Of a stretch of 64,000 bases of DNA, positions 1 through 64,000 are shown in pieces (position 1 is the stretch's first letter; the number at the start of each line of letters is the position of its first letter). The translations under genes and the position numbers were made by a program. Origin of the DNA: Sedimentisphaerales bacterium (GTDB lineage: Bacteria; Planctomycetota; Phycisphaerae; Sedimentisphaerales; Anaerobacaceae); assembly GCA_963708075.1 (NCBI GenBank), contig OY970194.1:768001-832000 (forward strand), written 5' to 3'. The notes under the pieces are model-generated. The model saw nothing but the letters and a program-made list of their open reading frames with translations, was not told where the DNA came from and did no database searches.

Positions 1-870
1 ATCGTCGGGGGCGTGCTGGCGACGGGGATGTTCGCCAAGTCCGGCATATGCCTGCTGGCCGATATCGGCACCAACGGCGAGATCGTTCTGGGCAACCGAG
101 AGTGGCTTGTATGTGCATCGAGCTCCGCCGGTCCGGCCTTCGAGGGCAGCGGCGTTCGGCACGGCATGAGGGCGGGGGCGGGAGCTATCGAGAAACTCAC
201 GTACCGCGGACCCGGTCGCATTGACTATCAGACGATTGGAGAGGGGCCGCCGGCGGGCATCTGCGGCTCGGGCCTGCTGGACCTTCTGGCGGAGTTGCAT
301 GGCCACGGCGTGATCGACCGGATGGGACGGTTCGTGGAGAACCACGACCCGAGCCTGACGCACGGCGATGACGGACGGCAGTATCGACTGGTGCCCTCGG
401 AGAACGGCCGACAGGAGATCGTGATCACCCAGGCGGATATCGACAACCTTCTGCGCTCCAAGGCAGGCGTCTTCGCGGCCATACGGGTGCTCATGGAGGC
501 CACGCAGACGAGACTGGGGGACTTGGATACGGTTTTCCTGGCGGGCGGCTTTGGCAATTTTCTCAACGTCCAGCATGCGGTGGCCATCGGAATGCTGCCG
601 GACGTGCCCATAGAGAGGATTCGATTCGTGGGCAATACCTCTATTGCCGGGGCTAAGATGGCGTTGCTGAGCCGCGAGGCTTTCCAGCGGGCGGAGGACA
701 TCGCCGCAAGCATGACCTATTTCGATCTGATGAGCCATACCGGCTACATGGAAGAGTTCATCCGGGCCAAGTTCCTGCCTCACACGGACCTGTCGCTATT
801 CCCGACCGTCCACGGCAAAGAGCGTGAGCCCGAAACTGGAGAAACGGGCCCTATAGGTCCTACGAGTTAA
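1..870 (+). CDS. acsV: Corrinoid reductive activator (RACo/ASKHA domain), 5' end outside window
   Basis: Open from base 1 (IVGGVLATGM...). Motifs DIGTNGE, SAGPAFEG, GICGSG, LAGGFG and GNTS. Next to acsF/D/E. Confidence 0.9.
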   Translation: MVGGVLATGMFAKSGICLLADIGTNGEIVLGNREWLVCASSSAGPAFEGSGVRHGMRAGAGAIEKLTYRGPGRIDYQTIGEGPPAGICGSGLLDLLAELHGHGVIDRMGRFVENHDPSLTHGDDGRQYRLVPSENGRQEIVITQADIDNLLRSKAGVFAAIRVLMEATQTRLGDLDTVFLAGGFGNFLNVQHAVAIGMLPDVPIERIRFVGNTSIAGAKMALLSREAFQRAEDIAASMTYFDLMSHTGYMEEFIRAKFLPHTDLSLFPTVHGKEREPETGETGPIGPTS

Positions 871-890
871 GACCTCAAGCACAGGATTAT

Positions 891-1661
891 GTGATTATGG
901 CTATAACGATTGCAGTCAGTGGAAAAGGGGGCTCGGGCAAAACGACGATTGCCTCCATGCTGGTCAGGGTGCTCCTGGAACGCAATGAGCGAGCATCGAT
1001 CCTCTGTGTCGACGCGGACCCCAACTCCTGCCTGGGAATGGCGCTCGGCGTGCAGCCGGGCGTGGCGGTGGCGGACATTCGCGAGCAGGCTCGCACCAAG
1101 CCGGCAAACTCGGGGGGCATGGACCGCGTGCGAACGTTCGAATACGGCCTGCAGCAGGCCATTGTTGAAGCCGGCAAGTTCGACCTGGTGACAATGGGCC
1201 GGCCGGAAGGGCCCTCATGCTACTGTGCCATCAACAGTCTGCTGCGGCGCATTCTCGATGAGCTGAGCTCAAAATACCAGTACGTGGTGATCGACAACGA
1301 AGCCGGCATGGAGCATTTGTCCCGGCGGACAACGAACCACGTGGACCTGCTGTGCATCGTGGCCGAACCGACGCCCGTCGGCTCGCTAACCGCGCGGCGG
1401 ATCTTTGATCTTACCAAGCAACTGCCGATCGTTGTCAGGCGGACCGGCGTCCTGTGGAACAAGGACGGAGGCGAGCATTCCTCGCAGGAGGGGCTGGCGG
1501 ACGTGGAGGTGCTGGCCTGCGTGCCCGAAGACGCCCTCGTGCTGGAAGCATCTAAACGCGGCGAGAACGTGTTCACCATCCCGGGCGAGAGCCCTGCCTT
1601 TCAAGCCGTGCGGACGATGGTGGAGTCCCTTTTCGCCACGCCCTTTGTCAAACAGAGATGA
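891..1661 (+). CDS. acsF: CooC/AcsF nickel-insertion ATPase
   Basis: GKGGSGKT Walker A, DADPN, CYC metal motif, DNEAGMEHLSRRTT. Confidence 0.9.
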   Translation: MIMAITIAVSGKGGSGKTTIASMLVRVLLERNERASILCVDADPNSCLGMALGVQPGVAVADIREQARTKPANSGGMDRVRTFEYGLQQAIVEAGKFDLVTMGRPEGPSCYCAINSLLRRILDELSSKYQYVVIDNEAGMEHLSRRTTNHVDLLCIVAEPTPVGSLTARRIFDLTKQLPIVVRRTGVLWNKDGGEHSSQEGLADVEVLACVPEDALVLEASKRGENVFTIPGESPAFQAVRTMVESLFATPFVKQR

Positions 1662-1695
1662 AGCATGAAACCCAGGAAGTTTTGGAGGATTCATA

Positions 1696-2634
1696 ATGCC
1701 TGTTCCTGAGATTGTGGAAGGTTTTGCAGGTTGTGTGAATCGCATCACGCTCGGCGCGAGCCCGAGACGCACAGTGACCGTAGGCGGCGCTCGCAATGTT
1801 GTCTACGGAGGTTCTGCGTCGGATGGCGGGCAGCGACCGCTGATCGCGATGGATGTGCTCGATGTCCGGCCGGACGACTGGCCCGATGTCCTGCTTGAAC
1901 CCTTTGCGTCCGTGGCGGACAGCCCCGGCGACTGGGCGAAACAGTGCATGCAGGAGTTTGGAGCGGATCTGGTCTGCCTCAAGTTCGAGGGCATCCACCC
2001 CGACAAAGGGAACCAGGATGCAGCTCACGCCGTCAAAGTCACGCAGGCGGTGCTCAAAGCCGTGGACGTTCCCCTGGTACTGTGGGGCTGCGGCAACGAT
2101 GAGAAAGATAATGAGGTCATGCCCAAGGTCAGTGGGGCGGCGAAAGGCCAGAAATGCCTGATCGGCACGGCGACGGAGGACAACTACAAGTCGCTCACGG
2201 CTATCGCCATGGCCGACGACCATTGCCTCATCACGGAAGCACCGCTGGACATCAATATCGCCAAGCAGGTGAATATCCTTGTGTCCGACATGGGATTCCC
2301 GCTGGAGAGGATCGTGACATTCCAATCCACGGGCGCCCTGGGTTATGGCATCGAGTACGCCTATTCGATTCAGGAACGCCAGCGATTGGCGGCGCTCGGG
2401 GGCGACAAAATGATGGCCATGCCGGCCATTTGCGATGTCGGCTACGAGTCGTGGCGATGCAAAGAGGCCAAGCTGGCCGATGCCCCGGGCTGGGGCGACA
2501 CGAAGGACCGGGGGCCGATGTGGGAGGCCGCGACCGCGATCTGCCTGCTTCAGGCGGGAGTGGACATCATCCGCATGAGGCATCCCAAGGCGGTAGCGAC
2601 GGTCAGGAACTTCATTGACGGTATCTGGAACTAA
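1696..2634 (+). CDS. acsD: Corrinoid Fe-S protein small (delta) subunit
   Basis: PLDINIAKQVN, ALGYGIEYAYSIQER, WEAATA...MRHP. Confidence 0.92.
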   Translation: MPVPEIVEGFAGCVNRITLGASPRRTVTVGGARNVVYGGSASDGGQRPLIAMDVLDVRPDDWPDVLLEPFASVADSPGDWAKQCMQEFGADLVCLKFEGIHPDKGNQDAAHAVKVTQAVLKAVDVPLVLWGCGNDEKDNEVMPKVSGAAKGQKCLIGTATEDNYKSLTAIAMADDHCLITEAPLDINIAKQVNILVSDMGFPLERIVTFQSTGALGYGIEYAYSIQERQRLAALGGDKMMAMPAICDVGYESWRCKEAKLADAPGWGDTKDRGPMWEAATAICLLQAGVDIIRMRHPKAVATVRNFIDGIWN

Positions 2635-2726
2635 GAAGTGAGAAGTGTGAAGTTTGATTGTTGATTTGAAGAGGCGGGACCGTGCGATCCTCAAATCACA
2701 AATCGAAAATCGTCAATCAAAAATCA
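2633..2726. repeat. Intergenic heptamer-repeat imperfect hairpin
   Basis: Left arm AAGAAGT GAGAAGT GTGAAGT TTGATTG TTGATTT. Right arm CAAATCA CAAATCG AAAATCG TCAATCA AAAATCA. Confidence 0.7.
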
Positions 2727-2742
2727 CTCAAGGGGCTTTATC

Positions 2743-3561
2743 ATGATTTTAATCGGTGAGCGTATCAATGGCATGTTCAACGATGTGAAGCGGGCGATTG
2801 CCGAGAAGGACAAGAAGGTCATCCAGGACCTCGCAATTCGCCAGACGGCAGCGGGAGCTGCTTATCTCGATGTCAACGTCGGCACTGCGGCAGCAGATCA
2901 GGAAGGGACCATCCAGTGGCTCATCGAGAGCATTCAGGAGGTCTGCTCGACTCCACTGAGCCTGGATTCCCAGAAGCCGGCCGTCATCGCGGCGGGGCTT
3001 AAGGTCATCAACACGACGAACGGCGTCATTCTCAATTCCACCCCCTTGAACAAGAAAAGCGACGCAGAGGTCTTTGACAAGTACGTGGCGATGGCCCAAT
3101 CCGCCGGGCTGAAAGCGAATATCATCGCCTTGACGATGGACAAGAACGGAGTGCCGCAGAATATCGATACGCGAGTCGAAATCGCGGCGCAGATCATCTC
3201 GCGGGCCGCGGAACTTGGCTTTGATACGCATCGATTGTTCATCGACACTATCGTTCTGCCGGTGAAAGTGCCCAATGCGCAGGTGCAGCCGAGCAATATG
3301 CTGGCGGCGATAGATCAGATCAAATTCCTGTCGGACCCTGCCCCTCATATGACGATAGGCCTGTCGAACTTGTCGCAAGGCGCCGCGGAAAGACCTCTGA
3401 TTAACCGGGTATTCCTGATCATGGCGATCTCGCACGGGCTGGATTCGGCCATCGTGGACGTGTGCGACCAGGAACTGATGAACGGGGTCGCGACGGCCGA
3501 GATGCTCATGAACAAGCAGATTTATTCGGATAGTTTCCTGAAAGTCTACGCGGCATCCTGA
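2743..3561 (+). CDS. acsE: Methyl-THF:corrinoid Fe-S protein methyltransferase
   Basis: MILIGERING, YLDVNVG, LSLDS, GLSNLSQ, GLDSAIVD (pterin-binding fold). Confidence 0.93.
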   Translation: MILIGERINGMFNDVKRAIAEKDKKVIQDLAIRQTAAGAAYLDVNVGTAAADQEGTIQWLIESIQEVCSTPLSLDSQKPAVIAAGLKVINTTNGVILNSTPLNKKSDAEVFDKYVAMAQSAGLKANIIALTMDKNGVPQNIDTRVEIAAQIISRAAELGFDTHRLFIDTIVLPVKVPNAQVQPSNMLAAIDQIKFLSDPAPHMTIGLSNLSQGAAERPLINRVFLIMAISHGLDSAIVDVCDQELMNGVATAEMLMNKQIYSDSFLKVYAAS

Positions 3562-3577
3562 GTAGCCCCATAGGAAA

Positions 3578-3586
3578 TGGTATAAT
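3578..3586 (+). promoter_or_regulatory. Extended -10 sigma70-type promoter for the response regulator
   Basis: TGGTATAAT about 90 bp upstream of ATG 3673. Confidence 0.5.
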
Positions 3587-3672
3587 AGGGCAGAATAAGA
3601 ATCGCGTAGTCCGTATTTTGCGGTGGGGAGTGGGCGCATGCAATTGTCTGATGCATAGGGTACCGACTCACC

Positions 3673-4290
3673 ATGAAGGATAGTCCAGTAGCACGCATCT
3701 TTGTTGTGGATGACGATGAGTGCATCCGGGCGGCGGTCTGCGCCATATTGAAGCGAGCGAAATACGACTGTGTCTGTTTCCCCGATGTCGCGAGTTGCCT
3801 TGACGAGCTCAAGGCCCAGAACCGCGATCTTGCCGAAGGTTGCGATGTGCTGATCACAGATGTGAAGATGCCGGGGAAAAACGGGATGGATCTCCTGCAG
3901 GAGGTCCGGACAATCTTCCCCTGGATCCCGGTGATCATGATGACCGGTTACGGCAGTATCCCAATGTCCGTGCAGGCGGTCAAGACCGGGGCCTTCGACT
4001 TCATCGAGAAGCCGGTGGATGAGGCCAGGCTTTTGAGCCTCGTGGAATCGGCCCTTCTGAAGGAAGCCGAGTTGCACGACCCGCTCGTCGGCAAGCCGCT
4101 CACAAGGACCGAGCGGATCGTCCTGTGCCTGATCCTCGAAGGCATCAGCAACAAGCGAATCGCGTACATCCTGGAGCGTTCCGAGCGAACGATCGAGGTC
4201 CATCGCAGCCGCATCATGCGCAAACTCGGCGTCGATAACCTCGTGGACCTGGTCAAAAAGTCCACGGCGATGGGTTGGACGGAGTGCTGA
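3673..4290 (+). CDS. FixJ/LuxR-family response regulator
   Basis: Receiver domain (VVDDD, TDVKMPG, GAFDFIEKP) plus LuxR HTH (SNKRIA...SERTIEVHRSRIMRKLG). Confidence 0.92.
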   Translation: MKDSPVARIFVVDDDECIRAAVCAILKRAKYDCVCFPDVASCLDELKAQNRDLAEGCDVLITDVKMPGKNGMDLLQEVRTIFPWIPVIMMTGYGSIPMSVQAVKTGAFDFIEKPVDEARLLSLVESALLKEAELHDPLVGKPLTRTERIVLCLILEGISNKRIAYILERSERTIEVHRSRIMRKLGVDNLVDLVKKSTAMGWTEC

Positions 4291-4333
4291 GACCCGTCTT
4301 TCCTGAATACCCGTCTCGATGGCGCGAAAGGAT

Positions 4334-4651
4334 GTACGTAGTTTCCACAATGACTCTCTCGCGTGAAGGCCCGCCGGAATAGCGAAACCGCAGCCCGACC
4401 ATGCCCAGTCACACCACACGTTTAGCGGGACACCGGGTGTCCTGTCCATGTCGTATGCGTGGATGTTTCCACGACTTACAGCCCTGCCTGTACTGTTTCT
4501 GCGGCGATTTCGCTCATCTCAAGGCGAATCTCGCCGGGTGGTGATAGCCACGTGGCTGTGCCACCGGCGAAAGGGCCGAGAGGCAAGGCGAACTGTATCA
4601 GGGGACGGTACAGCCGGCGAAAAAACGGCTTTCGTACGTGGTTTCCACAAT
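4334..4651 (+). promoter_or_regulatory. Two 18-bp direct repeats, candidate regulator sites upstream of fhs
   Basis: GTACGTAGTTTCCACAAT (4334-4351) and GTACGTGGTTTCCACAAT (4634-4651), exactly 300 bp apart. Confidence 0.55.
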
Positions 4652-4776
4652 AGTTTCAAGGGCTGCTTTTTCATAAGCTCCGATATGGAGGAGCATTGGA
4701 CAACCTCCGGGGTCCGAACGGGTATTGCGTCCTTTGATGAGAAGGCGTGCATCATAGTGATTGAGGTGACAGGTTT

Positions 4777-6736
4777 ATGAAACACGGTCCGGCAACGTCG
4801 CAAAAGGCAGAGAAGATCAAACAGATACGACTGTCGTGTAAGGGCGGTGTATCCGCCGCGAATTCCCGCGGGGACAACTCTTCGAAGAAACACAGCGGTT
4901 CAAATGGAGGAAATGGCAAGGCAAACTCTGTCCACACCCGCAAGATGACGCGCCTGGACGTCGAGCGCCCGGTTCTGGATCCGGTCACAATGAAAGACTG
5001 GCAGATTGCCGAGGCCGCGGAAGAGTTCATGAAACCCCTCGGACAACTGGCGCAGGAATTAGGCTTGAAGGAGGACGAGCTGATCCCGATGGGTCCACAA
5101 CTGGCCAAAGTGGACTACGGCAAGGCAATCAGCCGCGTCCGTGGGAACCCAACTGCGAAATATATCGACGTTACGGCGATCACACCGACGCCTTTGGGTG
5201 AGGGTAAGACCACGACCGTCATTGGGCTTGTGGAAGGACTTGGGAAATTAGGCATGCGCGTGACGGGCGCCATCCGGCAGCCGAGCGGGGGACCCACGTT
5301 CAACATCAAGGGGTCCGCCGCGGGCGGTGGTCTTGCCCAGTGCATACCGCTCGTGCCGTTTTCCATTCGATTCACCGGCGACATCGATTGCATCACCAAC
5401 GCGCACAACCTTGCCATGGTTGCCCTGACGGCGCGTATGCAGCACGAGAGAAACTACGATGATGCCCAGCTTGCCGAGCGAGGCCTGCGGAGGCTGGATA
5501 TTGACCCTGATCGGATTCAGATACGATGGGTCATGGATTTCTGCGCCCAGTCCTTACGCAATATCACGATCGGCAAAGGCAGCAAGATGGACGGCTTCGA
5601 GATGGAATCGGGGTTTGACATCTCCGTCTCCAGCGAGTTGATGGCCATTCTGGCGGTCGCCAGGGACCTGAAGGACCTGCGCGAGCGGATCGGCAGGATG
5701 GTCGTCGCCTATGACCGCAAGGGCAACGAGGTCACGACCTCGGACCTCGATGTGGCCGGGGCAATGACCGCGTGGATGGTCGGAGCGCTCAATCCGAGCC
5801 TGGTCCAGACCATCGAGGGCCAACCGGTCTTCGTCCATGCCGGCCCGTTTGCCAATATCGCCATCGGGCAAAGTTCTATTGTTGCGGACCTGCTCGCCAC
5901 GAAGCTGTCCGATTACCACGTGACGGAGAGTGGGTTCGGTGCGGATATCGGCTTCGAGAAGTTCTGGAACCTGAAATGCCGCTTTTCAGGTTCTCAGACC
6001 TGATGCAGTCGTTGTCGTGGCCACTATTCGGGCGCTGAAAATGCATGGCGGCGGCCCGGCGGTCAAACCGGGCGTGCCGCTGAGCGTGGAATACACGCGT
6101 GAGAACCTTGAACTGCTGGAAAAAGGCTGCGAGAACCTGGTCGCACACATCAACACCGTCCGCAAGAGCGGCGTGCGTCCGGTCGTCTGTATCAACAGTT
6201 TCCACACGGACACCAGGGCGGAGATCGAGTTGGTCCAGCGGATCGCGGAGCGCAACGGCGCGTTCGCCGCTGTGTCCGACCACTGGCGCCGAGGCGGCGA
6301 AGGAGCGGTGGAGCTTGCCCGGGCCGTCATGGCGGCCTGCAACGAGAAGAACAGCTTCCGATTCCTGTATCAAGAAGATACGCCACTTCGCAAGAGGATC
6401 GAGTTGATTGCAAAGGAAGTGTACGGAGCCGACGCTGTGACGTACAGCCCGGAGGCTGCCCGGAAAGCCGAGATGCTGGAGTCAAGCAATGGCCAGTTGT
6501 CCGGTTTCGGTGTCTGCATGGTCAAGACGCACTTGAGCCTGTCGCACGATCCGAATGTGAAGGGCCGGCCGACGCACTGGGTATTGCCGATTCGGGATTT
6601 CCGCCTCTACAAGGGGGCGGGCCTGGTCGTTCCGATTGCCGGGGATATCAAATTGATGCCCGGTACGGCTTCCGATCCTGCGTTCCGACACATTGATGTC
6701 GACGTCGAAACGGGCAAAGTCAGAGGGTTGTTCTGA
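4777..6736 (+). CDS. fhs: Formate--tetrahydrofolate ligase, split by a 1-bp frameshift near 5991; start may be 4945
   Basis: [36 protein letters not shown]. Removing one T in GGTT restores [26 protein letters not shown] and joins ORF 6017..6736. Confidence 0.92.
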
Positions 6737-6814
6737 GCTGCGAGTGCTCGGTTGTGGTGGACGGGAGTCTACCCTCCGGGAAGCCGCAAAACCCATAATG
6801 CAAAGCTGCACGAG

Positions 6815-8908
6815 ATGTTGGACTTTCTGTTTCACCCCAAATCGGTGGCTGTGATCGGAGCATCACGGGCGCCGGGCAAAGTAGGTCATGAGGTCCTGTC
6901 CAACCTCACGGGCGGCGGCTTTGAAGGCCAGATCGTCCCGGTGAATCCTTCCGCTGATGAGGTGCTGGGCCTCAAGTGCTACCACACCATCGCCGAGTAT
7001 GGCCGCGCGGTCGATCTCACCGTCATTGCCTTACCCGCACCCGCGGTGGCGGATGCGGTCAAAAGCTCTATCGAGGCGGGGACGAAAGCGATCGTCGTCC
7101 TCACGGCGGGCTTTGGGGAAACGGGATCGCGTGGGACCCTGCTGCAATCCGAGATCGCACAATGCTGCGCCAGGGCAAAGGTTCGGCTGCTCGGCCCCAA
7201 TTGTCTGGGCCTGATCAACACAACTCATCGCCTGAACGCCTCATTTTCACAATGCATGCCCAAACCGGGCGGAATCTCCGTCATTTCCCAATCCGGTGCG
7301 TTATGCACAGCCATCCTGGATTGGGCCTGTGCCCGCGGCATAGGATTGTGCAAAGTCGTCAGCATCGGCAACAAAGCCGATCTCGATGAGAAGGATTTTT
7401 TGCGGGTCTTTGCGGCGGACGAACAGACAAAGGTGGTTGTCGGTTATCTGGAGAGCATCACCTGCGGGGACGAGTTCATTCACATCGCTCGCGCTGTCAC
7501 GTCGTCCAAGCCCTTTGTCCTTCTGAGAGCAGGCGTCACGAACGCCGGCATGTGGACGGCCTGCGCCCACACTGGCAATCTCGCAGGGGCAGACAGTGCC
7601 TATGCGGCGGCCTTCAAGCGGGCCGGCATCGTCAGGGCCGAGAACCTTGATTCTCTGTTTGATTATATGCTGGCCTTCTCCACGCAGCCCCTTCCTCGCG
7701 GTGACCACGTGGCGATCATCACCAATGCCGGGGGCCCGGCGGTCATGGCGGTGGACGCGGTCGAGCGGTCCTCGCTGAAACTGGCAAGGCTGGACGGCCC
7801 GGCGATGGAGAAACTCAAAGGTGAGCTGCCGCCGACGGCCAACACCTGCAACCCGGTCGTCGATGTGCTGGGGGACGCCGATCCGAAACGGTATGCCGCC
7901 GCAGTCAGTGCCTCGCAGCAGGCTGAAAGCGTCGATGCCACGATTGTCATTCTGACGCCGCACGCCATGACGCAGCCGTCGGAAACCGTCCGTGCTGTTG
8001 CTGCACAGACGAAGGGTGACAAGCCGCTGCTGCTCGTCTTCCTCGGGGAGTCGAACGGCCAGTGGCGTGATCAGGCTTTGCCGGTCTATTCCACACCGGA
8101 GCGTGCCGTGGCGGCGCTAAACGCGATGCGCGAGTATCACCTCTGGCGCAATCGGCCGGAACTTGTAGTGACGCGATTTCCTGTGAATCGACGCCGGGTC
8201 GAACGCATAATTACACGGCATGTCCGGGCCAACTGTGTGCGAATCAATGAGGTGGAAACCAAGGAGATTCTGCGGGGCTATGATCTGAATGTGCCGGACG
8301 GCGCCATGGCCAGTTCGCCCCAGGAAGCTGTGGAGATCGCCGAGCGCATCGGCTTTCCCGTCGCGATGAAAGTCGTCTCAACGGCCATCCTCCATAAATC
8401 CGACGTCGGCGGTGTCAAGCTGAATATTGTCAGTGCGGAAGATGTTCGTGACACGTTTGATCTGCTGACGTTGCGGGTGGCCCGCCGCATGCCCGATGCA
8501 TGTTTGGAGGGGGTGTACGTGGAGAAGATGTGCAGCGCAGGGCTGCAGGTCGTCCTGGGGATGACGTGCGACCCGAGGTTTGGCCCACTGCTGGTCTTCG
8601 GGCTGGGCGGCACATTCGTGGACCGCCTGAAGGACGTCTGTCGCCACCTGGCTCCTATCACGGCCGAGGAGGCGATGCAGATGCTTTCGGAGACAAGATC
8701 GTACGGGCTTTTGACGGGCATTCTCGGCGCGGGTGAGGTCGATGTCTCCGCCATCGTCAGCGGCCTGCAGCGGATCAGCCAGTTGGCGACCGATTTCCCG
8801 CAGGTCAAGGAGTTGAGCGTTGACCCGTACCTCGTCGGCCCCGTGGGAACAGAGGCCATGGTGGTCGATGCGAGGATGACTCTGTTCAGCGCCGGCATTG
8901 AGAGATGA
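6815..8908 (+). CDS. Acyl/acetate--CoA ligase (ADP-forming), fused alpha and beta subunits
   Basis: VAVIGAS, GPNCLG, SQSGAL, GNKAD, AHTG (phospho-His), ATP-grasp HKSDVGGV. Confidence 0.85.
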   Translation: MLDFLFHPKSVAVIGASRAPGKVGHEVLSNLTGGGFEGQIVPVNPSADEVLGLKCYHTIAEYGRAVDLTVIALPAPAVADAVKSSIEAGTKAIVVLTAGFGETGSRGTLLQSEIAQCCARAKVRLLGPNCLGLINTTHRLNASFSQCMPKPGGISVISQSGALCTAILDWACARGIGLCKVVSIGNKADLDEKDFLRVFAADEQTKVVVGYLESITCGDEFIHIARAVTSSKPFVLLRAGVTNAGMWTACAHTGNLAGADSAYAAAFKRAGIVRAENLDSLFDYMLAFSTQPLPRGDHVAIITNAGGPAVMAVDAVERSSLKLARLDGPAMEKLKGELPPTANTCNPVVDVLGDADPKRYAAAVSASQQAESVDATIVILTPHAMTQPSETVRAVAAQTKGDKPLLLVFLGESNGQWRDQALPVYSTPERAVAALNAMREYHLWRNRPELVVTRFPVNRRRVERIITRHVRANCVRINEVETKEILRGYDLNVPDGAMASSPQEAVEIAERIGFPVAMKVVSTAILHKSDVGGVKLNIVSAEDVRDTFDLLTLRVARRMPDACLEGVYVEKMCSAGLQVVLGMTCDPRFGPLLVFGLGGTFVDRLKDVCRHLAPITAEEAMQMLSETRSYGLLTGILGAGEVDVSAIVSGLQRISQLATDFPQVKELSVDPYLVGPVGTEAMVVDARMTLFSAGIER

Positions 8909-10785
8909 GCATCGTGGATAGCACCCGAAATGGCGTTTGCGCTTCCCTGGATCGCTACCGGAGTATAGTCCTATCGGCCGAAGAGGCGGTTGGACGCATT
9001 CGGCCCGGTCATCGCGTGTTCATCGGCACGGGCTGTGGACAGCCACAGGCACTGGTCGCCGCATTGCTGCGTCGTGCGGATGAACTCGACGATGTGGAGG
9101 TCATTCACCTGGTGACATTGGGCGAGCCGGCCTTCCATCACAAGGAACTGGCCGAGCGCTTCCGCCTCAAACCCTTCTTTATCGCCGATGGCGTGGACAC
9201 CGGCACGCGGAGCCGTCTCGGTGACTACACGCCGATCCTCTTCTCGGACATCGCTGAACTGTTTCGTTCCGGTCGCCTGCCCATCGACGTTGCTCTGATC
9301 CAGGTGACGGAGCCAAACGAGCATGGCCTCTGCTCGCTTGGCATCTCCGTGGATGTGACGAAAATCGCGGCTGAGAATGCCGGCATGGTCATCGCACAAG
9401 TGAATCCGCAGATGCCGTGGACCACGGGCGACGGTCTGATCCGCGTCCACGATCTGGACATGCTTGTGCCATGTGACGAGCCTCTCCTGGAGACCCGCTT
9501 GCCTGATCCGGGCGAGACGGCTCGCCGCATTGCCGAGTACGTCGCCGCGCTGATCCCCGACAGCTCAACCATCCAGTTCGGAGTCCACCGGATCTTCCAG
9601 GCGTTGCAGGGGTTTCTCAAGAGCAAGCATGATCTGGGCATTCATGCCGAGGTCGTGAGCGACGGGATCATCGAGTTGCTCGAAGCCGGAGCGATCACGG
9701 GCGCTCGCAAGAGTGCCGATCGCGGTAAGATCGTTTGCAGTCTGTGCCTGGGCACGAAACGGCTCTACAGCTACATCGCCAACAATCCCGCTTTTTGCTT
9801 TCGCTCCGCCGAGTACGTGAGCGATCCCGCCGTGATCAGCCGGCAGAGGAATATGGTAGCGGTGGATCTGGCCTCGGAGATCGACTTGATGGGACAGGTA
9901 TGTGCCCACTCGCCGGAGACGGGATTTTCCGGGATGGCCAGCCATGCGGACTTTGTCCACGGGACCGCCAAATCGCGGGGCGGCAGAATGATCGTCGCTC
10001 TGGAATCCACCTGGGGCGATGGCAAGGTATCGCGGATCGTGCCTCGCCTCAGTGACGGGGCTGCGGTCGCGGCAACGTGTTTTGAAGTGCACTACGTTGT
10101 CACCGAGCATGGCGTCGCCTATCTGCACGGCAAGAGCCTGCAGGAGCGTGCGATAGCCCTGATCAGCATTGCGCATCCGGACTTCCGGGCCGGGCTGCTT
10201 CGCGAGGCGATCGATCGCGGCTATATCAGTTCCGATCTGGCCACCATCGAGGGCAAGATCCACGTTGGACCGCCGGTGCTGAGGAGTGCCACTGTGCTTG
10301 ACGATGGGACTCAGATCAGCTTTCGCCCGATGCATCCGACGGATGAAGCGCGCATCCGGGATCTCTTCCATTCGCTTTCGAAGCAGACCATGTACTATCG
10401 CTTCATGTCAGGTGCGGCCCGGCTGCCGCAGCGGCAGGTGCGTGACTTCGTGTACGTCGATTATCGCGACGAAATGGCCATCGTCGGCACGGTGCCCGAG
10501 GCGAGCGGAGAGGAGATCATCGCTGTCGGCCGGTACTATCTTGATCCCGGCACGAATCGCGCCGAGGTCGCCTTCATCGTGCGGGACCAATGGCAGAACC
10601 AGGGCATTGGGACCTTTCTGCTGAGTTATCTTTCCACGATTGCTCGGAGCCACGGGATTGCCGGATTCACGGCGGAGGTGCTGGTGGATAACCGGGCGAT
10701 GCTGGCCGTGCTGCGCAAGAGCGGCTTTCGACTCCGCAGCCAACTGGATGGCCGGGTCCACAGCGTTGAGTTGGATTTCGAATAG
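8905..10785 (+). CDS. Acetyl-CoA hydrolase/CoA-transferase fused to a C-terminal GNAT acetyltransferase
   Basis: GIHAE, VVTEHGVAYLHGK...IAHPDFR, then a Pat-like GNAT (AEVAFIVRDQWQNQGIG). ATGA-coupled to the upstream gene. Confidence 0.88.
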   Translation: MSIVDSTRNGVCASLDRYRSIVLSAEEAVGRIRPGHRVFIGTGCGQPQALVAALLRRADELDDVEVIHLVTLGEPAFHHKELAERFRLKPFFIADGVDTGTRSRLGDYTPILFSDIAELFRSGRLPIDVALIQVTEPNEHGLCSLGISVDVTKIAAENAGMVIAQVNPQMPWTTGDGLIRVHDLDMLVPCDEPLLETRLPDPGETARRIAEYVAALIPDSSTIQFGVHRIFQALQGFLKSKHDLGIHAEVVSDGIIELLEAGAITGARKSADRGKIVCSLCLGTKRLYSYIANNPAFCFRSAEYVSDPAVISRQRNMVAVDLASEIDLMGQVCAHSPETGFSGMASHADFVHGTAKSRGGRMIVALESTWGDGKVSRIVPRLSDGAAVAATCFEVHYVVTEHGVAYLHGKSLQERAIALISIAHPDFRAGLLREAIDRGYISSDLATIEGKIHVGPPVLRSATVLDDGTQISFRPMHPTDEARIRDLFHSLSKQTMYYRFMSGAARLPQRQVRDFVYVDYRDEMAIVGTVPEASGEEIIAVGRYYLDPGTNRAEVAFIVRDQWQNQGIGTFLLSYLSTIARSHGIAGFTAEVLVDNRAMLAVLRKSGFRLRSQLDGRVHSVELDFE

Positions 10786-10818
10786 TGTCCGCGTCTTCTA
10801 TTCCTTCGAGGTAAACGC

Positions 10819-11235
10819 ATGGAGAAACAAAAGATTCTGATCGTGGACGATGACATCGATTTGAGCGGCTCACTGAAGGTGATTCTTGAACATGCGGGCT
10901 ACGACGCGGCGACGGCGGCCAGCAGGGCGGAAGGAATGGAGAAGATCAGGATGGAGCAGCCGAACTTGATCATTCTCGATGTGATGATGGAGACCTGGCA
11001 GGACGGTTTTGAGATGTCGAGAGACCTCAAGGGAGACCCTCAATTCAAAGGAACGCCCATCCTGATGCTGACGTCTATCGAAGAGATCACGGGCATCGAG
11101 GTGAAGTCGTCGGCGGGGGACCCGGTGTGGCTGCCGGTCGACGGATTTCTGGACAAGCCGGCGCTACCTGACACTTTGCTGGCGGAAGTGAGAAAGCTGC
11201 TGCAGAACTCGAAAGCAGGAGTGACTCCTCGCTGA
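10819..11235 (+). CDS. Single-domain response regulator
   Basis: ILIVDDD, ILDVMM, FLDKP. Confidence 0.9.
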   Translation: MEKQKILIVDDDIDLSGSLKVILEHAGYDAATAASRAEGMEKIRMEQPNLIILDVMMETWQDGFEMSRDLKGDPQFKGTPILMLTSIEEITGIEVKSSAGDPVWLPVDGFLDKPALPDTLLAEVRKLLQNSKAGVTPR

Positions 11236-11395
11236 CAGTGACCCGCGACCTCATTCCATCCATACTCCCGCAACGGGCCGGGGATTGAATTGTTCCCATC
11301 CGGCGGTCCCTGTGCTATCATGTGCCGCTGTGTCAAGGAGTGCTCCCAAGTCCTGCAAGTGGGAGATACTGGGTCGGCAGATGAGGAGTCGAACA

Positions 11396-13411
11396 ATGAA
11401 TCGCCGGAGTGCCGCTTGTTTCATGAAGACATGTGCCATTGATATCCTGCTGCTGCTCATAGTGGGTGTGAGCGGGGTCCGCGCCGACATCAGGCTGCCT
11501 GCCGTCGTTGGTGACAACATGGTTCTGCAGCGAGGGGAGAAGGTTTCCATCTGGGGCTGGGCCGATCCCGGCGAGGAAATCAGTGTACGCGTGAGTTGGC
11601 ACTCTTCGCACCGGCGCGTCCGTGCTGACCGCGGTGGCAAGTGGCTACTCAAGGTCGATGCGCCGAAGGCAGGCGGTCCTTACGGGATGACGCTCGTCGG
11701 CAAGAACACGATCACCCTGCGGAATATCCTGTGCGGCGAGGTCTGGGTCTGCTCGGGCCAGTCCAATATGGAAATGGCTGTGCAGGCTGTGGCGAATGGC
11801 GAGCAGGAGGTGGCGGCCGCGAATTTTCCGAATATCCGGCTGTTCACCGTGCAGAAGAAGATCGCGGAGACCCCGCAGGCGGATTGCGTGGGGCAGTGGA
11901 GTCTGTGCAGTCCGCAGGCCGTCGCCGGGTTCTCCGCCGTAGGATACTTCTTCGGCAGGCATCTGCACAAGGAGTTGAACGTCCCCGTGGGATTGATCAA
12001 CACCAGTTGGGGCGGGACGGTGGCGGAGGCCTGGACCAGCGACAGGACGCTGGAGAAGATGCCTGAGTTCAAAACCCTGATGGCCCGGATCGCCCAGGCC
12101 AAAGCCAATCCGGATGCCTCGATGAAGAAATACCAGGAGGAAATGGAGCAGTGGCAGCAGAAGATTGAATCCACGGGGGCTCAGAGCAGGGGTTGTGTTG
12201 CGCCTGACTTTGACGATTCGAGTTGGCAGGAGATGGAACTGCCCGTTCTGTGGGAGCAAGCCGGGCTGACGAATTTCGATGGCCTGGTCTGGTTTAGAAA
12301 GACCATCGACGTCCCGGATTCGTGGGCGGGCAAGGAAGCCATGCTCGAATTGGGGCCGATTGATGACATGGATACGACGTGGGTCAACGGAGTCAAGGTC
12401 GGCGCTCACATGGAGGCCGGCCAATGGCAGGTCGCGCGCCGGTACAAAGTTGCAGCAGACGTCATCAAAGCCGGCAGGAACGTAATTGCCGTCCAAGTGC
12501 TCGATACCGGTGGTGGCGGCGGGATCTACGGCCAAGCGGAACAGATGCGGCTCAAGGCGGTCGGTGCTGCCGAGGGGACGCCTGTTCCACTGGCGGGCAC
12601 GTGGCGATACAAGGTCAGCAGTGACCTGGCGTCGATGCCGCCACAACCCAAACAGCCGACGTGGGTCAACAATCCAAACGCTCCGACAGTGCTCTACAAC
12701 GGGATGATTGCACCGCTGATTCCGTTCGGCATCCGGGGGGCAATCTGGTACCAGGGCGAATCCAATGCAGACCGGGCCTATCAATACCGCGAGTTGTTTC
12801 CAGCGATGATCGAGGATTGGCGTCGAAACTGGGGCAGCGGGAAGTTCTCCTTCCTGTTCGTGCAACTGGCGAATTTCATGGCCACCAGGCCCGAGCCCGC
12901 AGAGAGTACGTGGGCCGAGTTGCGTGAAGCTCAATGCATGACATTGTCACTGCCGCAGACGGGCATGGCGACCATCATCGACATCGGCGAGGCCAACGAC
13001 ATTCATCCGAAGAATAAGCAGGATGTCGGCAAGCGTCTGGCCCTGTGGGCGCTGGCCAGGACCTATGGCCGAGAAGACCTGGTTTGCTCCGGCCCCAGGT
13101 ACAAATCCATGAAGATCAAAGACGACAAGGTCATTTTGCGCTTCGACCATGTGGATGGAGGCCTCGTCGCCAGAGGCAGCGGGCCTCTCACGGGCTTTGC
13201 CATCGCCGGAGCCGATCGCAAGTTTGTCTGGGCGGATGCCAGGATTGAGGGCAAGACCCTGGTTGTCCATAGCGACAAAGTACCGAAGCCGGTGGCGGTG
13301 CGCTATGCGTGGGCGGACAACCCTGTCTGCGACTTGTCCAATGCGGCGGGCCTGCCCGCCTCACCTTTCCGCACGGACGACTGGCCCGGCGTGACAGCCG
13401 GCAAGAAGTAG
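11396..13411 (+). CDS. Sialate O-acetylesterase family protein (secreted, with inserted galactose-binding-like domain)
   Basis: GEVWVCSGQSNM, WYQGESN, DIHPKNK, VRYAW. GAGGAG RBS and signal peptide. Confidence 0.9.
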   Translation: MNRRSAACFMKTCAIDILLLLIVGVSGVRADIRLPAVVGDNMVLQRGEKVSIWGWADPGEEISVRVSWHSSHRRVRADRGGKWLLKVDAPKAGGPYGMTLVGKNTITLRNILCGEVWVCSGQSNMEMAVQAVANGEQEVAAANFPNIRLFTVQKKIAETPQADCVGQWSLCSPQAVAGFSAVGYFFGRHLHKELNVPVGLINTSWGGTVAEAWTSDRTLEKMPEFKTLMARIAQAKANPDASMKKYQEEMEQWQQKIESTGAQSRGCVAPDFDDSSWQEMELPVLWEQAGLTNFDGLVWFRKTIDVPDSWAGKEAMLELGPIDDMDTTWVNGVKVGAHMEAGQWQVARRYKVAADVIKAGRNVIAVQVLDTGGGGGIYGQAEQMRLKAVGAAEGTPVPLAGTWRYKVSSDLASMPPQPKQPTWVNNPNAPTVLYNGMIAPLIPFGIRGAIWYQGESNADRAYQYRELFPAMIEDWRRNWGSGKFSFLFVQLANFMATRPEPAESTWAELREAQCMTLSLPQTGMATIIDIGEANDIHPKNKQDVGKRLALWALARTYGREDLVCSGPRYKSMKIKDDKVILRFDHVDGGLVARGSGPLTGFAIAGADRKFVWADARIEGKTLVVHSDKVPKPVAVRYAWADNPVCDLSNAAGLPASPFRTDDWPGVTAGKK

Positions 13412-13445
13412 ATATCTCGGTGGCAGGGGGGCAGCCCCGTGTTCG

Positions 13446-14693
13446 CTAAGGTTTCCGGCCGAAGCAGAAAAGGTGCTTGAAGCCTCGCAGGAAGACCTGG
13501 CCGTCGCTGATCGCAGGCGAGGCGTAGCAGGACTCGCCCAACTCATATTGCGCGACGCGCTCGAATGCGGAGCCGGGTTTGATCACATTCACCTGGCCAT
13601 CGTCGTTGATGAAGAACACCAAACCATCGATCAGGACTGGAGAAGCGTGATGCCGCCCCAGCTTCTGCTGCCAGAGCACCTTGCCTGTGGCGGCTTCGTA
13701 GCAGAACGCTGTGCCGCCGTTGTTGACGCTGAGCAGGTAATCGCCTGCGACCATCAGGGATGGAACATAAGGTGCACCCTTGTTGTCGCTCCAGACGACA
13801 TGTGTGCCGGTAACGTCGCCGCTGCCATCGGGCCGGATGGCGAGCAGGACTTGCTTGGGCCAACTGCTGCTGATGAACACCAACCCGGCCTTTTCACTGT
13901 ACGTTGGCGTGGCGACGAATTCCTGCGAGGGGCCATCCACTGTCCAGAGCTGCTTGCCGGTCTCAGGGTCAAAACTGGTCACGCAGCGGTCGCCGCACTG
14001 AATCATTTGCATGCGGCCGGCCAACTCACGAATCAGCGGGGCGCTGTAGCTGATCCCCTGGTGGGTGCGGCTGATGCGCCAACGCGTCTTCCCGTCCTCG
14101 CGGTTCAGGGCAATCAGAAACGAATCGCCTTTGCTGTCGCCGTCCACGATGACCATATCCTTGAATAGCACTGGCTCGTTGCTGAATCCCCACTCGCCGG
14201 CGTGTGTGCCCGGCCGGACCAGCCAGAGCTGTTTGCCGCTGGCCAGGTCGTGTGCGGCTACAACGATCTCGTCGCCGACGCGAAAGGTGACGTAGACCCG
14301 CTCACCGTCCGTGGCCGGCGTGCCGGAGGCATGGCTGTTTTCCTTATGGATCTTCTCCAGAGGCCCCTGCACGACGGTCTGTTGCCAGAGAATCTTCCCG
14401 CTGGCACGATCGAGGCAAAGGAGCACGCGCTCCTGCGTGGCCGGCAGGGCGGTGACGGTACACACGCGGTCGCCCCAGACAATCGCGGAGGAATGTCCCT
14501 GGCCCGGGAGCTCCGTTTTCCACATCGCGTTGCTCCCGTCCCAATTTGTAGGGACATCTTGCTCGATACAGGTCCCGTCACCTCGCGGGCCCCGCCAGCA
14601 GGGCCACGATTCGGCTTTGACAACAATCGGGAAATTAGGGAGGAGGCAGGCGAGCAGAATGGCTAAGGTAAAGGATCGTTTTCTGGAGTTCAT
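13446..14693 (-). CDS. PQQ-like beta-propeller protein (Planctomycete-type)
   Basis: Signal peptide, WPCWRGPRGDG, repeated GKxLW motifs, YASPAIS...LFCF C-terminus. Confidence 0.85.
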   Translation of the reverse strand: MNSRKRSFTLAILLACLLPNFPIVVKAESWPCWRGPRGDGTCIEQDVPTNWDGSNAMWKTELPGQGHSSAIVWGDRVCTVTALPATQERVLLCLDRASGKILWQQTVVQGPLEKIHKENSHASGTPATDGERVYVTFRVGDEIVVAAHDLASGKQLWLVRPGTHAGEWGFSNEPVLFKDMVIVDGDSKGDSFLIALNREDGKTRWRISRTHQGISYSAPLIRELAGRMQMIQCGDRCVTSFDPETGKQLWTVDGPSQEFVATPTYSEKAGLVFISSSWPKQVLLAIRPDGSGDVTGTHVVWSDNKGAPYVPSLMVAGDYLLSVNNGGTAFCYEAATGKVLWQQKLGRHHASPVLIDGLVFFINDDGQVNVIKPGSAFERVAQYELGESCYASPAISDGQVFLRGFKHLFCFGRKP

Positions 14694-14862
14694 AGCTTTC
14701 CCTGAGATGATCGAGGTAAGGAAGGAGTGTTCAAGACGTCTCATCCGGATTACAATGTCAGCCAGTTTTGACACGACGCAAGTTGATTGTGAATTCGACT
14801 CATTGTCAGAAGTATATCGTGCTGGACGGGCGTGTCAAGCATAGGATTGGGAGGAAAGCACC

Positions 14863-16146
14863 ATGAGGGGCATGGGACAAGTGAATCAACAAGGGTTCGA
14901 CAGGCGTCGGTTTCTGGCCGGTGCTGGTGCAGCGACGTTCACGGCGGGACTGTCCCTGGCGGCTGGTGAGGAGGGTGCAGGCAAGGCACGGTCTCCCAGC
15001 CCCGAGGAGTTGGACCATGTTGCCGCGGCTCCGATACTGAAGCAGGACGGGCTGTCGTCGCCGGTCGTGATCGATTCGATCCGGCTGCTCAAAAAGGGCA
15101 GGGACTTCCTGGTCCACGTGCGTTCCAAAGATGGGGCGGAGGGCGTATCGCTTACCGATCCTCCGCGGGCCGAGTACCTGGCGCAGATTCTCAGACAACT
15201 CGTGATCCCGTTCTTCATCGGCAAGGACGCGCGGGACTTGGAGAATCTGCTGTGGGAGCTTTATCGATGGCAGAGCAACTATAAAATGTACGGGCTGGCG
15301 TTCTGGTCCCCGCAGGCGTGGGTGGAGTTTGCGATCCTGGACATGCTGGGCCGAATTGCCGGCAAGCCGATGGGCGCGATGCTGGGCGACATCGTGCGCA
15401 CGGAGGTGCCGTTTTATGTCGCCAGCGGCCGGCGGGACACGACGCCCGAGCAGGAAGTGGAGTACCTGCAGAAACTCGTGGAGCAATCGGGGGCCAGGGC
15501 AGTGAAGTTCCGCGTCGGCGGGCGGATGAGCCGCAACGCCGATGCCATGCCGGGGCGAACGGAGAAGCTCATCCCGCTGGTGCGAAAGACGTTTGGAGAC
15601 GCGATCGATATCCACGCGGATTCGAACAGCTCCTACGATCCACCGCAGGCGATCAAGGTGGGGCGGATGCTGGAGGAGGTCAAGGCGGTCTATTTCGAGG
15701 AGCCGTGCCCATTCGATCATTTGGAGGACACCAGGAAGGTTACCGACGCGCTGACGATTCCGGTAGCGGGCGGAGAGCAGGAATACAGCGACTGGCGGTT
15801 CCGATGGATGATCGCCAATCGGGGCGTGGACATTGTGCAGCCGGACCTGCATTACTACGGCGGGATGATACGGTCGATCCGGGTGGCGCGCATGGCGGAG
15901 GCGGCGAAGATGCCGACGACAGTGCACATTTCCGGCGGATTCGGTTTCGTATACATGCTCCACTTCGCTTCTTGCGTGAAAGACATCGGACGCTACCAGG
16001 AGTACAAACTCGGGACGCAATCGTACGGAAGCTGGTTCGATCCTCCGATCACCATAAAGGACGGGAAGATGAGCGTGCCTACTGGTCCGGGCTCGGGCAT
16101 CAAAGACCTCAAGGGCCTATTGCAGGGCGCAGTTGAGGTAGCCTAG
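14863..16146 (+). CDS. Tat-exported mandelate racemase/enolase superfamily enzyme
   Basis: DRRRFL Tat motif, KFR, DSN, EEP, GGE, IVQPD. Confidence 0.85.
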   Translation: MRGMGQVNQQGFDRRRFLAGAGAATFTAGLSLAAGEEGAGKARSPSPEELDHVAAAPILKQDGLSSPVVIDSIRLLKKGRDFLVHVRSKDGAEGVSLTDPPRAEYLAQILRQLVIPFFIGKDARDLENLLWELYRWQSNYKMYGLAFWSPQAWVEFAILDMLGRIAGKPMGAMLGDIVRTEVPFYVASGRRDTTPEQEVEYLQKLVEQSGARAVKFRVGGRMSRNADAMPGRTEKLIPLVRKTFGDAIDIHADSNSSYDPPQAIKVGRMLEEVKAVYFEEPCPFDHLEDTRKVTDALTIPVAGGEQEYSDWRFRWMIANRGVDIVQPDLHYYGGMIRSIRVARMAEAAKMPTTVHISGGFGFVYMLHFASCVKDIGRYQEYKLGTQSYGSWFDPPITIKDGKMSVPTGPGSGIKDLKGLLQGAVEVA

Positions 16147-16186
16147 GGCGGGGAGGACAGCCGCCTGTTCCGGCTTCTTTCGGTCC

Positions 16187-16625
16187 TTACCCGGCCAGTT
16201 GCTCGAGGCGGGCCCGGGCCTCTCGTTTGCCCATGTGGCGAAGGGATGCGATCATCGCCACCTGCTGCTTACGGGGCCGGGCGGACTCATGCTCCCAGTT
16301 GTAGATCGTCTGATCCGTCACGCCGATGAGCTTGCCATAATCCTCGGCGGACAGTCCCAGACGCGCCCGCTGGGAACGCAAGCCCTTGGCGGTGAATCGT
16401 GCCGCGCTGCCCATCGGGCTCGGGAGCCTGCGATGGGATATTCTTCTGGACCTGCTTTTCGAGAGGACCGATCTTGCGCTGAAGCTCGGATATCCGGCGT
16501 TTCATCTCGGCAATGTCCTTGCGGTACTGGACTGATGCCCTCCGAAGAGCGTTTGTCTCTTTGCGGGCTTCCTTGCGAGCCAGCCGGGAGATCTCCTCTT
16601 TGAGTACGGTAGCGATGTTCGGCAT
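16187..16625 (-). CDS. Coiled-coil plus XRE-type HTH protein, 1-bp frameshift at 16410-16412
   Basis: AGGAG RBS and MPNIATVLKEEISRLARKE. Removing one G joins it to RARLGLSAEDYGKLIGVTDQTIYNWE. Confidence 0.8.
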
Positions 16626-16817
16626 GTGGTTCTCCTGATCCTCGTACGACAGACCCTGCTTCACAGGACGCCAACCTGGAGCGTCGAGACTCGTGACATC
16701 GACATAGAATAACAACACTATGAAACACGGTATGTCAACAATAAACTCCTGTCTCAAGCCATGGATTCCTGGGAGCGTTTTCTTGCGGCTGTTTTCATAT
16801 GGATTGGATGGTTTCTG

Positions 16818-16846
16818 TTGGCGCAGGATTTCCCCTCGCCTATAAT
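16818..16846 (+). promoter_or_regulatory. Sigma70-type promoter
   Basis: TTGGCG-17bp-TATAAT upstream of ORF 16896. Confidence 0.55.
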
Positions 16847-16895
16847 AGGAGATCATCACAACGATTAACGTGTTCATTGTGTCCAGGGAGGACAG

Positions 16896-17294
16896 ATGAC
16901 AGCAGGGGGCAAGGTCCTGATAGTTGACGACGATCCAGACATCACCGAGGCGATGCGAGTCGTCCTTGAGGGCAAGGGCCACGAGGTTTGCAGCGCGCGG
17001 GACAGCACGGAGGGCATGGAGCAGGTGAAGCGGGCCAGGCCGGATCTGATCATCCTCGATGTGATGATGAGAACCTCACAGGAGGGCTTTGAGTTCGCCA
17101 GAACGCTCAAGCAAAGTCCGTCCTACAAGGACATCCCCATCCTCATGTTGACGGCGGTGAAGCACAAGACAGGGCTGGATTTCAAGACCGAATCCGGAGA
17201 TCGATCCTGGCTGCCCGTGGAAGCGTTCCTCGATAAACCGGTCAAGCCGGATGTGCTGATAGAGAAGGTCGAAAGCCTGATTCGAAAGCCCTGA
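16896..17294 (+). CDS. Single-domain response regulator, paralogue of 10819..11235
   Basis: Receiver motifs. Shares GD..WLPV..FLDKP with the earlier copy. Confidence 0.9.
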   Translation: MTAGGKVLIVDDDPDITEAMRVVLEGKGHEVCSARDSTEGMEQVKRARPDLIILDVMMRTSQEGFEFARTLKQSPSYKDIPILMLTAVKHKTGLDFKTESGDRSWLPVEAFLDKPVKPDVLIEKVESLIRKP

Positions 17295-17299
17295 GTGCC

Positions 17300-18649
17300 A
17301 TGGAAAATCTTCTCAAGAGCACCAATCTCATCCGCAGGGCGTACTGGCTGGTTCAACTCCGATGGGTGGCCATCGGGGTCGTGGTCGGCAGCACATTCAT
17401 CGCCCGAAAGCTCATGGGTGTGTCTCTTCCCGCCTCAACGCTCTACATTATCTCGGCCCTGCTGCTGGTCTATAATTTCATTCTCTATGACCTGCTCAGA
17501 TACTGGACCCGGAACAATCGGGAGCCTTCGCCGACGAGGATCGGTGGCATTCTGACATTCCAGATCTCCGCAGATCTGCTGATCCTGGCGGCGGTGCTGC
17601 ACTTCTCCGGAGGCATTGAGAATCCATTCTCATTCTTCTTCGTATTCCACATGATCATCGCCAGCATCCTGCGTTCCCGGTGGCAGAGTTATTTACAGGC
17701 GACGCTGGCGGTGATTCTCTTTGGAGGCCTGGCGGCCCTGGAGGGTACAGGTGTCATCCGGCATTACGATCTGAGCGGTTTCGCCGGACGCGGCCTGTAC
17801 GCCAATGGAACGTTCGTCATGGGCTTCCTGTTCATCTTCGCTGCCACGCTGTACCTCGTGGTCTACATGACCACGTCGATCAGCGAGCAGCTCCGTACGC
17901 AGCAGGACGACCTGCAGGAGGCCAACAATCTGTTGGAGGAAAAGGATCAGGTCAAGAACGAGTACGTATTGCGCGTAACTCACGATATCAAGGGACATCT
18001 GGCGGCGATCGAGAGCTGCCTGGGGGTTGTCTACAATGGGATGCTGGGGCCTCTGAACGAGAAGCAGAAGGACATGGTGGAGCGGGCCTATCGGCGGACG
18101 ACGAAGTGTATGGACTTCATCATGGCCCTGCTGAAGTTGACGCGGATGAAATTGAGCGGGCAGTTGGAGATGGAGCGGTTCTCGTTGAGGAACTGCGTGC
18201 TCAACTCGCTGGCGTTAGTCCAGAACAAGGCCCAGGCCAAGTCCATAGCGGTGAATCATCGGATCGATCCGGCTGTCGATGAAGTGGTCGGCGAAGCCGT
18301 GCTCATTGAAGAAACCATTACCAACATGCTCTTCAACTCGGTGAAATACACGCCTGACGGCGGCCGAGTGGATATGGATGTCAGACAGGACGGCGGGTTC
18401 GTTCACGTGAGGATCGCCGACACGGGGATCGGGGTTCCGCCGGCCGACATGCCGCGGATCTTCGAGGAATTCTACAGGGCCGAGAACGCTCGGGCCATCG
18501 AGCGGGATGGGACCGGTCTGGGGCTGGCGTTTGCGAAGCAGGTGGTGGAGAGGCATGGGGGCCGGATGTGGGTGGAGAACAATCCTGGCGGGGGCAGTAT
18601 CTTCACGTTCACGTTGCCGAATCACTCGACCGGGCCGGGTGTCGGGTGA
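17300..18649 (+). CDS. Membrane sensor histidine kinase with RegB/PilS-like TM domain
   Basis: About 6 TM helices with SGGIENPF. H-box VTHDIKG, N-box NSVKYT, DTGIG, GTGLGL. Confidence 0.9.
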   Translation: MENLLKSTNLIRRAYWLVQLRWVAIGVVVGSTFIARKLMGVSLPASTLYIISALLLVYNFILYDLLRYWTRNNREPSPTRIGGILTFQISADLLILAAVLHFSGGIENPFSFFFVFHMIIASILRSRWQSYLQATLAVILFGGLAALEGTGVIRHYDLSGFAGRGLYANGTFVMGFLFIFAATLYLVVYMTTSISEQLRTQQDDLQEANNLLEEKDQVKNEYVLRVTHDIKGHLAAIESCLGVVYNGMLGPLNEKQKDMVERAYRRTTKCMDFIMALLKLTRMKLSGQLEMERFSLRNCVLNSLALVQNKAQAKSIAVNHRIDPAVDEVVGEAVLIEETITNMLFNSVKYTPDGGRVDMDVRQDGGFVHVRIADTGIGVPPADMPRIFEEFYRAENARAIERDGTGLGLAFAKQVVERHGGRMWVENNPGGGSIFTFTLPNHSTGPGVG

Positions 18650-21348
18650 GGCGTGCGGTGGGACGTGTGATAGTAGAGGAATCGCCAGAAGGTTTCGAAC
18701 CCGTGGCAATCGACGCAGAGCCCTCTACGTGCGGTGTTCCTTAGAAACACCCCTTGAGGCAGAGATGTCCCGCTTTCGCTTTCGGTGGCTTTCGCGCCGG
18801 CATGCAGGTCATGGCAGGTGGGGCAGGAAATGACGCCGGTGCGCGATCGTTCGCCCGCCTCGCTGAAGGTTGGCATATAGTCCGGATGATCAGGCGAGAA
18901 GCGATTCGTGATCGCCACCTCGGGATGGCCGGCATGTTCGGGAACTCGGTCCTCCGCACATCCATCCTTGCGATGGCAGCAGGCGCAATATTCGCTGCCA
19001 AATTTGTGCTCCGATGCGGAGTCCTGCGCCCAGGTCTTCTGCTCTTTGGACGTGGGATGAACCAGATGGCAGGAGCTGCATGGCCCGGATTCCGCAGCGG
19101 TTTCACCTCGCACGTTGCGTATCTCGGGCGCCGATTGTCTCAGGTCGTGCGATGAGTTGACGATCGCGCCGAGTCTCGCGTGGCAGACGAGGCACAAACT
19201 CGAATCCTGCCTTGGGGTCCTGAGCAGCAGCGGGTCCTGCTCCTTCTTATGAATGTCGTGGCAGGTGTTGCAGTTGATTACGGACTTCGCGCTACGAGTG
19301 GGCAGAATCCCGTTAGCATCCGTCATCTGATTCAACACGTTGCCGAGAGGTTTCCCCACATGCGGGGTGTCCATTGCCGGGGCGATTCCACCTTCCTGAT
19401 GGCAGACCTCGCAGGACTGTTCGTGAGCGCTATTACCCGGGACCGACGCCCAGATGCCATGTTGCCCGCTTGGGCCGTGGATCGGATGGCAATCGACACA
19501 GATCCCCTTGGAGGCGAGACCAAGCTTCTTGCCCCATTCGCTCGCAACGGGATCATGCACGGAACCCTGTACATCCTGCTTGTCTTTGTGGCATTCGGTG
19601 CACAAGTTTTCAGCGGTACGGCGTAGCAGTGCTGCGGTGGTCTTGCTCTTGTGCGGATCATGGCAGGCGATGCAACCAGCCTTGTGGTCATTCGAATCCG
19701 CAATCTGCAATCCGAAATCCGAAATCGAGAGCGGATGTCGCGTCTCCTGCGGCTCCTTCACGGCGTTCGTTCTGTGACAGGCATCGCAAGGGTTGGTTGC
19801 GGACCCGGCGGGGGCATCGGCCGAGACTCGTGCCCAGAGATGAGGGCCTCGGGCGCTATGAGTCGTGTGGCATGCCCGGCAGGCGCCGGCGGAAGAATGC
19901 AGGCCAAGCGACTGGCGCACGGCAGGGGCAAAGTCGGCAGGATCGTGAGGACCCTGCAAGGACTCCGCCATTTCATCGTGGCAGAGAACGCAGAGCTGCG
20001 AGCCTTCCCGCCGCAGGAACGAGCGGGGGGGCTGGCCTGAATTCGGCGGCTCCTCAATCGGTCCTGCGGGATCAGCAGGTTTCTCAGTTGCGATTTCCGG
20101 CGTACGCGGGGTATGAGGATCATGGCACGTCAGGCAGCCGATACTGCCGGTGGCCTCATCCAGGGGCAGCGGGACGGATTTGCCCTCTGGCAGCGGGACT
20201 CCGACAGGATGTGCCTCCACGTACGGCCGGTTGACGGACCCGGGGCCTCCGGCCTTGTGGCACTCCATGCATCCGGAGCTGTGCGGCGAGTTCACGTCCG
20301 GCACATCTCTCGCCCAGCCGTGGATGCGATGACAGGCCCCGCACGGGCCGGATAGCGTTGGTGCTTCACCGCCGGCGTTCACCGTCTGCGGAGAGCTCAC
20401 GCGGAGATCGTGAGGGGAGCCGATGACCGCCTTCTCCTTCTCGTGGCACTCAAGGCAAAGGGAACTGTCATGGTTCTTGTGAATCAGCAGCGGCCAGGCG
20501 CCTGATGCGTCATGGAGGCGATGACAGGAGAGACAGGTAAGCTCACCGCCCGGGCCAAACGTGGCTTTCTCGTTGAGCAGGGTTGCCGGAGGCTGAAACC
20601 CCGGATACGTGTGGCCAATCCTGTGTACCGGCGTGCCAGCCTTGGACGTCGCATCGGGACTCTTGCCGGGGTGACATTCGGTGCACAGTTGCGATGGCGG
20701 CAGGACCAGCATCCAGGCGTTTCTTGCCCCATGCGGCTCGTGGCACGTCTGGCAGATGATCGTGCGACCATCCGCGGAGGTCTTGCCCCCGGCGTCGAGA
20801 ATCGCCTGGGGAATGGGAGAGTCGATCTGCCCGAGCGGATGATGGCGCTCGTCCTTCTGTGCGTGGTCAGCGTGGCAGGCCAGGCAGAGCGACGAATCGA
20901 CATTTGGCTGGCGAAGGAAGATCACCGTCGCGAGATCGGAATTGTCGGGTATCGCGTGCGCCGTGTGGCACGTGGCACAAGTCATGTGTCCCTCGGCATC
21001 GAGAGGAAACTTGTCCGTGGGAATCCGCACTGCCGGAGAGGGAACATGGTCGGTGGTGTGATGACGGGTCGACCAGACTGTGAAACGCGAGTCCGCGACG
21101 GAGCCATCATGGCAGGAAAGGCACATGTCGCCACTGCCGGCCTGGCGGTCGAGAATCGCTTGCATGCGATCTCCCTGTGCATCGCCTCTCTCAAAGGCTT
21201 CCACCCACCGGATATGACAGATGGCACACTCCCTGCTTGAATTGCGTATGACCTCCCGGCCCGGAAGGGATTGGGCCGCTGCCAGCATGAGAAGCAGGAT
21301 GACGCCGCATCGCTGCATGAATCCCGGCGGCAATCTCTGCGTGCACAT
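18622..21348 (-). CDS. 24-heme c-type cytochrome, exported
   Basis: 24 CxxCH motifs (hand count), signal peptide, GGAG RBS before ATG 21348. Confidence 0.9.
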   Translation of the reverse strand: MCTQRLPPGFMQRCGVILLLMLAAAQSLPGREVIRNSSRECAICHIRWVEAFERGDAQGDRMQAILDRQAGSGDMCLSCHDGSVADSRFTVWSTRHHTTDHVPSPAVRIPTDKFPLDAEGHMTCATCHTAHAIPDNSDLATVIFLRQPNVDSSLCLACHADHAQKDERHHPLGQIDSPIPQAILDAGGKTSADGRTIICQTCHEPHGARNAWMLVLPPSQLCTECHPGKSPDATSKAGTPVHRIGHTYPGFQPPATLLNEKATFGPGGELTCLSCHRLHDASGAWPLLIHKNHDSSLCLECHEKEKAVIGSPHDLRVSSPQTVNAGGEAPTLSGPCGACHRIHGWARDVPDVNSPHSSGCMECHKAGGPGSVNRPYVEAHPVGVPLPEGKSVPLPLDEATGSIGCLTCHDPHTPRTPEIATEKPADPAGPIEEPPNSGQPPRSFLRREGSQLCVLCHDEMAESLQGPHDPADFAPAVRQSLGLHSSAGACRACHTTHSARGPHLWARVSADAPAGSATNPCDACHRTNAVKEPQETRHPLSISDFGLQIADSNDHKAGCIACHDPHKSKTTAALLRRTAENLCTECHKDKQDVQGSVHDPVASEWGKKLGLASKGICVDCHPIHGPSGQHGIWASVPGNSAHEQSCEVCHQEGGIAPAMDTPHVGKPLGNVLNQMTDANGILPTRSAKSVINCNTCHDIHKKEQDPLLLRTPRQDSSLCLVCHARLGAIVNSSHDLRQSAPEIRNVRGETAAESGPCSSCHLVHPTSKEQKTWAQDSASEHKFGSEYCACCHRKDGCAEDRVPEHAGHPEVAITNRFSPDHPDYMPTFSEAGERSRTGVISCPTCHDLHAGAKATESESGTSLPQGVFLRNTARRGLCVDCHGFETFWRFLYYHTSHRTPHPTPGPVE
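19695..19729. repeat. Five AATCNNN heptamers inside the 24-heme gene
   Basis: AATCCGC AATCTGC AATCCGA AATCCGA AATCGAG, read as SISDFGLQIADS on the minus strand. Confidence 0.7.
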
Positions 21349-21352
21349 CCCG

Positions 21353-22342
21353 CTACTCCAAATCCATTCGGCAGACGCGGTCCGCCTTGAGCTCAACGAC
21401 GTAAAGGCGTTTGCGCTTGGCGTCCATCGTGATTCCGGTAGGCGTGGTGAACTTGATCGGAGCCCCCTCATGGTCCGCCAGCGCGCCGAGGAAATTCCCC
21501 TTCAGGTCGAATACCTGGACGCGACCGAGGTAACTGTCGGTCACGAACACCTGATCTTGGCAAATCGTGACGCCCTTGGGACGGAACAACTGTCCCGGCT
21601 TGACCCCCCAATCTCCAATGAAGCCGACGAATTTGCCGGCGGCGTTAATGATCTGGACCCGAGTGTTGATCGGCTCGACCACGAGGACGTAGCCGTCAGC
21701 GTTGACGTCGATCAGGAATGGAAATCGGAATTGCCGACGACCCTGCCCGGGGTCGCCCCAATCCTCCTCGAAGCGGCGGCCGGCGAGACTGTAGATGCAG
21801 AGCCTGTGGTTGTCATTATCGGCGATGTAGAGCCGTGCCCGTGCCAGGTCCGCGGCCACATCGGTCGGGTCCGGAGGCGCACTCATGCCGGTCGTTGGCA
21901 ACTGGATGGCTTCCAGCACTTTGCCGTCCGGGGCGAAGACCTGGAAGCGATGGTTCCCGGAATCAGCAACGTACACTTTGCCGTCCCCGTCTGTCGCGAT
22001 GCCGAGGGGGAAGAGGAATTGGCCGGGCTCGCTGCCTTGACTGCCGAAGATGAATCGGAAGGCACCATTGGGGTCGTATGCAACTGCCCGGTGGTGCACT
22101 CCATCGAGGACATACAAAGTGCCGTCCGGCCCGACGGCGGCGTCGCTCGGCATGGTGAAGGGGTCGCCGTTCGGGCCGACGATTTCCGTCGTCGCCCGCA
22201 CACGTACAGACGTCGGACTACTCTTCGGCTGGACTTCTTTCTGGGCCGGGAGAGCGACCGCCGTGAAGCCGAGGATAACCGCCAGAATCACTTCTCCACG
22301 GTTTCGTCCTCCGCTGACCCAACCGCACTTACGGGACGTCAT
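21353..22342 (-). CDS. NHL-repeat six-bladed beta-propeller
   Basis: Repeats such as GQFLFPLGIATD...VYVADSGNHRFQVF. Hydrophobic N-terminus. Confidence 0.88.
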   Translation of the reverse strand: MTSRKCGWVSGGRNRGEVILAVILGFTAVALPAQKEVQPKSSPTSVRVRATTEIVGPNGDPFTMPSDAAVGPDGTLYVLDGVHHRAVAYDPNGAFRFIFGSQGSEPGQFLFPLGIATDGDGKVYVADSGNHRFQVFAPDGKVLEAIQLPTTGMSAPPDPTDVAADLARARLYIADNDNHRLCIYSLAGRRFEEDWGDPGQGRRQFRFPFLIDVNADGYVLVVEPINTRVQIINAAGKFVGFIGDWGVKPGQLFRPKGVTICQDQVFVTDSYLGRVQVFDLKGNFLGALADHEGAPIKFTTPTGITMDAKRKRLYVVELKADRVCRMDLE

Positions 22343-23209
22343 TTGGCTTCGCTTCCCCCGTCCCCGGCTGCGCCGGCTCAGCAGGCTTAAGCAGGCTGGG
22401 CATGTGAAATGTTTCATAACGTGCGACGAGATCTGCCACCTCGGCACTCATGAGGAAAGCGGCCCGGTCCTTTGTGTATCCCAGCGAGGTATAGGGAAGG
22501 AACGCCTTCTGCTGGCTGTGGCAGTCGCTGCAGCGGACAGGTGTTTCAATGCAGCGTCTGTGAATGAATTCGTTGGCAAGCACCTTCTGTTGATCGCTCA
22601 GCTTGTCCCGTCGCTTGAAGTACTCGACAGCGAACGCCTCCTCCTCCTCAAAAGTCACCGGTCGGGGGTCGCCTTCGGAGTCCTTCAGCGGGACGATCTT
22701 CGCGCCGTACTCGCCCCAGAGCTGTTCCGACATATCCGGGCTTGGGCACAACTGCCCGTCGGCGATGTTCGACCATGCGAAACGAGCAGGCGCAAGGTCT
22801 CCTTCTCCCGGACGTGGCAAACCTGGCAGGAAATGAACAGGTTGTGCATATTGAGAAACGCGCGCACCTGGGGACTGTTGGAGTGAGGCGTCTGACCATG
22901 ACACTTGATGCAGAAGTTGTATTTGTCGGCCTCGTACCAGCGGCCAATGTGGTGGAAATGGCCGGGCAGTCTCGGCTCCAGCAACTCCCACTCCCCGAGA
23001 TACCGCACGATCTTCTTCTCCGTGAGCGCCACGACGCTGTCGAAGATTTCCATTTGGGCAACTTGCGTGTCCCTGCCGGCCAGCGGGTCGCCCAGCGTTC
23101 CGACGAGGAACTTGGTCAGCCAGACGGCCGCGATGGCCAGGAGCACGCCCCAGAACCCAACGTATAGGGCCAACAGCAGCTTTTTCGAGAGGCTTGGTTT
23201 GTGACTCAT
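22329..23209 (-). CDS. Membrane-anchored triheme cytochrome c, 1-bp frameshift near 22800-22810
   Basis: N-terminal TM helix, CIKCH and CQVCH in ORF 22685..23209, CSDCH in the next frame. Adding one base joins the frames. Confidence 0.8.
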
Positions 23210-25065
23210 GACACTGCCTCCTGGGCCGCAATGAGACCGTTCAACTCATCCCCGTGTTCCTCCGCCAGGACCCGCGGCGAGATCTTCCCGTTGAGCACCA
23301 TGCCGGACAGCGGCGACAATCCTGGTCTTCCGAGAATTCCCGGGATGTGTACGAGAGTGATATGCGCGACGGCCAGAAGCGACTCGTATGTGTGGGCCAG
23401 ATACGCGATGTTCAGCAGCCAGCCCGGGAACAGGCGGCTCGACAAGCTCTCGGCCCACAGGAGGATCCCTGTGATGCCCAGGAGCCCGATACCCCAGAAT
23501 AGTCCGAGATATTCAAGCTTCTCCTTCCAGCAGAACCGGCCGTGGTTGGGCCGCTTGGGACTGAGGAAAAAGACGTACTTCACTAGCGCGATCAGATCGC
23601 CCAGGTCGCGGCGTTGGGGGATCATCGGCAAGACCAGCACTCGTCGGATGAAGACCCTGAGGCCCCGCCTGTTATCGCGCCGCATGGAGCGCCGGACGTT
23701 CCAGAGAATCATGCCCACGTGAAAGCCAAACCCGACCAGCATCGCCACACCCGCAATGCGATGAATGATCGGTGCGACGTGGATCCCGCCGAAAAGGTCG
23801 TAGAGCGCCGGCGCCCACGACGCCTGCGGGAATTTCATGGGGAATCCGGTCAGGCACAGGACCACGAAAAGGATGACCAGAGACGCATGCTGTATCTGGT
23901 GTCCGCGCGTGAAGCGGCGGATTCCGCACTCTGCGGCCGCCTTCCTCTCAGCCAGTTCCAGAAGATGCTCGATTTCCTTCTCCGCCTGCCGGCTTGGGAA
24001 CAACTCGCGGATCAGGCCGAGCACGTTGAGCGTCAGGATGGGCAGCAGGATACCGAGAGTTGCCAACACGAAGAATAGCGCGACAGCAAACTCGAGCGGG
24101 TGGGTCCGGGGATTGCGAGTGGCATGAACGTCAAAGGATGCCAGCGCCGGCGTGGCGGAATCATGGCAATCCTGTGTGCTGCAGGTGGCGGAGCGATTGG
24201 CGGAATGGACCGAGGAGCGAGGGTCCGTCCTGGAGTGCATCTCGTGCACGCTGTCTTCCCTGGCGTGACAATCCAGGCAATCGGGCGCCATGGCCGAGCC
24301 AAGCAGGACGGCTTTTCCATGGTAGGTCTCCAGGTAGCTGGAGACCACGTCCGGCAGCCCGTGGCGCTTGGTAAAAGCGGCATCTGCATGGCAACTGGCG
24401 CACATGGCAACCACCTCGCGCGAATCGCGGGCCTTGTGCAGACGCGTCGTCACGTGAGAGTAGAAGTATCGCACGAAGTTCTCATCCGTGTGGCACAGGG
24501 TGCAGCGATTGATGGCATGCTCCGAAACGCCGGCACGCATCTTCTTGAAGATCGATATGGGCCGGAACAGAGGGATGTCGTGGCAGTCTTTACACTGAGG
24601 AAAGTCCTCCAAATTTGCATGCGGCACGCCATTGGCATCCATCGGCGCGTGCACGCTTTCCTTCAGGGCTGTTTCCACTTTCGTATGAGTGAACAGAATC
24701 TCGCGGGTGGGCTCCTCAATGTGACACTCGCGCAGGCAGTTCACCGGCTTGGCATTGTCATGCGGTATTTCCTCGATATCCGCGTGGCAGCCCGTACAGG
24801 CAACGCGTGCATGCGGTCCCCGATTGAAGAGCGTCTCGTCCACATAGAAGAGGCGATAGGTGCCTTGCTTGTCCACGCGTGCCAGCCCCCGGAACCGGTG
24901 GCACATGAGACAATTCTCCGGGTCCGCGGCGCGCAGCGGCTGCGACGACATCAGGACCAGTATGAGTGCAAACAAGGCCACCGCGGTCTGCCGGCTGCAC
25001 TTCATCGAGTCCCCTGGAGGACTCACGGCGTCGCTGGGTTGGTTCAACATGGATGACTGCTTCAT
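23206..25065 (-). CDS. Multiheme cytochrome c fused to a cytochrome b membrane domain (CbcL-like quinol oxidoreductase)
   Basis: 6 CxxCH plus CLRECH and CSTQDCH. C-terminal TM helices with His (IQHASL, IHRIAG, LAHTYE) and EKLEYLGLFWG. Confidence 0.85.
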   Translation of the reverse strand: MKQSSMLNQPSDAVSPPGDSMKCSRQTAVALFALILVLMSSQPLRAADPENCLMCHRFRGLARVDKQGTYRLFYVDETLFNRGPHARVACTGCHADIEEIPHDNAKPVNCLRECHIEEPTREILFTHTKVETALKESVHAPMDANGVPHANLEDFPQCKDCHDIPLFRPISIFKKMRAGVSEHAINRCTLCHTDENFVRYFYSHVTTRLHKARDSREVVAMCASCHADAAFTKRHGLPDVVSSYLETYHGKAVLLGSAMAPDCLDCHAREDSVHEMHSRTDPRSSVHSANRSATCSTQDCHDSATPALASFDVHATRNPRTHPLEFAVALFFVLATLGILLPILTLNVLGLIRELFPSRQAEKEIEHLLELAERKAAAECGIRRFTRGHQIQHASLVILFVVLCLTGFPMKFPQASWAPALYDLFGGIHVAPIIHRIAGVAMLVGFGFHVGMILWNVRRSMRRDNRRGLRVFIRRVLVLPMIPQRRDLGDLIALVKYVFFLSPKRPNHGRFCWKEKLEYLGLFWGIGLLGITGILLWAESLSSRLFPGWLLNIAYLAHTYESLLAVAHITLVHIPGILGRPGLSPLSGMVLNGKISPRVLAEEHGDELNGLIAAQEAVS

Positions 25066-25073
25066 GGAATACC

Positions 25074-26159
25074 TCACTTATCGTGACACACGACGCAGAC
25101 TTTGCCTTCGCGAGCTCGCAGTCGATGCATTGCGGCCTGTTTCGGCTCGGCACCGAGGGAGCGAGGGTTCGCATCCGGCAGGAGTCCTTTTTCGTGGGGA
25201 TTGTGGCAGGTGTAACACGCGATGCGGCCATTCTCATCGAAGGGGATGGCACGGGGGGCTCGCCGCACGGTACTGGTGTACTTCAGTCGCTGCTCGAACG
25301 ACAACCGCAGCTTTGGCTGCAACTCGTAAGCGGAAATGTGCCACAGCAATTCCGCCGGAGGAGTTGTCCCCATGTGCGAGTGGGTGGGGTGATTTTTGAC
25401 CATCGGATGGCAGTTCAAACAGACCTCGGACGACTTGTCCCGCAGCGTGTGGGGCGCTGCCTCCTCCTGGTAAAAGTTCACGTCCGGCACATCGGCATGA
25501 CACCAGACGCACGTGTCCGTCTTGGCCCGCTTGGCTTCCACTTGGTCGTGAGCATTGAAGGGGCGACAGTCCTCCGATGCATGGCAGTGCGAGCAGAACA
25601 CCATGGGGTTGGATGCCTGCCACCCCCGCAAGAGATAATGACGGGGCGTAGAGTCAGGCGGATCGGCCTTGCAGTCACGGCTCACGTCGTGGCAGGTCAG
25701 GCAGCCGAGCCGCCCATCCTGGAGGGGGAATTCGGGCAGCATTCGTCCAGCGATTGCGGTGCTTGGTGTCAAATTCACCGGGTGAACCTCGCGACTAGCA
25801 CGCCGCCCGTCATGGCACGATTCGCACAGTTGTACCACATCCCCATCGAAGTGCAGATTGCCCCCTGTGGCGGACGCGTGACACGCCACGCATAGCGAGG
25901 AGTCTCCGTGGGGATTCTCAAGGGCGAGTTTTTCCTCTACGCCTGTGGAGATCGACCTGATGGCAAGCACTATTATCAATGCGAGAGTTATCCATGAGCC
26001 GCGACGGGAGATGATAGTCGAGGATTTTCCTGTGGATTCAAACAGACGCGGCAATCCCGGTGTCTCACAGGATTGCCGCGTATTGTAAGCGACTGAATTT
26101 GCTACGGTTACTCCACTATTAACCACATTCTTCTTTACCTGCTTCAGTGGATGCGGCAA
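25074..26159 (-). CDS. Octaheme cytochrome c (start uncertain)
   Basis: 8 CxxCH motifs in two tetraheme-like halves, preceded by a hydrophobic segment. Confidence 0.85.
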   Translation of the reverse strand: MPHPLKQVKKNVVNSGVTVANSVAYNTRQSCETPGLPRLFESTGKSSTIISRRGSWITLALIIVLAIRSISTGVEEKLALENPHGDSSLCVACHASATGGNLHFDGDVVQLCESCHDGRRASREVHPVNLTPSTAIAGRMLPEFPLQDGRLGCLTCHDVSRDCKADPPDSTPRHYLLRGWQASNPMVFCSHCHASEDCRPFNAHDQVEAKRAKTDTCVWCHADVPDVNFYQEEAAPHTLRDKSSEVCLNCHPMVKNHPTHSHMGTTPPAELLWHISAYELQPKLRLSFEQRLKYTSTVRRAPRAIPFDENGRIACYTCHNPHEKGLLPDANPRSLGAEPKQAAMHRLRAREGKVCVVCHDK

Positions 26160-26161
26160 GG

Positions 26162-28264
26162 TTACGGACGCACCAACTTGCTCGTATCGACGGTCACCTT
26201 CGTGCCCAGATCGGCTATACTGTCATTGAGGATCTGAATCATGTACTTGCCGTTATGTGCGAAGGCTCCCGGATCCTTTTGTGAGTACTGGTAGTTGTAG
26301 GCGGCCTGGAGCAGTCGCGGCGTCCAACTCGCATACTTGGTCTCACCTGCGTCCACCTGGCCATTGCCGTTGGCATCGGCAAAGAAGTACGGATTGGTGC
26401 TTGCGCTATAGACGATTGGGGCCTTCGCTACGTTCGCGGCGTAATCCTGAATCGCAGCGAGGAGTTTCGCCTGGAGGGTCTCGATCTCACGGGCAAGACC
26501 CTCGGTCTTGTTGCCGTCGCCATCGAAGTCCCTGACGTCCTTGCGAATGCTCTTGACACTCTTGGTGCCGTGGCAGAACGCCGTGGCGCAGCTCTCCGTC
26601 TGCACTTCGCCGGTATGCGTCTCGTGGCACTCCGTGCACACATCGAAACTACTCACGTGGGCGAAGCGTCCAAGGTAGGTCTTGCCTGCATATTCGTAGG
26701 CGCCCTTGGCCTGCGTGCCGAACAGCGTCGCACCGGCGGCGAAGTAGTGGACGTTACTGAAACTCAACTTGGTGGACACGGTATCAAGATCGAGTCCGGC
26801 GATCTTCGTGTTTACGCTGACTGTGGATTCGCGGCCCTGATGGCAACTGATGCACAGGTTGCTGTTCAAGTCGCCCGTATCGAGCTTGGCGCCGCTGGGG
26901 AACAGGGCGGTCTTGACTTCATACCGAGTGAACTCGGGCATGGCGTTGTGGCAGGTCGTGCACATCAGGCCATTGGAAAGCGGCTGCGACGCAGTGACCG
27001 CCTCTTGCAGGTAGAACGGCAGGCCGGTGGCCGAATGGCACTTGCTGCAACTGCCGGAAACCTTGCCGTCCTCATCCCAGTGCCGGAACTGCTCATGGGA
27101 GCCGGCGAAGTGGCCCGCGTCATCCCGCGTAAGCTTGGCCACGAGGGTGGGGTCCAGGTCCTCGATGGAATCGAAGAGCAACTGGATCATGTACTTGGCA
27201 TTATGAGCGAACGCCCCGGGGTCTTTGACAGAGACTTGGTAGTTATAAGCCGCCTTGAGCAGGCGAGGCGTCCAGGGGGTGTACTTGTTGGCGCTCTTGG
27301 CCTCATTGGCATCGGCTACGCCATCTCCATTCGTATCCTTGAAGAAGTACGGATTTGCACTGGCGTTGTAAGCGATGGGAGCCCCGGCCTTGGTGCCATA
27401 GGCCTGAATCGCAGCATATAGCGCGGCTTGAAGACCCTCGATCTCGCCCGCGATGCCCTCCAGCGTGTCGCCATCTCCGTCGTAATCGTGCAGGGAGCCC
27501 ATCATCCGGATGCTCTTGAAGTCTTCCTCTTTCTGGACGGCAACGTGGCATGTGGCGCACAATTCGATGCGCACTTCCAGGCTATGCTGATCGTGGCAAT
27601 CAATGCAGGTATCGACGCCCTGCACGTGGGCGAACTTCACGTCGTATGATTTGCCGCTGTACTGATACCCACCCTTTGTGATGCCGCCGTAGAGGGTAGC
27701 CGCGGCCGCTTTGTAATGAATGTTCTTGAAGGAGAGCTTCGTGCTGGCGGTATCCGGTTGGTTCGGATCGGCCGATGCAACGATGGCGCTATCGATAGAC
27801 AGCCCGGACTCGCGTCCCTGATGGCAGACCATGCATCGGGCCTCGGCTCCGAGGTCCTTCACCTCAACGCCGGAGGGGAACACGACGCTGGTCAGCTCGC
27901 TGGTCGCCTCATTGTGGCAGGTCTCGCAACCGATGACCGTACCAATGGGAGCGGGAGCATCCACGACGCCGGGAGCACTGCCATCGGCGCCGAGGTAGTC
28001 CTGGTATCCGCCGGAACTGTGACATCTGGCACAGCTCGCGGAGACTTGTGGCGGGTTGTCGGCGTCCCAATGGCGAAAGGCTTCCGCCGTAGCATCTGCG
28101 TGGGCCGACCCCGCCCAAAGCGCTTCGTAGAGCGGGATATCCACCGAGTGGATTCCCAACTCATCCGCCATCAGCGAGGTCGCTCCGATCAACAGGATCG
28201 ACGCCGCAAGACAGCACGTCCATTTTCGAACCAACGTCTTTGATGTGCACCCAACCTTCATCAT
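26162..28264 (-). CDS. Decaheme cytochrome c made of two tandem pentaheme modules
   Basis: 9 CxxCH plus CATAFCH. Duplicated FRHWD, CHQGRES, WTPRLL.AAYNYQ and DPGAFAHN. Signal peptide. Confidence 0.88.
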   Translation of the reverse strand: MMKVGCTSKTLVRKWTCCLAASILLIGATSLMADELGIHSVDIPLYEALWAGSAHADATAEAFRHWDADNPPQVSASCARCHSSGGYQDYLGADGSAPGVVDAPAPIGTVIGCETCHNEATSELTSVVFPSGVEVKDLGAEARCMVCHQGRESGLSIDSAIVASADPNQPDTASTKLSFKNIHYKAAAATLYGGITKGGYQYSGKSYDVKFAHVQGVDTCIDCHDQHSLEVRIELCATCHVAVQKEEDFKSIRMMGSLHDYDGDGDTLEGIAGEIEGLQAALYAAIQAYGTKAGAPIAYNASANPYFFKDTNGDGVADANEAKSANKYTPWTPRLLKAAYNYQVSVKDPGAFAHNAKYMIQLLFDSIEDLDPTLVAKLTRDDAGHFAGSHEQFRHWDEDGKVSGSCSKCHSATGLPFYLQEAVTASQPLSNGLMCTTCHNAMPEFTRYEVKTALFPSGAKLDTGDLNSNLCISCHQGRESTVSVNTKIAGLDLDTVSTKLSFSNVHYFAAGATLFGTQAKGAYEYAGKTYLGRFAHVSSFDVCTECHETHTGEVQTESCATAFCHGTKSVKSIRKDVRDFDGDGNKTEGLAREIETLQAKLLAAIQDYAANVAKAPIVYSASTNPYFFADANGNGQVDAGETKYASWTPRLLQAAYNYQYSQKDPGAFAHNGKYMIQILNDSIADLGTKVTVDTSKLVRP

Positions 28265-28370
28265 CTTCTGACCCCTCTTCTGTCAAAAACAAATCGGTCT
28301 CTCAACGTGTTGCGTACTCCTCCGTGGAGGACTGTCGCCCGATGAGTAGAGCGACAGACAATGGAGATGT

Positions 28371-28386
28371 AGCAACATCTGTGCCA
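28371..28386 (-). promoter_or_regulatory. Sigma54 (-24/-12) promoter of the minus-strand cytochrome operon
   Basis: Minus strand reads TGGCAC-AGATG-TTGCT. Confidence 0.8.
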
Positions 28387-28507
28387 GACGCCCTGACTTA
28401 CGTCCATGCTCTCGGTCGTCCTGGCATAACCGTTGCTGCAAAAGGCAGTTACATGCGACATGAAAATGCGACATGCGAAGAAAAGACGGTCGTTGGCCGG
28501 GGGATTC

Positions 28508-28552
28508 TCCCAGAATTGAGAGAGATGGGCCGGCCGAATCTCACCTGCGGGA
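28508..28552. promoter_or_regulatory. Two TCYCR-N4-YGRGA sites, candidate upstream activator sequences
   Basis: TCCCAGAATTGAGA (28508) and TCTCACCTGCGGGA (28539), 31 bp apart, 120-165 bp upstream of the sigma54 promoter. Confidence 0.65.
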
Positions 28553-28694
28553 AAGGGTGTTTCGCCGCAGAATGCGTTCATGTGCCCAAGGACCATTCCG
28601 GGGGACGCTCATCCCGGCGTGAGGTGGGGAATTGTGTTGCAGATTCGTGTCGTGTGGCGTATATGCTTTGAGGCGGACGGATAGTAGCGATTGA

Positions 28695-30490
28695 ATGGGG
28701 CGTCTGATGATCCTTGTGTGGTTCATATACGGTTTGGCGTTCTTCGTCCTCGGCCTGATGATCCTCATCTACCCGAAGAAGGGTAGCAATTTCGACCTGG
28801 CGCGGCATATCTGGCTGGTCGGGGCGTTCGGCATCGTACACGGCGTGAACGAATGGCTCGACATGTTCATGGCTATCGGAGGACCGCTTCCGCTCGTGCT
28901 TGTTGAATTCGCACGGATGTTCACCTTGCCTGTCTCTTTCTTCTTTCTGGTCCAGTTCGGAGTTGCCACGCTCTCAAGAGATCTATCGAAGCCCCGCCTG
29001 ATGCGGGTGATTCCCTGGCTGTTGGCTGTCGCATGGCCGATGCTCCTCCTGACGAGCAAGCCGGACCACAGGCTTTTCATGGCAGACATCTGGTCCCGCT
29101 ACCTGCTGTGCGTGCCGGGCACCCTTCTTACGGCCTGGGGCCTGTTCTCCTACGCGCCCGGCTTCAGAGCCATGAGGCTGTACTCGGTTACGAGGAACCT
29201 GACGATCGCAGCGGCCACGTTTCTTGTGTATGGCGTGTTTGCGGGCTTGGTCGTGAAGAAGGCTGACTTCTTCCCGGCCACAATCCTGAACTACGAGAAC
29301 TTTATCTCCTTGACAGGTCTTCCGGTTCAGTTGTTTCGGACTGTCTGCGCGATTGTAACGGCTTGGAGCGTCGTCCGGATGCTGGACGTGTTCCGGTGGG
29401 AGACGCAGGAGACCCTGCGGATCAGCGAGGTGCGGTGTGCGACGGTTGCCTCGGCCATGCCGGTCTTTCTCTTCATGGTCGATCGCAACACGGTTGTCAC
29501 ATTCATCCAGGGCAAGGGTCTGGATGTACTTGGCCTGCGTGCTGAGCAGGTCCGGGGCCGACTCGTGCGCGATGCGTTTCCGTCCGGCGAGCAGCTCACG
29601 GAAGACTGCCGGCGGGCCCTGTCCGGCGAGCAGTTCAGCACGACCGCCTGTCTGGGTAGTGCATCCTTTGAGATCTACTACTCTGCTCTCAGAGATCGGG
29701 TGAGTAAGGTCATTGGTGTCGTAGGGGTGGCTCTCGACGTCAGCGCCAGGATACAGACGCAGCGGGAGCTGGATGAGTACCGCAGAAAACTGGAGAAGCA
29801 TGCCCGGGAAGCGGCCGTCGGAGTCCTGAGTGCAACAGTGGCTCAACAGGTCGTGGAGCCGCTCTCTGTGACACAACTGATACTGGAAAAAGCCGTTGCT
29901 GATATGAGCGACCCTAATTTGACGCAAACCGTACGCAGCGGTATCAGCAGGGGGCTCTCGGAGATACTGAAGGCACAGGGTACTTTGACGCGGTTCGTGG
30001 ATCTTGCACATCCGGGTTCTGCGCCACCGAGCAGCCGGTAGGGATCTACCAGATCGCCAGGCGAACGATGAGCGTGTTTGCAGAGAGTGCGCAGCGCCGT
30101 CACCTGCTGATTGCGATCAAAGAGATGGATGTCGTGCCGGTGATGACGATTTCACCGCGGGAGGTGGAGCAGATCTTCTACCATCTGATCCAGCGGGCCG
30201 TGGATGCTGCCCGCGGGGAGGTGGAGCAGAAGCTGATCATCGATTGTTCGGTGAAGGAGGGGTACGTCGAGCTTCTCTTTATCGACACGTGCGAAGGGCC
30301 CCAGCCGAGACAACTTGAGCACGCGGGCGGTCCAATTCCCGGTAATTTTGAAGAGATGAACGGTTGGGGGCTCGGCTTGGCCGTCGTGAAGCGGATTGTG
30401 ACGGACCATGGTGGCCAGGTGACCGTGGAACTCCCGTCCCAGAGCACCACAGTCTTCAGGGTCCGACTTCCGACCAAGCAAGTCTACTGA
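28695..30490 (+). CDS. Multi-TM, PAS and degenerate histidine-kinase-like protein, 1-bp frameshift near 30020
   Basis: 6-7 TM helices, PAS, H-box position VAQQVVEPL, HATPase-like GWGLGLAVVKRIV in ORF 30068..30490. Confidence 0.75.
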
Positions 30491-30628
30491 TCGCTCATGC
30501 AACAGGGCGAATGTAAGCCTCTGTAATCGCAAGGGTTACGGCGTATTGGCTGTTCGTGTGGCCAGGAGGCTGGGGACACCCGGTTGGGGTGTGCGACTAA
30601 ATTGAGGTCTCCCGCAAGCCGAAAACAT

Positions 30629-30657
30629 TTGTGCCTGCGAGCCGTAAGACGTATGAT
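30629..30657 (+). promoter_or_regulatory. Sigma70-type promoter of the heme operon
   Basis: TTGTGC-17bp-TATGAT. Confidence 0.5.
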
Positions 30658-30737
30658 ATATGTCCTCAAGTTATCGAATTTGGGATGCTCAGGGGGGCGT
30701 AAAGGACTCGCTGTATCCATCGAGGGTTTCAAAGGCA

Positions 30738-31214
30738 GTGAAAGAGTCAGGCAACAACGTTGAGCAGAGGGTATTGGCCGCCCTGCAGGAGGGCTTGCCC
30801 CGAAGCCGCACACCCTATCACGATCTGGCTCGCAAGATCGGCATTTCCACGGACGAGTTGCTGACCATCCTGGATCGGTGGAAGCAGAATGGCATAATTC
30901 GCCGGCTTGGCGCGGTCGTCAACCACTTTCAGGTGGGCGTGGGTGAAGGCGCCATGGTGGTCTGGAAGGTCGAGCCCGGCCGCGTGGAGGAGGTGGGAGC
31001 GGTGTTTGCCGGATTTCAGGAAGTGAGCCACGCCTATGAGCGGCAGACGACGCCGGGCTGGCAATATAATGTCTATACGATGGTGCACGGAACGGCTCCG
31101 GAGGAAGTCCAGCGGACGGTCGAGCGGATGAGCGAAGCGACCGGGGTCTCGGAGTATCTGATCCTGGCGACTCGCAGAGAATTGAAGAAGGTGGCGCCGC
31201 GGTACATCGAATGA
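30738..31214 (+). CDS. ahbB: Siroheme decarboxylase subunit beta (Lrp-like)
   Basis: TPYHDLA, IRRLGA, AMVVWKV, SHAYER, WQYNVYTMVHG. Confidence 0.85.
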   Translation: MKESGNNVEQRVLAALQEGLPRSRTPYHDLARKIGISTDELLTILDRWKQNGIIRRLGAVVNHFQVGVGEGAMVVWKVEPGRVEEVGAVFAGFQEVSHAYERQTTPGWQYNVYTMVHGTAPEEVQRTVERMSEATGVSEYLILATRRELKKVAPRYIE

Positions 31215-31250
31215 TCGGGTCGGTGATACGCATGAGAAACGGGATTGCGC

Positions 31251-32123
31251 ATGTTTAACCTGTCCACGTTGGAGGCAATTGTGTTGCTGCTGGTCGTGGT
31301 GGTCCACGCCGCCGCCGGGGGTATGACGGCTATGCAGCTTGTCAGGAGGCACCGGCGATATGAGTCGTTGCTTATGCCCACGATCCTGGCCGCGGTCATT
31401 CTTGACGCCGTTCTGCTCGTGCTCAGGGGGACATCGATCAAGGCGGTTCCGCTGACGAGTCTGTTCGACTCGCTCATCCTGTTAGCTCTCATCTTTGGCG
31501 TACTGTACCTGCTGACCAGGCCGTCAGTCGATCAAGTCTGGTTTGGCTCGGTGATGGTCTGGGCGATCCTGGGCATGGTTCTTGTGGCGGCACTGGTAGC
31601 GAAGCCCGCTTCCCGGCCGCAGGATGTGGCCCGGACACCCTGGGCCGTCGCGCACGCCAGTTTCATGATTCTGGCGACGGCCTCCATCGTGTTTGCGGCA
31701 GCCAACTCCGCTCTCTATCTGCTTGGCAGCTACAGGCTCAAGCACAAGGCAATCTCGCAGGTGCTGGGCCGGATTCCCAATATGGAAACGCTGGTCCGCA
31801 TGCATCGTTTTGGCGTGCGGGCCGGCTTCATCTTGTTGACGGTCGGCATCGTCAGCGGGCTGGGCCTTTCGCTGTTTGACACAGGTATCGCCAGGTGGCT
31901 GGCCGATAGCAAGGTGATCTGCATCATCGGGGCCTGGGGCCTGTTGGGCGCGATTCTGGTAGTGGACCGGTTTGGCCTGCTCAGGGTCAAAGCGCGGGCC
32001 TACGTGACGATTGTTGCCTTCGGATTGGTTCTGATCGCGACCATAGGGGTCACGATCGCCGGCACGACACAGCACAGGTTTTCTCGGGCGGATCTGCCGG
32101 CAACCGCAGCTTCGATAGCGTGA
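31251..32123 (+). CDS. CcsA/HemX-like membrane protein
   Basis: About 8 TM helices, conserved His (VAHASF), IPNMETL, W..DSK. Directly upstream of hemA. Confidence 0.75.
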   Translation: MFNLSTLEAIVLLLVVVVHAAAGGMTAMQLVRRHRRYESLLMPTILAAVILDAVLLVLRGTSIKAVPLTSLFDSLILLALIFGVLYLLTRPSVDQVWFGSVMVWAILGMVLVAALVAKPASRPQDVARTPWAVAHASFMILATASIVFAAANSALYLLGSYRLKHKAISQVLGRIPNMETLVRMHRFGVRAGFILLTVGIVSGLGLSLFDTGIARWLADSKVICIIGAWGLLGAILVVDRFGLLRVKARAYVTIVAFGLVLIATIGVTIAGTTQHRFSRADLPATAASIA

Positions 32124-32130
32124 GTATCCA

Positions 32131-33441
32131 ATGAGCATCGTACTTCTCGGCCTGAATCATAAGAGCGCCGCCGTGGAGGTTCGGGAACGGCTGGCATTCA
32201 ACGCGTCCCAAGCCGCGGACGCTCTTCGCCAGCTCCAGCAGATGGAGCCCCAGGCCGAGTTCGTCCTGCTGTCCACCTGCAACAGGGTCGAGTTGTACTA
32301 TGCGGGCGAGCAGGACTCGCAGGAGATTGCGGGCCGGCTGGTCGCGTTTCTGTCGGCGTTTCACGGCCTGGAGCCGGAGCAGTTCAGGCCGGCCTTGTAC
32401 TTCCACGAAAACGAAGATGCGGTGCGCCACCTGCTGCTGGTGACCTCGGGGCTGGACAGTATGGTCGTGGGCGAAGCGCAGATTCTCGGCCAGGTCAAGG
32501 AAAGTTACAGCCTCGCCTGTGCGGCCAAGAGCACCGGCAAGATTCTCAACAGGCTCTTTCATTCTGCGTTCTTCACGGCCAAGAGCGTCCACACGAACAC
32601 GGCCATCTCCAACGGCCGGGTCAGCGTCGCCGGCGTGGCGGTCGAGCTGGCCCTGCAACTATTCGCCGATATCGCCCGGGCCAGGGTCGTGGTCATCGGC
32701 GCCGGCGAGACGGGAGAGCTGGTCGTGCAGCATCTGCTCAAAGCAGGCTGTACGGACGTTACCGTCGTGAATCGGACCTACGAGCGGGCCGTTGAGTTGG
32801 CCGAGCGATGCCGGATCGCCACCGGCAAGTGGGAGGAATTGAGCGAGCACATCGGCCGGGCGAATATCGTGATCTCCTCGGCGGCCGTGCAGGATTATCT
32901 CTACACCAGAGCGTCATTCGAACAGACCATAAGCAGGCGAAAAGCAGGGTCGCTGCTGATCATTGACGTGGGCGTACCCCGAAACTTCGATCCAACGATC
33001 AACAAGGTTGGCGACGTCTATCTGTACAGCATGGACGAGTTGAAGGAGGTCGCCGAGCAGAATCTCAAGGCCCGCGAAGAGGACGTCACCAGCGGCCTGG
33101 AGATCGTATACGCCGAGGCTGCGAAGTTCATGGACTGGTTCCGCGCGAAGGACATCGGGCCGCTGATCGGCCGGATGCAGGACGAGTTCCGCCAGATTGG
33201 GCGAATGGAGCTCGAGCGATTCCTGGTCGGACCCAGGCAGAACGCCTCCTGCCGATGCTCGCTGGAGGAGACGGTGGATCGCGTGGTGAACAAGCTGCTG
33301 CATTGTGTGATCAAGAACGTCAACGCTGTGGCGAAGGAAACCGGTCCGGCCGAGGCGGCCAAGCTCGTCGATGCCATCCTGAGGCAGGCCCGCGAAATCT
33401 CCTGCCAGCCGGCAGATAACAAGGGGGACGTGCAGACGTGA
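32131..33441 (+). CDS. hemA: Glutamyl-tRNA reductase
   Basis: LSTCNRVE, SGLDSMVVGEAQILGQVK, GAGE. Confidence 0.95.
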   Translation: MSIVLLGLNHKSAAVEVRERLAFNASQAADALRQLQQMEPQAEFVLLSTCNRVELYYAGEQDSQEIAGRLVAFLSAFHGLEPEQFRPALYFHENEDAVRHLLLVTSGLDSMVVGEAQILGQVKESYSLACAAKSTGKILNRLFHSAFFTAKSVHTNTAISNGRVSVAGVAVELALQLFADIARARVVVIGAGETGELVVQHLLKAGCTDVTVVNRTYERAVELAERCRIATGKWEELSEHIGRANIVISSAAVQDYLYTRASFEQTISRRKAGSLLIIDVGVPRNFDPTINKVGDVYLYSMDELKEVAEQNLKAREEDVTSGLEIVYAEAAKFMDWFRAKDIGPLIGRMQDEFRQIGRMELERFLVGPRQNASCRCSLEETVDRVVNKLLHCVIKNVNAVAKETGPAEAAKLVDAILRQAREISCQPADNKGDVQT

Positions 33442-34568
33442 GACCCGCAGCGACATCCCAACGAGCCCTGCGCCTGTTATTCTGGGAGACGACGATCCGG
33501 TGCAATCTGGCCTGCGCGCACTGCCGCCGGCTTGAATCAAATGAGGCCGCTCCGGCGGATCTGTCCACCTCGCAGGCGGAGGTTCTCATCGAGCAGCTTG
33601 CCGAGGTGGGCCGACGGCAGCCGCAGATGCCCGTGCTGGTATTCTCAGGCGGCGAGCCGTTATGCCGCAGCGACTTGTTCCATCTGGTGGACAGGGCCCG
33701 CCGGCATGGGATCATTCTCGCGCTGGCCACGAATGGAACGCTGATCGACAGCGACAAGGCCCGGCAGATCCACGACAGCGGGATTGCACGCGTTTCTGTG
33801 AGCCTCGACGGCGCCACCGCCGACGTTCACGACAGGATGCGGCAGATCCCGGGGGCCTTCGACAAGGCGATTCAAGGGATTCGACATCTCCGCGATCATG
33901 CGGTGCCGTTCCAGATCAACGTCACCCTGACGAAACAGACCGCCCCGCAATTGCAGGAGGTTTATGAGCTGGCACGGTCCCTCGGAGCGGTGGCCGTTCA
34001 TATCTTCATGCTTGTCCCCGTTGGCTGTGGGCAGGTGCTGGCCGAGACGGACATGCTGTCGCCCGAGCAATACGAGCAGATCATGCGGGACATCCAGGCA
34101 CTGGAAAGCAGGGGGGAGATTCAGATCAAAGTGACCTGCGGCCCACATTACGAGAGGATCAAAAGACAAATGCGGAGTGCGGAGTGCGGAATGCGGAGTG
34201 GACATGTGACCGCGAATCCGCAATCCGCAATCCACAATCCGCATTCTTCAAAGGGTTGCCTGGCGGGCCTCGGTGTGCTTTTCGTCAGCCATCGAGGCGA
34301 CGTGTACCCCTGCGGCTATCTGCCGATAGATTGCGGCAATATACTGGATAAGACACTCGCACAGATTTGGGATGAGAACGCCGATCTGGCGAGGATACGG
34401 GATGCCGGGGCTTTGGAGGGCAAGTGCGGCCTCTGCGGCTACAAGCAGGTTTGCGGCGGCTGCCGGGCCCGGGCGTTCGGCATGACCGGCAACTACATGG
34501 CCGAAGAACCTTTCTGTGCTTATGTTCCTCCCGGCGCCAAGGGTAAGCCGGGTGAGGTGGATCGATGA
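33438..34568 (+). CDS. ahbD: Radical SAM heme b synthase
   Basis: LLFWETTIRCNLACAHCR, KVTCGPHY, SPASM Cys motifs (GKCGLC...CGGCRAR). Confidence 0.85.
   Translation: MRPAATSQRALRLLFWETTIRCNLACAHCRRLESNEAAPADLSTSQAEVLIEQLAEVGRRQPQMPVLVFSGGEPLCRSDLFHLVDRARRHGIILALATNGTLIDSDKARQIHDSGIARVSVSLDGATADVHDRMRQIPGAFDKAIQGIRHLRDHAVPFQINVTLTKQTAPQLQEVYELARSLGAVAVHIFMLVPVGCGQVLAETDMLSPEQYEQIMRDIQALESRGEIQIKVTCGPHYERIKRQMRSAECGMRSGHVTANPQSAIHNPHSSKGCLAGLGVLFVSHRGDVYPCGYLPIDCGNILDKTLAQIWDENADLARIRDAGALEGKCGLCGYKQVCGGCRARAFGMTGNYMAEEPFCAYVPPGAKGKPGEVDR
34169..34245. repeat. In-frame heptamer-repeat hairpin inside ahbD
   Basis: (RTGCGGA)4 ... (AATCCRC)4, 31-bp arms with 5 mismatches, encoding MRSAECGMRSGHVTANPQSAIHNPH. 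Confidence 0.8.
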
Positions 34569-35815
34569 TCAATATCAGCAAGCTGTACTGTGACCAGATC
34601 ACGCCGGGCGATTGGCTTCGTTACGGCCAGAAGGATTCCGGGGAGCGGCGGGGCGAAATCGTCCCCGCACAGGCCTCGGCCAGGAAGCCCATCGTGGTCT
34701 GGAACATCACCCGCAAATGCAACCTGCAGTGCGTCCACTGCTACAACGATAGCGGGATGGGCAGAACCTGCAACGAAATCTCCACGGACCATGCCAAGGC
34801 CGTCATCGATGATCTGGCCGGCTTCGGCGTGCCATCGATCCTCTTTTCGGGCGGCGAGCCCATGTTGCGTCATGACCTTTTCGAGTTGATTGAGTACGCG
34901 GTCGGCAAGGGGCTGCGGACGGTCATCTCGACCAATGGGACGCTCATAGGCGAGGAGAAGGCCCGGGAGATCAAGCGGCTTGGCGTCTCTTACGTGGGAA
35001 TCAGCCTCGACGGCATCGGCCCGATCAATGACAAGTTCCGAGGCGTCTCCGGGGCATTCGAGCGGGCGGTCCAGGGCATTCGCAACTGCCAGAATACCGG
35101 CGTGCGGGTCGGCCTGCGATTGACGCTGACCCGAAGGAACGTCCAGGATGTCGAGGGGCTGTTTGACTTCTTCGAGGCTGAGGGCGTCGAGCGGGTATGC
35201 TTCTACCATCTGGTCCCCAGCGGCCGGGGCGCGGCTATTGCCAGCGAGGACCTGACCCACGCCCAGGCGCGAGACGCATTGGACCGCATCCTCGCCAAAG
35301 CCCGGTTCTTCAAACAGGCCGGACGCAAAACGGACATCCTGACTGTCGACAATCACGTGGATGGCGTCTATCTCTACCGGAAACTCCTGGCGGCGGGGGA
35401 CTCGCGGGCACCGGACGTCTGGAAACTCCTCACGTGGAATGGCGGCGGCCTCTATAGCAGCGGTGTGGGCATTGGGTGCATCGATTACAATGGCAATGTC
35501 CACCCGGACCAGTTCTGGTGGCGGTACGATCTGGGCAGCGTTCACCAAAGGCCGTTCAGCGAGATTTGGACCAATCCCGACGAACCATTGCTGAAAGGGC
35601 TCCGGGACCGGCGATCGCGGATCAAGGGCCGGTGCCGGTTATGCCGGTTCTTTGACGCCTGTGGCGGCAGTCTGCGGGTGCGAGCCGACGCGTACTTCGG
35701 GGACCCCTGGGCTCCAGACCCGGCCTGCTACCTTACCGATAATGAGATCGGTCTGGGTGAAGCGCAGTGTCAGGAACTCGCGAACGCCGGCGAGTGGTTC
35801 GACATGCCGGAGTAG
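34565..35815 (+). CDS. ahbC: Radical SAM Fe-coproporphyrin III synthase (NirJ1-like)
   Basis: MINISKLYC...LRYG, KPIVVWNITRKCNLQCVHCY, LTVDNHVDG, HPDQFW, DPACYL. Confidence 0.88.
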   Translation: MINISKLYCDQITPGDWLRYGQKDSGERRGEIVPAQASARKPIVVWNITRKCNLQCVHCYNDSGMGRTCNEISTDHAKAVIDDLAGFGVPSILFSGGEPMLRHDLFELIEYAVGKGLRTVISTNGTLIGEEKAREIKRLGVSYVGISLDGIGPINDKFRGVSGAFERAVQGIRNCQNTGVRVGLRLTLTRRNVQDVEGLFDFFEAEGVERVCFYHLVPSGRGAAIASEDLTHAQARDALDRILAKARFFKQAGRKTDILTVDNHVDGVYLYRKLLAAGDSRAPDVWKLLTWNGGGLYSSGVGIGCIDYNGNVHPDQFWWRYDLGSVHQRPFSEIWTNPDEPLLKGLRDRRSRIKGRCRLCRFFDACGGSLRVRADAYFGDPWAPDPACYLTDNEIGLGEAQCQELANAGEWFDMPE

Positions 35816-35915
35816 ACGCGACATATCTGTAGCTCCTGTCGAGACTTGGGCCGCCGGACGAAACTGAGTGCATGCAGGGACGGGGCCGGTGCAGGATAGC
35901 GTCGCGCTTATATAT

Positions 35916-35966
35916 TCTCAAATCTGAGACTTTTTCCTTGTCTACTCAGTGGACAGTCGTTATGAT
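35916..35966 (+). promoter_or_regulatory. Operator plus sigma70-type promoter of the kinase/activator operon
   Basis: TCTCA-AATC-TGAGA (35916-35929), then TTGTCT-17bp-TATGAT (35938-35966). Confidence 0.65.
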
Positions 35967-36065
35967 AAGGGAGGATGAAGGTGTAACGGCTGTTTGCGTG
36001 TTCGGTGGGGAGCGGGGATCCTGGAATTATCCAGCGGCTCATGTTGGGATAGACCGAGGACAGGC

Positions 36066-37865
36066 ATGGTTGCAGAGACCTATGGACTTCACAGTTCGGC
36101 GGATACGGACGGCCGCTTCCATGGATCGCTTGCCGACCAGATTCTGTGGCTGATATCTCTGCGCTGGGTCGCCGTCGGACTGGTCGTAATCGGGACATTG
36201 TCGGGGACATTCCTGTTCCCTGTGGTCGTGGCCCCGCAACCTCTCTACGTCACTGCCGTGGTCCTGCTGGCGTGCAACGTCGGCTATGCCATCGCCGCCG
36301 CAAGGAGCCGTCGCGGCAGGCGAGGGGGTCCCGTCACTCAGGCCATGGTGCAGATGGAGGTGGATCTGCTGGTCCTGACGGCCGTTCTGCATTTTTCCGG
36401 CGGCACCGCGAATCCGTTCTTCTTGTTCTATGTATTTCACGTGATCATCGCGACCATCATCCTGCCGCGAAACCTGTCTTTCGCCGTGGGTTTGACGGCC
36501 ATCGCGTTGTTCGGTCTGCTGGCGGCGGACGAGTTGAATGGCGGGGCGATGCTGGGCCGTTATCCCTTGCAGCTTTCGGCCGGTGGCGGACTTTGGCGCA
36601 ACCCCGTGTATGGGCTGGCGGCTTTCGTGGCTTTCGCCAGCACCGTGATGATCGCTCAGTACCTGACCCATATGATTCTCGCGCGCATGGCGTCAAAAGA
36701 GCTGGAGGCCGCCAGAAACAGCGATCTGCTTCGGGCCATCATCAACGCCATGGCGGAAGGGCTCGTATTTGTGACCACGGATGGGCAGGTCGCTCTGTGC
36801 AACCCCGCCGCCAGGCGATGGCGACAGGACGGCCGCGGGCCAACGGGTGAGTCCGCTGACGGCTTTCCGGCGATTCTGGCCGAACACATCGAGGCCGTGG
36901 GATCGCCACAGCAGGAAAAGACCATTCAGTTTCGCACGGATGGGCCGACGCAGCGGTTCATCGAGGCCAGAAGCTGTCCTGTGGCCGGCCTCAATGGCAC
37001 GCCATTGGGACGCGTCATCGTAGGCCAGGATTTGACGGAGCACAAGAAGCTGGAAGCCGACCTGCTGGACCGCACGGAGCAGGTGACGATGATCAACGAG
37101 ACGCTGAAGATGTCCCAGGTGCGGATGGCGCAGCGGGAGAAGATGGTTGCCCTGGGGCAGATGGCGGCGGGCATCGCACACGAGATCGGCAACCCGTTGA
37201 CGAGCCTGTCGTCCGTCATGCAGTACGTCAGCCGAAAGAGCACCGACCCGGAGCTCAAGGAATTATGTTCCGTCGTGGACCATCATGTGGGCCGGATCTC
37301 CGCGATCCTGCGGCGCATGTTGGACCAGGCACGGCCGGTCACCTCGGAGTACAAATGGGTGGACGTGAACGCACTGATCGAAAACACTGTGTCCCTGATC
37401 CGATTCGACCCGCGGGCCCGGGGCATCACGATCGTGGACGTACCCGACACCGGACTACCCATGGTGTGGCTCAATCCACAGAACCTGGAGCAGTGCCTTC
37501 TCAATATCGTGCTGAATGCGCTCGATGCCATCGAGGCCAAGGGGGCCGGACACGAACACACGATTGAGGTGACGAGGACTTTCAGGAACGAAATGGTCGA
37601 GATTCGCATCCGCGACACGGGCGTGGGAATGAGCCCGGAGGTTTGCCGTCGCGCGTTCGAGTCGTTCTTCACGACCAAGGAGATCAGCAAGGGGACAGGC
37701 CTGGGCCTGTTCATCAGCTACAACCTGATCACGGAAGTGGACGGCGCCATCGAGTTGGAATCCGAGCCGGGCAAAGGAACGACGGCGATCGTTCGCATCC
37801 CGGTGAGGCCCAAGAAGGACCTCATTGGACCCGGCCGGTCGGAAGATGCAGGAGAGACCCGATGA
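36066..37865 (+). CDS. NtrB-type sensor histidine kinase with RegB-like TM domain and PAS
   Basis: SGGTANPF, IAHEIGNPL, NIVLNALDA, FFTTK, GTGLGL. Confidence 0.92.
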   Translation: MVAETYGLHSSADTDGRFHGSLADQILWLISLRWVAVGLVVIGTLSGTFLFPVVVAPQPLYVTAVVLLACNVGYAIAAARSRRGRRGGPVTQAMVQMEVDLLVLTAVLHFSGGTANPFFLFYVFHVIIATIILPRNLSFAVGLTAIALFGLLAADELNGGAMLGRYPLQLSAGGGLWRNPVYGLAAFVAFASTVMIAQYLTHMILARMASKELEAARNSDLLRAIINAMAEGLVFVTTDGQVALCNPAARRWRQDGRGPTGESADGFPAILAEHIEAVGSPQQEKTIQFRTDGPTQRFIEARSCPVAGLNGTPLGRVIVGQDLTEHKKLEADLLDRTEQVTMINETLKMSQVRMAQREKMVALGQMAAGIAHEIGNPLTSLSSVMQYVSRKSTDPELKELCSVVDHHVGRISAILRRMLDQARPVTSEYKWVDVNALIENTVSLIRFDPRARGITIVDVPDTGLPMVWLNPQNLEQCLLNIVLNALDAIEAKGAGHEHTIEVTRTFRNEMVEIRIRDTGVGMSPEVCRRAFESFFTTKEISKGTGLGLFISYNLITEVDGAIELESEPGKGTTAIVRIPVRPKKDLIGPGRSEDAGETR

Positions 37866-37918
37866 ACGAACCGGCAGAACGAAGTTCGATGATCTTCAGT
37901 CAAGAGAGTACGTAGCCT

Positions 37919-39304
37919 ATGCCTGAGCAAAAACCGCAGATCCTTCTGGCCGACGACGAAGCCACGTTCCGCGAGACCTTCACCAAGGTTCTTGAAGAGG
38001 AAGGGTTCGCCGTAACGGCGGTCTGTGACGGCCGCGAGGCGACGGCCGCCATCATGAGGCAGCCCTATGCCGTGGCCATCCTGGATATCCAGATGCCTGG
38101 AAGTGATGGAATCAGCGTCTTGCGGGAGATCACGGCGATTCGGCCCCAGACGCGGACCATTATGGTGACCGCCTATGGAACCGTGGAGATGGCCGTCGAA
38201 GCCATCAAGCTCGGGGCCTGCGATTACGTGATGAAACCGGTCAACTTCGATGAAATGCTCACGAAGATCCGTCAGCACCTGCGCTACGTGGAGCTGGAGG
38301 CGGAGAACCAGAAGCTCCGCGATGAGTTGAACGGGCGTTTCGACATCAGCCAGATCATCGGGGAAACGCGGGTCATGAAACAGGTCTTCGAGACCGTGCG
38401 CAAGGTCGCGCCGACCCGCAGCAACGTGCTGATCACGGGTGAGAGCGGGACAGGCAAGGAGCTTGTCGCGCACGCCATTCACGCGCTGAGCACGACCAAT
38501 GGCGGCCGGTTCATCGCCGTCAACTGCAGCGCGATTCCGGAGACACTGCTCGAGAGCGAGTTGTTCGGCCATAAACGAGGCAGTTTCACCTCCGCCTTTG
38601 AGGACAAAAAAGGACTCTTTGAGATGGCTCGCGGCGGGACGTTGTTCCTCGACGAGATCGGCCATATGTCGCTGGGCTGCCAGGTCAAGCTGCTCCGTGC
38701 GGTGGAACAGAGGCAGATCCTGCCGGTGGGCTCGACGACACCTGTCGACATCAACCTGCGTCTGATCGCGGCGACGAACCGGGACCTTATGAAGGAGATC
38801 AAGGAAGCTCGATTCCGGGAGGACCTCTTCTATCGCCTGAATGTCGTCGGCATCCACCTGCCTGCCCTGCGCGAGCGGCGTGACGATGTTCCTCTGCTGG
38901 TCCGGCACTTTGTGAAAAAGTACAACGCCGAGATGGGCAAGCACTGCACGGGAGTCAGCGAGGACGTTATGAAGATGCTCACGGATCATGATTGGCGGGG
39001 CAATGTCCGGGAGTTGCAGAACGTGATCGAACGAGCCGTGATATTTGCCGAGAGCGAGGTCATCGAGCTTGCGGATATCGGCTTCACCGGTTCCGACGCT
39101 ACGGCCGATGTGGAGGACCAGGAAGGTTTGCAGGCTTCGATCCGAGCGTACGAGAAAGAGCAAATCTACAGAGCGCTTGCCAAGTATGATTGGGACAAGG
39201 CCGAGACTGCAAAAGCGTTGGGAATAGGAGTCTCGAGTCTGTACAGGAAGATCGATGAACTTGGGATCGTCAATCGCAGAGAACGGTCCCGGAAGATGGA
39301 GTAG
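37919..39304 (+). CDS. NtrC-family sigma54-dependent activator
   Basis: Receiver domain, GESGTGKE, ESELFGH, GSFTSA (GAFTGA variant), FREDLFYRL, Fis HTH. Confidence 0.93.
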   Translation: MPEQKPQILLADDEATFRETFTKVLEEEGFAVTAVCDGREATAAIMRQPYAVAILDIQMPGSDGISVLREITAIRPQTRTIMVTAYGTVEMAVEAIKLGACDYVMKPVNFDEMLTKIRQHLRYVELEAENQKLRDELNGRFDISQIIGETRVMKQVFETVRKVAPTRSNVLITGESGTGKELVAHAIHALSTTNGGRFIAVNCSAIPETLLESELFGHKRGSFTSAFEDKKGLFEMARGGTLFLDEIGHMSLGCQVKLLRAVEQRQILPVGSTTPVDINLRLIAATNRDLMKEIKEARFREDLFYRLNVVGIHLPALRERRDDVPLLVRHFVKKYNAEMGKHCTGVSEDVMKMLTDHDWRGNVRELQNVIERAVIFAESEVIELADIGFTGSDATADVEDQEGLQASIRAYEKEQIYRALAKYDWDKAETAKALGIGVSSLYRKIDELGIVNRRERSRKME

Positions 39305-39330
39305 CGGAGTCGATTCCGCGGGATATCTGA

Positions 39331-39792
39331 ATGAAGATTAGCCGGGCTTCAGCCTATGCGTTACACGCGTTGATGTACATGGTCCGACACGTGACCCAGT
39401 TGCCGGCGACCGGGAAGGCCATTGCCAAGGCGGAAGGCATCCCGGCCGGGTATCTGGCCAAGGTGTTGCAGCAGTTGGTCAAGGGGGGCTTTCTCCGGTC
39501 GGTGAAAGGCCGTGAGCGAGGGTATGTCTTCGCCAGGCCGCCGGAGGAGATCACTCTGCTCGAAGTGTTCGAAACGGTCGAGGGCAGACCTCTGTTTGAG
39601 GACTGTCCGCTGAGGCATTGCGCCTGTGGTGGAACGACCCAGAGCTGCCGCATCTTCTATCAGTGGACGATGGCTACCCGAAAATTCAGAACTCTGCTGG
39701 ATGAGACGACGATCGCGATGGCTGCCTGGAACCATCCGGAGCACCGCTTCGACGTGTTGCCGAGTGTCACCTCGATGGAGGAAGCCGGTTGA
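39331..39792 (+). CDS. Rrf2-family regulator with Cys cluster
   Basis: YALHAL, YLAKVLQQL, ITLLEVFETVEG, CPLRHCACGGTTQSC. Confidence 0.88.
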   Translation: MKISRASAYALHALMYMVRHVTQLPATGKAIAKAEGIPAGYLAKVLQQLVKGGFLRSVKGRERGYVFARPPEEITLLEVFETVEGRPLFEDCPLRHCACGGTTQSCRIFYQWTMATRKFRTLLDETTIAMAAWNHPEHRFDVLPSVTSMEEAG

Positions 39793-39911
39793 ATCTGACC
39801 GCTTCATACTGCCTGCGCTGCAGGGTGCGCTCTGTCATCAGACGAGTGAGTTTCCGTCCTTTTCCCCGGACCTCAGCAAAAAACAAAGCCCAAAATGCAA
39901 AATTCTGAAGA

Positions 39912-39927
39912 TTCTCGCAGATGAGAA
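39912..39927. promoter_or_regulatory. Operator-like palindrome over the ahbA start
   Basis: TTCTCG-CAGA-TGAGAA. Confidence 0.5.
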
Positions 39928-40385
39928 TGGATGACTTGGATCGTAGAATCCTGGATGCCTTGCAGTACGATTTCCCGCTGAGCGAACGGCCTTTCGATGT
40001 CCTCGCGGAACGGCTGGGGCTCGATGCCGACCTGCTGTGGCAACGCGTGGAACGCATGATCGAGCAGGGGGTAATCCGCCGGCTTGGGGCCAGCATCGAT
40101 TCGAGAAAGCTGGGTTTCTGCAGCACACTGGCGGCGGTTCGTGTCCGGCCGGAGAACGTGGAGCGGGCGGCCGAGGTGATCGGCCGACATTGTGAGGTGA
40201 CGCACAGCTATCTGCGCGACCACGAATTCAACATCTGGTTCACCATCATCGCGGCCGACAACGGCAAGATCACGGCGATACTCGATGAGGTTCGCGGGGA
40301 CTTGTCGTTGGACCCGTCCGACATTCTGAACCTCCCTATGAAACGCATGTTCAAGCTGGATGCGCGTTTCAGTGCCCGGCCATAG
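39921..40385 (+). CDS. ahbA: Siroheme decarboxylase subunit alpha
   Basis: LQYDFPLSERPF, IRRLGA, GFCSTL, VTHSYLRDHEFNIWFT. Confidence 0.87.
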   Translation: MRMDDLDRRILDALQYDFPLSERPFDVLAERLGLDADLLWQRVERMIEQGVIRRLGASIDSRKLGFCSTLAAVRVRPENVERAAEVIGRHCEVTHSYLRDHEFNIWFTIIAADNGKITAILDEVRGDLSLDPSDILNLPMKRMFKLDARFSARP

Positions 40386-40437
40386 ATCACTCGCACACCG
40401 ATATCCTTTGAACAAGCCCGTTGATTGCCCTTCGGAA

Positions 40438-40612
40438 TTCTCATATCTGAGAACGTTCTGTCGGGAGGCCGGTTCCTGTCTATCCATCGCCAGTCCCGTG
40501 GATTGAACACGCTGTGACCGTTCGATAGCATGAAGGACGGACAAGAGCTCCGCGGAGAACCCGCGTGATCGTCGCGAGTAGTCTCTGCGGACTCTATGGC
40601 AAGGTTTTTTCG
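40438..40612 (+). promoter_or_regulatory. Perfect operator and a variant sigma54 promoter
   Basis: TTCTCA-TATC-TGAGAA (40438-40453). TGGCAA-GGTTT-TTTCG (40597-40612), with TC instead of GC at -12. Confidence 0.55.
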
Positions 40613-40642
40613 GGTCTGCTCATTCAAAACCCAGGTAGGCTT

Positions 40643-41698
40643 ATGATAACTCTGTTCGGAAAAGATGCCTGTCTGCACGCGGGAAACGGGTCGAGCCTGT
40701 CCCGGATCTTGCGACCGATCCTGCCCGACCTGGAGGTGGTGCAGGGACATCTGGCCAACACGCTCCGGGACACCAATGATGGATCGGTGCGTCAGGTCGT
40801 TGATTTCCTGCTCGAATCGCCGGGCAAACGGATGCGACCGGCCCTGGCGCTTCTTTCATCTCGGGCTGCCCTTGGGAAGGGCAATGGCTCACCCGATCTG
40901 GGGCGTGCCTCGCTGAACGTGGCGGCGGCGGCGGAACTCATCCACATGGCCTCGCTGGTCCATGATGACCTGATTGACGCCGCCCTGGTTCGCCATCACC
41001 GCCCCAGCGTCCCCGCGAAATGGGGCAGGAGGGTTTCCGCGGCTGTGGGCGACCACCTGTGCGGAAAAGCGTTCCAGTTGGTGGCCGACTGCGCCGACCC
41101 GCGTCTTTTCGCGATTCTGGGCTCGCCGTTGTGTGCCATGTGCGAAGGAGAACTGATGCAGGTCGCCGGGCGGGGCGATTTCAGTCTCTCCGAGGAGAAC
41201 TGCCTGGCGGTCGTTGAGAAGAAGACGGCAGCTCTATTCAGTGCCTGCTGCGCCGCCGGAGCGATTACGACCGCCCGCGAGCCCATGGCATGTGAGACGC
41301 TTGGGAAGTTCGGGTATCACTATGGCGTTGCGTTCCAGATCCTCGATGACTGCAAGGACCTGCTGAGCGATGAGAAGCGGCTTGGGAAAACGCCGGGACA
41401 GGACCTCGTGGCAGGTGATGTGACCTTGCCCCTGTTGTATCTGATCGGGAACTTCCTGCGGCGCGGCGAGACGCCGTTGGAGTTGAGCCGCAGGGCAGTC
41501 GGGGAAAGGGACCTGGTTCGGCTGGGCAGGGCCTTCCATTCATCGTCAGCGCCGGGAAAGATCGCTCGATTGATTGCATCGCACATCAGCCGGGCCAGAC
41601 AGCAGTTGGAATCGCTCGTCGATTCCGAGTTCAAGGTCAGCCTTCAGCAGTTGGCAGACCATATAGCCATATCCATTTCTGATGTTCTTGCGAGGTGA
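40643..41698 (+). CDS. Long-chain trans-polyprenyl diphosphate synthase
   Basis: GKRMRP, ASLVHDDLID, KKTAALF, AFQILDDCKD. Confidence 0.9.
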   Translation: MITLFGKDACLHAGNGSSLSRILRPILPDLEVVQGHLANTLRDTNDGSVRQVVDFLLESPGKRMRPALALLSSRAALGKGNGSPDLGRASLNVAAAAELIHMASLVHDDLIDAALVRHHRPSVPAKWGRRVSAAVGDHLCGKAFQLVADCADPRLFAILGSPLCAMCEGELMQVAGRGDFSLSEENCLAVVEKKTAALFSACCAAGAITTAREPMACETLGKFGYHYGVAFQILDDCKDLLSDEKRLGKTPGQDLVAGDVTLPLLYLIGNFLRRGETPLELSRRAVGERDLVRLGRAFHSSSAPGKIARLIASHISRARQQLESLVDSEFKVSLQQLADHIAISISDVLAR

Positions 41699-41794
41699 GC
41701 ATGTGGAGAGGCGAAGGGCCATGATGGTTGATGATGATGGGAAGATCGTCACCCTCGCTCAGCCATCCATCCTGCGTCCTCCCATGAGAATGAA

Positions 41795-43189
41795 ATGATA
41801 GGCAAGATTGCCAAGTACATAGTGCAGACGCCCAGACTGGCGATTCGTACTTTCGGCCGGCTGAACTGGCCGGTACGGATCGCCGTTGTGCTGGCGGGCG
41901 TCGGTGTGTTCAGCGTGACAGCGATTGAGGTGACCGGGCAGCCCGGGTTCTGCAATTCGTGCCACATCATGAATTCATACTACGACAGTTGGACTCACTC
42001 GAGCCACGCCGACGTGAAGTGCCTCGAATGCCATCTGCAGCCGGGCTTCGCCGGACTCATCAAGGGCAAGATCAACGGCCTGGCCCAGGCCATCGACTGC
42101 GCCGTAGGGCGCGTCGGCACAAAGCCCAATGCGACAATCAAGGATGCCTCCTGTCTGCGATCGGAGTGCCACAGCACGAGCGAACTGGCGGCCAAGCCCA
42201 TCGACTGCAACGGCGTTCGCTTCGCTCACGACAAGCACATCGACAAAGTCGTCGACGGAATAAAGATCACATGCGGGACCTGCCACAGCCATTTTGAAGG
42301 GAACGACCATTTCAGCGTGGACCACAACGCGTGTTTCGTGTGTCATTTCCTCGGCAGCAGCGAGACCGCCGGCCGACCGGTTAAAACCAACTGCCAGGGC
42401 TGCCACAAAGTGCCGGACCAGGTCATCCGGCGGGGCTTTGTCAAAATCGACCACAGCGACTTCGTATCCTACAAAGCCAGTTGTGAGGAATCCTGCCACA
42501 AGCGGGAAGTCCGGCCGGCAAGCCAAGTGGAGGATACGGTCTGCCTGAACTGCCACGATTTTGGCAAACCGGCGGATGCAAACAGCCTGGAGCTGCATGA
42601 AAGCCACACGAATGGTGAAAAGGTGCAGTGCTTCGCCTGCCACGGAAAGGTGCCGCATGGCCAGACCCGCGTGGAGTCGGTGTCCGCGATGATGGATTGC
42701 CAGAGCTGCCACAGCGATACCCACCAGGTCCAGCGCACGATCTACAGCACGGAGCATCCCATGCAGCCGGACAAGACGGATCGGGTACTCAGCCCGATGT
42801 TCATGACCCACGTGGAATGTACGGGCTGCCATATCGAGAGGACGGCAAAAGCGTCGGGCATGCTCGACAGTTTCGGGACAGTCGCCCGGATGTCGCCTGC
42901 CGCGTGCGATCGGTGCCACGAACCGGGGACCGGACAGAAGTACGTGCCGTTCTGGCAGGATCGGATCAAGAAACTGTATGAGCAGGTGGAACGACACATC
43001 AAAGAGGCCGAGGCGCTCGCCCTCGCTCAGGCTGGCGAAGAAAAATCGCGGGACTTCAATCTCCGGGTTCAGCAGGCCAGGTCCATCCTCGATTCGATCC
43101 GCTATGACGGCAGTTGGGGCGTTCACAATTTCAAGTACACCGAGGCCCTGCTTCTCGAAGCAGACAAGATGGTTTCCAACGGGAGTTAG
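41795..43189 (+). CDS. NapC/NirT-type membrane-anchored dodecaheme cytochrome
   Basis: N-terminal TM helix, FCNSCHIM (CxxCHxM), 10 CxxCH plus CLRSECH and CEESCH, helical C-terminus with DGSWGVHN. Confidence 0.85.
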   Translation: MIGKIAKYIVQTPRLAIRTFGRLNWPVRIAVVLAGVGVFSVTAIEVTGQPGFCNSCHIMNSYYDSWTHSSHADVKCLECHLQPGFAGLIKGKINGLAQAIDCAVGRVGTKPNATIKDASCLRSECHSTSELAAKPIDCNGVRFAHDKHIDKVVDGIKITCGTCHSHFEGNDHFSVDHNACFVCHFLGSSETAGRPVKTNCQGCHKVPDQVIRRGFVKIDHSDFVSYKASCEESCHKREVRPASQVEDTVCLNCHDFGKPADANSLELHESHTNGEKVQCFACHGKVPHGQTRVESVSAMMDCQSCHSDTHQVQRTIYSTEHPMQPDKTDRVLSPMFMTHVECTGCHIERTAKASGMLDSFGTVARMSPAACDRCHEPGTGQKYVPFWQDRIKKLYEQVERHIKEAEALALAQAGEEKSRDFNLRVQQARSILDSIRYDGSWGVHNFKYTEALLLEADKMVSNGS

Positions 43190-43191
43190 AC

Positions 43192-44343
43192 ATGTGCGTA
43201 CGTAAGGAATACGGACGAATACGGGCGGCAGTGGCTGTAGCCTTCTGGATTGCGGCGTTGACTGTCACCGCGACGGCTCAACCTGCCAGTCCGCACCATC
43301 AGTTCCTGGGCGGGCCGTGGGAGGTCCTGGTCAAGCTGGGACTCGAGGGTGCCGGAGTACGCATCCCCGTGTCCATCGCGGATGAGAACAAGCCGCAGTC
43401 GCTCGGAACGGTGACGCCGGTGATGGGAACGCCCATGAAGGTGAAGCTCGAACGATACCTGCCGGACATGAAGCGGGAAACCACCGCCGTCGCAGACCCC
43501 AATGGCGGGCCGGTCGCAAAGCTGTCGTTGCGGGGCGAGAATCTCCAGCAGGACATCTGGCTCTCCGCTCGCGACCGTGAGAGGCAATCCGTATCCGCCG
43601 CCGTCGGGAGCGTCGCAATCCGGGAACTCCCTGGGTCGGTGGATGCTTCCATCCTGCAGGAGTTGACGGAGCCGGAGGTTGTGGGCGTCCTGCTCGTCTG
43701 GCTCTCGGAGACGAGCCCTCCGCTTGCATACACGGTCAAGCCGGGCAAGGTAATAGCGCTGCCGGGGTCTCCCTGGAAGCTCTCGATCACCCGGTACGTT
43801 CCGCACTACAGCATCGACCGGCAGACGAAGGAAGTGACCAGCCAGTCGGATAAGCCTGAAAACCCGGCGGTCGAGATCCGTGCACAGAACGACACGCAGG
43901 ACATCCGACAGTGGCTGTGGTCGCAGTTCGCGATGTCGCCGCACAAGACGCAGCAACTGCCGTTTCGAGTCAGGTTCCTGGATTTCCACGTGAGTGCCGC
44001 CGCGAGCCGATACCTTCTCGTGGTGGCGCCGGGCCCGCGATCTCACTTGCTCTACCTGAAGGATGGCAAGAAGCACATCGAGCCGGTCGAGATGGGCAAA
44101 CGGCATCTTTTCGACGACAAGCGGTATTCTTTCGCCGTCGAAGAGGTGCGGCCGGAGGCGAGGCTCGAAACCGCTTGGCAGAATGGCTCAGAGGTGCTCC
44201 TGCATCCTGCGATTGTGGCAACGATTACGCAAGGCAACGCCGACGAGCAGGTCGTGCTGGAGTTGGGTCAGCCGTTCCACCACAGGACAACTACGGGGAC
44301 TCTTGTCGTGCTGTACAGGCATGTGCCGGACGCTGTGAGATGA
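43192..44343 (+). CDS. Exported protein resembling the ResB/CcsB periplasmic domain
   Basis: Signal peptide. YVPHYSID...SQSDKPENPAVEI and PFRVRFLDF resemble ResB soluble-domain motifs (recognition by eye). Confidence 0.5.
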   Translation: MCVRKEYGRIRAAVAVAFWIAALTVTATAQPASPHHQFLGGPWEVLVKLGLEGAGVRIPVSIADENKPQSLGTVTPVMGTPMKVKLERYLPDMKRETTAVADPNGGPVAKLSLRGENLQQDIWLSARDRERQSVSAAVGSVAIRELPGSVDASILQELTEPEVVGVLLVWLSETSPPLAYTVKPGKVIALPGSPWKLSITRYVPHYSIDRQTKEVTSQSDKPENPAVEIRAQNDTQDIRQWLWSQFAMSPHKTQQLPFRVRFLDFHVSAAASRYLLVVAPGPRSHLLYLKDGKKHIEPVEMGKRHLFDDKRYSFAVEEVRPEARLETAWQNGSEVLLHPAIVATITQGNADEQVVLELGQPFHHRTTTGTLVVLYRHVPDAVR

Positions 44344-44422
44344 TCCGCAAATCGAGATACATCCTGTTGTTCACGGACGGGAGGACAAGTACCCGTGCAA
44401 GAGGCACGTGAGGAGTACTGAT

Positions 44423-45781
44423 ATGACAGGTGTCTGGAAACGCAATTGTATGGCTGCCGCTGTGCTGGCTGTGGTCTTCGTGGCTCCGGCGTGGGGCGTA
44501 GAGAAGCCGACCTCGTCGCAGAAGACGTGTGTCACGCAGGAGTGCCACGCGGACTACGCGAAGAAGCCGTTCGTCCACGGGCCGACCGGCCTGGGCAACT
44601 GCGCGAGTTGTCATGACGAGGTGGATGCGAAGGCCCACACGTTCAAGCTCGCTCGGGAAGGCCGGGACCTCTGCGAGTATTGCCATCTCGACCAGTCCAC
44701 GAAAAAGCATGTCCACGAGCCTCTCAAGACGGGTAAATGCACCGATTGCCATGACCCGCACAGCAGCGAGAGCAAGGCAATGATTCACGAGAAGACCGTG
44801 GCGGAGCTTTGCGCAAAATGCCACCAGACCGGCAAGGACGTTCAGTTCATGCATGGCCCGGTGGCGGTCGGCGAGTGCACGATCTGCCATGCTTCGCATA
44901 GCGCGGACCGACCCAAGCTGCTCGTCGACGAGCCGGTGAATCTGTGTTTCTCCTGTCACGTGGTGACGAAAGACGAGCTCTCGCAATTCGAATTTGTGCA
45001 CGAGCCGGCGAAGAATGATTGCATCGGATGCCACAACCCGCACGGGGCCGACCATGCGAAAATGCTGAAAGCCGACGCGCCCGACCTGTGCTACTCGTGC
45101 CATGAGGACATCAAGAAGCTGGCCGAGACGTCGAAGCATAAGCACACAGCAGTGACGGAGAAGGACGGCTGCCTGCATTGCCACACACCCCACGCATCCA
45201 CAGTGCAGTTCGTCCTCAAGGACGCCCCGATGGCCCTGTGCGAGTCGTGCCACGACAAGCCGGTGACGACGGAGGACGGCAAGCCTGTCGCATCATTCAC
45301 CGCGCAGGTCAAAGACAAGAAGTCGCCTCATGGCCCGGTTGCGCAAAAGAACTGTGCCGGCTGCCACTCTGTTCATGGCAGCGAGCATTTCCGTCTGCTG
45401 ATCAAGGACTATCCTCAGGCGTTCTACGCACCGTTCAGTGTGGACAAGTACGGACTTTGCTTCAGTTGCCATCCGGAGAGTCTGGTGTTGACGGAACGCA
45501 CCTCCGAGTTGACGGACTTTCGCAACGGGGATCGGAACCTGCACTATGTGCACGTGAACAAGCAGCGTCAGGGCCGGACCTGCCGTGCGTGCCACGCGAC
45601 CCACGCGAGCGACCTGCCCAAGCACATCCGCGAGAGCGTGCCTTACGGCGTGTGGAACCTGCCGATTCAATACCAAAAGACGGACACCGGCGGCGGTTGC
45701 CAGCCGGGCTGCCATCAACCGTTCGACTACGATCGCCAATCGCCTGTCACATATCCTGTGTTGCCGGGTCCGCGACGTTGA
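44423..45781 (+). CDS. 15-heme periplasmic cytochrome c (doubled-CxxCH repeats)
   Basis: 13 CxxCH plus CVTQECH and CQPGCH. AGGAG RBS and signal peptide. Confidence 0.9.
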   Translation: MTGVWKRNCMAAAVLAVVFVAPAWGVEKPTSSQKTCVTQECHADYAKKPFVHGPTGLGNCASCHDEVDAKAHTFKLAREGRDLCEYCHLDQSTKKHVHEPLKTGKCTDCHDPHSSESKAMIHEKTVAELCAKCHQTGKDVQFMHGPVAVGECTICHASHSADRPKLLVDEPVNLCFSCHVVTKDELSQFEFVHEPAKNDCIGCHNPHGADHAKMLKADAPDLCYSCHEDIKKLAETSKHKHTAVTEKDGCLHCHTPHASTVQFVLKDAPMALCESCHDKPVTTEDGKPVASFTAQVKDKKSPHGPVAQKNCAGCHSVHGSEHFRLLIKDYPQAFYAPFSVDKYGLCFSCHPESLVLTERTSELTDFRNGDRNLHYVHVNKQRQGRTCRACHATHASDLPKHIRESVPYGVWNLPIQYQKTDTGGGCQPGCHQPFDYDRQSPVTYPVLPGPRR

Positions 45782-45809
45782 GTCGTCGGCGGTACGGAAG
45801 GAGTCTCTT

Positions 45810-46849
45810 ATGTTCGCGCAAAAAGCAACATACGGCCGTGGCGGCCCGCGATGCTTGTCCTGGCGGCCTGCCTCGCATCACCGCTGGCGGGACAGGAGGG
45901 TCTGCGTCGAATCCGTGTGGGCGATACGATGCCCGAGTTCTCCCTGTCCGACGTCAACGGAACGACCGTGCACTATGGCGGCAAGGAGCCCCGGCCCATG
46001 GGCATTGTGATCCTTCAGGCCGGGCAGAGCCAGCGTGAACGACTGGTGGCGGACATTGAGGCCCTCGTTCAGAAACTCAGATTGGAGGGGGCCGTCTTCG
46101 ATTGTCTCGGGGTGATGACCGGCCCCGGCACAAGCGAATTTCTGCGTTCGCGCGACGCTGACGGAAGGGCGGCACTGCCGATATTCGCGGACCCCAATTT
46201 TGCGTTTTGGGGTCAGCTCGGCGTCATCGCGACTCCGACGGCCGTGGTCGTAGGGGCGGATCACAAGGTACAGTGGATCAAGGCCGGGTACGGGTATGAT
46301 TTCGTGGCCGGTTTTCACGCTCAGTTGAACAAGGCCCTTGGCCTGACGAATGTCACCGACGCATCCGTGCACGTGGAGACCCTGGCGAACAGTTCCGCCC
46401 GAGCCCGCCGGGATAGGCACATCCAGTTGGCAAGGACGCTTGCGAAGAAAGGACGGCTGGAACCCGCGATTGCAGAACTCGAGAAGGTGCGTGAGCTCGA
46501 GCCCAACGCCGTGGATGTTGCTCTGGAGCTTGGTGAAGTGCTGTGCCGGGCCGGCAAGAATGAGGCGGCGCTGAAGATCGCAGCCCAGGTCAAGGCCGAG
46601 TCGGACCCGGACAAGGCCCGTGCGATGCTGATCTCAGCGTGGGCCAGGCGGCAGATGGGCGACCTCGAAGCTGCGGCAGCGATTCTGACCAAGGCCCTGG
46701 CTCTCGATCCGGAATCGTCCCGCATTTTGTACGAGTCAGGCAAAGTGCATCAGGCCCGGGGAGAGTCCGAGAAAGCATTGACCTGCTACCGCCGGGCTCT
46801 GGCGGGGATTTTCGGCGAGGATGACGTAAGCAATGCCTCTCGCAAGTGA
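45810..46849 (+). CDS. Exported redoxin-like (no CxxC) plus TPR protein; probable 1-bp deletion in A5 at 45820
   Basis: AAGGAG RBS at ATG 45810. Adding one A gives signal peptide MFAQKSNIRPWRPAMLVLAA. VGDTMPEFSL, GVIATPT, C-terminal TPRs. Confidence 0.7.
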
Positions 46850-46907
46850 GAAAAGACGCCGAGAATATTCCCGCTTGTGAGATAGTGCATCTCTCTCGCT
46901 TATGGGA
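46838..46907. promoter_or_regulatory. Three TCYCR-N4-YGRGA sites
   Basis: TCTCGCAAGTGAGA (46838), TCCCGCTTGTGAGA (46869), TCTCGCTTATGGGA (46894). Confidence 0.7.
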
Positions 46908-47001
46908 CTGCGGCAGAGGCTTCGTTGGATGGAGCCGGAAGTTGTTGTTATTCAAGGCCTTAGAGCGATTCGCGTGGCCGGTCGCCGTCTGTTGCTGATG
47001 G

Positions 47002-47017
47002 TGGCATGAGATTTGCT
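47002..47017 (+). promoter_or_regulatory. Sigma54 promoter of the OmcE-like operon
   Basis: TGGCAT-GAGAT-TTGCT. Confidence 0.8.
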
Positions 47018-47183
47018 CAAGAATGGTGGGCGCGGTGTCTACACACGGTGCAGATGCATGGTGGTGAAGGCCACCGGCATGGGCATGGGCGTGGAGAAGT
47101 GGTAGAGTCTTGCCGGGATATGGCAGCTTGAATCAGCCAATCGGCATGTAATTGATGTATCAGTGGAACAGGAGGAGTGAGAA

Positions 47184-47804
47184 ATGCAGAACAGGTGGTT
47201 AGTACGAGTGGGCTTGGGCGTGATCGTTTCGAGTCTGTTGACGACACCGGCGGTGTGGGCGGCGGCCGCACATTCCGATCTCGTGGGCTGCGACGGCTGT
47301 CATGTGCCGCACAACGCGGACCAGCTTCCCGGTGTGCCGCTGTGGAACGGCAATGAGACGACGGTGACGTTCACGATGTACTCCAGCAAGACGTTCCAGG
47401 CGACCATTGACGGTCAGCCGAGCGGCGCGTCGAAACTCTGCCTCAGTTGCCATGACGGCGCGAACCCGAACTTCCTGTGGATGACGGATAACGAGAAGTT
47501 CGGGGCGGGCGAGTTGGCCAACAGCCACCCGGTTTCCTTCGTCTACGACTCCGCGTTGGCGGCGGCCGACGGGGCTCTGAAAGACCCGTCCCAACCCAGT
47601 ACGCTGGGTCGGACCATCGCCCAGGATCTGCTGGACGGGGACGGCAAACTGCAGTGCAACAGTTGCCATGATGTGCATACTTCCGGCGTGGGCAGGGCAT
47701 TGCGTGGCTACAACTACGGTTACGAGACCATCCAGAATGACGATGGCTCGAGTTCCCAAATGCACCACGGTCCGGAATTGTGCCGCATGTGCCACCTGAA
47801 ATAA
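47184..47804 (+). CDS. OmcE-like tetraheme cytochrome c
   Basis: Signal peptide. CHVPHNA..PLWN...TFTMYSS...SKLCLSCHDG...LANSHPVSF...LQCNSCHDVH...LCRMCHLK. AGGAGGAG RBS. Confidence 0.8.
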   Translation: MQNRWLVRVGLGVIVSSLLTTPAVWAAAAHSDLVGCDGCHVPHNADQLPGVPLWNGNETTVTFTMYSSKTFQATIDGQPSGASKLCLSCHDGANPNFLWMTDNEKFGAGELANSHPVSFVYDSALAAADGALKDPSQPSTLGRTIAQDLLDGDGKLQCNSCHDVHTSGVGRALRGYNYGYETIQNDDGSSSQMHHGPELCRMCHLK

Positions 47805-47955
47805 AAGTCATCACACCAACCAGGTAAGGGGAGTGTGATCGTTAGCCCGGGATTGCCTGGCAAGTCCGGCGACGGGGATGGTGTGTCCGCTTTTAGGGAT
47901 AATGGCGGGTCATTTGCTTCTAAAGGGGGCCCGTCGCATTGGACGAAAAACAGGT

Positions 47956-49401
47956 ATGTCGGCTAACAATCCATCACTCTGGAGGGGCATGGTCCTTGCC
48001 GTCGCATTGGCGGCAGCGATTCTTATCGGCGGATGCGGCTCTGCCCAGGAGCGACCGGACGCGAGCACCCCGGTCTTCTTTCCTTCCGGGCCGGAGAAAC
48101 CCCGGCTGCAGTTCCTCACCTCGTTCTCGGGCCCGGCCGATCTGGGCGCCGCCGGCGCCAGCGGGTTCGAGAAGTTCGTCCTGGGCGAGGAGGAAGAGAA
48201 AGAGGGAATAGCGACCCCGTACGGCTTGGCCGTCTTCGACGGCAAGCTCTATGTCTGCGACGTCGGCAAGAGGCGCGTCGAAGTGCTCGATCTCAGGAAA
48301 CGGTCCTTCGGGTACATGACCGAGGACCGGCGGCTGATGAATCCCGTGAACATCTGCATCGAGCGAGACGGGACGAAGTACGTGGCCGACCCGACGGCAG
48401 GAGCGGTTTTTGTCTTTGACGCGGGCAACACGTTGCAGGCGATCCTCGGCAAGGAACTGCGGATCAGCCCGATCGACGTCGCCATCCGCGGACCGCACTG
48501 CTACGTCACCGACTTCGCCGGCAACCAGGTCGTCGTGATGGACAAGACGACGGGCAAGGAGATCCGTCGGATGGGCGAGCAGGGCGACGGCGAGAATCAG
48601 TTCAAGCTCATCAGCGATCTGACTTTTGGCCCGGACGGGGACCTCTATGTGACCGACAAGCTGAAAGCCAGGATCTTCGACTTCGATTCCTCGGGGAACC
48701 TCAAGCGGACGATCGGCCGCCTGGGCGACAACATTGACGAGCTGGTGCGGCCCAAAGGTATCGCGCTGGATCGCGACAGCCGGATCTGGGTGATCGACGC
48801 AGGCGCCTCCCTGTCGCCTTCCGCGTGGTCCACGGAAGTCGCGAAAATATACGACCCCCAGGGTCGCTTGTTGCTGTTCTTCGGCCGGCCTGGGAACGAG
48901 CCCGGGAACATGAACCTTCCGGCCAAAATCATCCTGGACTATGACCATGTCGACCTGTTCAAGCACCGCGCCGTGCGGGGGGCCGACATCAAATTCCTTG
49001 TGTTCGTGTCGAACCAGTACGGCCCGGCCAAAGTAAACGTGTACGGCTTCGGTGACTTTCCCGTTCCTGACAGATCGAAAGAGGTGACGCAAACGCCGCC
49101 TGTGGAAAAAAGTCCGCCGGCGGAATCGGTCCGTCCCGCGGAGCCATCGGCCAAGGCGGTCGCACCTCAGTCGGGGCAGCAGACCGGCGAAGCCCAGCGA
49201 TTGCAGCAGACCAGGACAATCGCCGATCTCTACTACCAGAGTATGGACCAGTATCGTGCCGGTCGGCTCGAAGAGGCCCGGTCGGGGTTCGTGAAAGTCA
49301 TTGCCAGCGGGCTGATCCCGCCTCCCATGGAGGAAACACTCAAAGGGTACATCAAGGACATCGATGGGCGGCTCGCCCGCCAGCGCAGCGGACAGCGTTG
49401 A
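47956..49401 (+). CDS. NHL beta-propeller lipoprotein with Pro-rich linker and helical C-terminal module
   Basis: Lipobox LIGGC, PEKPRLQFL, NHL repeats. Confidence 0.82.
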   Translation: MSANNPSLWRGMVLAVALAAAILIGGCGSAQERPDASTPVFFPSGPEKPRLQFLTSFSGPADLGAAGASGFEKFVLGEEEEKEGIATPYGLAVFDGKLYVCDVGKRRVEVLDLRKRSFGYMTEDRRLMNPVNICIERDGTKYVADPTAGAVFVFDAGNTLQAILGKELRISPIDVAIRGPHCYVTDFAGNQVVVMDKTTGKEIRRMGEQGDGENQFKLISDLTFGPDGDLYVTDKLKARIFDFDSSGNLKRTIGRLGDNIDELVRPKGIALDRDSRIWVIDAGASLSPSAWSTEVAKIYDPQGRLLLFFGRPGNEPGNMNLPAKIILDYDHVDLFKHRAVRGADIKFLVFVSNQYGPAKVNVYGFGDFPVPDRSKEVTQTPPVEKSPPAESVRPAEPSAKAVAPQSGQQTGEAQRLQQTRTIADLYYQSMDQYRAGRLEEARSGFVKVIASGLIPPPMEETLKGYIKDIDGRLARQRSGQR

Positions 49402-49467
49402 TTGGCGGTGCGATGAATCTGAAATGGGAATGAAGGTGGCGTTCGCAGGGAGGCTACGATTGAGAAT

Positions 49468-50664
49468 TTGGATGTCAAATGTATGCGGCAGCCTGCGCAT
49501 TGCGATCCGGTGCGACTTCGGATGATCCTCATCCTGCTGGGATCAGGATTAGCGATGATGCTCTTGCTGCTGTCCAGTTGCGACGAAGTCGAACGCCACA
49601 AAGTGTTGACCTTCTTCTTCGATGGCGTTCCACCGCTGCAGACGCAGACGTCCGAGACGCAGGTAACGGCCCTGAAGGACAGCAAGCCGGGGGACATTGC
49701 GCCGGCAGGGGGCTGGCACGTTCACCCGCCGTTGAAGAACTGCGTCAACTGCCATGGCGATCAGCGGCAAACGGGTTTCTCCCGTAAGGTGCAGTTGGTG
49801 GCGCAGGTGCCCCAGTTGTGCCACAAATGTCATGACGAGTTTTCCACCCTGGAGTCCTGGGTGCACGGCCCGGTCGCGACGGGTGACTGCCTGGTTTGCC
49901 ACGAGCCTCACAAGACCAAAGCCGAATTCCTGCTCAGGAAGCCGGTCCCCGAACTATGCTATCAGTGCCATGAGGTCCAGGCGATTCGCATGGTCAAAAA
50001 CCACGACGGGGAAGCGTACTCATCCTGCACGGATTGTCACGATGGGCACGCGGGCGCGACCCGGAGCCTTCTGCGGCAGACGTTTCTGGAGAAGCCGGCG
50101 GGTCTGGAGTATCAATCCGAGATCCATCGCCGCAAGTATGAAGAGGCGGCCAGGAAAGCGAGGAGCGATCTGTTGCAGGGGCAGGATTTCCTGGCGTTCT
50201 CCGGCACAATCATCGAGTACCTCCAAGGCGGTCAACTGTGGCCGGCCAGGGCGTATCTCGAAGCCCTGATGAATAGTGACCTGATCATGGATTCCGAGAA
50301 ACCTCTCGTGGCCGATAGCCTGCAAAAGGTGATTGATGTGCAGACGAAGCCGCCAACGGAGCCCCAGGAAGGTCAGGAGCTTGAAGACCCGTCCAGGGAC
50401 GTCGGGGAATCGGCGGCCGCCGCACTCAAGGCCATTCGGGATCAAAGAAGCGAACAGGCCAGAAAGGTCGCCGAGCTCTACTATCGCAGCCTCCAGCAGT
50501 ACCGCGCCGGGCAACTTGTGGAAGCTCGGGAGGGCTTTCGTCAGGTTCTCGGTGCCAGTTCGCTGCCGGCGCCAATAAAGGAAACGGCTCAACAGTACCT
50601 CGACCAGATAGAGCAGGCGTTCATCCAGAAGCAGGAGCAGTCCGGCTGGCGTTTGCTGAAGTAG
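49468..50664 (+). CDS. Pentaheme lipoprotein cytochrome with helical C-terminal domain (start uncertain)
   Basis: Lipobox LSSC, FFFDGVP, 5 CxxCH. Confidence 0.85.
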   Translation: MDVKCMRQPAHCDPVRLRMILILLGSGLAMMLLLLSSCDEVERHKVLTFFFDGVPPLQTQTSETQVTALKDSKPGDIAPAGGWHVHPPLKNCVNCHGDQRQTGFSRKVQLVAQVPQLCHKCHDEFSTLESWVHGPVATGDCLVCHEPHKTKAEFLLRKPVPELCYQCHEVQAIRMVKNHDGEAYSSCTDCHDGHAGATRSLLRQTFLEKPAGLEYQSEIHRRKYEEAARKARSDLLQGQDFLAFSGTIIEYLQGGQLWPARAYLEALMNSDLIMDSEKPLVADSLQKVIDVQTKPPTEPQEGQELEDPSRDVGESAAAALKAIRDQRSEQARKVAELYYRSLQQYRAGQLVEAREGFRQVLGASSLPAPIKETAQQYLDQIEQAFIQKQEQSGWRLLK

Positions 50665-50705
50665 TATGCCGGCGATCAGGAAGGCCAGGAGCTATACCAT
50701 GGAGG

Positions 50706-52787
50706 ATGGAAGAGACCGAATGTGGTCGGAATCAAGAAACTGAGCGTGTATTGAACCGAGCGAGCAATAAGGCAAGGCATGGCCCGGTAAAGGCATGGCC
50801 CGGCTACAGGGTCCTCGGAAGTGTGCTGTGTTGCGGGCTTGGTCTGATAATGTTGGGCGGCTGCAACGTGATCGTCCGGGGCCAGAAACGGCCTCTCGTC
50901 AAGAACCAGAGAATCCGCGGGGAACTCGAGACGGTCGTCGAGCATCGCGTGGATGAACGGAAAACGGGCGCCGATAAGCGTGAGAGTGAAAGCACAGTGT
51001 TTGAAGAACGGGCAAGAGTCAGGACCAGTGGTGACGTATACCATCCTGATTTCTTGAATTATGATGTCATGGTTGGGGCCGGGCTGGCTCAACAGAACAT
51101 CGAGTCCGATGATCTGTCCGGCTGGAGCACAGGGACTCTCGATGAATATCTCCTGTCCGCCCAGTTGTTGCGCTCCAAACCGTACACGGCCACCGTCAAT
51201 GCCACCAAGACGGAGGACTTGATTGCCCGGCAATTCCTGGGTCCGTTGCAGGCCGACCGCAAGAGTGAATCCGCGTCCCTGATTCTGCGCCCCGAGTCCT
51301 GGCCGATGTCATTTCAGTACAGCAGCAGCGAGACGAGCCAGGACGGCTTCGATCATCTTGCGTCGGACTTCTTTGCCCGCGAGGACGAACGCTTCCGATA
51401 CTCGGTCGATCACGATTTCAGCAAACTGTCGCACATCCACTTCGATTTTGACCGGACCGAGGCACGCCAGGAGACTGTAGGGGCCGTCGTCAACACAGAT
51501 ACGGACGCATACACGCTCTCGCATGATTACATGTTCGGCGAGGACGGGAAGCATCGCCTCGATTCCCTCTTCAATTACATCAACCAGAGCGGCTCGTTCG
51601 AGTTTGAGAACCTCCGCGCACAGGAGCGGCTGAGACTGCAGCACACGCCCAGCCTGCTCAGCAAGTACGATGTCCAGTACAGCAAACTGGAGCGAGAGGC
51701 ACTGGACAGCGAGCAGATTCGCGGCCAGGCGGGCATCGAGCACAGGTTGTTTGAGAGCCTGGTGACCGACTTGGACGGGTTCATCTCTGAAACCGATCTT
51801 GGGTCGGACGGGAAGCTTACGCAATACGGCGGGATCCTCGGCCTGAACTATCGAAAACTGAACCCGTGGGGCACCTTGTTCAGCAGCTACAGCGCCAGTA
51901 TCACTCGCAGCGACCAAACCGGCGGCGCCGGCAAAGGCTTCGTCGTCGGCGAAGCCCACATTGCCACTGACGTAGTCCCGATCGAGTTGGGCCGCACGAA
52001 TATCGATATCTCGACGATTCGCGTGACCTCCGCCCCCGGAAGCGGAGACGTGTTCCTGGAGGGGGATGACTACACGATCTCTCAAAGTAGCGGAAGGGTG
52101 TTCGTCAACACGATCGTCATCGGAGGCGTGGTGCCCCCGAACTTCACGGAGGGGCAGGAATTCTTCGTGGATTACGAGTTCTTCGTGGAGCCGGAGCGGC
52201 AGGAGGACACGTTCCGCCAGAGTTTCTCCATTCGTGAGCGGTTCAAGAATGGTATCTCAACGTACTACGGACTGCGCATGCAGGAGGAGACTGTAACCTC
52301 GACGATGGCCGACATCATCCCCGATGAGTATCTGGCCCATACGTTCGGCATCGACTATACGAACAAAGGCCTGTTCCTGCTGGCGGAGTACATGACGGAG
52401 GATTCCACGCTGATTCCCATGACCAGCACGAAGCTGGAAGGCCGATATCGGTGGCTGATCGGCCCCGCGACGACCGCCAGCCTGGGACTGACGAACCAGT
52501 GGCTGGAGTTTGAGGAGCCGGATGCCCGGGACGTGGACCTTTTCGAAGCCACCGCCGAGCTCTTCAGCCGATTGTCGGACAAGTACAGCATTTCCAGCTC
52601 GGTGGACTATCGTCATGAGGATGACACGCGATTCGGAATCACAAAGGGATTCCAGATTGACAACAAGCTTGAGTACCATTATCGGCAGTTCACTGCTACG
52701 ATTGGCGCCGAATTGAGTTTCCTGGAACGCCGCGATGACGAAATCGACAGTCTGTTCTTCTACATAAAAGCCCAACGGCGTTTCTGA
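50706..52787 (+). CDS. Large outer-membrane beta-barrel protein (putative cytochrome porin or secretion pore)
   Basis: Alternating aromatic/polar strands throughout, C-terminal FFYIKAQRRF, LGGC lipobox-like signal, no heme motifs. Confidence 0.72.
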   Translation: MEETECGRNQETERVLNRASNKARHGPVKAWPGYRVLGSVLCCGLGLIMLGGCNVIVRGQKRPLVKNQRIRGELETVVEHRVDERKTGADKRESESTVFEERARVRTSGDVYHPDFLNYDVMVGAGLAQQNIESDDLSGWSTGTLDEYLLSAQLLRSKPYTATVNATKTEDLIARQFLGPLQADRKSESASLILRPESWPMSFQYSSSETSQDGFDHLASDFFAREDERFRYSVDHDFSKLSHIHFDFDRTEARQETVGAVVNTDTDAYTLSHDYMFGEDGKHRLDSLFNYINQSGSFEFENLRAQERLRLQHTPSLLSKYDVQYSKLEREALDSEQIRGQAGIEHRLFESLVTDLDGFISETDLGSDGKLTQYGGILGLNYRKLNPWGTLFSSYSASITRSDQTGGAGKGFVVGEAHIATDVVPIELGRTNIDISTIRVTSAPGSGDVFLEGDDYTISQSSGRVFVNTIVIGGVVPPNFTEGQEFFVDYEFFVEPERQEDTFRQSFSIRERFKNGISTYYGLRMQEETVTSTMADIIPDEYLAHTFGIDYTNKGLFLLAEYMTEDSTLIPMTSTKLEGRYRWLIGPATTASLGLTNQWLEFEEPDARDVDLFEATAELFSRLSDKYSISSSVDYRHEDDTRFGITKGFQIDNKLEYHYRQFTATIGAELSFLERRDDEIDSLFFYIKAQRRF

Positions 52788-52813
52788 CCTGTACGTCAGG
52801 AGTCTCTGGAGTT

Positions 52814-53878
52814 ATGAAAATTCGACAAAGCGGCCAACGGAGATGCTCAGCAGGACTTGGGGTCCTTGTGGTCACGCTGCTTCTGGCAGGTGCCGGATGC
52901 GGCCCGCAGCGGCCCGCGCTCTTAAATCGGGCGGAGGCGACACTGGTTTGGCCCAAGCCGCCCGAGCAGCCTCGCATCAGGTACCTCGGAGCGGTGTCCA
53001 CGGAAGCCGACATGGAAAAGCGAGGCTCGCTGCTCGACGGCATCGGTGAATTGCTGTTCGGTGCCAAACCCATGGGCGTTCTGGTGTCGCCCTACGCGGT
53101 GGCCGTGGATCCGACAGGGGTCCTGTACGTGGCGGATTCCGCAGGTGCGGCCGTGCACGCGTTCAACCTCAGAACGCGCGACTACCGCCAGTTTTCCTCG
53201 CTGGGCAAAGAGGCCGGGCTCCAGAAGCCCGTCGCATTGACGACGCTGACCGATCGGGTGTACGTCGTGGACAGTGTCCGGCACGAGGTCTGTGTCTTTA
53301 AGAAGACCGGTGAGTTCGTTTTCGCCTTTGGACGGGATCAGCTCGAAAGGCCCGCCGGCATCGCCTGCCGACGTCCGGAAGGCACGATCTACGTGGCCGA
53401 TGCGGGCAACCATGCCCTTTATGTGTTCAGTCATGAAGGCCAGTTCATCCGGAAGATTGGGACGCGCGGGATCGACGCCGGTCAATTCAATTTCCCCACG
53501 CATCTTCACATCGATGAGGCGGGGCAGCTCTACGTGAGCGACACCCTGAATTACCGCGTTCAAGTACTCGGGCCGGACGACAGGTTCGTGAAAGTGTTCG
53601 GGGACCAGGGCGACCGGCCGGGCAATTTCGCCCATCCGTGTGGCGTCGCCACCGACCATGCCGGAAACATCTATGTAATTGACCGTCAGTTCGAGAATGT
53701 GCAGATCTTCGATCCGCAAGGACGCATCCTGATGGCGTTCGGTGAGGAGGGGAGTGATCCCGGCCAGTTCTGGCTGCCGGCAGGCATCTGTGTCGATGTG
53801 CATGACAGGATCTATGTGGCGGATTCATATAACAAGAGGGTTCAGGTGTTCGAGTTTCTGAAGGAAGGCGGAAAATGA
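52814..53878 (+). CDS. NHL beta-propeller lipoprotein
   Basis: Lipobox GAGC, WPKPPEQPRIRYL, GQFNFPT and YVADSYNKRVQVF repeats. Confidence 0.88.
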   Translation: MKIRQSGQRRCSAGLGVLVVTLLLAGAGCGPQRPALLNRAEATLVWPKPPEQPRIRYLGAVSTEADMEKRGSLLDGIGELLFGAKPMGVLVSPYAVAVDPTGVLYVADSAGAAVHAFNLRTRDYRQFSSLGKEAGLQKPVALTTLTDRVYVVDSVRHEVCVFKKTGEFVFAFGRDQLERPAGIACRRPEGTIYVADAGNHALYVFSHEGQFIRKIGTRGIDAGQFNFPTHLHIDEAGQLYVSDTLNYRVQVLGPDDRFVKVFGDQGDRPGNFAHPCGVATDHAGNIYVIDRQFENVQIFDPQGRILMAFGEEGSDPGQFWLPAGICVDVHDRIYVADSYNKRVQVFEFLKEGGK

Positions 53879-55527
53879 GGAAATGGCCCGCCAGGACGGC
53901 TGTGATATGGCTCGCGACGCTTGGAGTATCGGGCGCGTTGGCCGGCAGTGGCTCGATTCAGGGCACGCCCCACGACCTGTCCCCGGTCGCAGGCGGGGCG
54001 GCCTGCAGTTTCTGCCATACCCCGCACGGAGCCATGCCCGGCACTCCCCTGTGGAGCCACACGCTTTCCACGGCCGTCTATAAAATCTATGAAAGCTCCT
54101 CGCTGGAAGCGAGAGTCGGCCAGCCGACGGGCTCCAGCAAACTGTGCTTGAGCTGCCACGATGGCACAGTGGCATTGACGGAGACCATCACCGGCGGAAC
54201 CGGCGGCGCCTATATTTCTGCCGGGGGCGCCAACCTGGGGACCGACTTATCTGATGACCACCCGATCAGCTTCGTCTATTCATCGGGCCTGTCCGCTGAG
54301 GACTCCCAGATCCGGCCACCCGTCGGGTTGCCCGAGCCGCTGAAACTGGACCGTTCCGGCGAATTGCAGTGCACGACGTGCCACGACGCTCACAACAATC
54401 ACTACGGCAACTTCCTCGTGATGTCCAACACGGGATCGCAGATGTGCGTGAGCTGCCACGACCTGAACGGTTGGACCACGTCGGCGCACGAGAGTTCCGG
54501 TGTTCTGGTCGCCGGGGCCAGCGACCCTTACCTGCAGGAGGGGGATCGCGGAACCCTCGCGGAGGTCGCCTGTCTTGCCTGCCACAGGCCGCACGGCGCC
54601 GGTGGCCATGAAAGGCTCCTCCATTTCGCCCAGATCGAAGACAATTGCCTGAATTGCCACGATGGCATGGTGGCCGGCACGAACATCAAAACGGATATGC
54701 TCAAGCTCAGCCGGCACAATGTGTTCCAGTATCGAGACGTTCATGATCCCACGGAGGTGGCCTCCGCGGCGCCCATGCACGTCGAATGCGTCGATTGCCA
54801 TAATCCTCATGCCGTGCAGCGAGCCCTCGTTCAGCCTCCAATGATCCCCGGCGCCATGCAGAGCGTTTCGGGCGTCACCGTCACCGGCTCCGTGACGGCG
54901 CATGCCCAGTTTGGGTATGAAGTCTGCTTCAAGTGCCATGCCGACAACCCGGAGCGCCCTCTGTCCGACATCACGCGGCAGATCACCCAGACGAATACCC
55001 GCCTCGAATTTGAGCCGTCAGGACCCTCATTTCACCCGGTGGTATCGCCGGGCGTGAATCCGAATGTCCCGAGTCTGATCCCGCCAATGACTGTGGCCAC
55101 GGTCATCAATTGCACCGACTGCCACAGTTCGGATGCGACGTCATCGGCGAGGGGGCCGCATGGGTCCGTCTATCGGCCCCTGCTCGCGGATCGCTACGAG
55201 ACAGTGGACTTCACCCCGGAGAATAGCTCCTCGTACGCGCTGTGTTACCGTTGCCACAGCCGCAACAGCATTCTCGGCGACCAGAGTTTCGCCGGCCACA
55301 GCGAGCACTTGGAAAACGGGATTCCATGCTCGGCCTGTCACGATGCGCACGGCATTAACGCGTCCCAGGGCTCAACGACGAACAACAGCCACCTGATCAA
55401 TTTCGACGTGGTGATCGTTCGGCCGGACCCTGTCACAGGACGGCAGGTCTTCGAGGATTCGGGCGTGTTTCACGGCCAGTGCTACCTGTCCTGTCATGGC
55501 GAAAACCATTCTCCGAAGGGATATTGA
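53875..55527 (+). CDS. 12-heme cytochrome c with an OmcE-like N-terminal tetraheme domain
   Basis: 11 CxxCH plus CYLSCH. SIQGTPHDLS, CHTPH..PLW, NLGTDLSDDHPISF. Confidence 0.88.
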   Translation: MRKWPARTAVIWLATLGVSGALAGSGSIQGTPHDLSPVAGGAACSFCHTPHGAMPGTPLWSHTLSTAVYKIYESSSLEARVGQPTGSSKLCLSCHDGTVALTETITGGTGGAYISAGGANLGTDLSDDHPISFVYSSGLSAEDSQIRPPVGLPEPLKLDRSGELQCTTCHDAHNNHYGNFLVMSNTGSQMCVSCHDLNGWTTSAHESSGVLVAGASDPYLQEGDRGTLAEVACLACHRPHGAGGHERLLHFAQIEDNCLNCHDGMVAGTNIKTDMLKLSRHNVFQYRDVHDPTEVASAAPMHVECVDCHNPHAVQRALVQPPMIPGAMQSVSGVTVTGSVTAHAQFGYEVCFKCHADNPERPLSDITRQITQTNTRLEFEPSGPSFHPVVSPGVNPNVPSLIPPMTVATVINCTDCHSSDATSSARGPHGSVYRPLLADRYETVDFTPENSSSYALCYRCHSRNSILGDQSFAGHSEHLENGIPCSACHDAHGINASQGSTTNNSHLINFDVVIVRPDPVTGRQVFEDSGVFHGQCYLSCHGENHSPKGY

Positions 55528-55528
55528 G

Positions 55529-55927
55529 ATGAATAGAAAAACGATCCTGAAAATTGGCGTCGGAATCCTCGTCATTGGCGGGGGCATCGGCTATTTCATG
55601 TTCCAGGCGATGCAGTCGTCCTGGGCCTACTACTACTCAGTCGATGATTTTGCCGCCGCGGGCGCGGCCGGGCAAGGGCAGTCGTTTCGATTGGCCGGAC
55701 GAGTCAAGCCGGGAAGCATCGAGCGAGACCTGGAAAACGTGACACTGCGATTCACGCTCGCGGGCGCTCAGGCAGAGCTGCCCGTGCAGTACAAGGGTGT
55801 GACGCCGGACAATTTCGTCGAGGACCGGGAGGTGGTCGTGGAGGGCCGTCTGGCGTCCGGCGGCGTGTTCCAGGCCGACACCTTGATGACCCGTTGTGAA
55901 TCGAAGTACCAGGCGAAAGTAGAATAG
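55529..55927 (+). CDS. ccmE: Heme chaperone CcmE, CxxxY variant
   Basis: YYYSV, RLAGRVKPGS, YKGVTPDNF, TRCESKY. Confidence 0.92.
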   Translation: MNRKTILKIGVGILVIGGGIGYFMFQAMQSSWAYYYSVDDFAAAGAAGQGQSFRLAGRVKPGSIERDLENVTLRFTLAGAQAELPVQYKGVTPDNFVEDREVVVEGRLASGGVFQADTLMTRCESKYQAKVE

Positions 55928-55929
55928 AC

Positions 55930-57867
55930 ATGGCGGAATTAGGACAGTTTGCCCTGCGGCTCGGGCTGTTCCTGAGCGTCTACGCGATTCTCGCGGACCT
56001 GCTTGGCCGTTGGCGAAATCGCGGTGAATTGCTCGTAAGCACGCGCAACGCGACGATCGGCTGCCTGTTGTGCTTGACGGTTGCCGCCGCTGCGCTGTTG
56101 GTTCTCCTCGTGCAGGGTGACTTCGCTGTCAATTATGTGGCGGAGCACACCGCCCGCGCGCTGCCGCTTGTCTATAAACTGACAGCGTTCTGGGCTGGCG
56201 CGGCCGGGTCCTTGCTGCTATGGCTGTGGCTCCAGACCGGTTTCATCGTTTTTGCCTTCTCTAAGTGCGGCGGCGGTCTCGATCGATTTTGTGCCGGCGC
56301 CCGGGTGGCGGCGAACCTGGTGGCGGCGTTCTTCCTCCTGGTGCTGATTTTCGACAAGGACCCGTTCCGTACGTCGCTGACGACGCCCGGCGATGGTGCG
56401 GGGCTCAATCCGTTGTTGCAGCATCCGGCGATGGTTCTGCATCCTCCGGCGCTGTTCCTGGGCTATGCCGCGTTCGCCGTGCCCTTTGTGTGGGCGTTGG
56501 CCGCCCTGAAGAGAGAAGACTCGAACGGTTCTCCCGTCCTGTTCGATCGCGCGCGCAATTGGTCGCTGTTTGCCTGGATATTCCTGACTATCGGCATCGG
56601 CCTGGGGGCGTGGTGGGCCTACGAAGAACTCGGCTGGGGCGGCTACTGGGCGTGGGACCCGGTGGAGAACTCCTCCTTGATGCCGTGGCTCACGGGGACC
56701 GCTCTGCTGCACTGTGCGCGTACCTACCGGGCCAATTCCAGGACCGCGACGTGGTTCATGGTTCTGGCGATTGTGACGTTCAGTCTCTGCATCTTTGGGA
56801 CGTTCCTGACACGGTACGGCCTGGTCTCAAGCGTTCACGCCTTCCCCGATCCGGGACTGGGCATCCTGTTTATCGTGCTCCTGGGCATCATCGGGGCGGT
56901 CGCGGGGTTCTTATTCCTGCGCCGCTATTTACAGGACAGGTCGAAATCGCAAGCCGAAGGCCGCAGCGTCCGGTTTGTTGTGTGGAACAACTGGCTCATG
57001 TTGCTGCTGACCTTCGTGGTCCTCGCGGGCACGCTGTTCCCGTTCTTCAGCGGGCTCCTCAGCGACCACCAGATCACCCTGAAGCCCGAGTATTTCACGA
57101 AGATCACAGCCCCCGGCGGGCTATTGCTTCTGCTTCTGCTTGGCGTCTGTCCGCATCTGATCCACCATGGACTCGGCAGAAGTTGGCGAATCCTCGGCGC
57201 GGTCCTTGCCGGCGTAGCGGCGGCGCTGATCTGGGTGTTCGCAAAGAATCTGGCTGTTGCGTATCTTGTCGTCTGCGCGTTCGTCGGATTGAATCTGGCG
57301 GCGGATTTCGTACAGCGGTATATCCGTCGCCGTGCATCTGCCGGCGTGCGTACTCTGTCTCCCGTTTTTCGGTGGTATGGGGCGAGGATTGTGCACATTG
57401 GGGCGCTGCTGACTTTTGTGGGAATCGCCGGCTCCGGGGGATTTGACGTTGAGAAACAGGTCGCCCTCAGGCCGGGTGAACGGACCCAGGTCGGCAAATT
57501 CGAGCTTGCGTATGACGATCTGGATGCGAGTCACGGCCCTAACTTCACCGCCGTGACCGCTGCTGTGTCGGTGTACAAGGGCGACAAGCGGATCGGTGAG
57601 CTTTCGCCGGCCGTCGCCTTCTATGGGCGATCCGACAAGCGCACGAGCGAGGTGGACATCCGGCGGACCCTGGCGAGCGATCTCTACGTCGCCTTGACGG
57701 AAGTCGACAGCGCCACGAAGTTGATTAACCTGACGATCTTTATCAAGCCGCTGATCAATTGGATCTGGATCGGCAGTGGTCTGATGGTGGCTGGGGCAGT
57801 GCTCGTGATCGCCGCCGCGGTCGGTCGCGGGCGAGGCAATTCTCAAGAGGACATGGTTGAAGCATGA
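55930..57867 (+). CDS. ccmF: Cytochrome c heme lyase CcmF
   Basis: GLNPLLQHP, WAYEELGWGGYWAWDPVEN, SVHAF, KPLINWIW. Confidence 0.95.
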   Translation: MAELGQFALRLGLFLSVYAILADLLGRWRNRGELLVSTRNATIGCLLCLTVAAAALLVLLVQGDFAVNYVAEHTARALPLVYKLTAFWAGAAGSLLLWLWLQTGFIVFAFSKCGGGLDRFCAGARVAANLVAAFFLLVLIFDKDPFRTSLTTPGDGAGLNPLLQHPAMVLHPPALFLGYAAFAVPFVWALAALKREDSNGSPVLFDRARNWSLFAWIFLTIGIGLGAWWAYEELGWGGYWAWDPVENSSLMPWLTGTALLHCARTYRANSRTATWFMVLAIVTFSLCIFGTFLTRYGLVSSVHAFPDPGLGILFIVLLGIIGAVAGFLFLRRYLQDRSKSQAEGRSVRFVVWNNWLMLLLTFVVLAGTLFPFFSGLLSDHQITLKPEYFTKITAPGGLLLLLLLGVCPHLIHHGLGRSWRILGAVLAGVAAALIWVFAKNLAVAYLVVCAFVGLNLAADFVQRYIRRRASAGVRTLSPVFRWYGARIVHIGALLTFVGIAGSGGFDVEKQVALRPGERTQVGKFELAYDDLDASHGPNFTAVTAAVSVYKGDKRIGELSPAVAFYGRSDKRTSEVDIRRTLASDLYVALTEVDSATKLINLTIFIKPLINWIWIGSGLMVAGAVLVIAAAVGRGRGNSQEDMVEA

Positions 57868-57971
57868 TGAGCCTGAAATGGATTCTGTTACTTGTATGCG
57901 TAGCCCTAGTGGTCTGGCCGCTACTGGCAAAAGGCCAGGGGCAAGGCAATGGAGATAGGAAGTCATCGTGA
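57864..57971 (+). CDS. 35-aa single-TM protein resembling the CcmI N-terminus (not in the ORF track)
   Basis: MMSLKWILLLVCVALVVWPLLAKGQGQGNGDRKSS*. ATGA overlap with ccmF and GTGA overlap with the next gene. Confidence 0.65.
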   Translation: MMSLKWILLLVCVALVVWPLLAKGQGQGNGDRKSS

Positions 57972-58951
57972 GATACTTTTGGATCACAACGGCTTTCATG
58001 GCCCTGTTTACCCCATCGTCGGGCAATGCTGCGGAGGCGTCGTCGCAGGCTAAGGTCACGGTGGTGGTCACGAATGGCACTGCGAATGGGACAGCCGTCG
58101 AAGGGGATGAGGTTAAGCTCCTGCTCTACAAGGGCCAGGAGCAGATCGATTCACGGTCGGCGAAAGTCGGGCAGGACGGCAAGGCCGTCTTTGAGAACGT
58201 TCCGGCGGGAGAGGGCTTGGCCGTAGTTGCTCGTGCGAAACACCAGAACATGGCCTTCAACAGCCAGCCCGTGCTCCTGGGGTCCGCCTCTGGGGAGGCA
58301 TCGGCGAGTGTACAGGTATTCGATGTCTCCACGGACACGTCGAAGCTGTCCATCGGCACGCATCACATCATAGTCGCAGCACGCTCGATGTCGCTGGAAT
58401 TCAAGGAGTTCATGCAACTGCGCAACCCTTCCGATATGGCGATCACAGGCTCGCAAAGAGACGACCAGAATAGGCCCATCGTGATTGCGATTCGCCTGCC
58501 GAAGGGCTTCAGGGACCTGGCGACGTCCAGCTATCTCGAACAGGAATCGCTGGTCGTGACCGCGGAGGGCTTCTACGATGTTCTGGCTGTACCCCCGGGC
58601 GAGCACGAGGTCACGTTCTCCTACAAGCTCGATATCGGCCGCAGCCCGATGAGCATCTCCAAGGAAATCACACTGCCGACGTCGGAGCTTATGATCTTCT
58701 GGGAACAGGGACAGGGCCGGCTTGAAGGGCTCGGCGAGCCCACCGGCCGGATCACGAACGCCGATGGGATCCCGGTGGAGTACTATCTTCGGGCCAATGT
58801 AAAGCCGGGCGATCAGATCGCTTTTCAGATCTCCGGGCTCAAGGCGAAGCACTCGGACTCAGAGACTTGGATCCTTCTGGCGGTGGTGTTTGCAGCGATC
58901 GTCATTATCGCTCTCCTGCGGCTCCGCGCCGCGTCAACGAGGCCGGGGTGA
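57968..58951 (+). CDS. Exported beta-rich protein with C-terminal TM anchor, within the ccm operon
   Basis: Signal peptide, prealbumin/carboxypeptidase-regulatory-like DGKAVFENVP, terminal hydrophobic helix. Confidence 0.65.
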   Translation: MRYFWITTAFMALFTPSSGNAAEASSQAKVTVVVTNGTANGTAVEGDEVKLLLYKGQEQIDSRSAKVGQDGKAVFENVPAGEGLAVVARAKHQNMAFNSQPVLLGSASGEASASVQVFDVSTDTSKLSIGTHHIIVAARSMSLEFKEFMQLRNPSDMAITGSQRDDQNRPIVIAIRLPKGFRDLATSSYLEQESLVVTAEGFYDVLAVPPGEHEVTFSYKLDIGRSPMSISKEITLPTSELMIFWEQGQGRLEGLGEPTGRITNADGIPVEYYLRANVKPGDQIAFQISGLKAKHSDSETWILLAVVFAAIVIIALLRLRAASTRPG

Positions 58952-58955
58952 TTGC

Positions 58956-59699
58956 ATGCACGAGACAGCGGCAAAAGGCGGTCTGACGAGCATGGCTTTG
59001 AGCGTGCACGGTGTAAGCAAGACGTTCGTGACAAGGCCCGTGTTGAGGGGCATCGACTTTGCCGTGCCGATGGGCCAGGCTGTCTGCCTGTGCGGGATCA
59101 ACGGCGCCGGAAAAAGCACCTTGTTGCGGATCATCGCGGGGCTCCTTCGCCCCGATCACGGCACCGTGATTGTCAATGGTTTTGATGTTCGCAAACACGC
59201 GGAAGCTGCCAAACGGCAACTCGGCATGATCTCTCACGCCAGCATGGTGTACCCGGAGTTGACCGTTTTGGAGAATCTCGCGTTCGCAGCGCGTCTGTAC
59301 GGCGTGTCCGACCGCGCTGCACGAATTGAGGAACTCCTGGCCGGCACAGCGCTGAGTTCATTCCGGCACGACAGGGCCGGGATTCTCTCCCGTGGGCTCT
59401 CACAGAGACTCGCGATCGCGCGAGCCTTGTTGCACAGGCCCACAGTGCTGCTGGCGGATGAGCCATTCACAGGTCTGGATGCCGATGTTTCAGAGCGGCT
59501 GGTCGCGATCTTCGACCAGTTCGTACGCGGCGGGGGCACGATTCTCATGACGACCCACGATACGCGCATGGGACTCCGCTGCTGCCAGCGAGTCGTTGTT
59601 TTGGACAAAGGCGTCCTTGTTCTCGACAAGATGAAGAATGAGATCGATTCCGAGCAGTTCGCCGGTGATTATTTGTCCTATGCAAGGAGCATGAGTTGA
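58956..59699 (+). CDS. ccmA: Heme ABC exporter ATPase
   Basis: GINGAGKS, LSRGLSQR, DEPFTGLD. Confidence 0.9.
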   Translation: MHETAAKGGLTSMALSVHGVSKTFVTRPVLRGIDFAVPMGQAVCLCGINGAGKSTLLRIIAGLLRPDHGTVIVNGFDVRKHAEAAKRQLGMISHASMVYPELTVLENLAFAARLYGVSDRAARIEELLAGTALSSFRHDRAGILSRGLSQRLAIARALLHRPTVLLADEPFTGLDADVSERLVAIFDQFVRGGGTILMTTHDTRMGLRCCQRVVVLDKGVLVLDKMKNEIDSEQFAGDYLSYARSMS

Positions 59700-60415
59700 G
59701 AGAATTGTGGCTGGGTCTGCGAGCCATCATCATCAAGGACATCGTCGTCGAGCTTCGGGCCAGGCAGGTCCTGCCGACGATGGTGGTCCTGGGCATGCTC
59801 ATTGTCTTCATTCTGCGCATGGCCTCGGAGCCCGGCTCAGCAACCATCGGCGGGGCGGTCATGGGCGTCGCCGCCCTGTGGATCGCTTTTCTCTTCTCGG
59901 GCTTGCTGGCCCAGGAGCGGTCCTTTGCCGCCGAGCAGCAAAATGGGTGCATGGACGGGCTGCTGTTGGCCCCGCTCGACGTCGGGACGATTTACCTTGC
60001 CAAGCTGTTGGCCAACGTGATCATGCTGACGATCTTCGAAATGATCGTGGTCCCCATCGCGATCATATCCTTCAATCTGCATATCGCCGGTGGATGGCTG
60101 CGGCTCGCAGCCATTCTGCTGCTGGGCAATCTTGGTATCTCCAGCATCGGGACGCTGTTCTCGGCGGCGGTCCAACTCACGCGGACCCGCGGATCGCTGC
60201 TGAGCATCGTAGTCCTTGTCATCCTCATGCCGATGATGATCCCCGCAACCTTCGCGTTGCTCGTACTGTTCGGAGCCATGCCGGAGCAAGTCGGCGGGTC
60301 CGGCACACTCGCGTTCGTTGGCAGTTTCAGGGCCGCCATCGGCTATATGCTCGCGTTTGACGCTGTTTTCGTCGTGGCCTCCTGGCTGCTTTTTGGGGTT
60401 GTTGTAGAGGAGTAG
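59696..60415 (+). CDS. ccmB: Heme exporter permease CcmB
   Basis: KDIVVELR, RSFAAE...DGLLLAP, IYLAK, 6 TM helices. Confidence 0.88.
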   Translation: MRELWLGLRAIIIKDIVVELRARQVLPTMVVLGMLIVFILRMASEPGSATIGGAVMGVAALWIAFLFSGLLAQERSFAAEQQNGCMDGLLLAPLDVGTIYLAKLLANVIMLTIFEMIVVPIAIISFNLHIAGGWLRLAAILLLGNLGISSIGTLFSAAVQLTRTRGSLLSIVVLVILMPMMIPATFALLVLFGAMPEQVGGSGTLAFVGSFRAAIGYMLAFDAVFVVASWLLFGVVVEE

Positions 60416-60419
60416 GCGA

Positions 60420-61055
60420 ATGAGACGATTGTTGTTCGCGATGGCCTTCGTTCTTCTGGTCACCTCGACCTGGATTGGATTGACGCAGGGGCAGATTGAC
60501 CCCGTGCAGCGCAACATCCTGTATGCCCACGTTCCAAACTCCGTCTGCGCCCTATTGTGTTTTGTTGTCTTGCTCGTCGCGAGCATCGGCTATCTGACCA
60601 CCGGCAAGCAGGCGTGGGACCTGGTGGCGGTTGCTTCCGCGGAGGCAGGACTCGTGTTTGCGACCATACTGAATGCGACCGGCATGCTCTTCTCGCGGGC
60701 GGAGTGGAACGTCTGGTGGACGGCGAGTCCTCGCCTTGTGACCTCAGCGATTCTGTGGTTCCTGTACGCCGTCTATCTGATCCTGCGAGCCAGCCTGCCC
60801 GGTGCGGAGTACCGCAGGGCACGCATCTGTGCCGTCTTCGGGATCATTGCCTTTCTCGATGTCCCGCTGGTGTTTGTCAGCGCCCGCTTCATCCCGGATA
60901 TCCACCGCCCGAATTTCAGTCTTGACTCGCCCTGGCAGAGTGCGGCGTTGATGTTGGGAATGGCCGGCACAGCGGTCCTTGCGGCCGCCTTGATCTGGCT
61001 GCGCACGAGTCTTCTGCGTAGCGGCGTTGAACTCGAAAAACAGCTTCTCCAATAA
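60420..61055 (+). CDS. ccmC: Heme exporter CcmC
   Basis: YAHVP, WNVWWTASPRL (WWD domain), C-terminal His. Confidence 0.9.
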   Translation: MRRLLFAMAFVLLVTSTWIGLTQGQIDPVQRNILYAHVPNSVCALLCFVVLLVASIGYLTTGKQAWDLVAVASAEAGLVFATILNATGMLFSRAEWNVWWTASPRLVTSAILWFLYAVYLILRASLPGAEYRRARICAVFGIIAFLDVPLVFVSARFIPDIHRPNFSLDSPWQSAALMLGMAGTAVLAAALIWLRTSLLRSGVELEKQLLQ

Positions 61056-61066
61056 GGAGTGGAAAC

Positions 61067-61201
61067 ATGGTTTACCTCGTGTTGGGATTCTGCACCGTAT
61101 GGGTGTGCCATTTCGCCTACCTGTTCGTGATCGACCGGCAGGCGAGGCAACTGCGCCACAGGCTCGATGCCCGTGTGAGAGAGACACCAGGTAGCGTATG
61201 A
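61067..61201 (+). CDS. ccmD: CcmD-like 44-aa membrane protein (not in the ORF track)
   Basis: AAGGAG RBS. MVYLVLGFCTVWVCHFAYLFVIDRQARQLRHRLDARVRETPGSV*, directly after ccmC. Confidence 0.8.
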   Translation: MVYLVLGFCTVWVCHFAYLFVIDRQARQLRHRLDARVRETPGSV

Positions 61202-62726
61202 CGATCTTGGCGACGGGACCCACGAAGGGATTGACTATGCCACCCATCGATAACAGTCTGCTTTGCCGCGACCTGCCTTCACAGCCTCAGCCGGAAATAG
61301 GGACAGTCCTGGTGACGGGCGCCACCGGGTACATCGGGGGACGGCTGGTTCCCGAGTTGTTGGCGCGGGGATACAGGGTACGCGTGATGGCACGCGCGGT
61401 CTCGGATGATCTTAAGGATCGCTGGCCCGGTGTGGAGATCGTCGTCGCAGATGCGCTGAATGCCGAGAGCTTGCGAAAGGCGTTGGAGGGGATTCACGCC
61501 GCCTATTACCTGATCCATTCGCTGCTCTGCGGGCCCGAGGAATTCGAGGCCAAGGAGATCCAGGCCGCGGAGAACTTTCGCAACGCCGCCAAGGCGGAGG
61601 GGGTCGCAAGAATCATCTATCTCGGAGCACTGGGGGACGTCCGTGCGTCTCTGTCCCCGCATCTGAGGAGCAGGATGCAGGTGGCGGAGGAGCTTGGCGC
61701 GGGCCCGTCCCAACGACCGCCCTTCGCGCGGCGATCATCATCGGCTCCGGCAGCGCCTCGTATGAGATCGTTGAGCATCTGGTGAAGAATCTTCCCATGT
61801 TCCTGATCCCTCGCTGGGCACAGACCAGGTGCCAGCCGATTGCCATCCGCGACGTGATCAAGTACCTCGTCGGCGTGCTGGAGACGCCGGAGACTCGCGG
61901 CAAGTCATTCGACATCGGTGGTAGCGACATCCTGACCTACAAGCAGATGATGGAAATATTCGCCGGCCTCCTGGGAAGGAGGAGGCTTTTCGTTCCCTGC
62001 CCCTTCTGCAATATCCGATTCTTTTCGTACCTTGCCAGTCTGTTCACGCCCGTGCCTGCCGCAATTACCGCGTGTCTCATGCAGGGAATCACCAGCGAGG
62101 TCGTCTGTAAGAACCAGGACATCAAGCGAATCCTGGCATTTCAGCCCCTCGGGTACCGGGAAGCGCTCGTGAGGGCCATGTCGCGAGAGGAACAGGACAA
62201 GGTGCATACCCGCTGGTCCGACGCCTATCCCCCCGCACATGAGCTGGCGATGAAACTGCACGAGATCAAAGGACCGGTGCGCTACACGAGCGAGCATTCG
62301 CTCCTGAGCGACAAGGATGCTCCTTCGCTGTTCCGCTCCATCTGCACAATCGGCGGCAAGGAGGGCTGGTTCTATAGCAACTGGCTCTGGCGGTTGCGGG
62401 GAATGATCGACCGAGTCCTGCTGGGTGTCGGGTCCTTGCGAGGGAGGAGGAGCTCGTCCAGCCTGCGAGTCGGCGACGTGATTGACTTCTGGCGGGTCGA
62501 GAGTCTTCGGCAGGACGGCATGCTTCTGTTGCGGGCGGAAATGAAACTGCCGGGCAAGGCATGGCTCCAGTTCAATGTCGATCCGCACGGGGGCAGGAAC
62601 CGATTGTCCGTAAAAGCGTACTATCAGCCCGCCGGGGTGTTTGGAAAACCCTACTGGTACGCGTGCCTTCCTTTTCATTTCCTCATCTTCCAGAACCTCA
62701 TCAAGCAGATCGAGAAAAGAGCATAG
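61198..62726 (+). CDS. YbjT-like SDR/NAD(P)-binding protein with DUF2867-like C-terminus, 1-bp frameshift at 61704-61706
   Basis: VTGATGYIGG. Adding one C restores GPVPTTALRAAIIIGSGSASYE. IDFWRVE...LRAEMKLPG.AWL. Confidence 0.85.
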
Positions 62727-62773
62727 GAAGCAGCCGCCAGGGCAAACGCAAGATTACCTGGCAGATCACGCGT

Positions 62774-62853
62774 ATGTCATTGCGAGGAGCGCAGCGACGA
62801 AGCAATCTCAACTCCTGGCATGGTAGATTGCTTCGCTTCGCTCGCAATGACAT
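62774..62853. repeat. REP-like bipartite palindrome
   Basis: ATGTCATTGCGAG/CTCGCAATGACAT outer arms and CGAAGCAATCT/AGATTGCTTCG inner arms. Confidence 0.75.
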
Positions 62854-62978
62854 GCAGGGAATGCACCAGAAAAGCGTTGACGAGCTCACGGTTCGACTGG
62901 ATGATGCGTGGAGTTCCGAGGGATGGCAACACGCGTCGCCCTGGCGTGGAACGGTCGAGGAGATAGGAGGTCGGAGCC

Positions 62979-63092
62979 ATGAAGACATATGGTGTCGGTG
63001 TGTTTGGCATCAGGTGGGTGGCCGGCGAGCACATCAAGGCCTGCACACGCAATCCGCACATAGGAGTCGTCGCATTGGGCTCCCCACAGTGA
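62979..63092 (+). pseudogene. 37-codon N-terminal remnant of a Gfo/Idh/MocA oxidoreductase
   Basis: AGGAGG RBS. MKTYGVGVFGIRWVAGEHIKACTRNPHIGVVALGSPQ* resembles the Rossmann start. Confidence 0.55.
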
Positions 63093-63103
63093 AAGGGCTC
63101 ATC

Positions 63104-64000
63104 GTGAAAAAGGCAAAGCTGGCAATCGAGGGCGGGCCGAAGGCGGTGACGAACAAGCTGGCCGGCTGGCCCCAGTTCGATGAGAAGGCGATCACGGCCG
63201 TGGAGGAGGTCCTGCGCTCGGGCAAGGTCAATTACTGGACGGGACCGAAGGGAATGGAGTTCGAGAAGCAGTTCGCGGCGTGGCAGGGCAGCCGGTTTGC
63301 GATCAGTACGTCCTCCGGCACATCGGCGCTCCACGTGGCGTTGACCGCGCTGGGCATCGGGCCCGGCGACGAGGTCATCGTGCCCAGCTATACATTCATC
63401 GCCAGCAGCTTTTCCATCGTGCAGGCCGGCGCCATTCCGCGCTTCGCCGATGTCAATCTCGACGATCACTGCATCAGCGTCGCCTCCGCAGAGAAGCTGG
63501 TCAACAAGCGCACAAAGGCGATCATGCCCGTCCATCTGTACGGCAACGTCTGCGACATGGACCCGATCCTGGAGTTCGCCCGCAAACATAAGCTCTACGT
63601 GGTCGAGGACAACGCGGAGGCCTTTGGTGGGGTCTATAAGGGCAAGAAAACCGGCACGCTCGGCCACATCGCCGCATGCAGTTTCTGCCAGAATAAGACC
63701 TTCACCACCGGCGGCGAAGGAGGCATGGTGACGACGGATGACGAAGATCTGGCATGGAACGCCCGCAGCTTCCGCGACCACGGCTACGACGTCAAGGAGC
63801 GCCTGCACCTGCTGGAACTGGAGCAGAAACTGCCTTATATCCACAACATGGTCGGCTGGAACTATCGCATGACGGAGATGCAGTCGGCGATCGGCCTGGC
63901 CGAGCTGGAGCGCATCGACACGTGGAATCTGCCGACGCGCCGGCGTAACGCGCACATTATTATCGACGCTATCAAAGATCTGCCGCAAGTCAGGTATCTG
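63104..64000 (+). CDS. DegT/DnrJ/EryC1/StrS PLP aminotransferase, runs off the window (not in the ORF track)
   Basis: GTG start MKKAKLAIEGG. SSGTSALH, GPGDEVIVP, PVHLYG, EDNAE, SFCQNKTFTTGGEGG, GWNYRM. Confidence 0.92.
   Translation, partial: MKKAKLAIEGGPKAVTNKLAGWPQFDEKAITAVEEVLRSGKVNYWTGPKGMEFEKQFAAWQGSRFAISTSSGTSALHVALTALGIGPGDEVIVPSYTFIASSFSIVQAGAIPRFADVNLDDHCISVASAEKLVNKRTKAIMPVHLYGNVCDMDPILEFARKHKLYVVEDNAEAFGGVYKGKKTGTLGHIAACSFCQNKTFTTGGEGGMVTTDDEDLAWNARSFRDHGYDVKERLHLLELEQKLPYIHNMVGWNYRMTEMQSAIGLAELERIDTWNLPTRRRNAHIIIDAIKDLPQVRYL

Follow-up and report, generated by a model that had tools for sequence, protein, structure and literature searches.

A multiheme cytochrome locus of OmcE type beside Wood-Ljungdahl genes in a Sedimentisphaerales planctomycete: a candidate route for electrons to extracellular acceptors

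The 7.5-Mb genome of a Sedimentisphaerales planctomycete (G000 among the compared genomes) contains a 44-kb locus in which ten multiheme cytochrome genes, one of them encoding an OmcE homolog, lie next to a Wood-Ljungdahl block (Table 1; the window is the whole stretch of 64,000 nucleotides analysed). This OmcE-type cluster may be a respiratory chain that carries electrons from menaquinol to extracellular acceptors and is partly fed by oxidative Wood-Ljungdahl reactions, a model to which we give an even chance; what is observed is which genes are present, how they are ordered, what they are homologous to and how they are conserved. An electron conduit spanning the envelope is highly probable, and outward flow of electrons is likely; for coupling of the export chain to the Wood-Ljungdahl pathway the balance is level. 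Sedimentisphaerales are abundant in anoxic sediments. The available portion of PMC11266412 describes the order as polysaccharide-degrading and, in a class-wide survey, as strictly fermentative with the respiratory chain missing, and that of PMC13127444 (2026) calls the electron acceptors of SG8-4 poorly characterised. The locus offers a testable acceptor route for a group described as fermentative, and through it a single organism would connect the breakdown of polysaccharides with electron flow to iron, humic matter or syntrophic partners.

Table 1 Features of the window, with positions counted from its first nucleotide
Feature	Position	Strand	Evidence
CODH/ACS block end: acsV C-terminus, cooC-like, acsD, acsE	13..3561	+	
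fhs, frameshift-split, intact in congeners	4777..6736	+	
ADP-forming acyl-CoA ligase; acetyl-CoA hydrolase/CoA-transferase-GNAT fusion	6752..10785	+	
Response regulator; G007 ortholog immediately before 11-subunit complex I operon	10819..11235	+	
Response regulator and membrane sensor kinase; paralogs beside acs cluster and NiFe hydrogenase	16896..18649	+	
24-heme cytochrome, paired CxxCH repeats	18622..21471	-	
NHL beta-propeller protein	21353..22447	-	
Membrane-anchored 3-heme cytochrome, frameshifted	22329..23209	-	
8-heme domain and cytochrome b domain fusion; predicted quinol oxidase, CbcL-like architecture	23206..25077	-	
8-heme cytochrome	25074..26159	-	
10-heme cytochrome, internal duplication	26162..28264	-	
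PAS sensor kinase, frameshifted	28695..30490	+	
ahbB, CcsA-like membrane protein, hemA, ahbD, ahbC	30660..35815	+	
Sensor kinase, sigma-54 response regulator, Rrf2 regulator	35994..39792	+	
ahbA and long-chain polyprenyl diphosphate synthase	39921..41698	+	
NapC/NirT (NrfH-like) domain with 8 more heme motifs; predicted quinol dehydrogenase	41795..43189	+	
Conserved exported protein, no family assigned	43114..44343	+	
15-heme MtrA/DmsE-like cytochrome	44408..45781	+	
TPR protein	45851..46849	+	
OmcE-type tetraheme, candidate filament subunit	47184..47804	+	PDB and profile matches
NHL beta-propeller, lipobox-like motif	47878..49401	+	
5-heme cytochrome, lipobox-like motif	49468..50664	+	
Large predicted outer-membrane beta-barrel, lipobox-like motif	50706..52787	+	AlphaFold model
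NHL beta-propeller, lipobox-like motif	52814..53878	+	
12-heme OmcE-domain/8-heme fusion	53875..55527	+	
ccmE, ccmF, membrane protein, ccmA, ccmB, ccmC, ccmD-like ORF	55496..61201	+	

The ten multiheme genes carry 24, 3, 8, 8, 10, 12, 15, 4, 5 and 12 heme motifs, exactly as a preliminary description of this DNA had counted them, and the total of 101 consists of 93 CxxCH, four CX3CH and four CX4CH motifs. A simple gene caller run over the 7.5 Mb finds 173 CxxCH motifs in genes with at least three motifs, and the two 44-kb bins that cover the locus are the richest in CxxCH in the genome (65 and 22). Both types of quinol oxidoreductase named in that description were recovered, and the NapC/NirT-type protein and the cytochrome b-fused multiheme protein are two predicted quinol-oxidising enzymes. 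The latter is presumably CbcL-like, a label that reflects the architecture of Geobacter CbcL, in which a multiheme c domain is joined to a membrane domain of cytochrome b type, and the likeness is one of architecture. CbcL carries nine heme motifs, whereas the protein described here has eight. CbcL is an inner-membrane quinol oxidase of Geobacter according to PMC12133095. In structure-database searches, the 24-heme and cytochrome b-fused proteins give weak matches only, and a search for a PDB sequence relative of the internally duplicated 10-heme protein found none. Gene and family searches confirm hemA, ahbABCD and the polyprenyl synthase, and the announced regulators comprise three sensor kinases, a sigma-54 regulator and Rrf2. 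The proposed ccmABCDEF set stands for ccmE, F, A, B and C, but ccmD is a 44-aa ORF (61067-61201) called on size and position, with no Pfam match. The claim that the locus is self-contained and supplies its own cofactors is rejected, as hemL, hemC, cobA/hemD and hemB (6.35-6.39 Mb) and also mqnA (3.94 Mb) are megabases away.

The standalone exported tetraheme protein, which has a hydrophobic segment at its N-terminus, is an OmcE homolog. Its PDB matches are the OmcE nanowire structures 7TFS (E 9e-13) and 9YUQ (E 6e-8) only, and profile searches against them give E-values of 4e-14 and 3e-11, respectively. Four CxxCH motifs and four distal histidines (H30, H43, H115 and H165) form a heme-ligand set that is conserved without exception in the 104 aligned homologs; H43, H115 and H165 align with histidines of 7TFS, H30 is matched by position only, and the final CxxCH aligns weakly with 7TFS. 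Modelled by AlphaFold2 without hemes, the protein reaches a pLDDT of 45, and a complex prediction with two copies and four hemes scores 0.01, which speaks neither for nor against an assembly. Judged from its sequence, this candidate filament subunit rather probably polymerises into a filament. Homology to OmcE is no proof of a filament, and OmcE-like tetrahemes are common; the consulted part of PMC13712944 (2026) also describes them as widely distributed.

The neighbourhood of the OmcE homolog contains two propeller lipoproteins, two more multiheme cytochromes and an adjoining large barrel, in agreement with the minimal omcE cluster as that part of PMC13712944 defines it and with the clusters of Geobacter sulfurreducens and Desulfuromonas soudanensis (7TFS, 9YUQ), whose subunit has the same four CxxCH motifs and four distal histidines; the barrel is likened to that of Geobacter by description, and the lipobox-like motifs of the propellers, the 5-heme cytochrome and the barrel were called by a crude pattern. 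In contrast to those clusters, one companion cytochrome here is an OmcE-octaheme fusion, and the accompanying genes are for quinol oxidases, Ahb heme synthesis and Ccm maturation, not for glycosylation. The five phyla in which the same text records the omcE cluster do not include Planctomycetota; the candidate nanowire of this locus falls beyond that list. The 12-heme fusion protein comprises a complete OmcE domain (residues 13-195) and an 8-heme domain, which are fused in 8 of 11 distant Planctomycetota loci and encoded by separate genes in the other 3. Barrel, propeller and OmcE-domain genes occur together in all 11 of these loci that were read, out of 14 hits.

The AlphaFold model of the barrel protein (pLDDT 84) has about 28 strands by our count and an inserted beta domain. 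Its best fold match is MtrB (6R2Q; Z 17.8, rmsd 8.8, 450 aligned residues, 10% identity), and Foldseek returns generic barrels and nothing else. The barrel matches no Pfam or NCBIfam family; a sequence search matched 1880 representatives, and Planctomycetota is the sole taxon name among the 20 looked up. The locus resembles MtrCAB in the top fold of the barrel, in a 15-heme protein similar to MtrA (E 3e-15, with a score under the DmsE cut-off) and in a NapC/CymA-family protein. However, membership in MtrCAB is rejected, because the barrel has no family match, 10% identity, about 28 strands and an inserted domain, the MtrA-like protein carries 15 hemes, and no MtrC match above the cut-off was found in the locus. 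The quinone-to-surface path proposed earlier is supported, and the barrel, the OmcE homolog and the propeller lipoproteins, which that proposal had not named, complete it. The cytochromes could instead be periplasmic, storing electrons or passing them on to NrfA or another soluble reductase, with an OmcE-like protein that forms no surface filament; the NrfAH and further multiheme modules elsewhere in the genome and the wide distribution of OmcE-like tetrahemes fit such a role. It is nevertheless improbable, given that neither a catalytic subunit nor a CxxCK motif was found within the locus and that a large outer-membrane barrel accompanies the cytochromes in every distant locus read.

Just upstream of the window lie cooS, acsB, acsC, fdhA-gltD-nuoF-nuoE-like and metF-like genes, and the Wood-Ljungdahl set of the genome is complete (cooS, acsB, acsC, acsD, acsE, metF, folD, fhs and fdh), with a second, intact fhs copy beside folD at 2.83 Mb. 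The stated spacing of about 6 kb between this block and the cytochromes holds for the end of the CoA-transferase gene (6.5 kb) but not for fhs (10.6 kb) or acsE (13.7 kb). A complex I operon without NuoEFG, nuoIABCDHJKLMN, in which 11 of 11 genes were assigned, lies at 3.74 Mb, 3 Mb from the cytochrome locus. In G005, G007 and G013, the Wood-Ljungdahl block is directly followed at its fhs end by the same operon, which shares its strand, and in G005 and G013 the operon also abuts the 24-heme gene, thereby bridging the block and the cytochromes; this arrangement, in three congeners and in two of them bridging, is new here. We infer that complex I lay between the two blocks ancestrally and has since moved to 3.74 Mb in G000. 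A NuoD ortholog (86-92%) is present in 4 of 6 congeners bearing the cytochrome locus vs 0 of 17 others, and in G032 an Nqr-like operon within the cytochrome locus takes the place of the complex I operon.

The link to the Wood-Ljungdahl genes is kept physically in G005, G011 and G013 but is not obligate. acsB/CdhC is undetected in 5 of 10 relatives bearing the cytochrome locus (G018, G022, G025, G031 and G032, with completeness of 94%, 93%, 88%, 69% and 95%, respectively), and obligate coupling is rejected on these counts. Conversely, 11 of 16 acsB-positive relatives lack a detected cytochrome locus, as do most acsB carriers across the order. The co-occurrence proposed as a check has a Fisher p of 0.02 at the genus level, a value inflated because one 12-genome clade has none of these genes, and a p of 0.13 at the family level; the common pattern of presence and absence may reflect one ancestral loss. 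It is possible, though we doubt it, that a real export chain works independently of the Wood-Ljungdahl pathway, draining NADH or ferredoxin from sugar fermentation while CODH/ACS serves as an acetogenic sink or in methyl oxidation, with the adjacency a result of inherited clustering of energy genes. The five acsB-negative carriers, the presence of complex I and the cytochrome locus without acs in G022, the loss in one clade that accounts for most of the correlation, and an ADP-forming ligase that fits acetate production as well as activation speak for such independence. However, in G005 and G013 about 200 bp or less separates complex I from the CoA-transferase gene, both on one strand, and the linkage survives varied rearrangements, one of which, in G011, joins through the other end of the acs block.

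Searches of G000 for Si-citrate synthase, SucCD and SdhA/B found none of them; among 24 genus genomes, Si-citrate synthase occurs in two and a strong SdhA-type match in one. Frameshifts in G000 can mask genes in HMM searches, and the missing PF02910 match is partly such an artefact, as a weak-scoring flavoprotein gene with three frameshifts is present. Nevertheless, tblastn of G000 with true SdhA, SdhB and N-terminal SucC from G002 found no ortholog. Because an oxidative TCA route was not found, we propose that acetyl-CoA, sugar-derived or imported, would be oxidised via CODH/ACS, the methyl branch and formate dehydrogenase. Menaquinone would be reduced by ferredoxin or NADH through the proton-pumping 11-subunit complex I, and the quinol oxidised by the NapC-type and cytochrome b-type proteins. 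Electrons may then be relayed across the periplasm by the 8-, 10-, 15- and 24-heme proteins to an OmcE subunit that is presumably exported or anchored by the barrel, the propeller lipoproteins and the 5- and 12-heme proteins, and whose filament would touch minerals, humic matter or partner cells.

The preliminary description held that direction cannot be read from the sequence. This is only partly so, because both the linked quinone reductases and the redox potentials point to export rather than to electron uptake for acetogenesis. Calculated from redox potentials, the passage of 2 electrons from CO2/acetate to menaquinone amounts to -42 kJ and is downhill for oxidation only; the step from menaquinol to CO2/acetate is about 42 kJ uphill, and therefore electron uptake cannot by itself power acetogenesis. 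Inward flow, with Fe(II), a partner cell or a cathode as the electron source and CO2 fixed by the Wood-Ljungdahl pathway, is accordingly very unlikely, all the more so since dissimilatory sulfite reductase was searched in the genome and not found and the order is described as polysaccharide-degrading. An ACIII/cbb3-like cluster and NrfAH, identified by eye together with a NiFe hydrogenase, could take up such electrons; as further electron sinks of the genome, all three also weigh against the export model. Related operons with propellers and large cytochromes also occur with the Wood-Ljungdahl pathway in SEEP-SRB1, thought to take up electrons, in the part of PMC5539420 consulted. That 16/26-heme propeller operon shares paired-CxxCH cytochromes (15 and 24 hemes here), propellers and a Wood-Ljungdahl organism with the present locus, whereas here a peptidyl-prolyl isomerase was not found in the locus, sulfate respiration is lacking and the direction is likely opposite.

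Taxonomic placement, a check suggested at the outset, assigns the host to Sedimentisphaerales. A frameshift splits the 3-heme gene in this assembly, whereas all four congener contigs read have it intact; fhs and one sensor kinase of the window are broken too, and so are rpoB and rpoC in other parts of the genome, and these splits are therefore likely assembly indels. Such an indel-rich assembly might raise the suspicion that the Wood-Ljungdahl/cytochrome adjacency is a chimera. However, the gene order recurs on independent contigs of G005, G011 and G013 and the composition is uniform, and a chimera is rejected as having a negligible probability. A recent mobile island is rejected as well: composition is near-typical (GC 60.1% vs 60.4%; tetranucleotide distance at the 71st percentile among 171 windows), neither flanking repeats (scan of 10700-47300 only) nor mobility genes were found, and Rfam and tRNA scans gave no match. 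The word island here denotes a gene cluster, nothing more.

Acetate oxidation coupled to extracellular acceptors has been published before. Reverse Wood-Ljungdahl with extracellular electron transfer (EET) is proposed for Desulfatiglans clade A (PMC13343851), and Ca. Geosyntrophus oxidises acetate via the TCA cycle (PMC13013709). In the Desulfatiglans MAGs a porin-cytochrome conduit was not identifiable, whereas here conduit, complex I and acs would form one ancestral locus. Tentatively, such a single locus in polysaccharide-degrading planctomycetes may have led from reverse Wood-Ljungdahl through the 11-subunit complex I to an OmcE nanowire, allowing carbon to be oxidised fully to CO2 on minerals or with partner methanogens without a TCA cycle, with the OmcE-octaheme fusion as filament base or initiator. 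The accessible text of PMC13712944 treats how OmcE filaments start or anchor as an open question, on which the recurrent fusion provides a handle. By description, PCC3/PCC4 (PMC5566968) and the peat EET1-4 systems (bioRxiv 10.64898/2026.05.27.727921), some of whose cytochromes are called OmcE-like, likewise combine a porin with multiheme cytochromes in uncultured lineages. Those lineages are Proteobacteria, Acidobacteriota and Verrucomicrobiota, unlike the present host, and PCC4 names some Planctomycetes.

The gene cluster is read from its sequence as a putative omcE-type export locus in Planctomycetota that ancestrally adjoined Wood-Ljungdahl and complex I genes. The host and the acs–nuo–cytochrome arrangement are unexpected, and the omcE-type machine itself is already known. 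Searched against the PDB, the tetraheme protein matches the two OmcE nanowire structures and nothing else. All 104 aligned sequences, drawn from the best 120 of 1825 matches, share its four CxxCH motifs and four distal histidines without exception. A complete OmcE domain forms the N-terminal start of the 12-heme protein (7TFS, E = 2.5e-23). The interval between these two genes encodes two NHL propellers and a 5-heme protein, all with lipobox-like motifs, as well as a 693-aa ORF that had no match in family scans. This ORF is modelled (pLDDT 84) as a barrel with roughly 28 strands and an inserted beta domain, and its top structural match is MtrB (Z 17.8, rmsd 8.8, 450 aligned; next-best Z 15.9). 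According to the main text of PMC13712944, the minimal omcE cluster comprises OmcE, two multiheme cytochromes, two propeller lipoproteins and a large barrel; that text records the cluster for five phyla and does not contain 'Planctomyc'. A literature search of titles and opening abstracts found no description of an omcE-type cluster in planctomycetes, and PMC10732223 mentions porin-cytochrome complexes in Planctomycetota/KSB1 MAGs in general terms. A second standalone omcE-like copy exists in the host genome, and the relative G011 also has one (L087), whose neighbour is a type II secretion/pilin-like cluster. Two conserved proteins of the cluster that lack any family match are possibly assembly or maturation factors.

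The locus is real and conserved. The host genome is one contig of 7.5 Mb with a completeness of 92.8%, of which the window covers G000:C1:768001-832000, and the composition of the island region is ordinary. The ten multiheme genes and their motif counts agree exactly with the preliminary description, with a total of 101 motifs, and family scans of the window bear out the regulators, the prenyl synthase and the genes for heme synthesis and maturation. In the host, frameshifts interrupt fhs, one kinase gene and the 3-heme gene. Because these genes are intact in congeners and rpoB and rpoC are likewise split, the likely source of the indels is the assembly. At 90%, ribosomal protein S19 falls into one cluster with Sedimentisphaerales-named proteins, and those homologs of the barrel or the tetraheme protein that carry a name are from Planctomycetota or Sedimentisphaerales. 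The host presumably belongs to SG8-4/Anaerobacaceae. Among the congeners, 5 of 23 carry the barrel, and in the family 8 of 36 do (10 of 36 when OmcE-domain matches are added), whereas none of 24 genomes of the order's other families has it. Island gene order is conserved in seven relatives (G005, G011, G013, G018, G022, G028 and G032, the last from another genus). The barrel also occurs in 14 of 400 further Planctomycetota genomes. All 11 of these 14 loci read for gene content combine it with a propeller and an OmcE-domain companion, fused in eight and split in three, and eight have a standalone OmcE-like gene within the stretch read. The barrel family counts 1880 representatives at 50% identity, and therefore the system is widespread.

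The host encodes the whole Wood-Ljungdahl pathway. In G013 and G005, the acs block is followed by fhs, an acyl-CoA ligase, a CoA-transferase and nuoIABCDHJKLMN on the same strand, and then by the convergent 24-heme gene. The order in G007 is fhs, a regulator and nuo, and in G011 the cytochrome module sits at the metF end of the acs block. The nuo operon of the host has moved away from this ancestral position, flanked by the acs block and the cytochromes, and unrelated genes occupy the gap. The NuoD ortholog of the operon is found in 4 of 6 island-bearing congeners as opposed to 0 of 17 others. The island of G032 includes hemL and an Nqr-like operon, whose dicluster domain is possibly a ferredoxin-type input. 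Because nuo in the congeners has this counterpart in G032, a quinone-reducing, ion-pumping enzyme recurs alongside the cytochromes. A search for oxidative TCA enzymes, with citrate synthase sought as the Si-type, found none in the host, and such enzymes are rare across the genus. Therefore, CODH/ACS is the sole evident route of acetyl-CoA oxidation. Paralogous sensor kinases stand next to the island, to the acs cluster and to a NiFe hydrogenase operon, which hints at shared regulation.

Features of the locus and of related regions (window, the stretch studied; G000:C1, host genome; L-handles, further stretches read)
Feature	Location	Strand	Remark
Conserved proteins, no family match	window 43114-44343; 57968-58951		Kept in cluster across genera
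OmcE-type tetraheme protein	window 47184-47804		
Predicted outer-membrane barrel	window 50706-52787		
12-heme fusion	window 53875-55527		
NmrA-like + DUF2867 gene	window 61198-62726		Split in two in host; after ccmD also in G005, G013
Second omcE-like copy	G000:C1:6459356-6459974 (6.46 Mb; L079)		One frameshift
Orthologous 11-gene complex I operon	G000:C1:3737560-3748225 (L078; 3.74 Mb)		No nuoEFG
Sialate O-acetylesterase-like, PQQ-propeller, enolase-family, HTH genes	window 11285-16414		nuo site in congeners
Nqr-like six-gene operon, G032 island	L024:9881-15348		First subunit with 4Fe-4S dicluster domain
MetF + MetV-like domain + 340-aa domain of no Pfam family	L011:1485-3954	minus	Apparently single reading frame in G013; 851-aa paralog at 6.92 Mb
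Membrane sensor kinases, one family, paralogous	window 17300-18649; G000:C1:745562-746920; G000:C1:3637002-3638375		
mqnA + radical SAM gene	G000:C1:3942691-3957308		Near 5-heme and 13-heme membrane cytochromes
13-heme cytochrome, thioredoxin/TPR-like protein, Rieske, cytochrome b, cytochrome b/5-heme fusion	G000:C1:266718-272382		Read by eye
Alternative complex III + cbb3-like oxidase pieces	G000:C1:7199125-7224975		Read by eye; adjoins 14-subunit complex I; heavily frameshifted

The proposed co-occurrence of the island with acs genes holds as conserved adjacency in G005, G013 and G011 but not as an obligate link, since the CdhC family was not found in any of the five island carriers searched for it. 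acsB is present in 4 of 6 island-bearing congeners versus 2 of 17 others, one of these two being a 123-aa fragment. Fisher's test gives p = 0.02 at genus level and p = 0.13 at family level, with G025 left out of the carriers in the latter test. Among acsB-positive relatives, 11 of 16 have no detected island. In a tree of 23 genomes built from rpoC alone, from which G001 was left out for lack of a match, 12 non-carriers form one clade (support 93). A single joint loss, together with a scatter of single losses, therefore comes close to describing the pattern.

The NapC/NirT-type 12-motif protein, which matches NrfH (E = 3e-7), and the 8-motif cytochrome b fusion, which we take from its architecture to be CbcL-like, are two plausible candidate quinol oxidases. 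The cytochrome b module travels separately from the rest of the island, as 5 of 23 congeners have it and the island carrier G018 lacks it. The module at 266718-272382 is a candidate third quinol oxidase. The idea that the island supplies its own cofactors applies only in part, since mqnA (3.94 Mb) and hemL, hemC, cobA/hemD and hemB (6.35-6.39 Mb) are located elsewhere in the host genome.

The direction of electron flow had been considered unreadable from sequence. Assuming the commonly used midpoint potentials, the step from CO2/acetate to menaquinone is downhill by 42 kJ per two electrons, and so quinol-linked uptake cannot drive acetogenesis; oxidation with an external acceptor allows proton pumping. 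The island contains no CxxCK site or molybdopterin subunit, and the sulfite/nitrite-reductase family has a single match in the host, among assimilatory genes. Inward flow to O2 or nitrite is possible because a by-eye reading of the host genome revealed NrfAH and an alternative complex III/cbb3-like cluster. This latter cluster suggests low-oxygen respiration.
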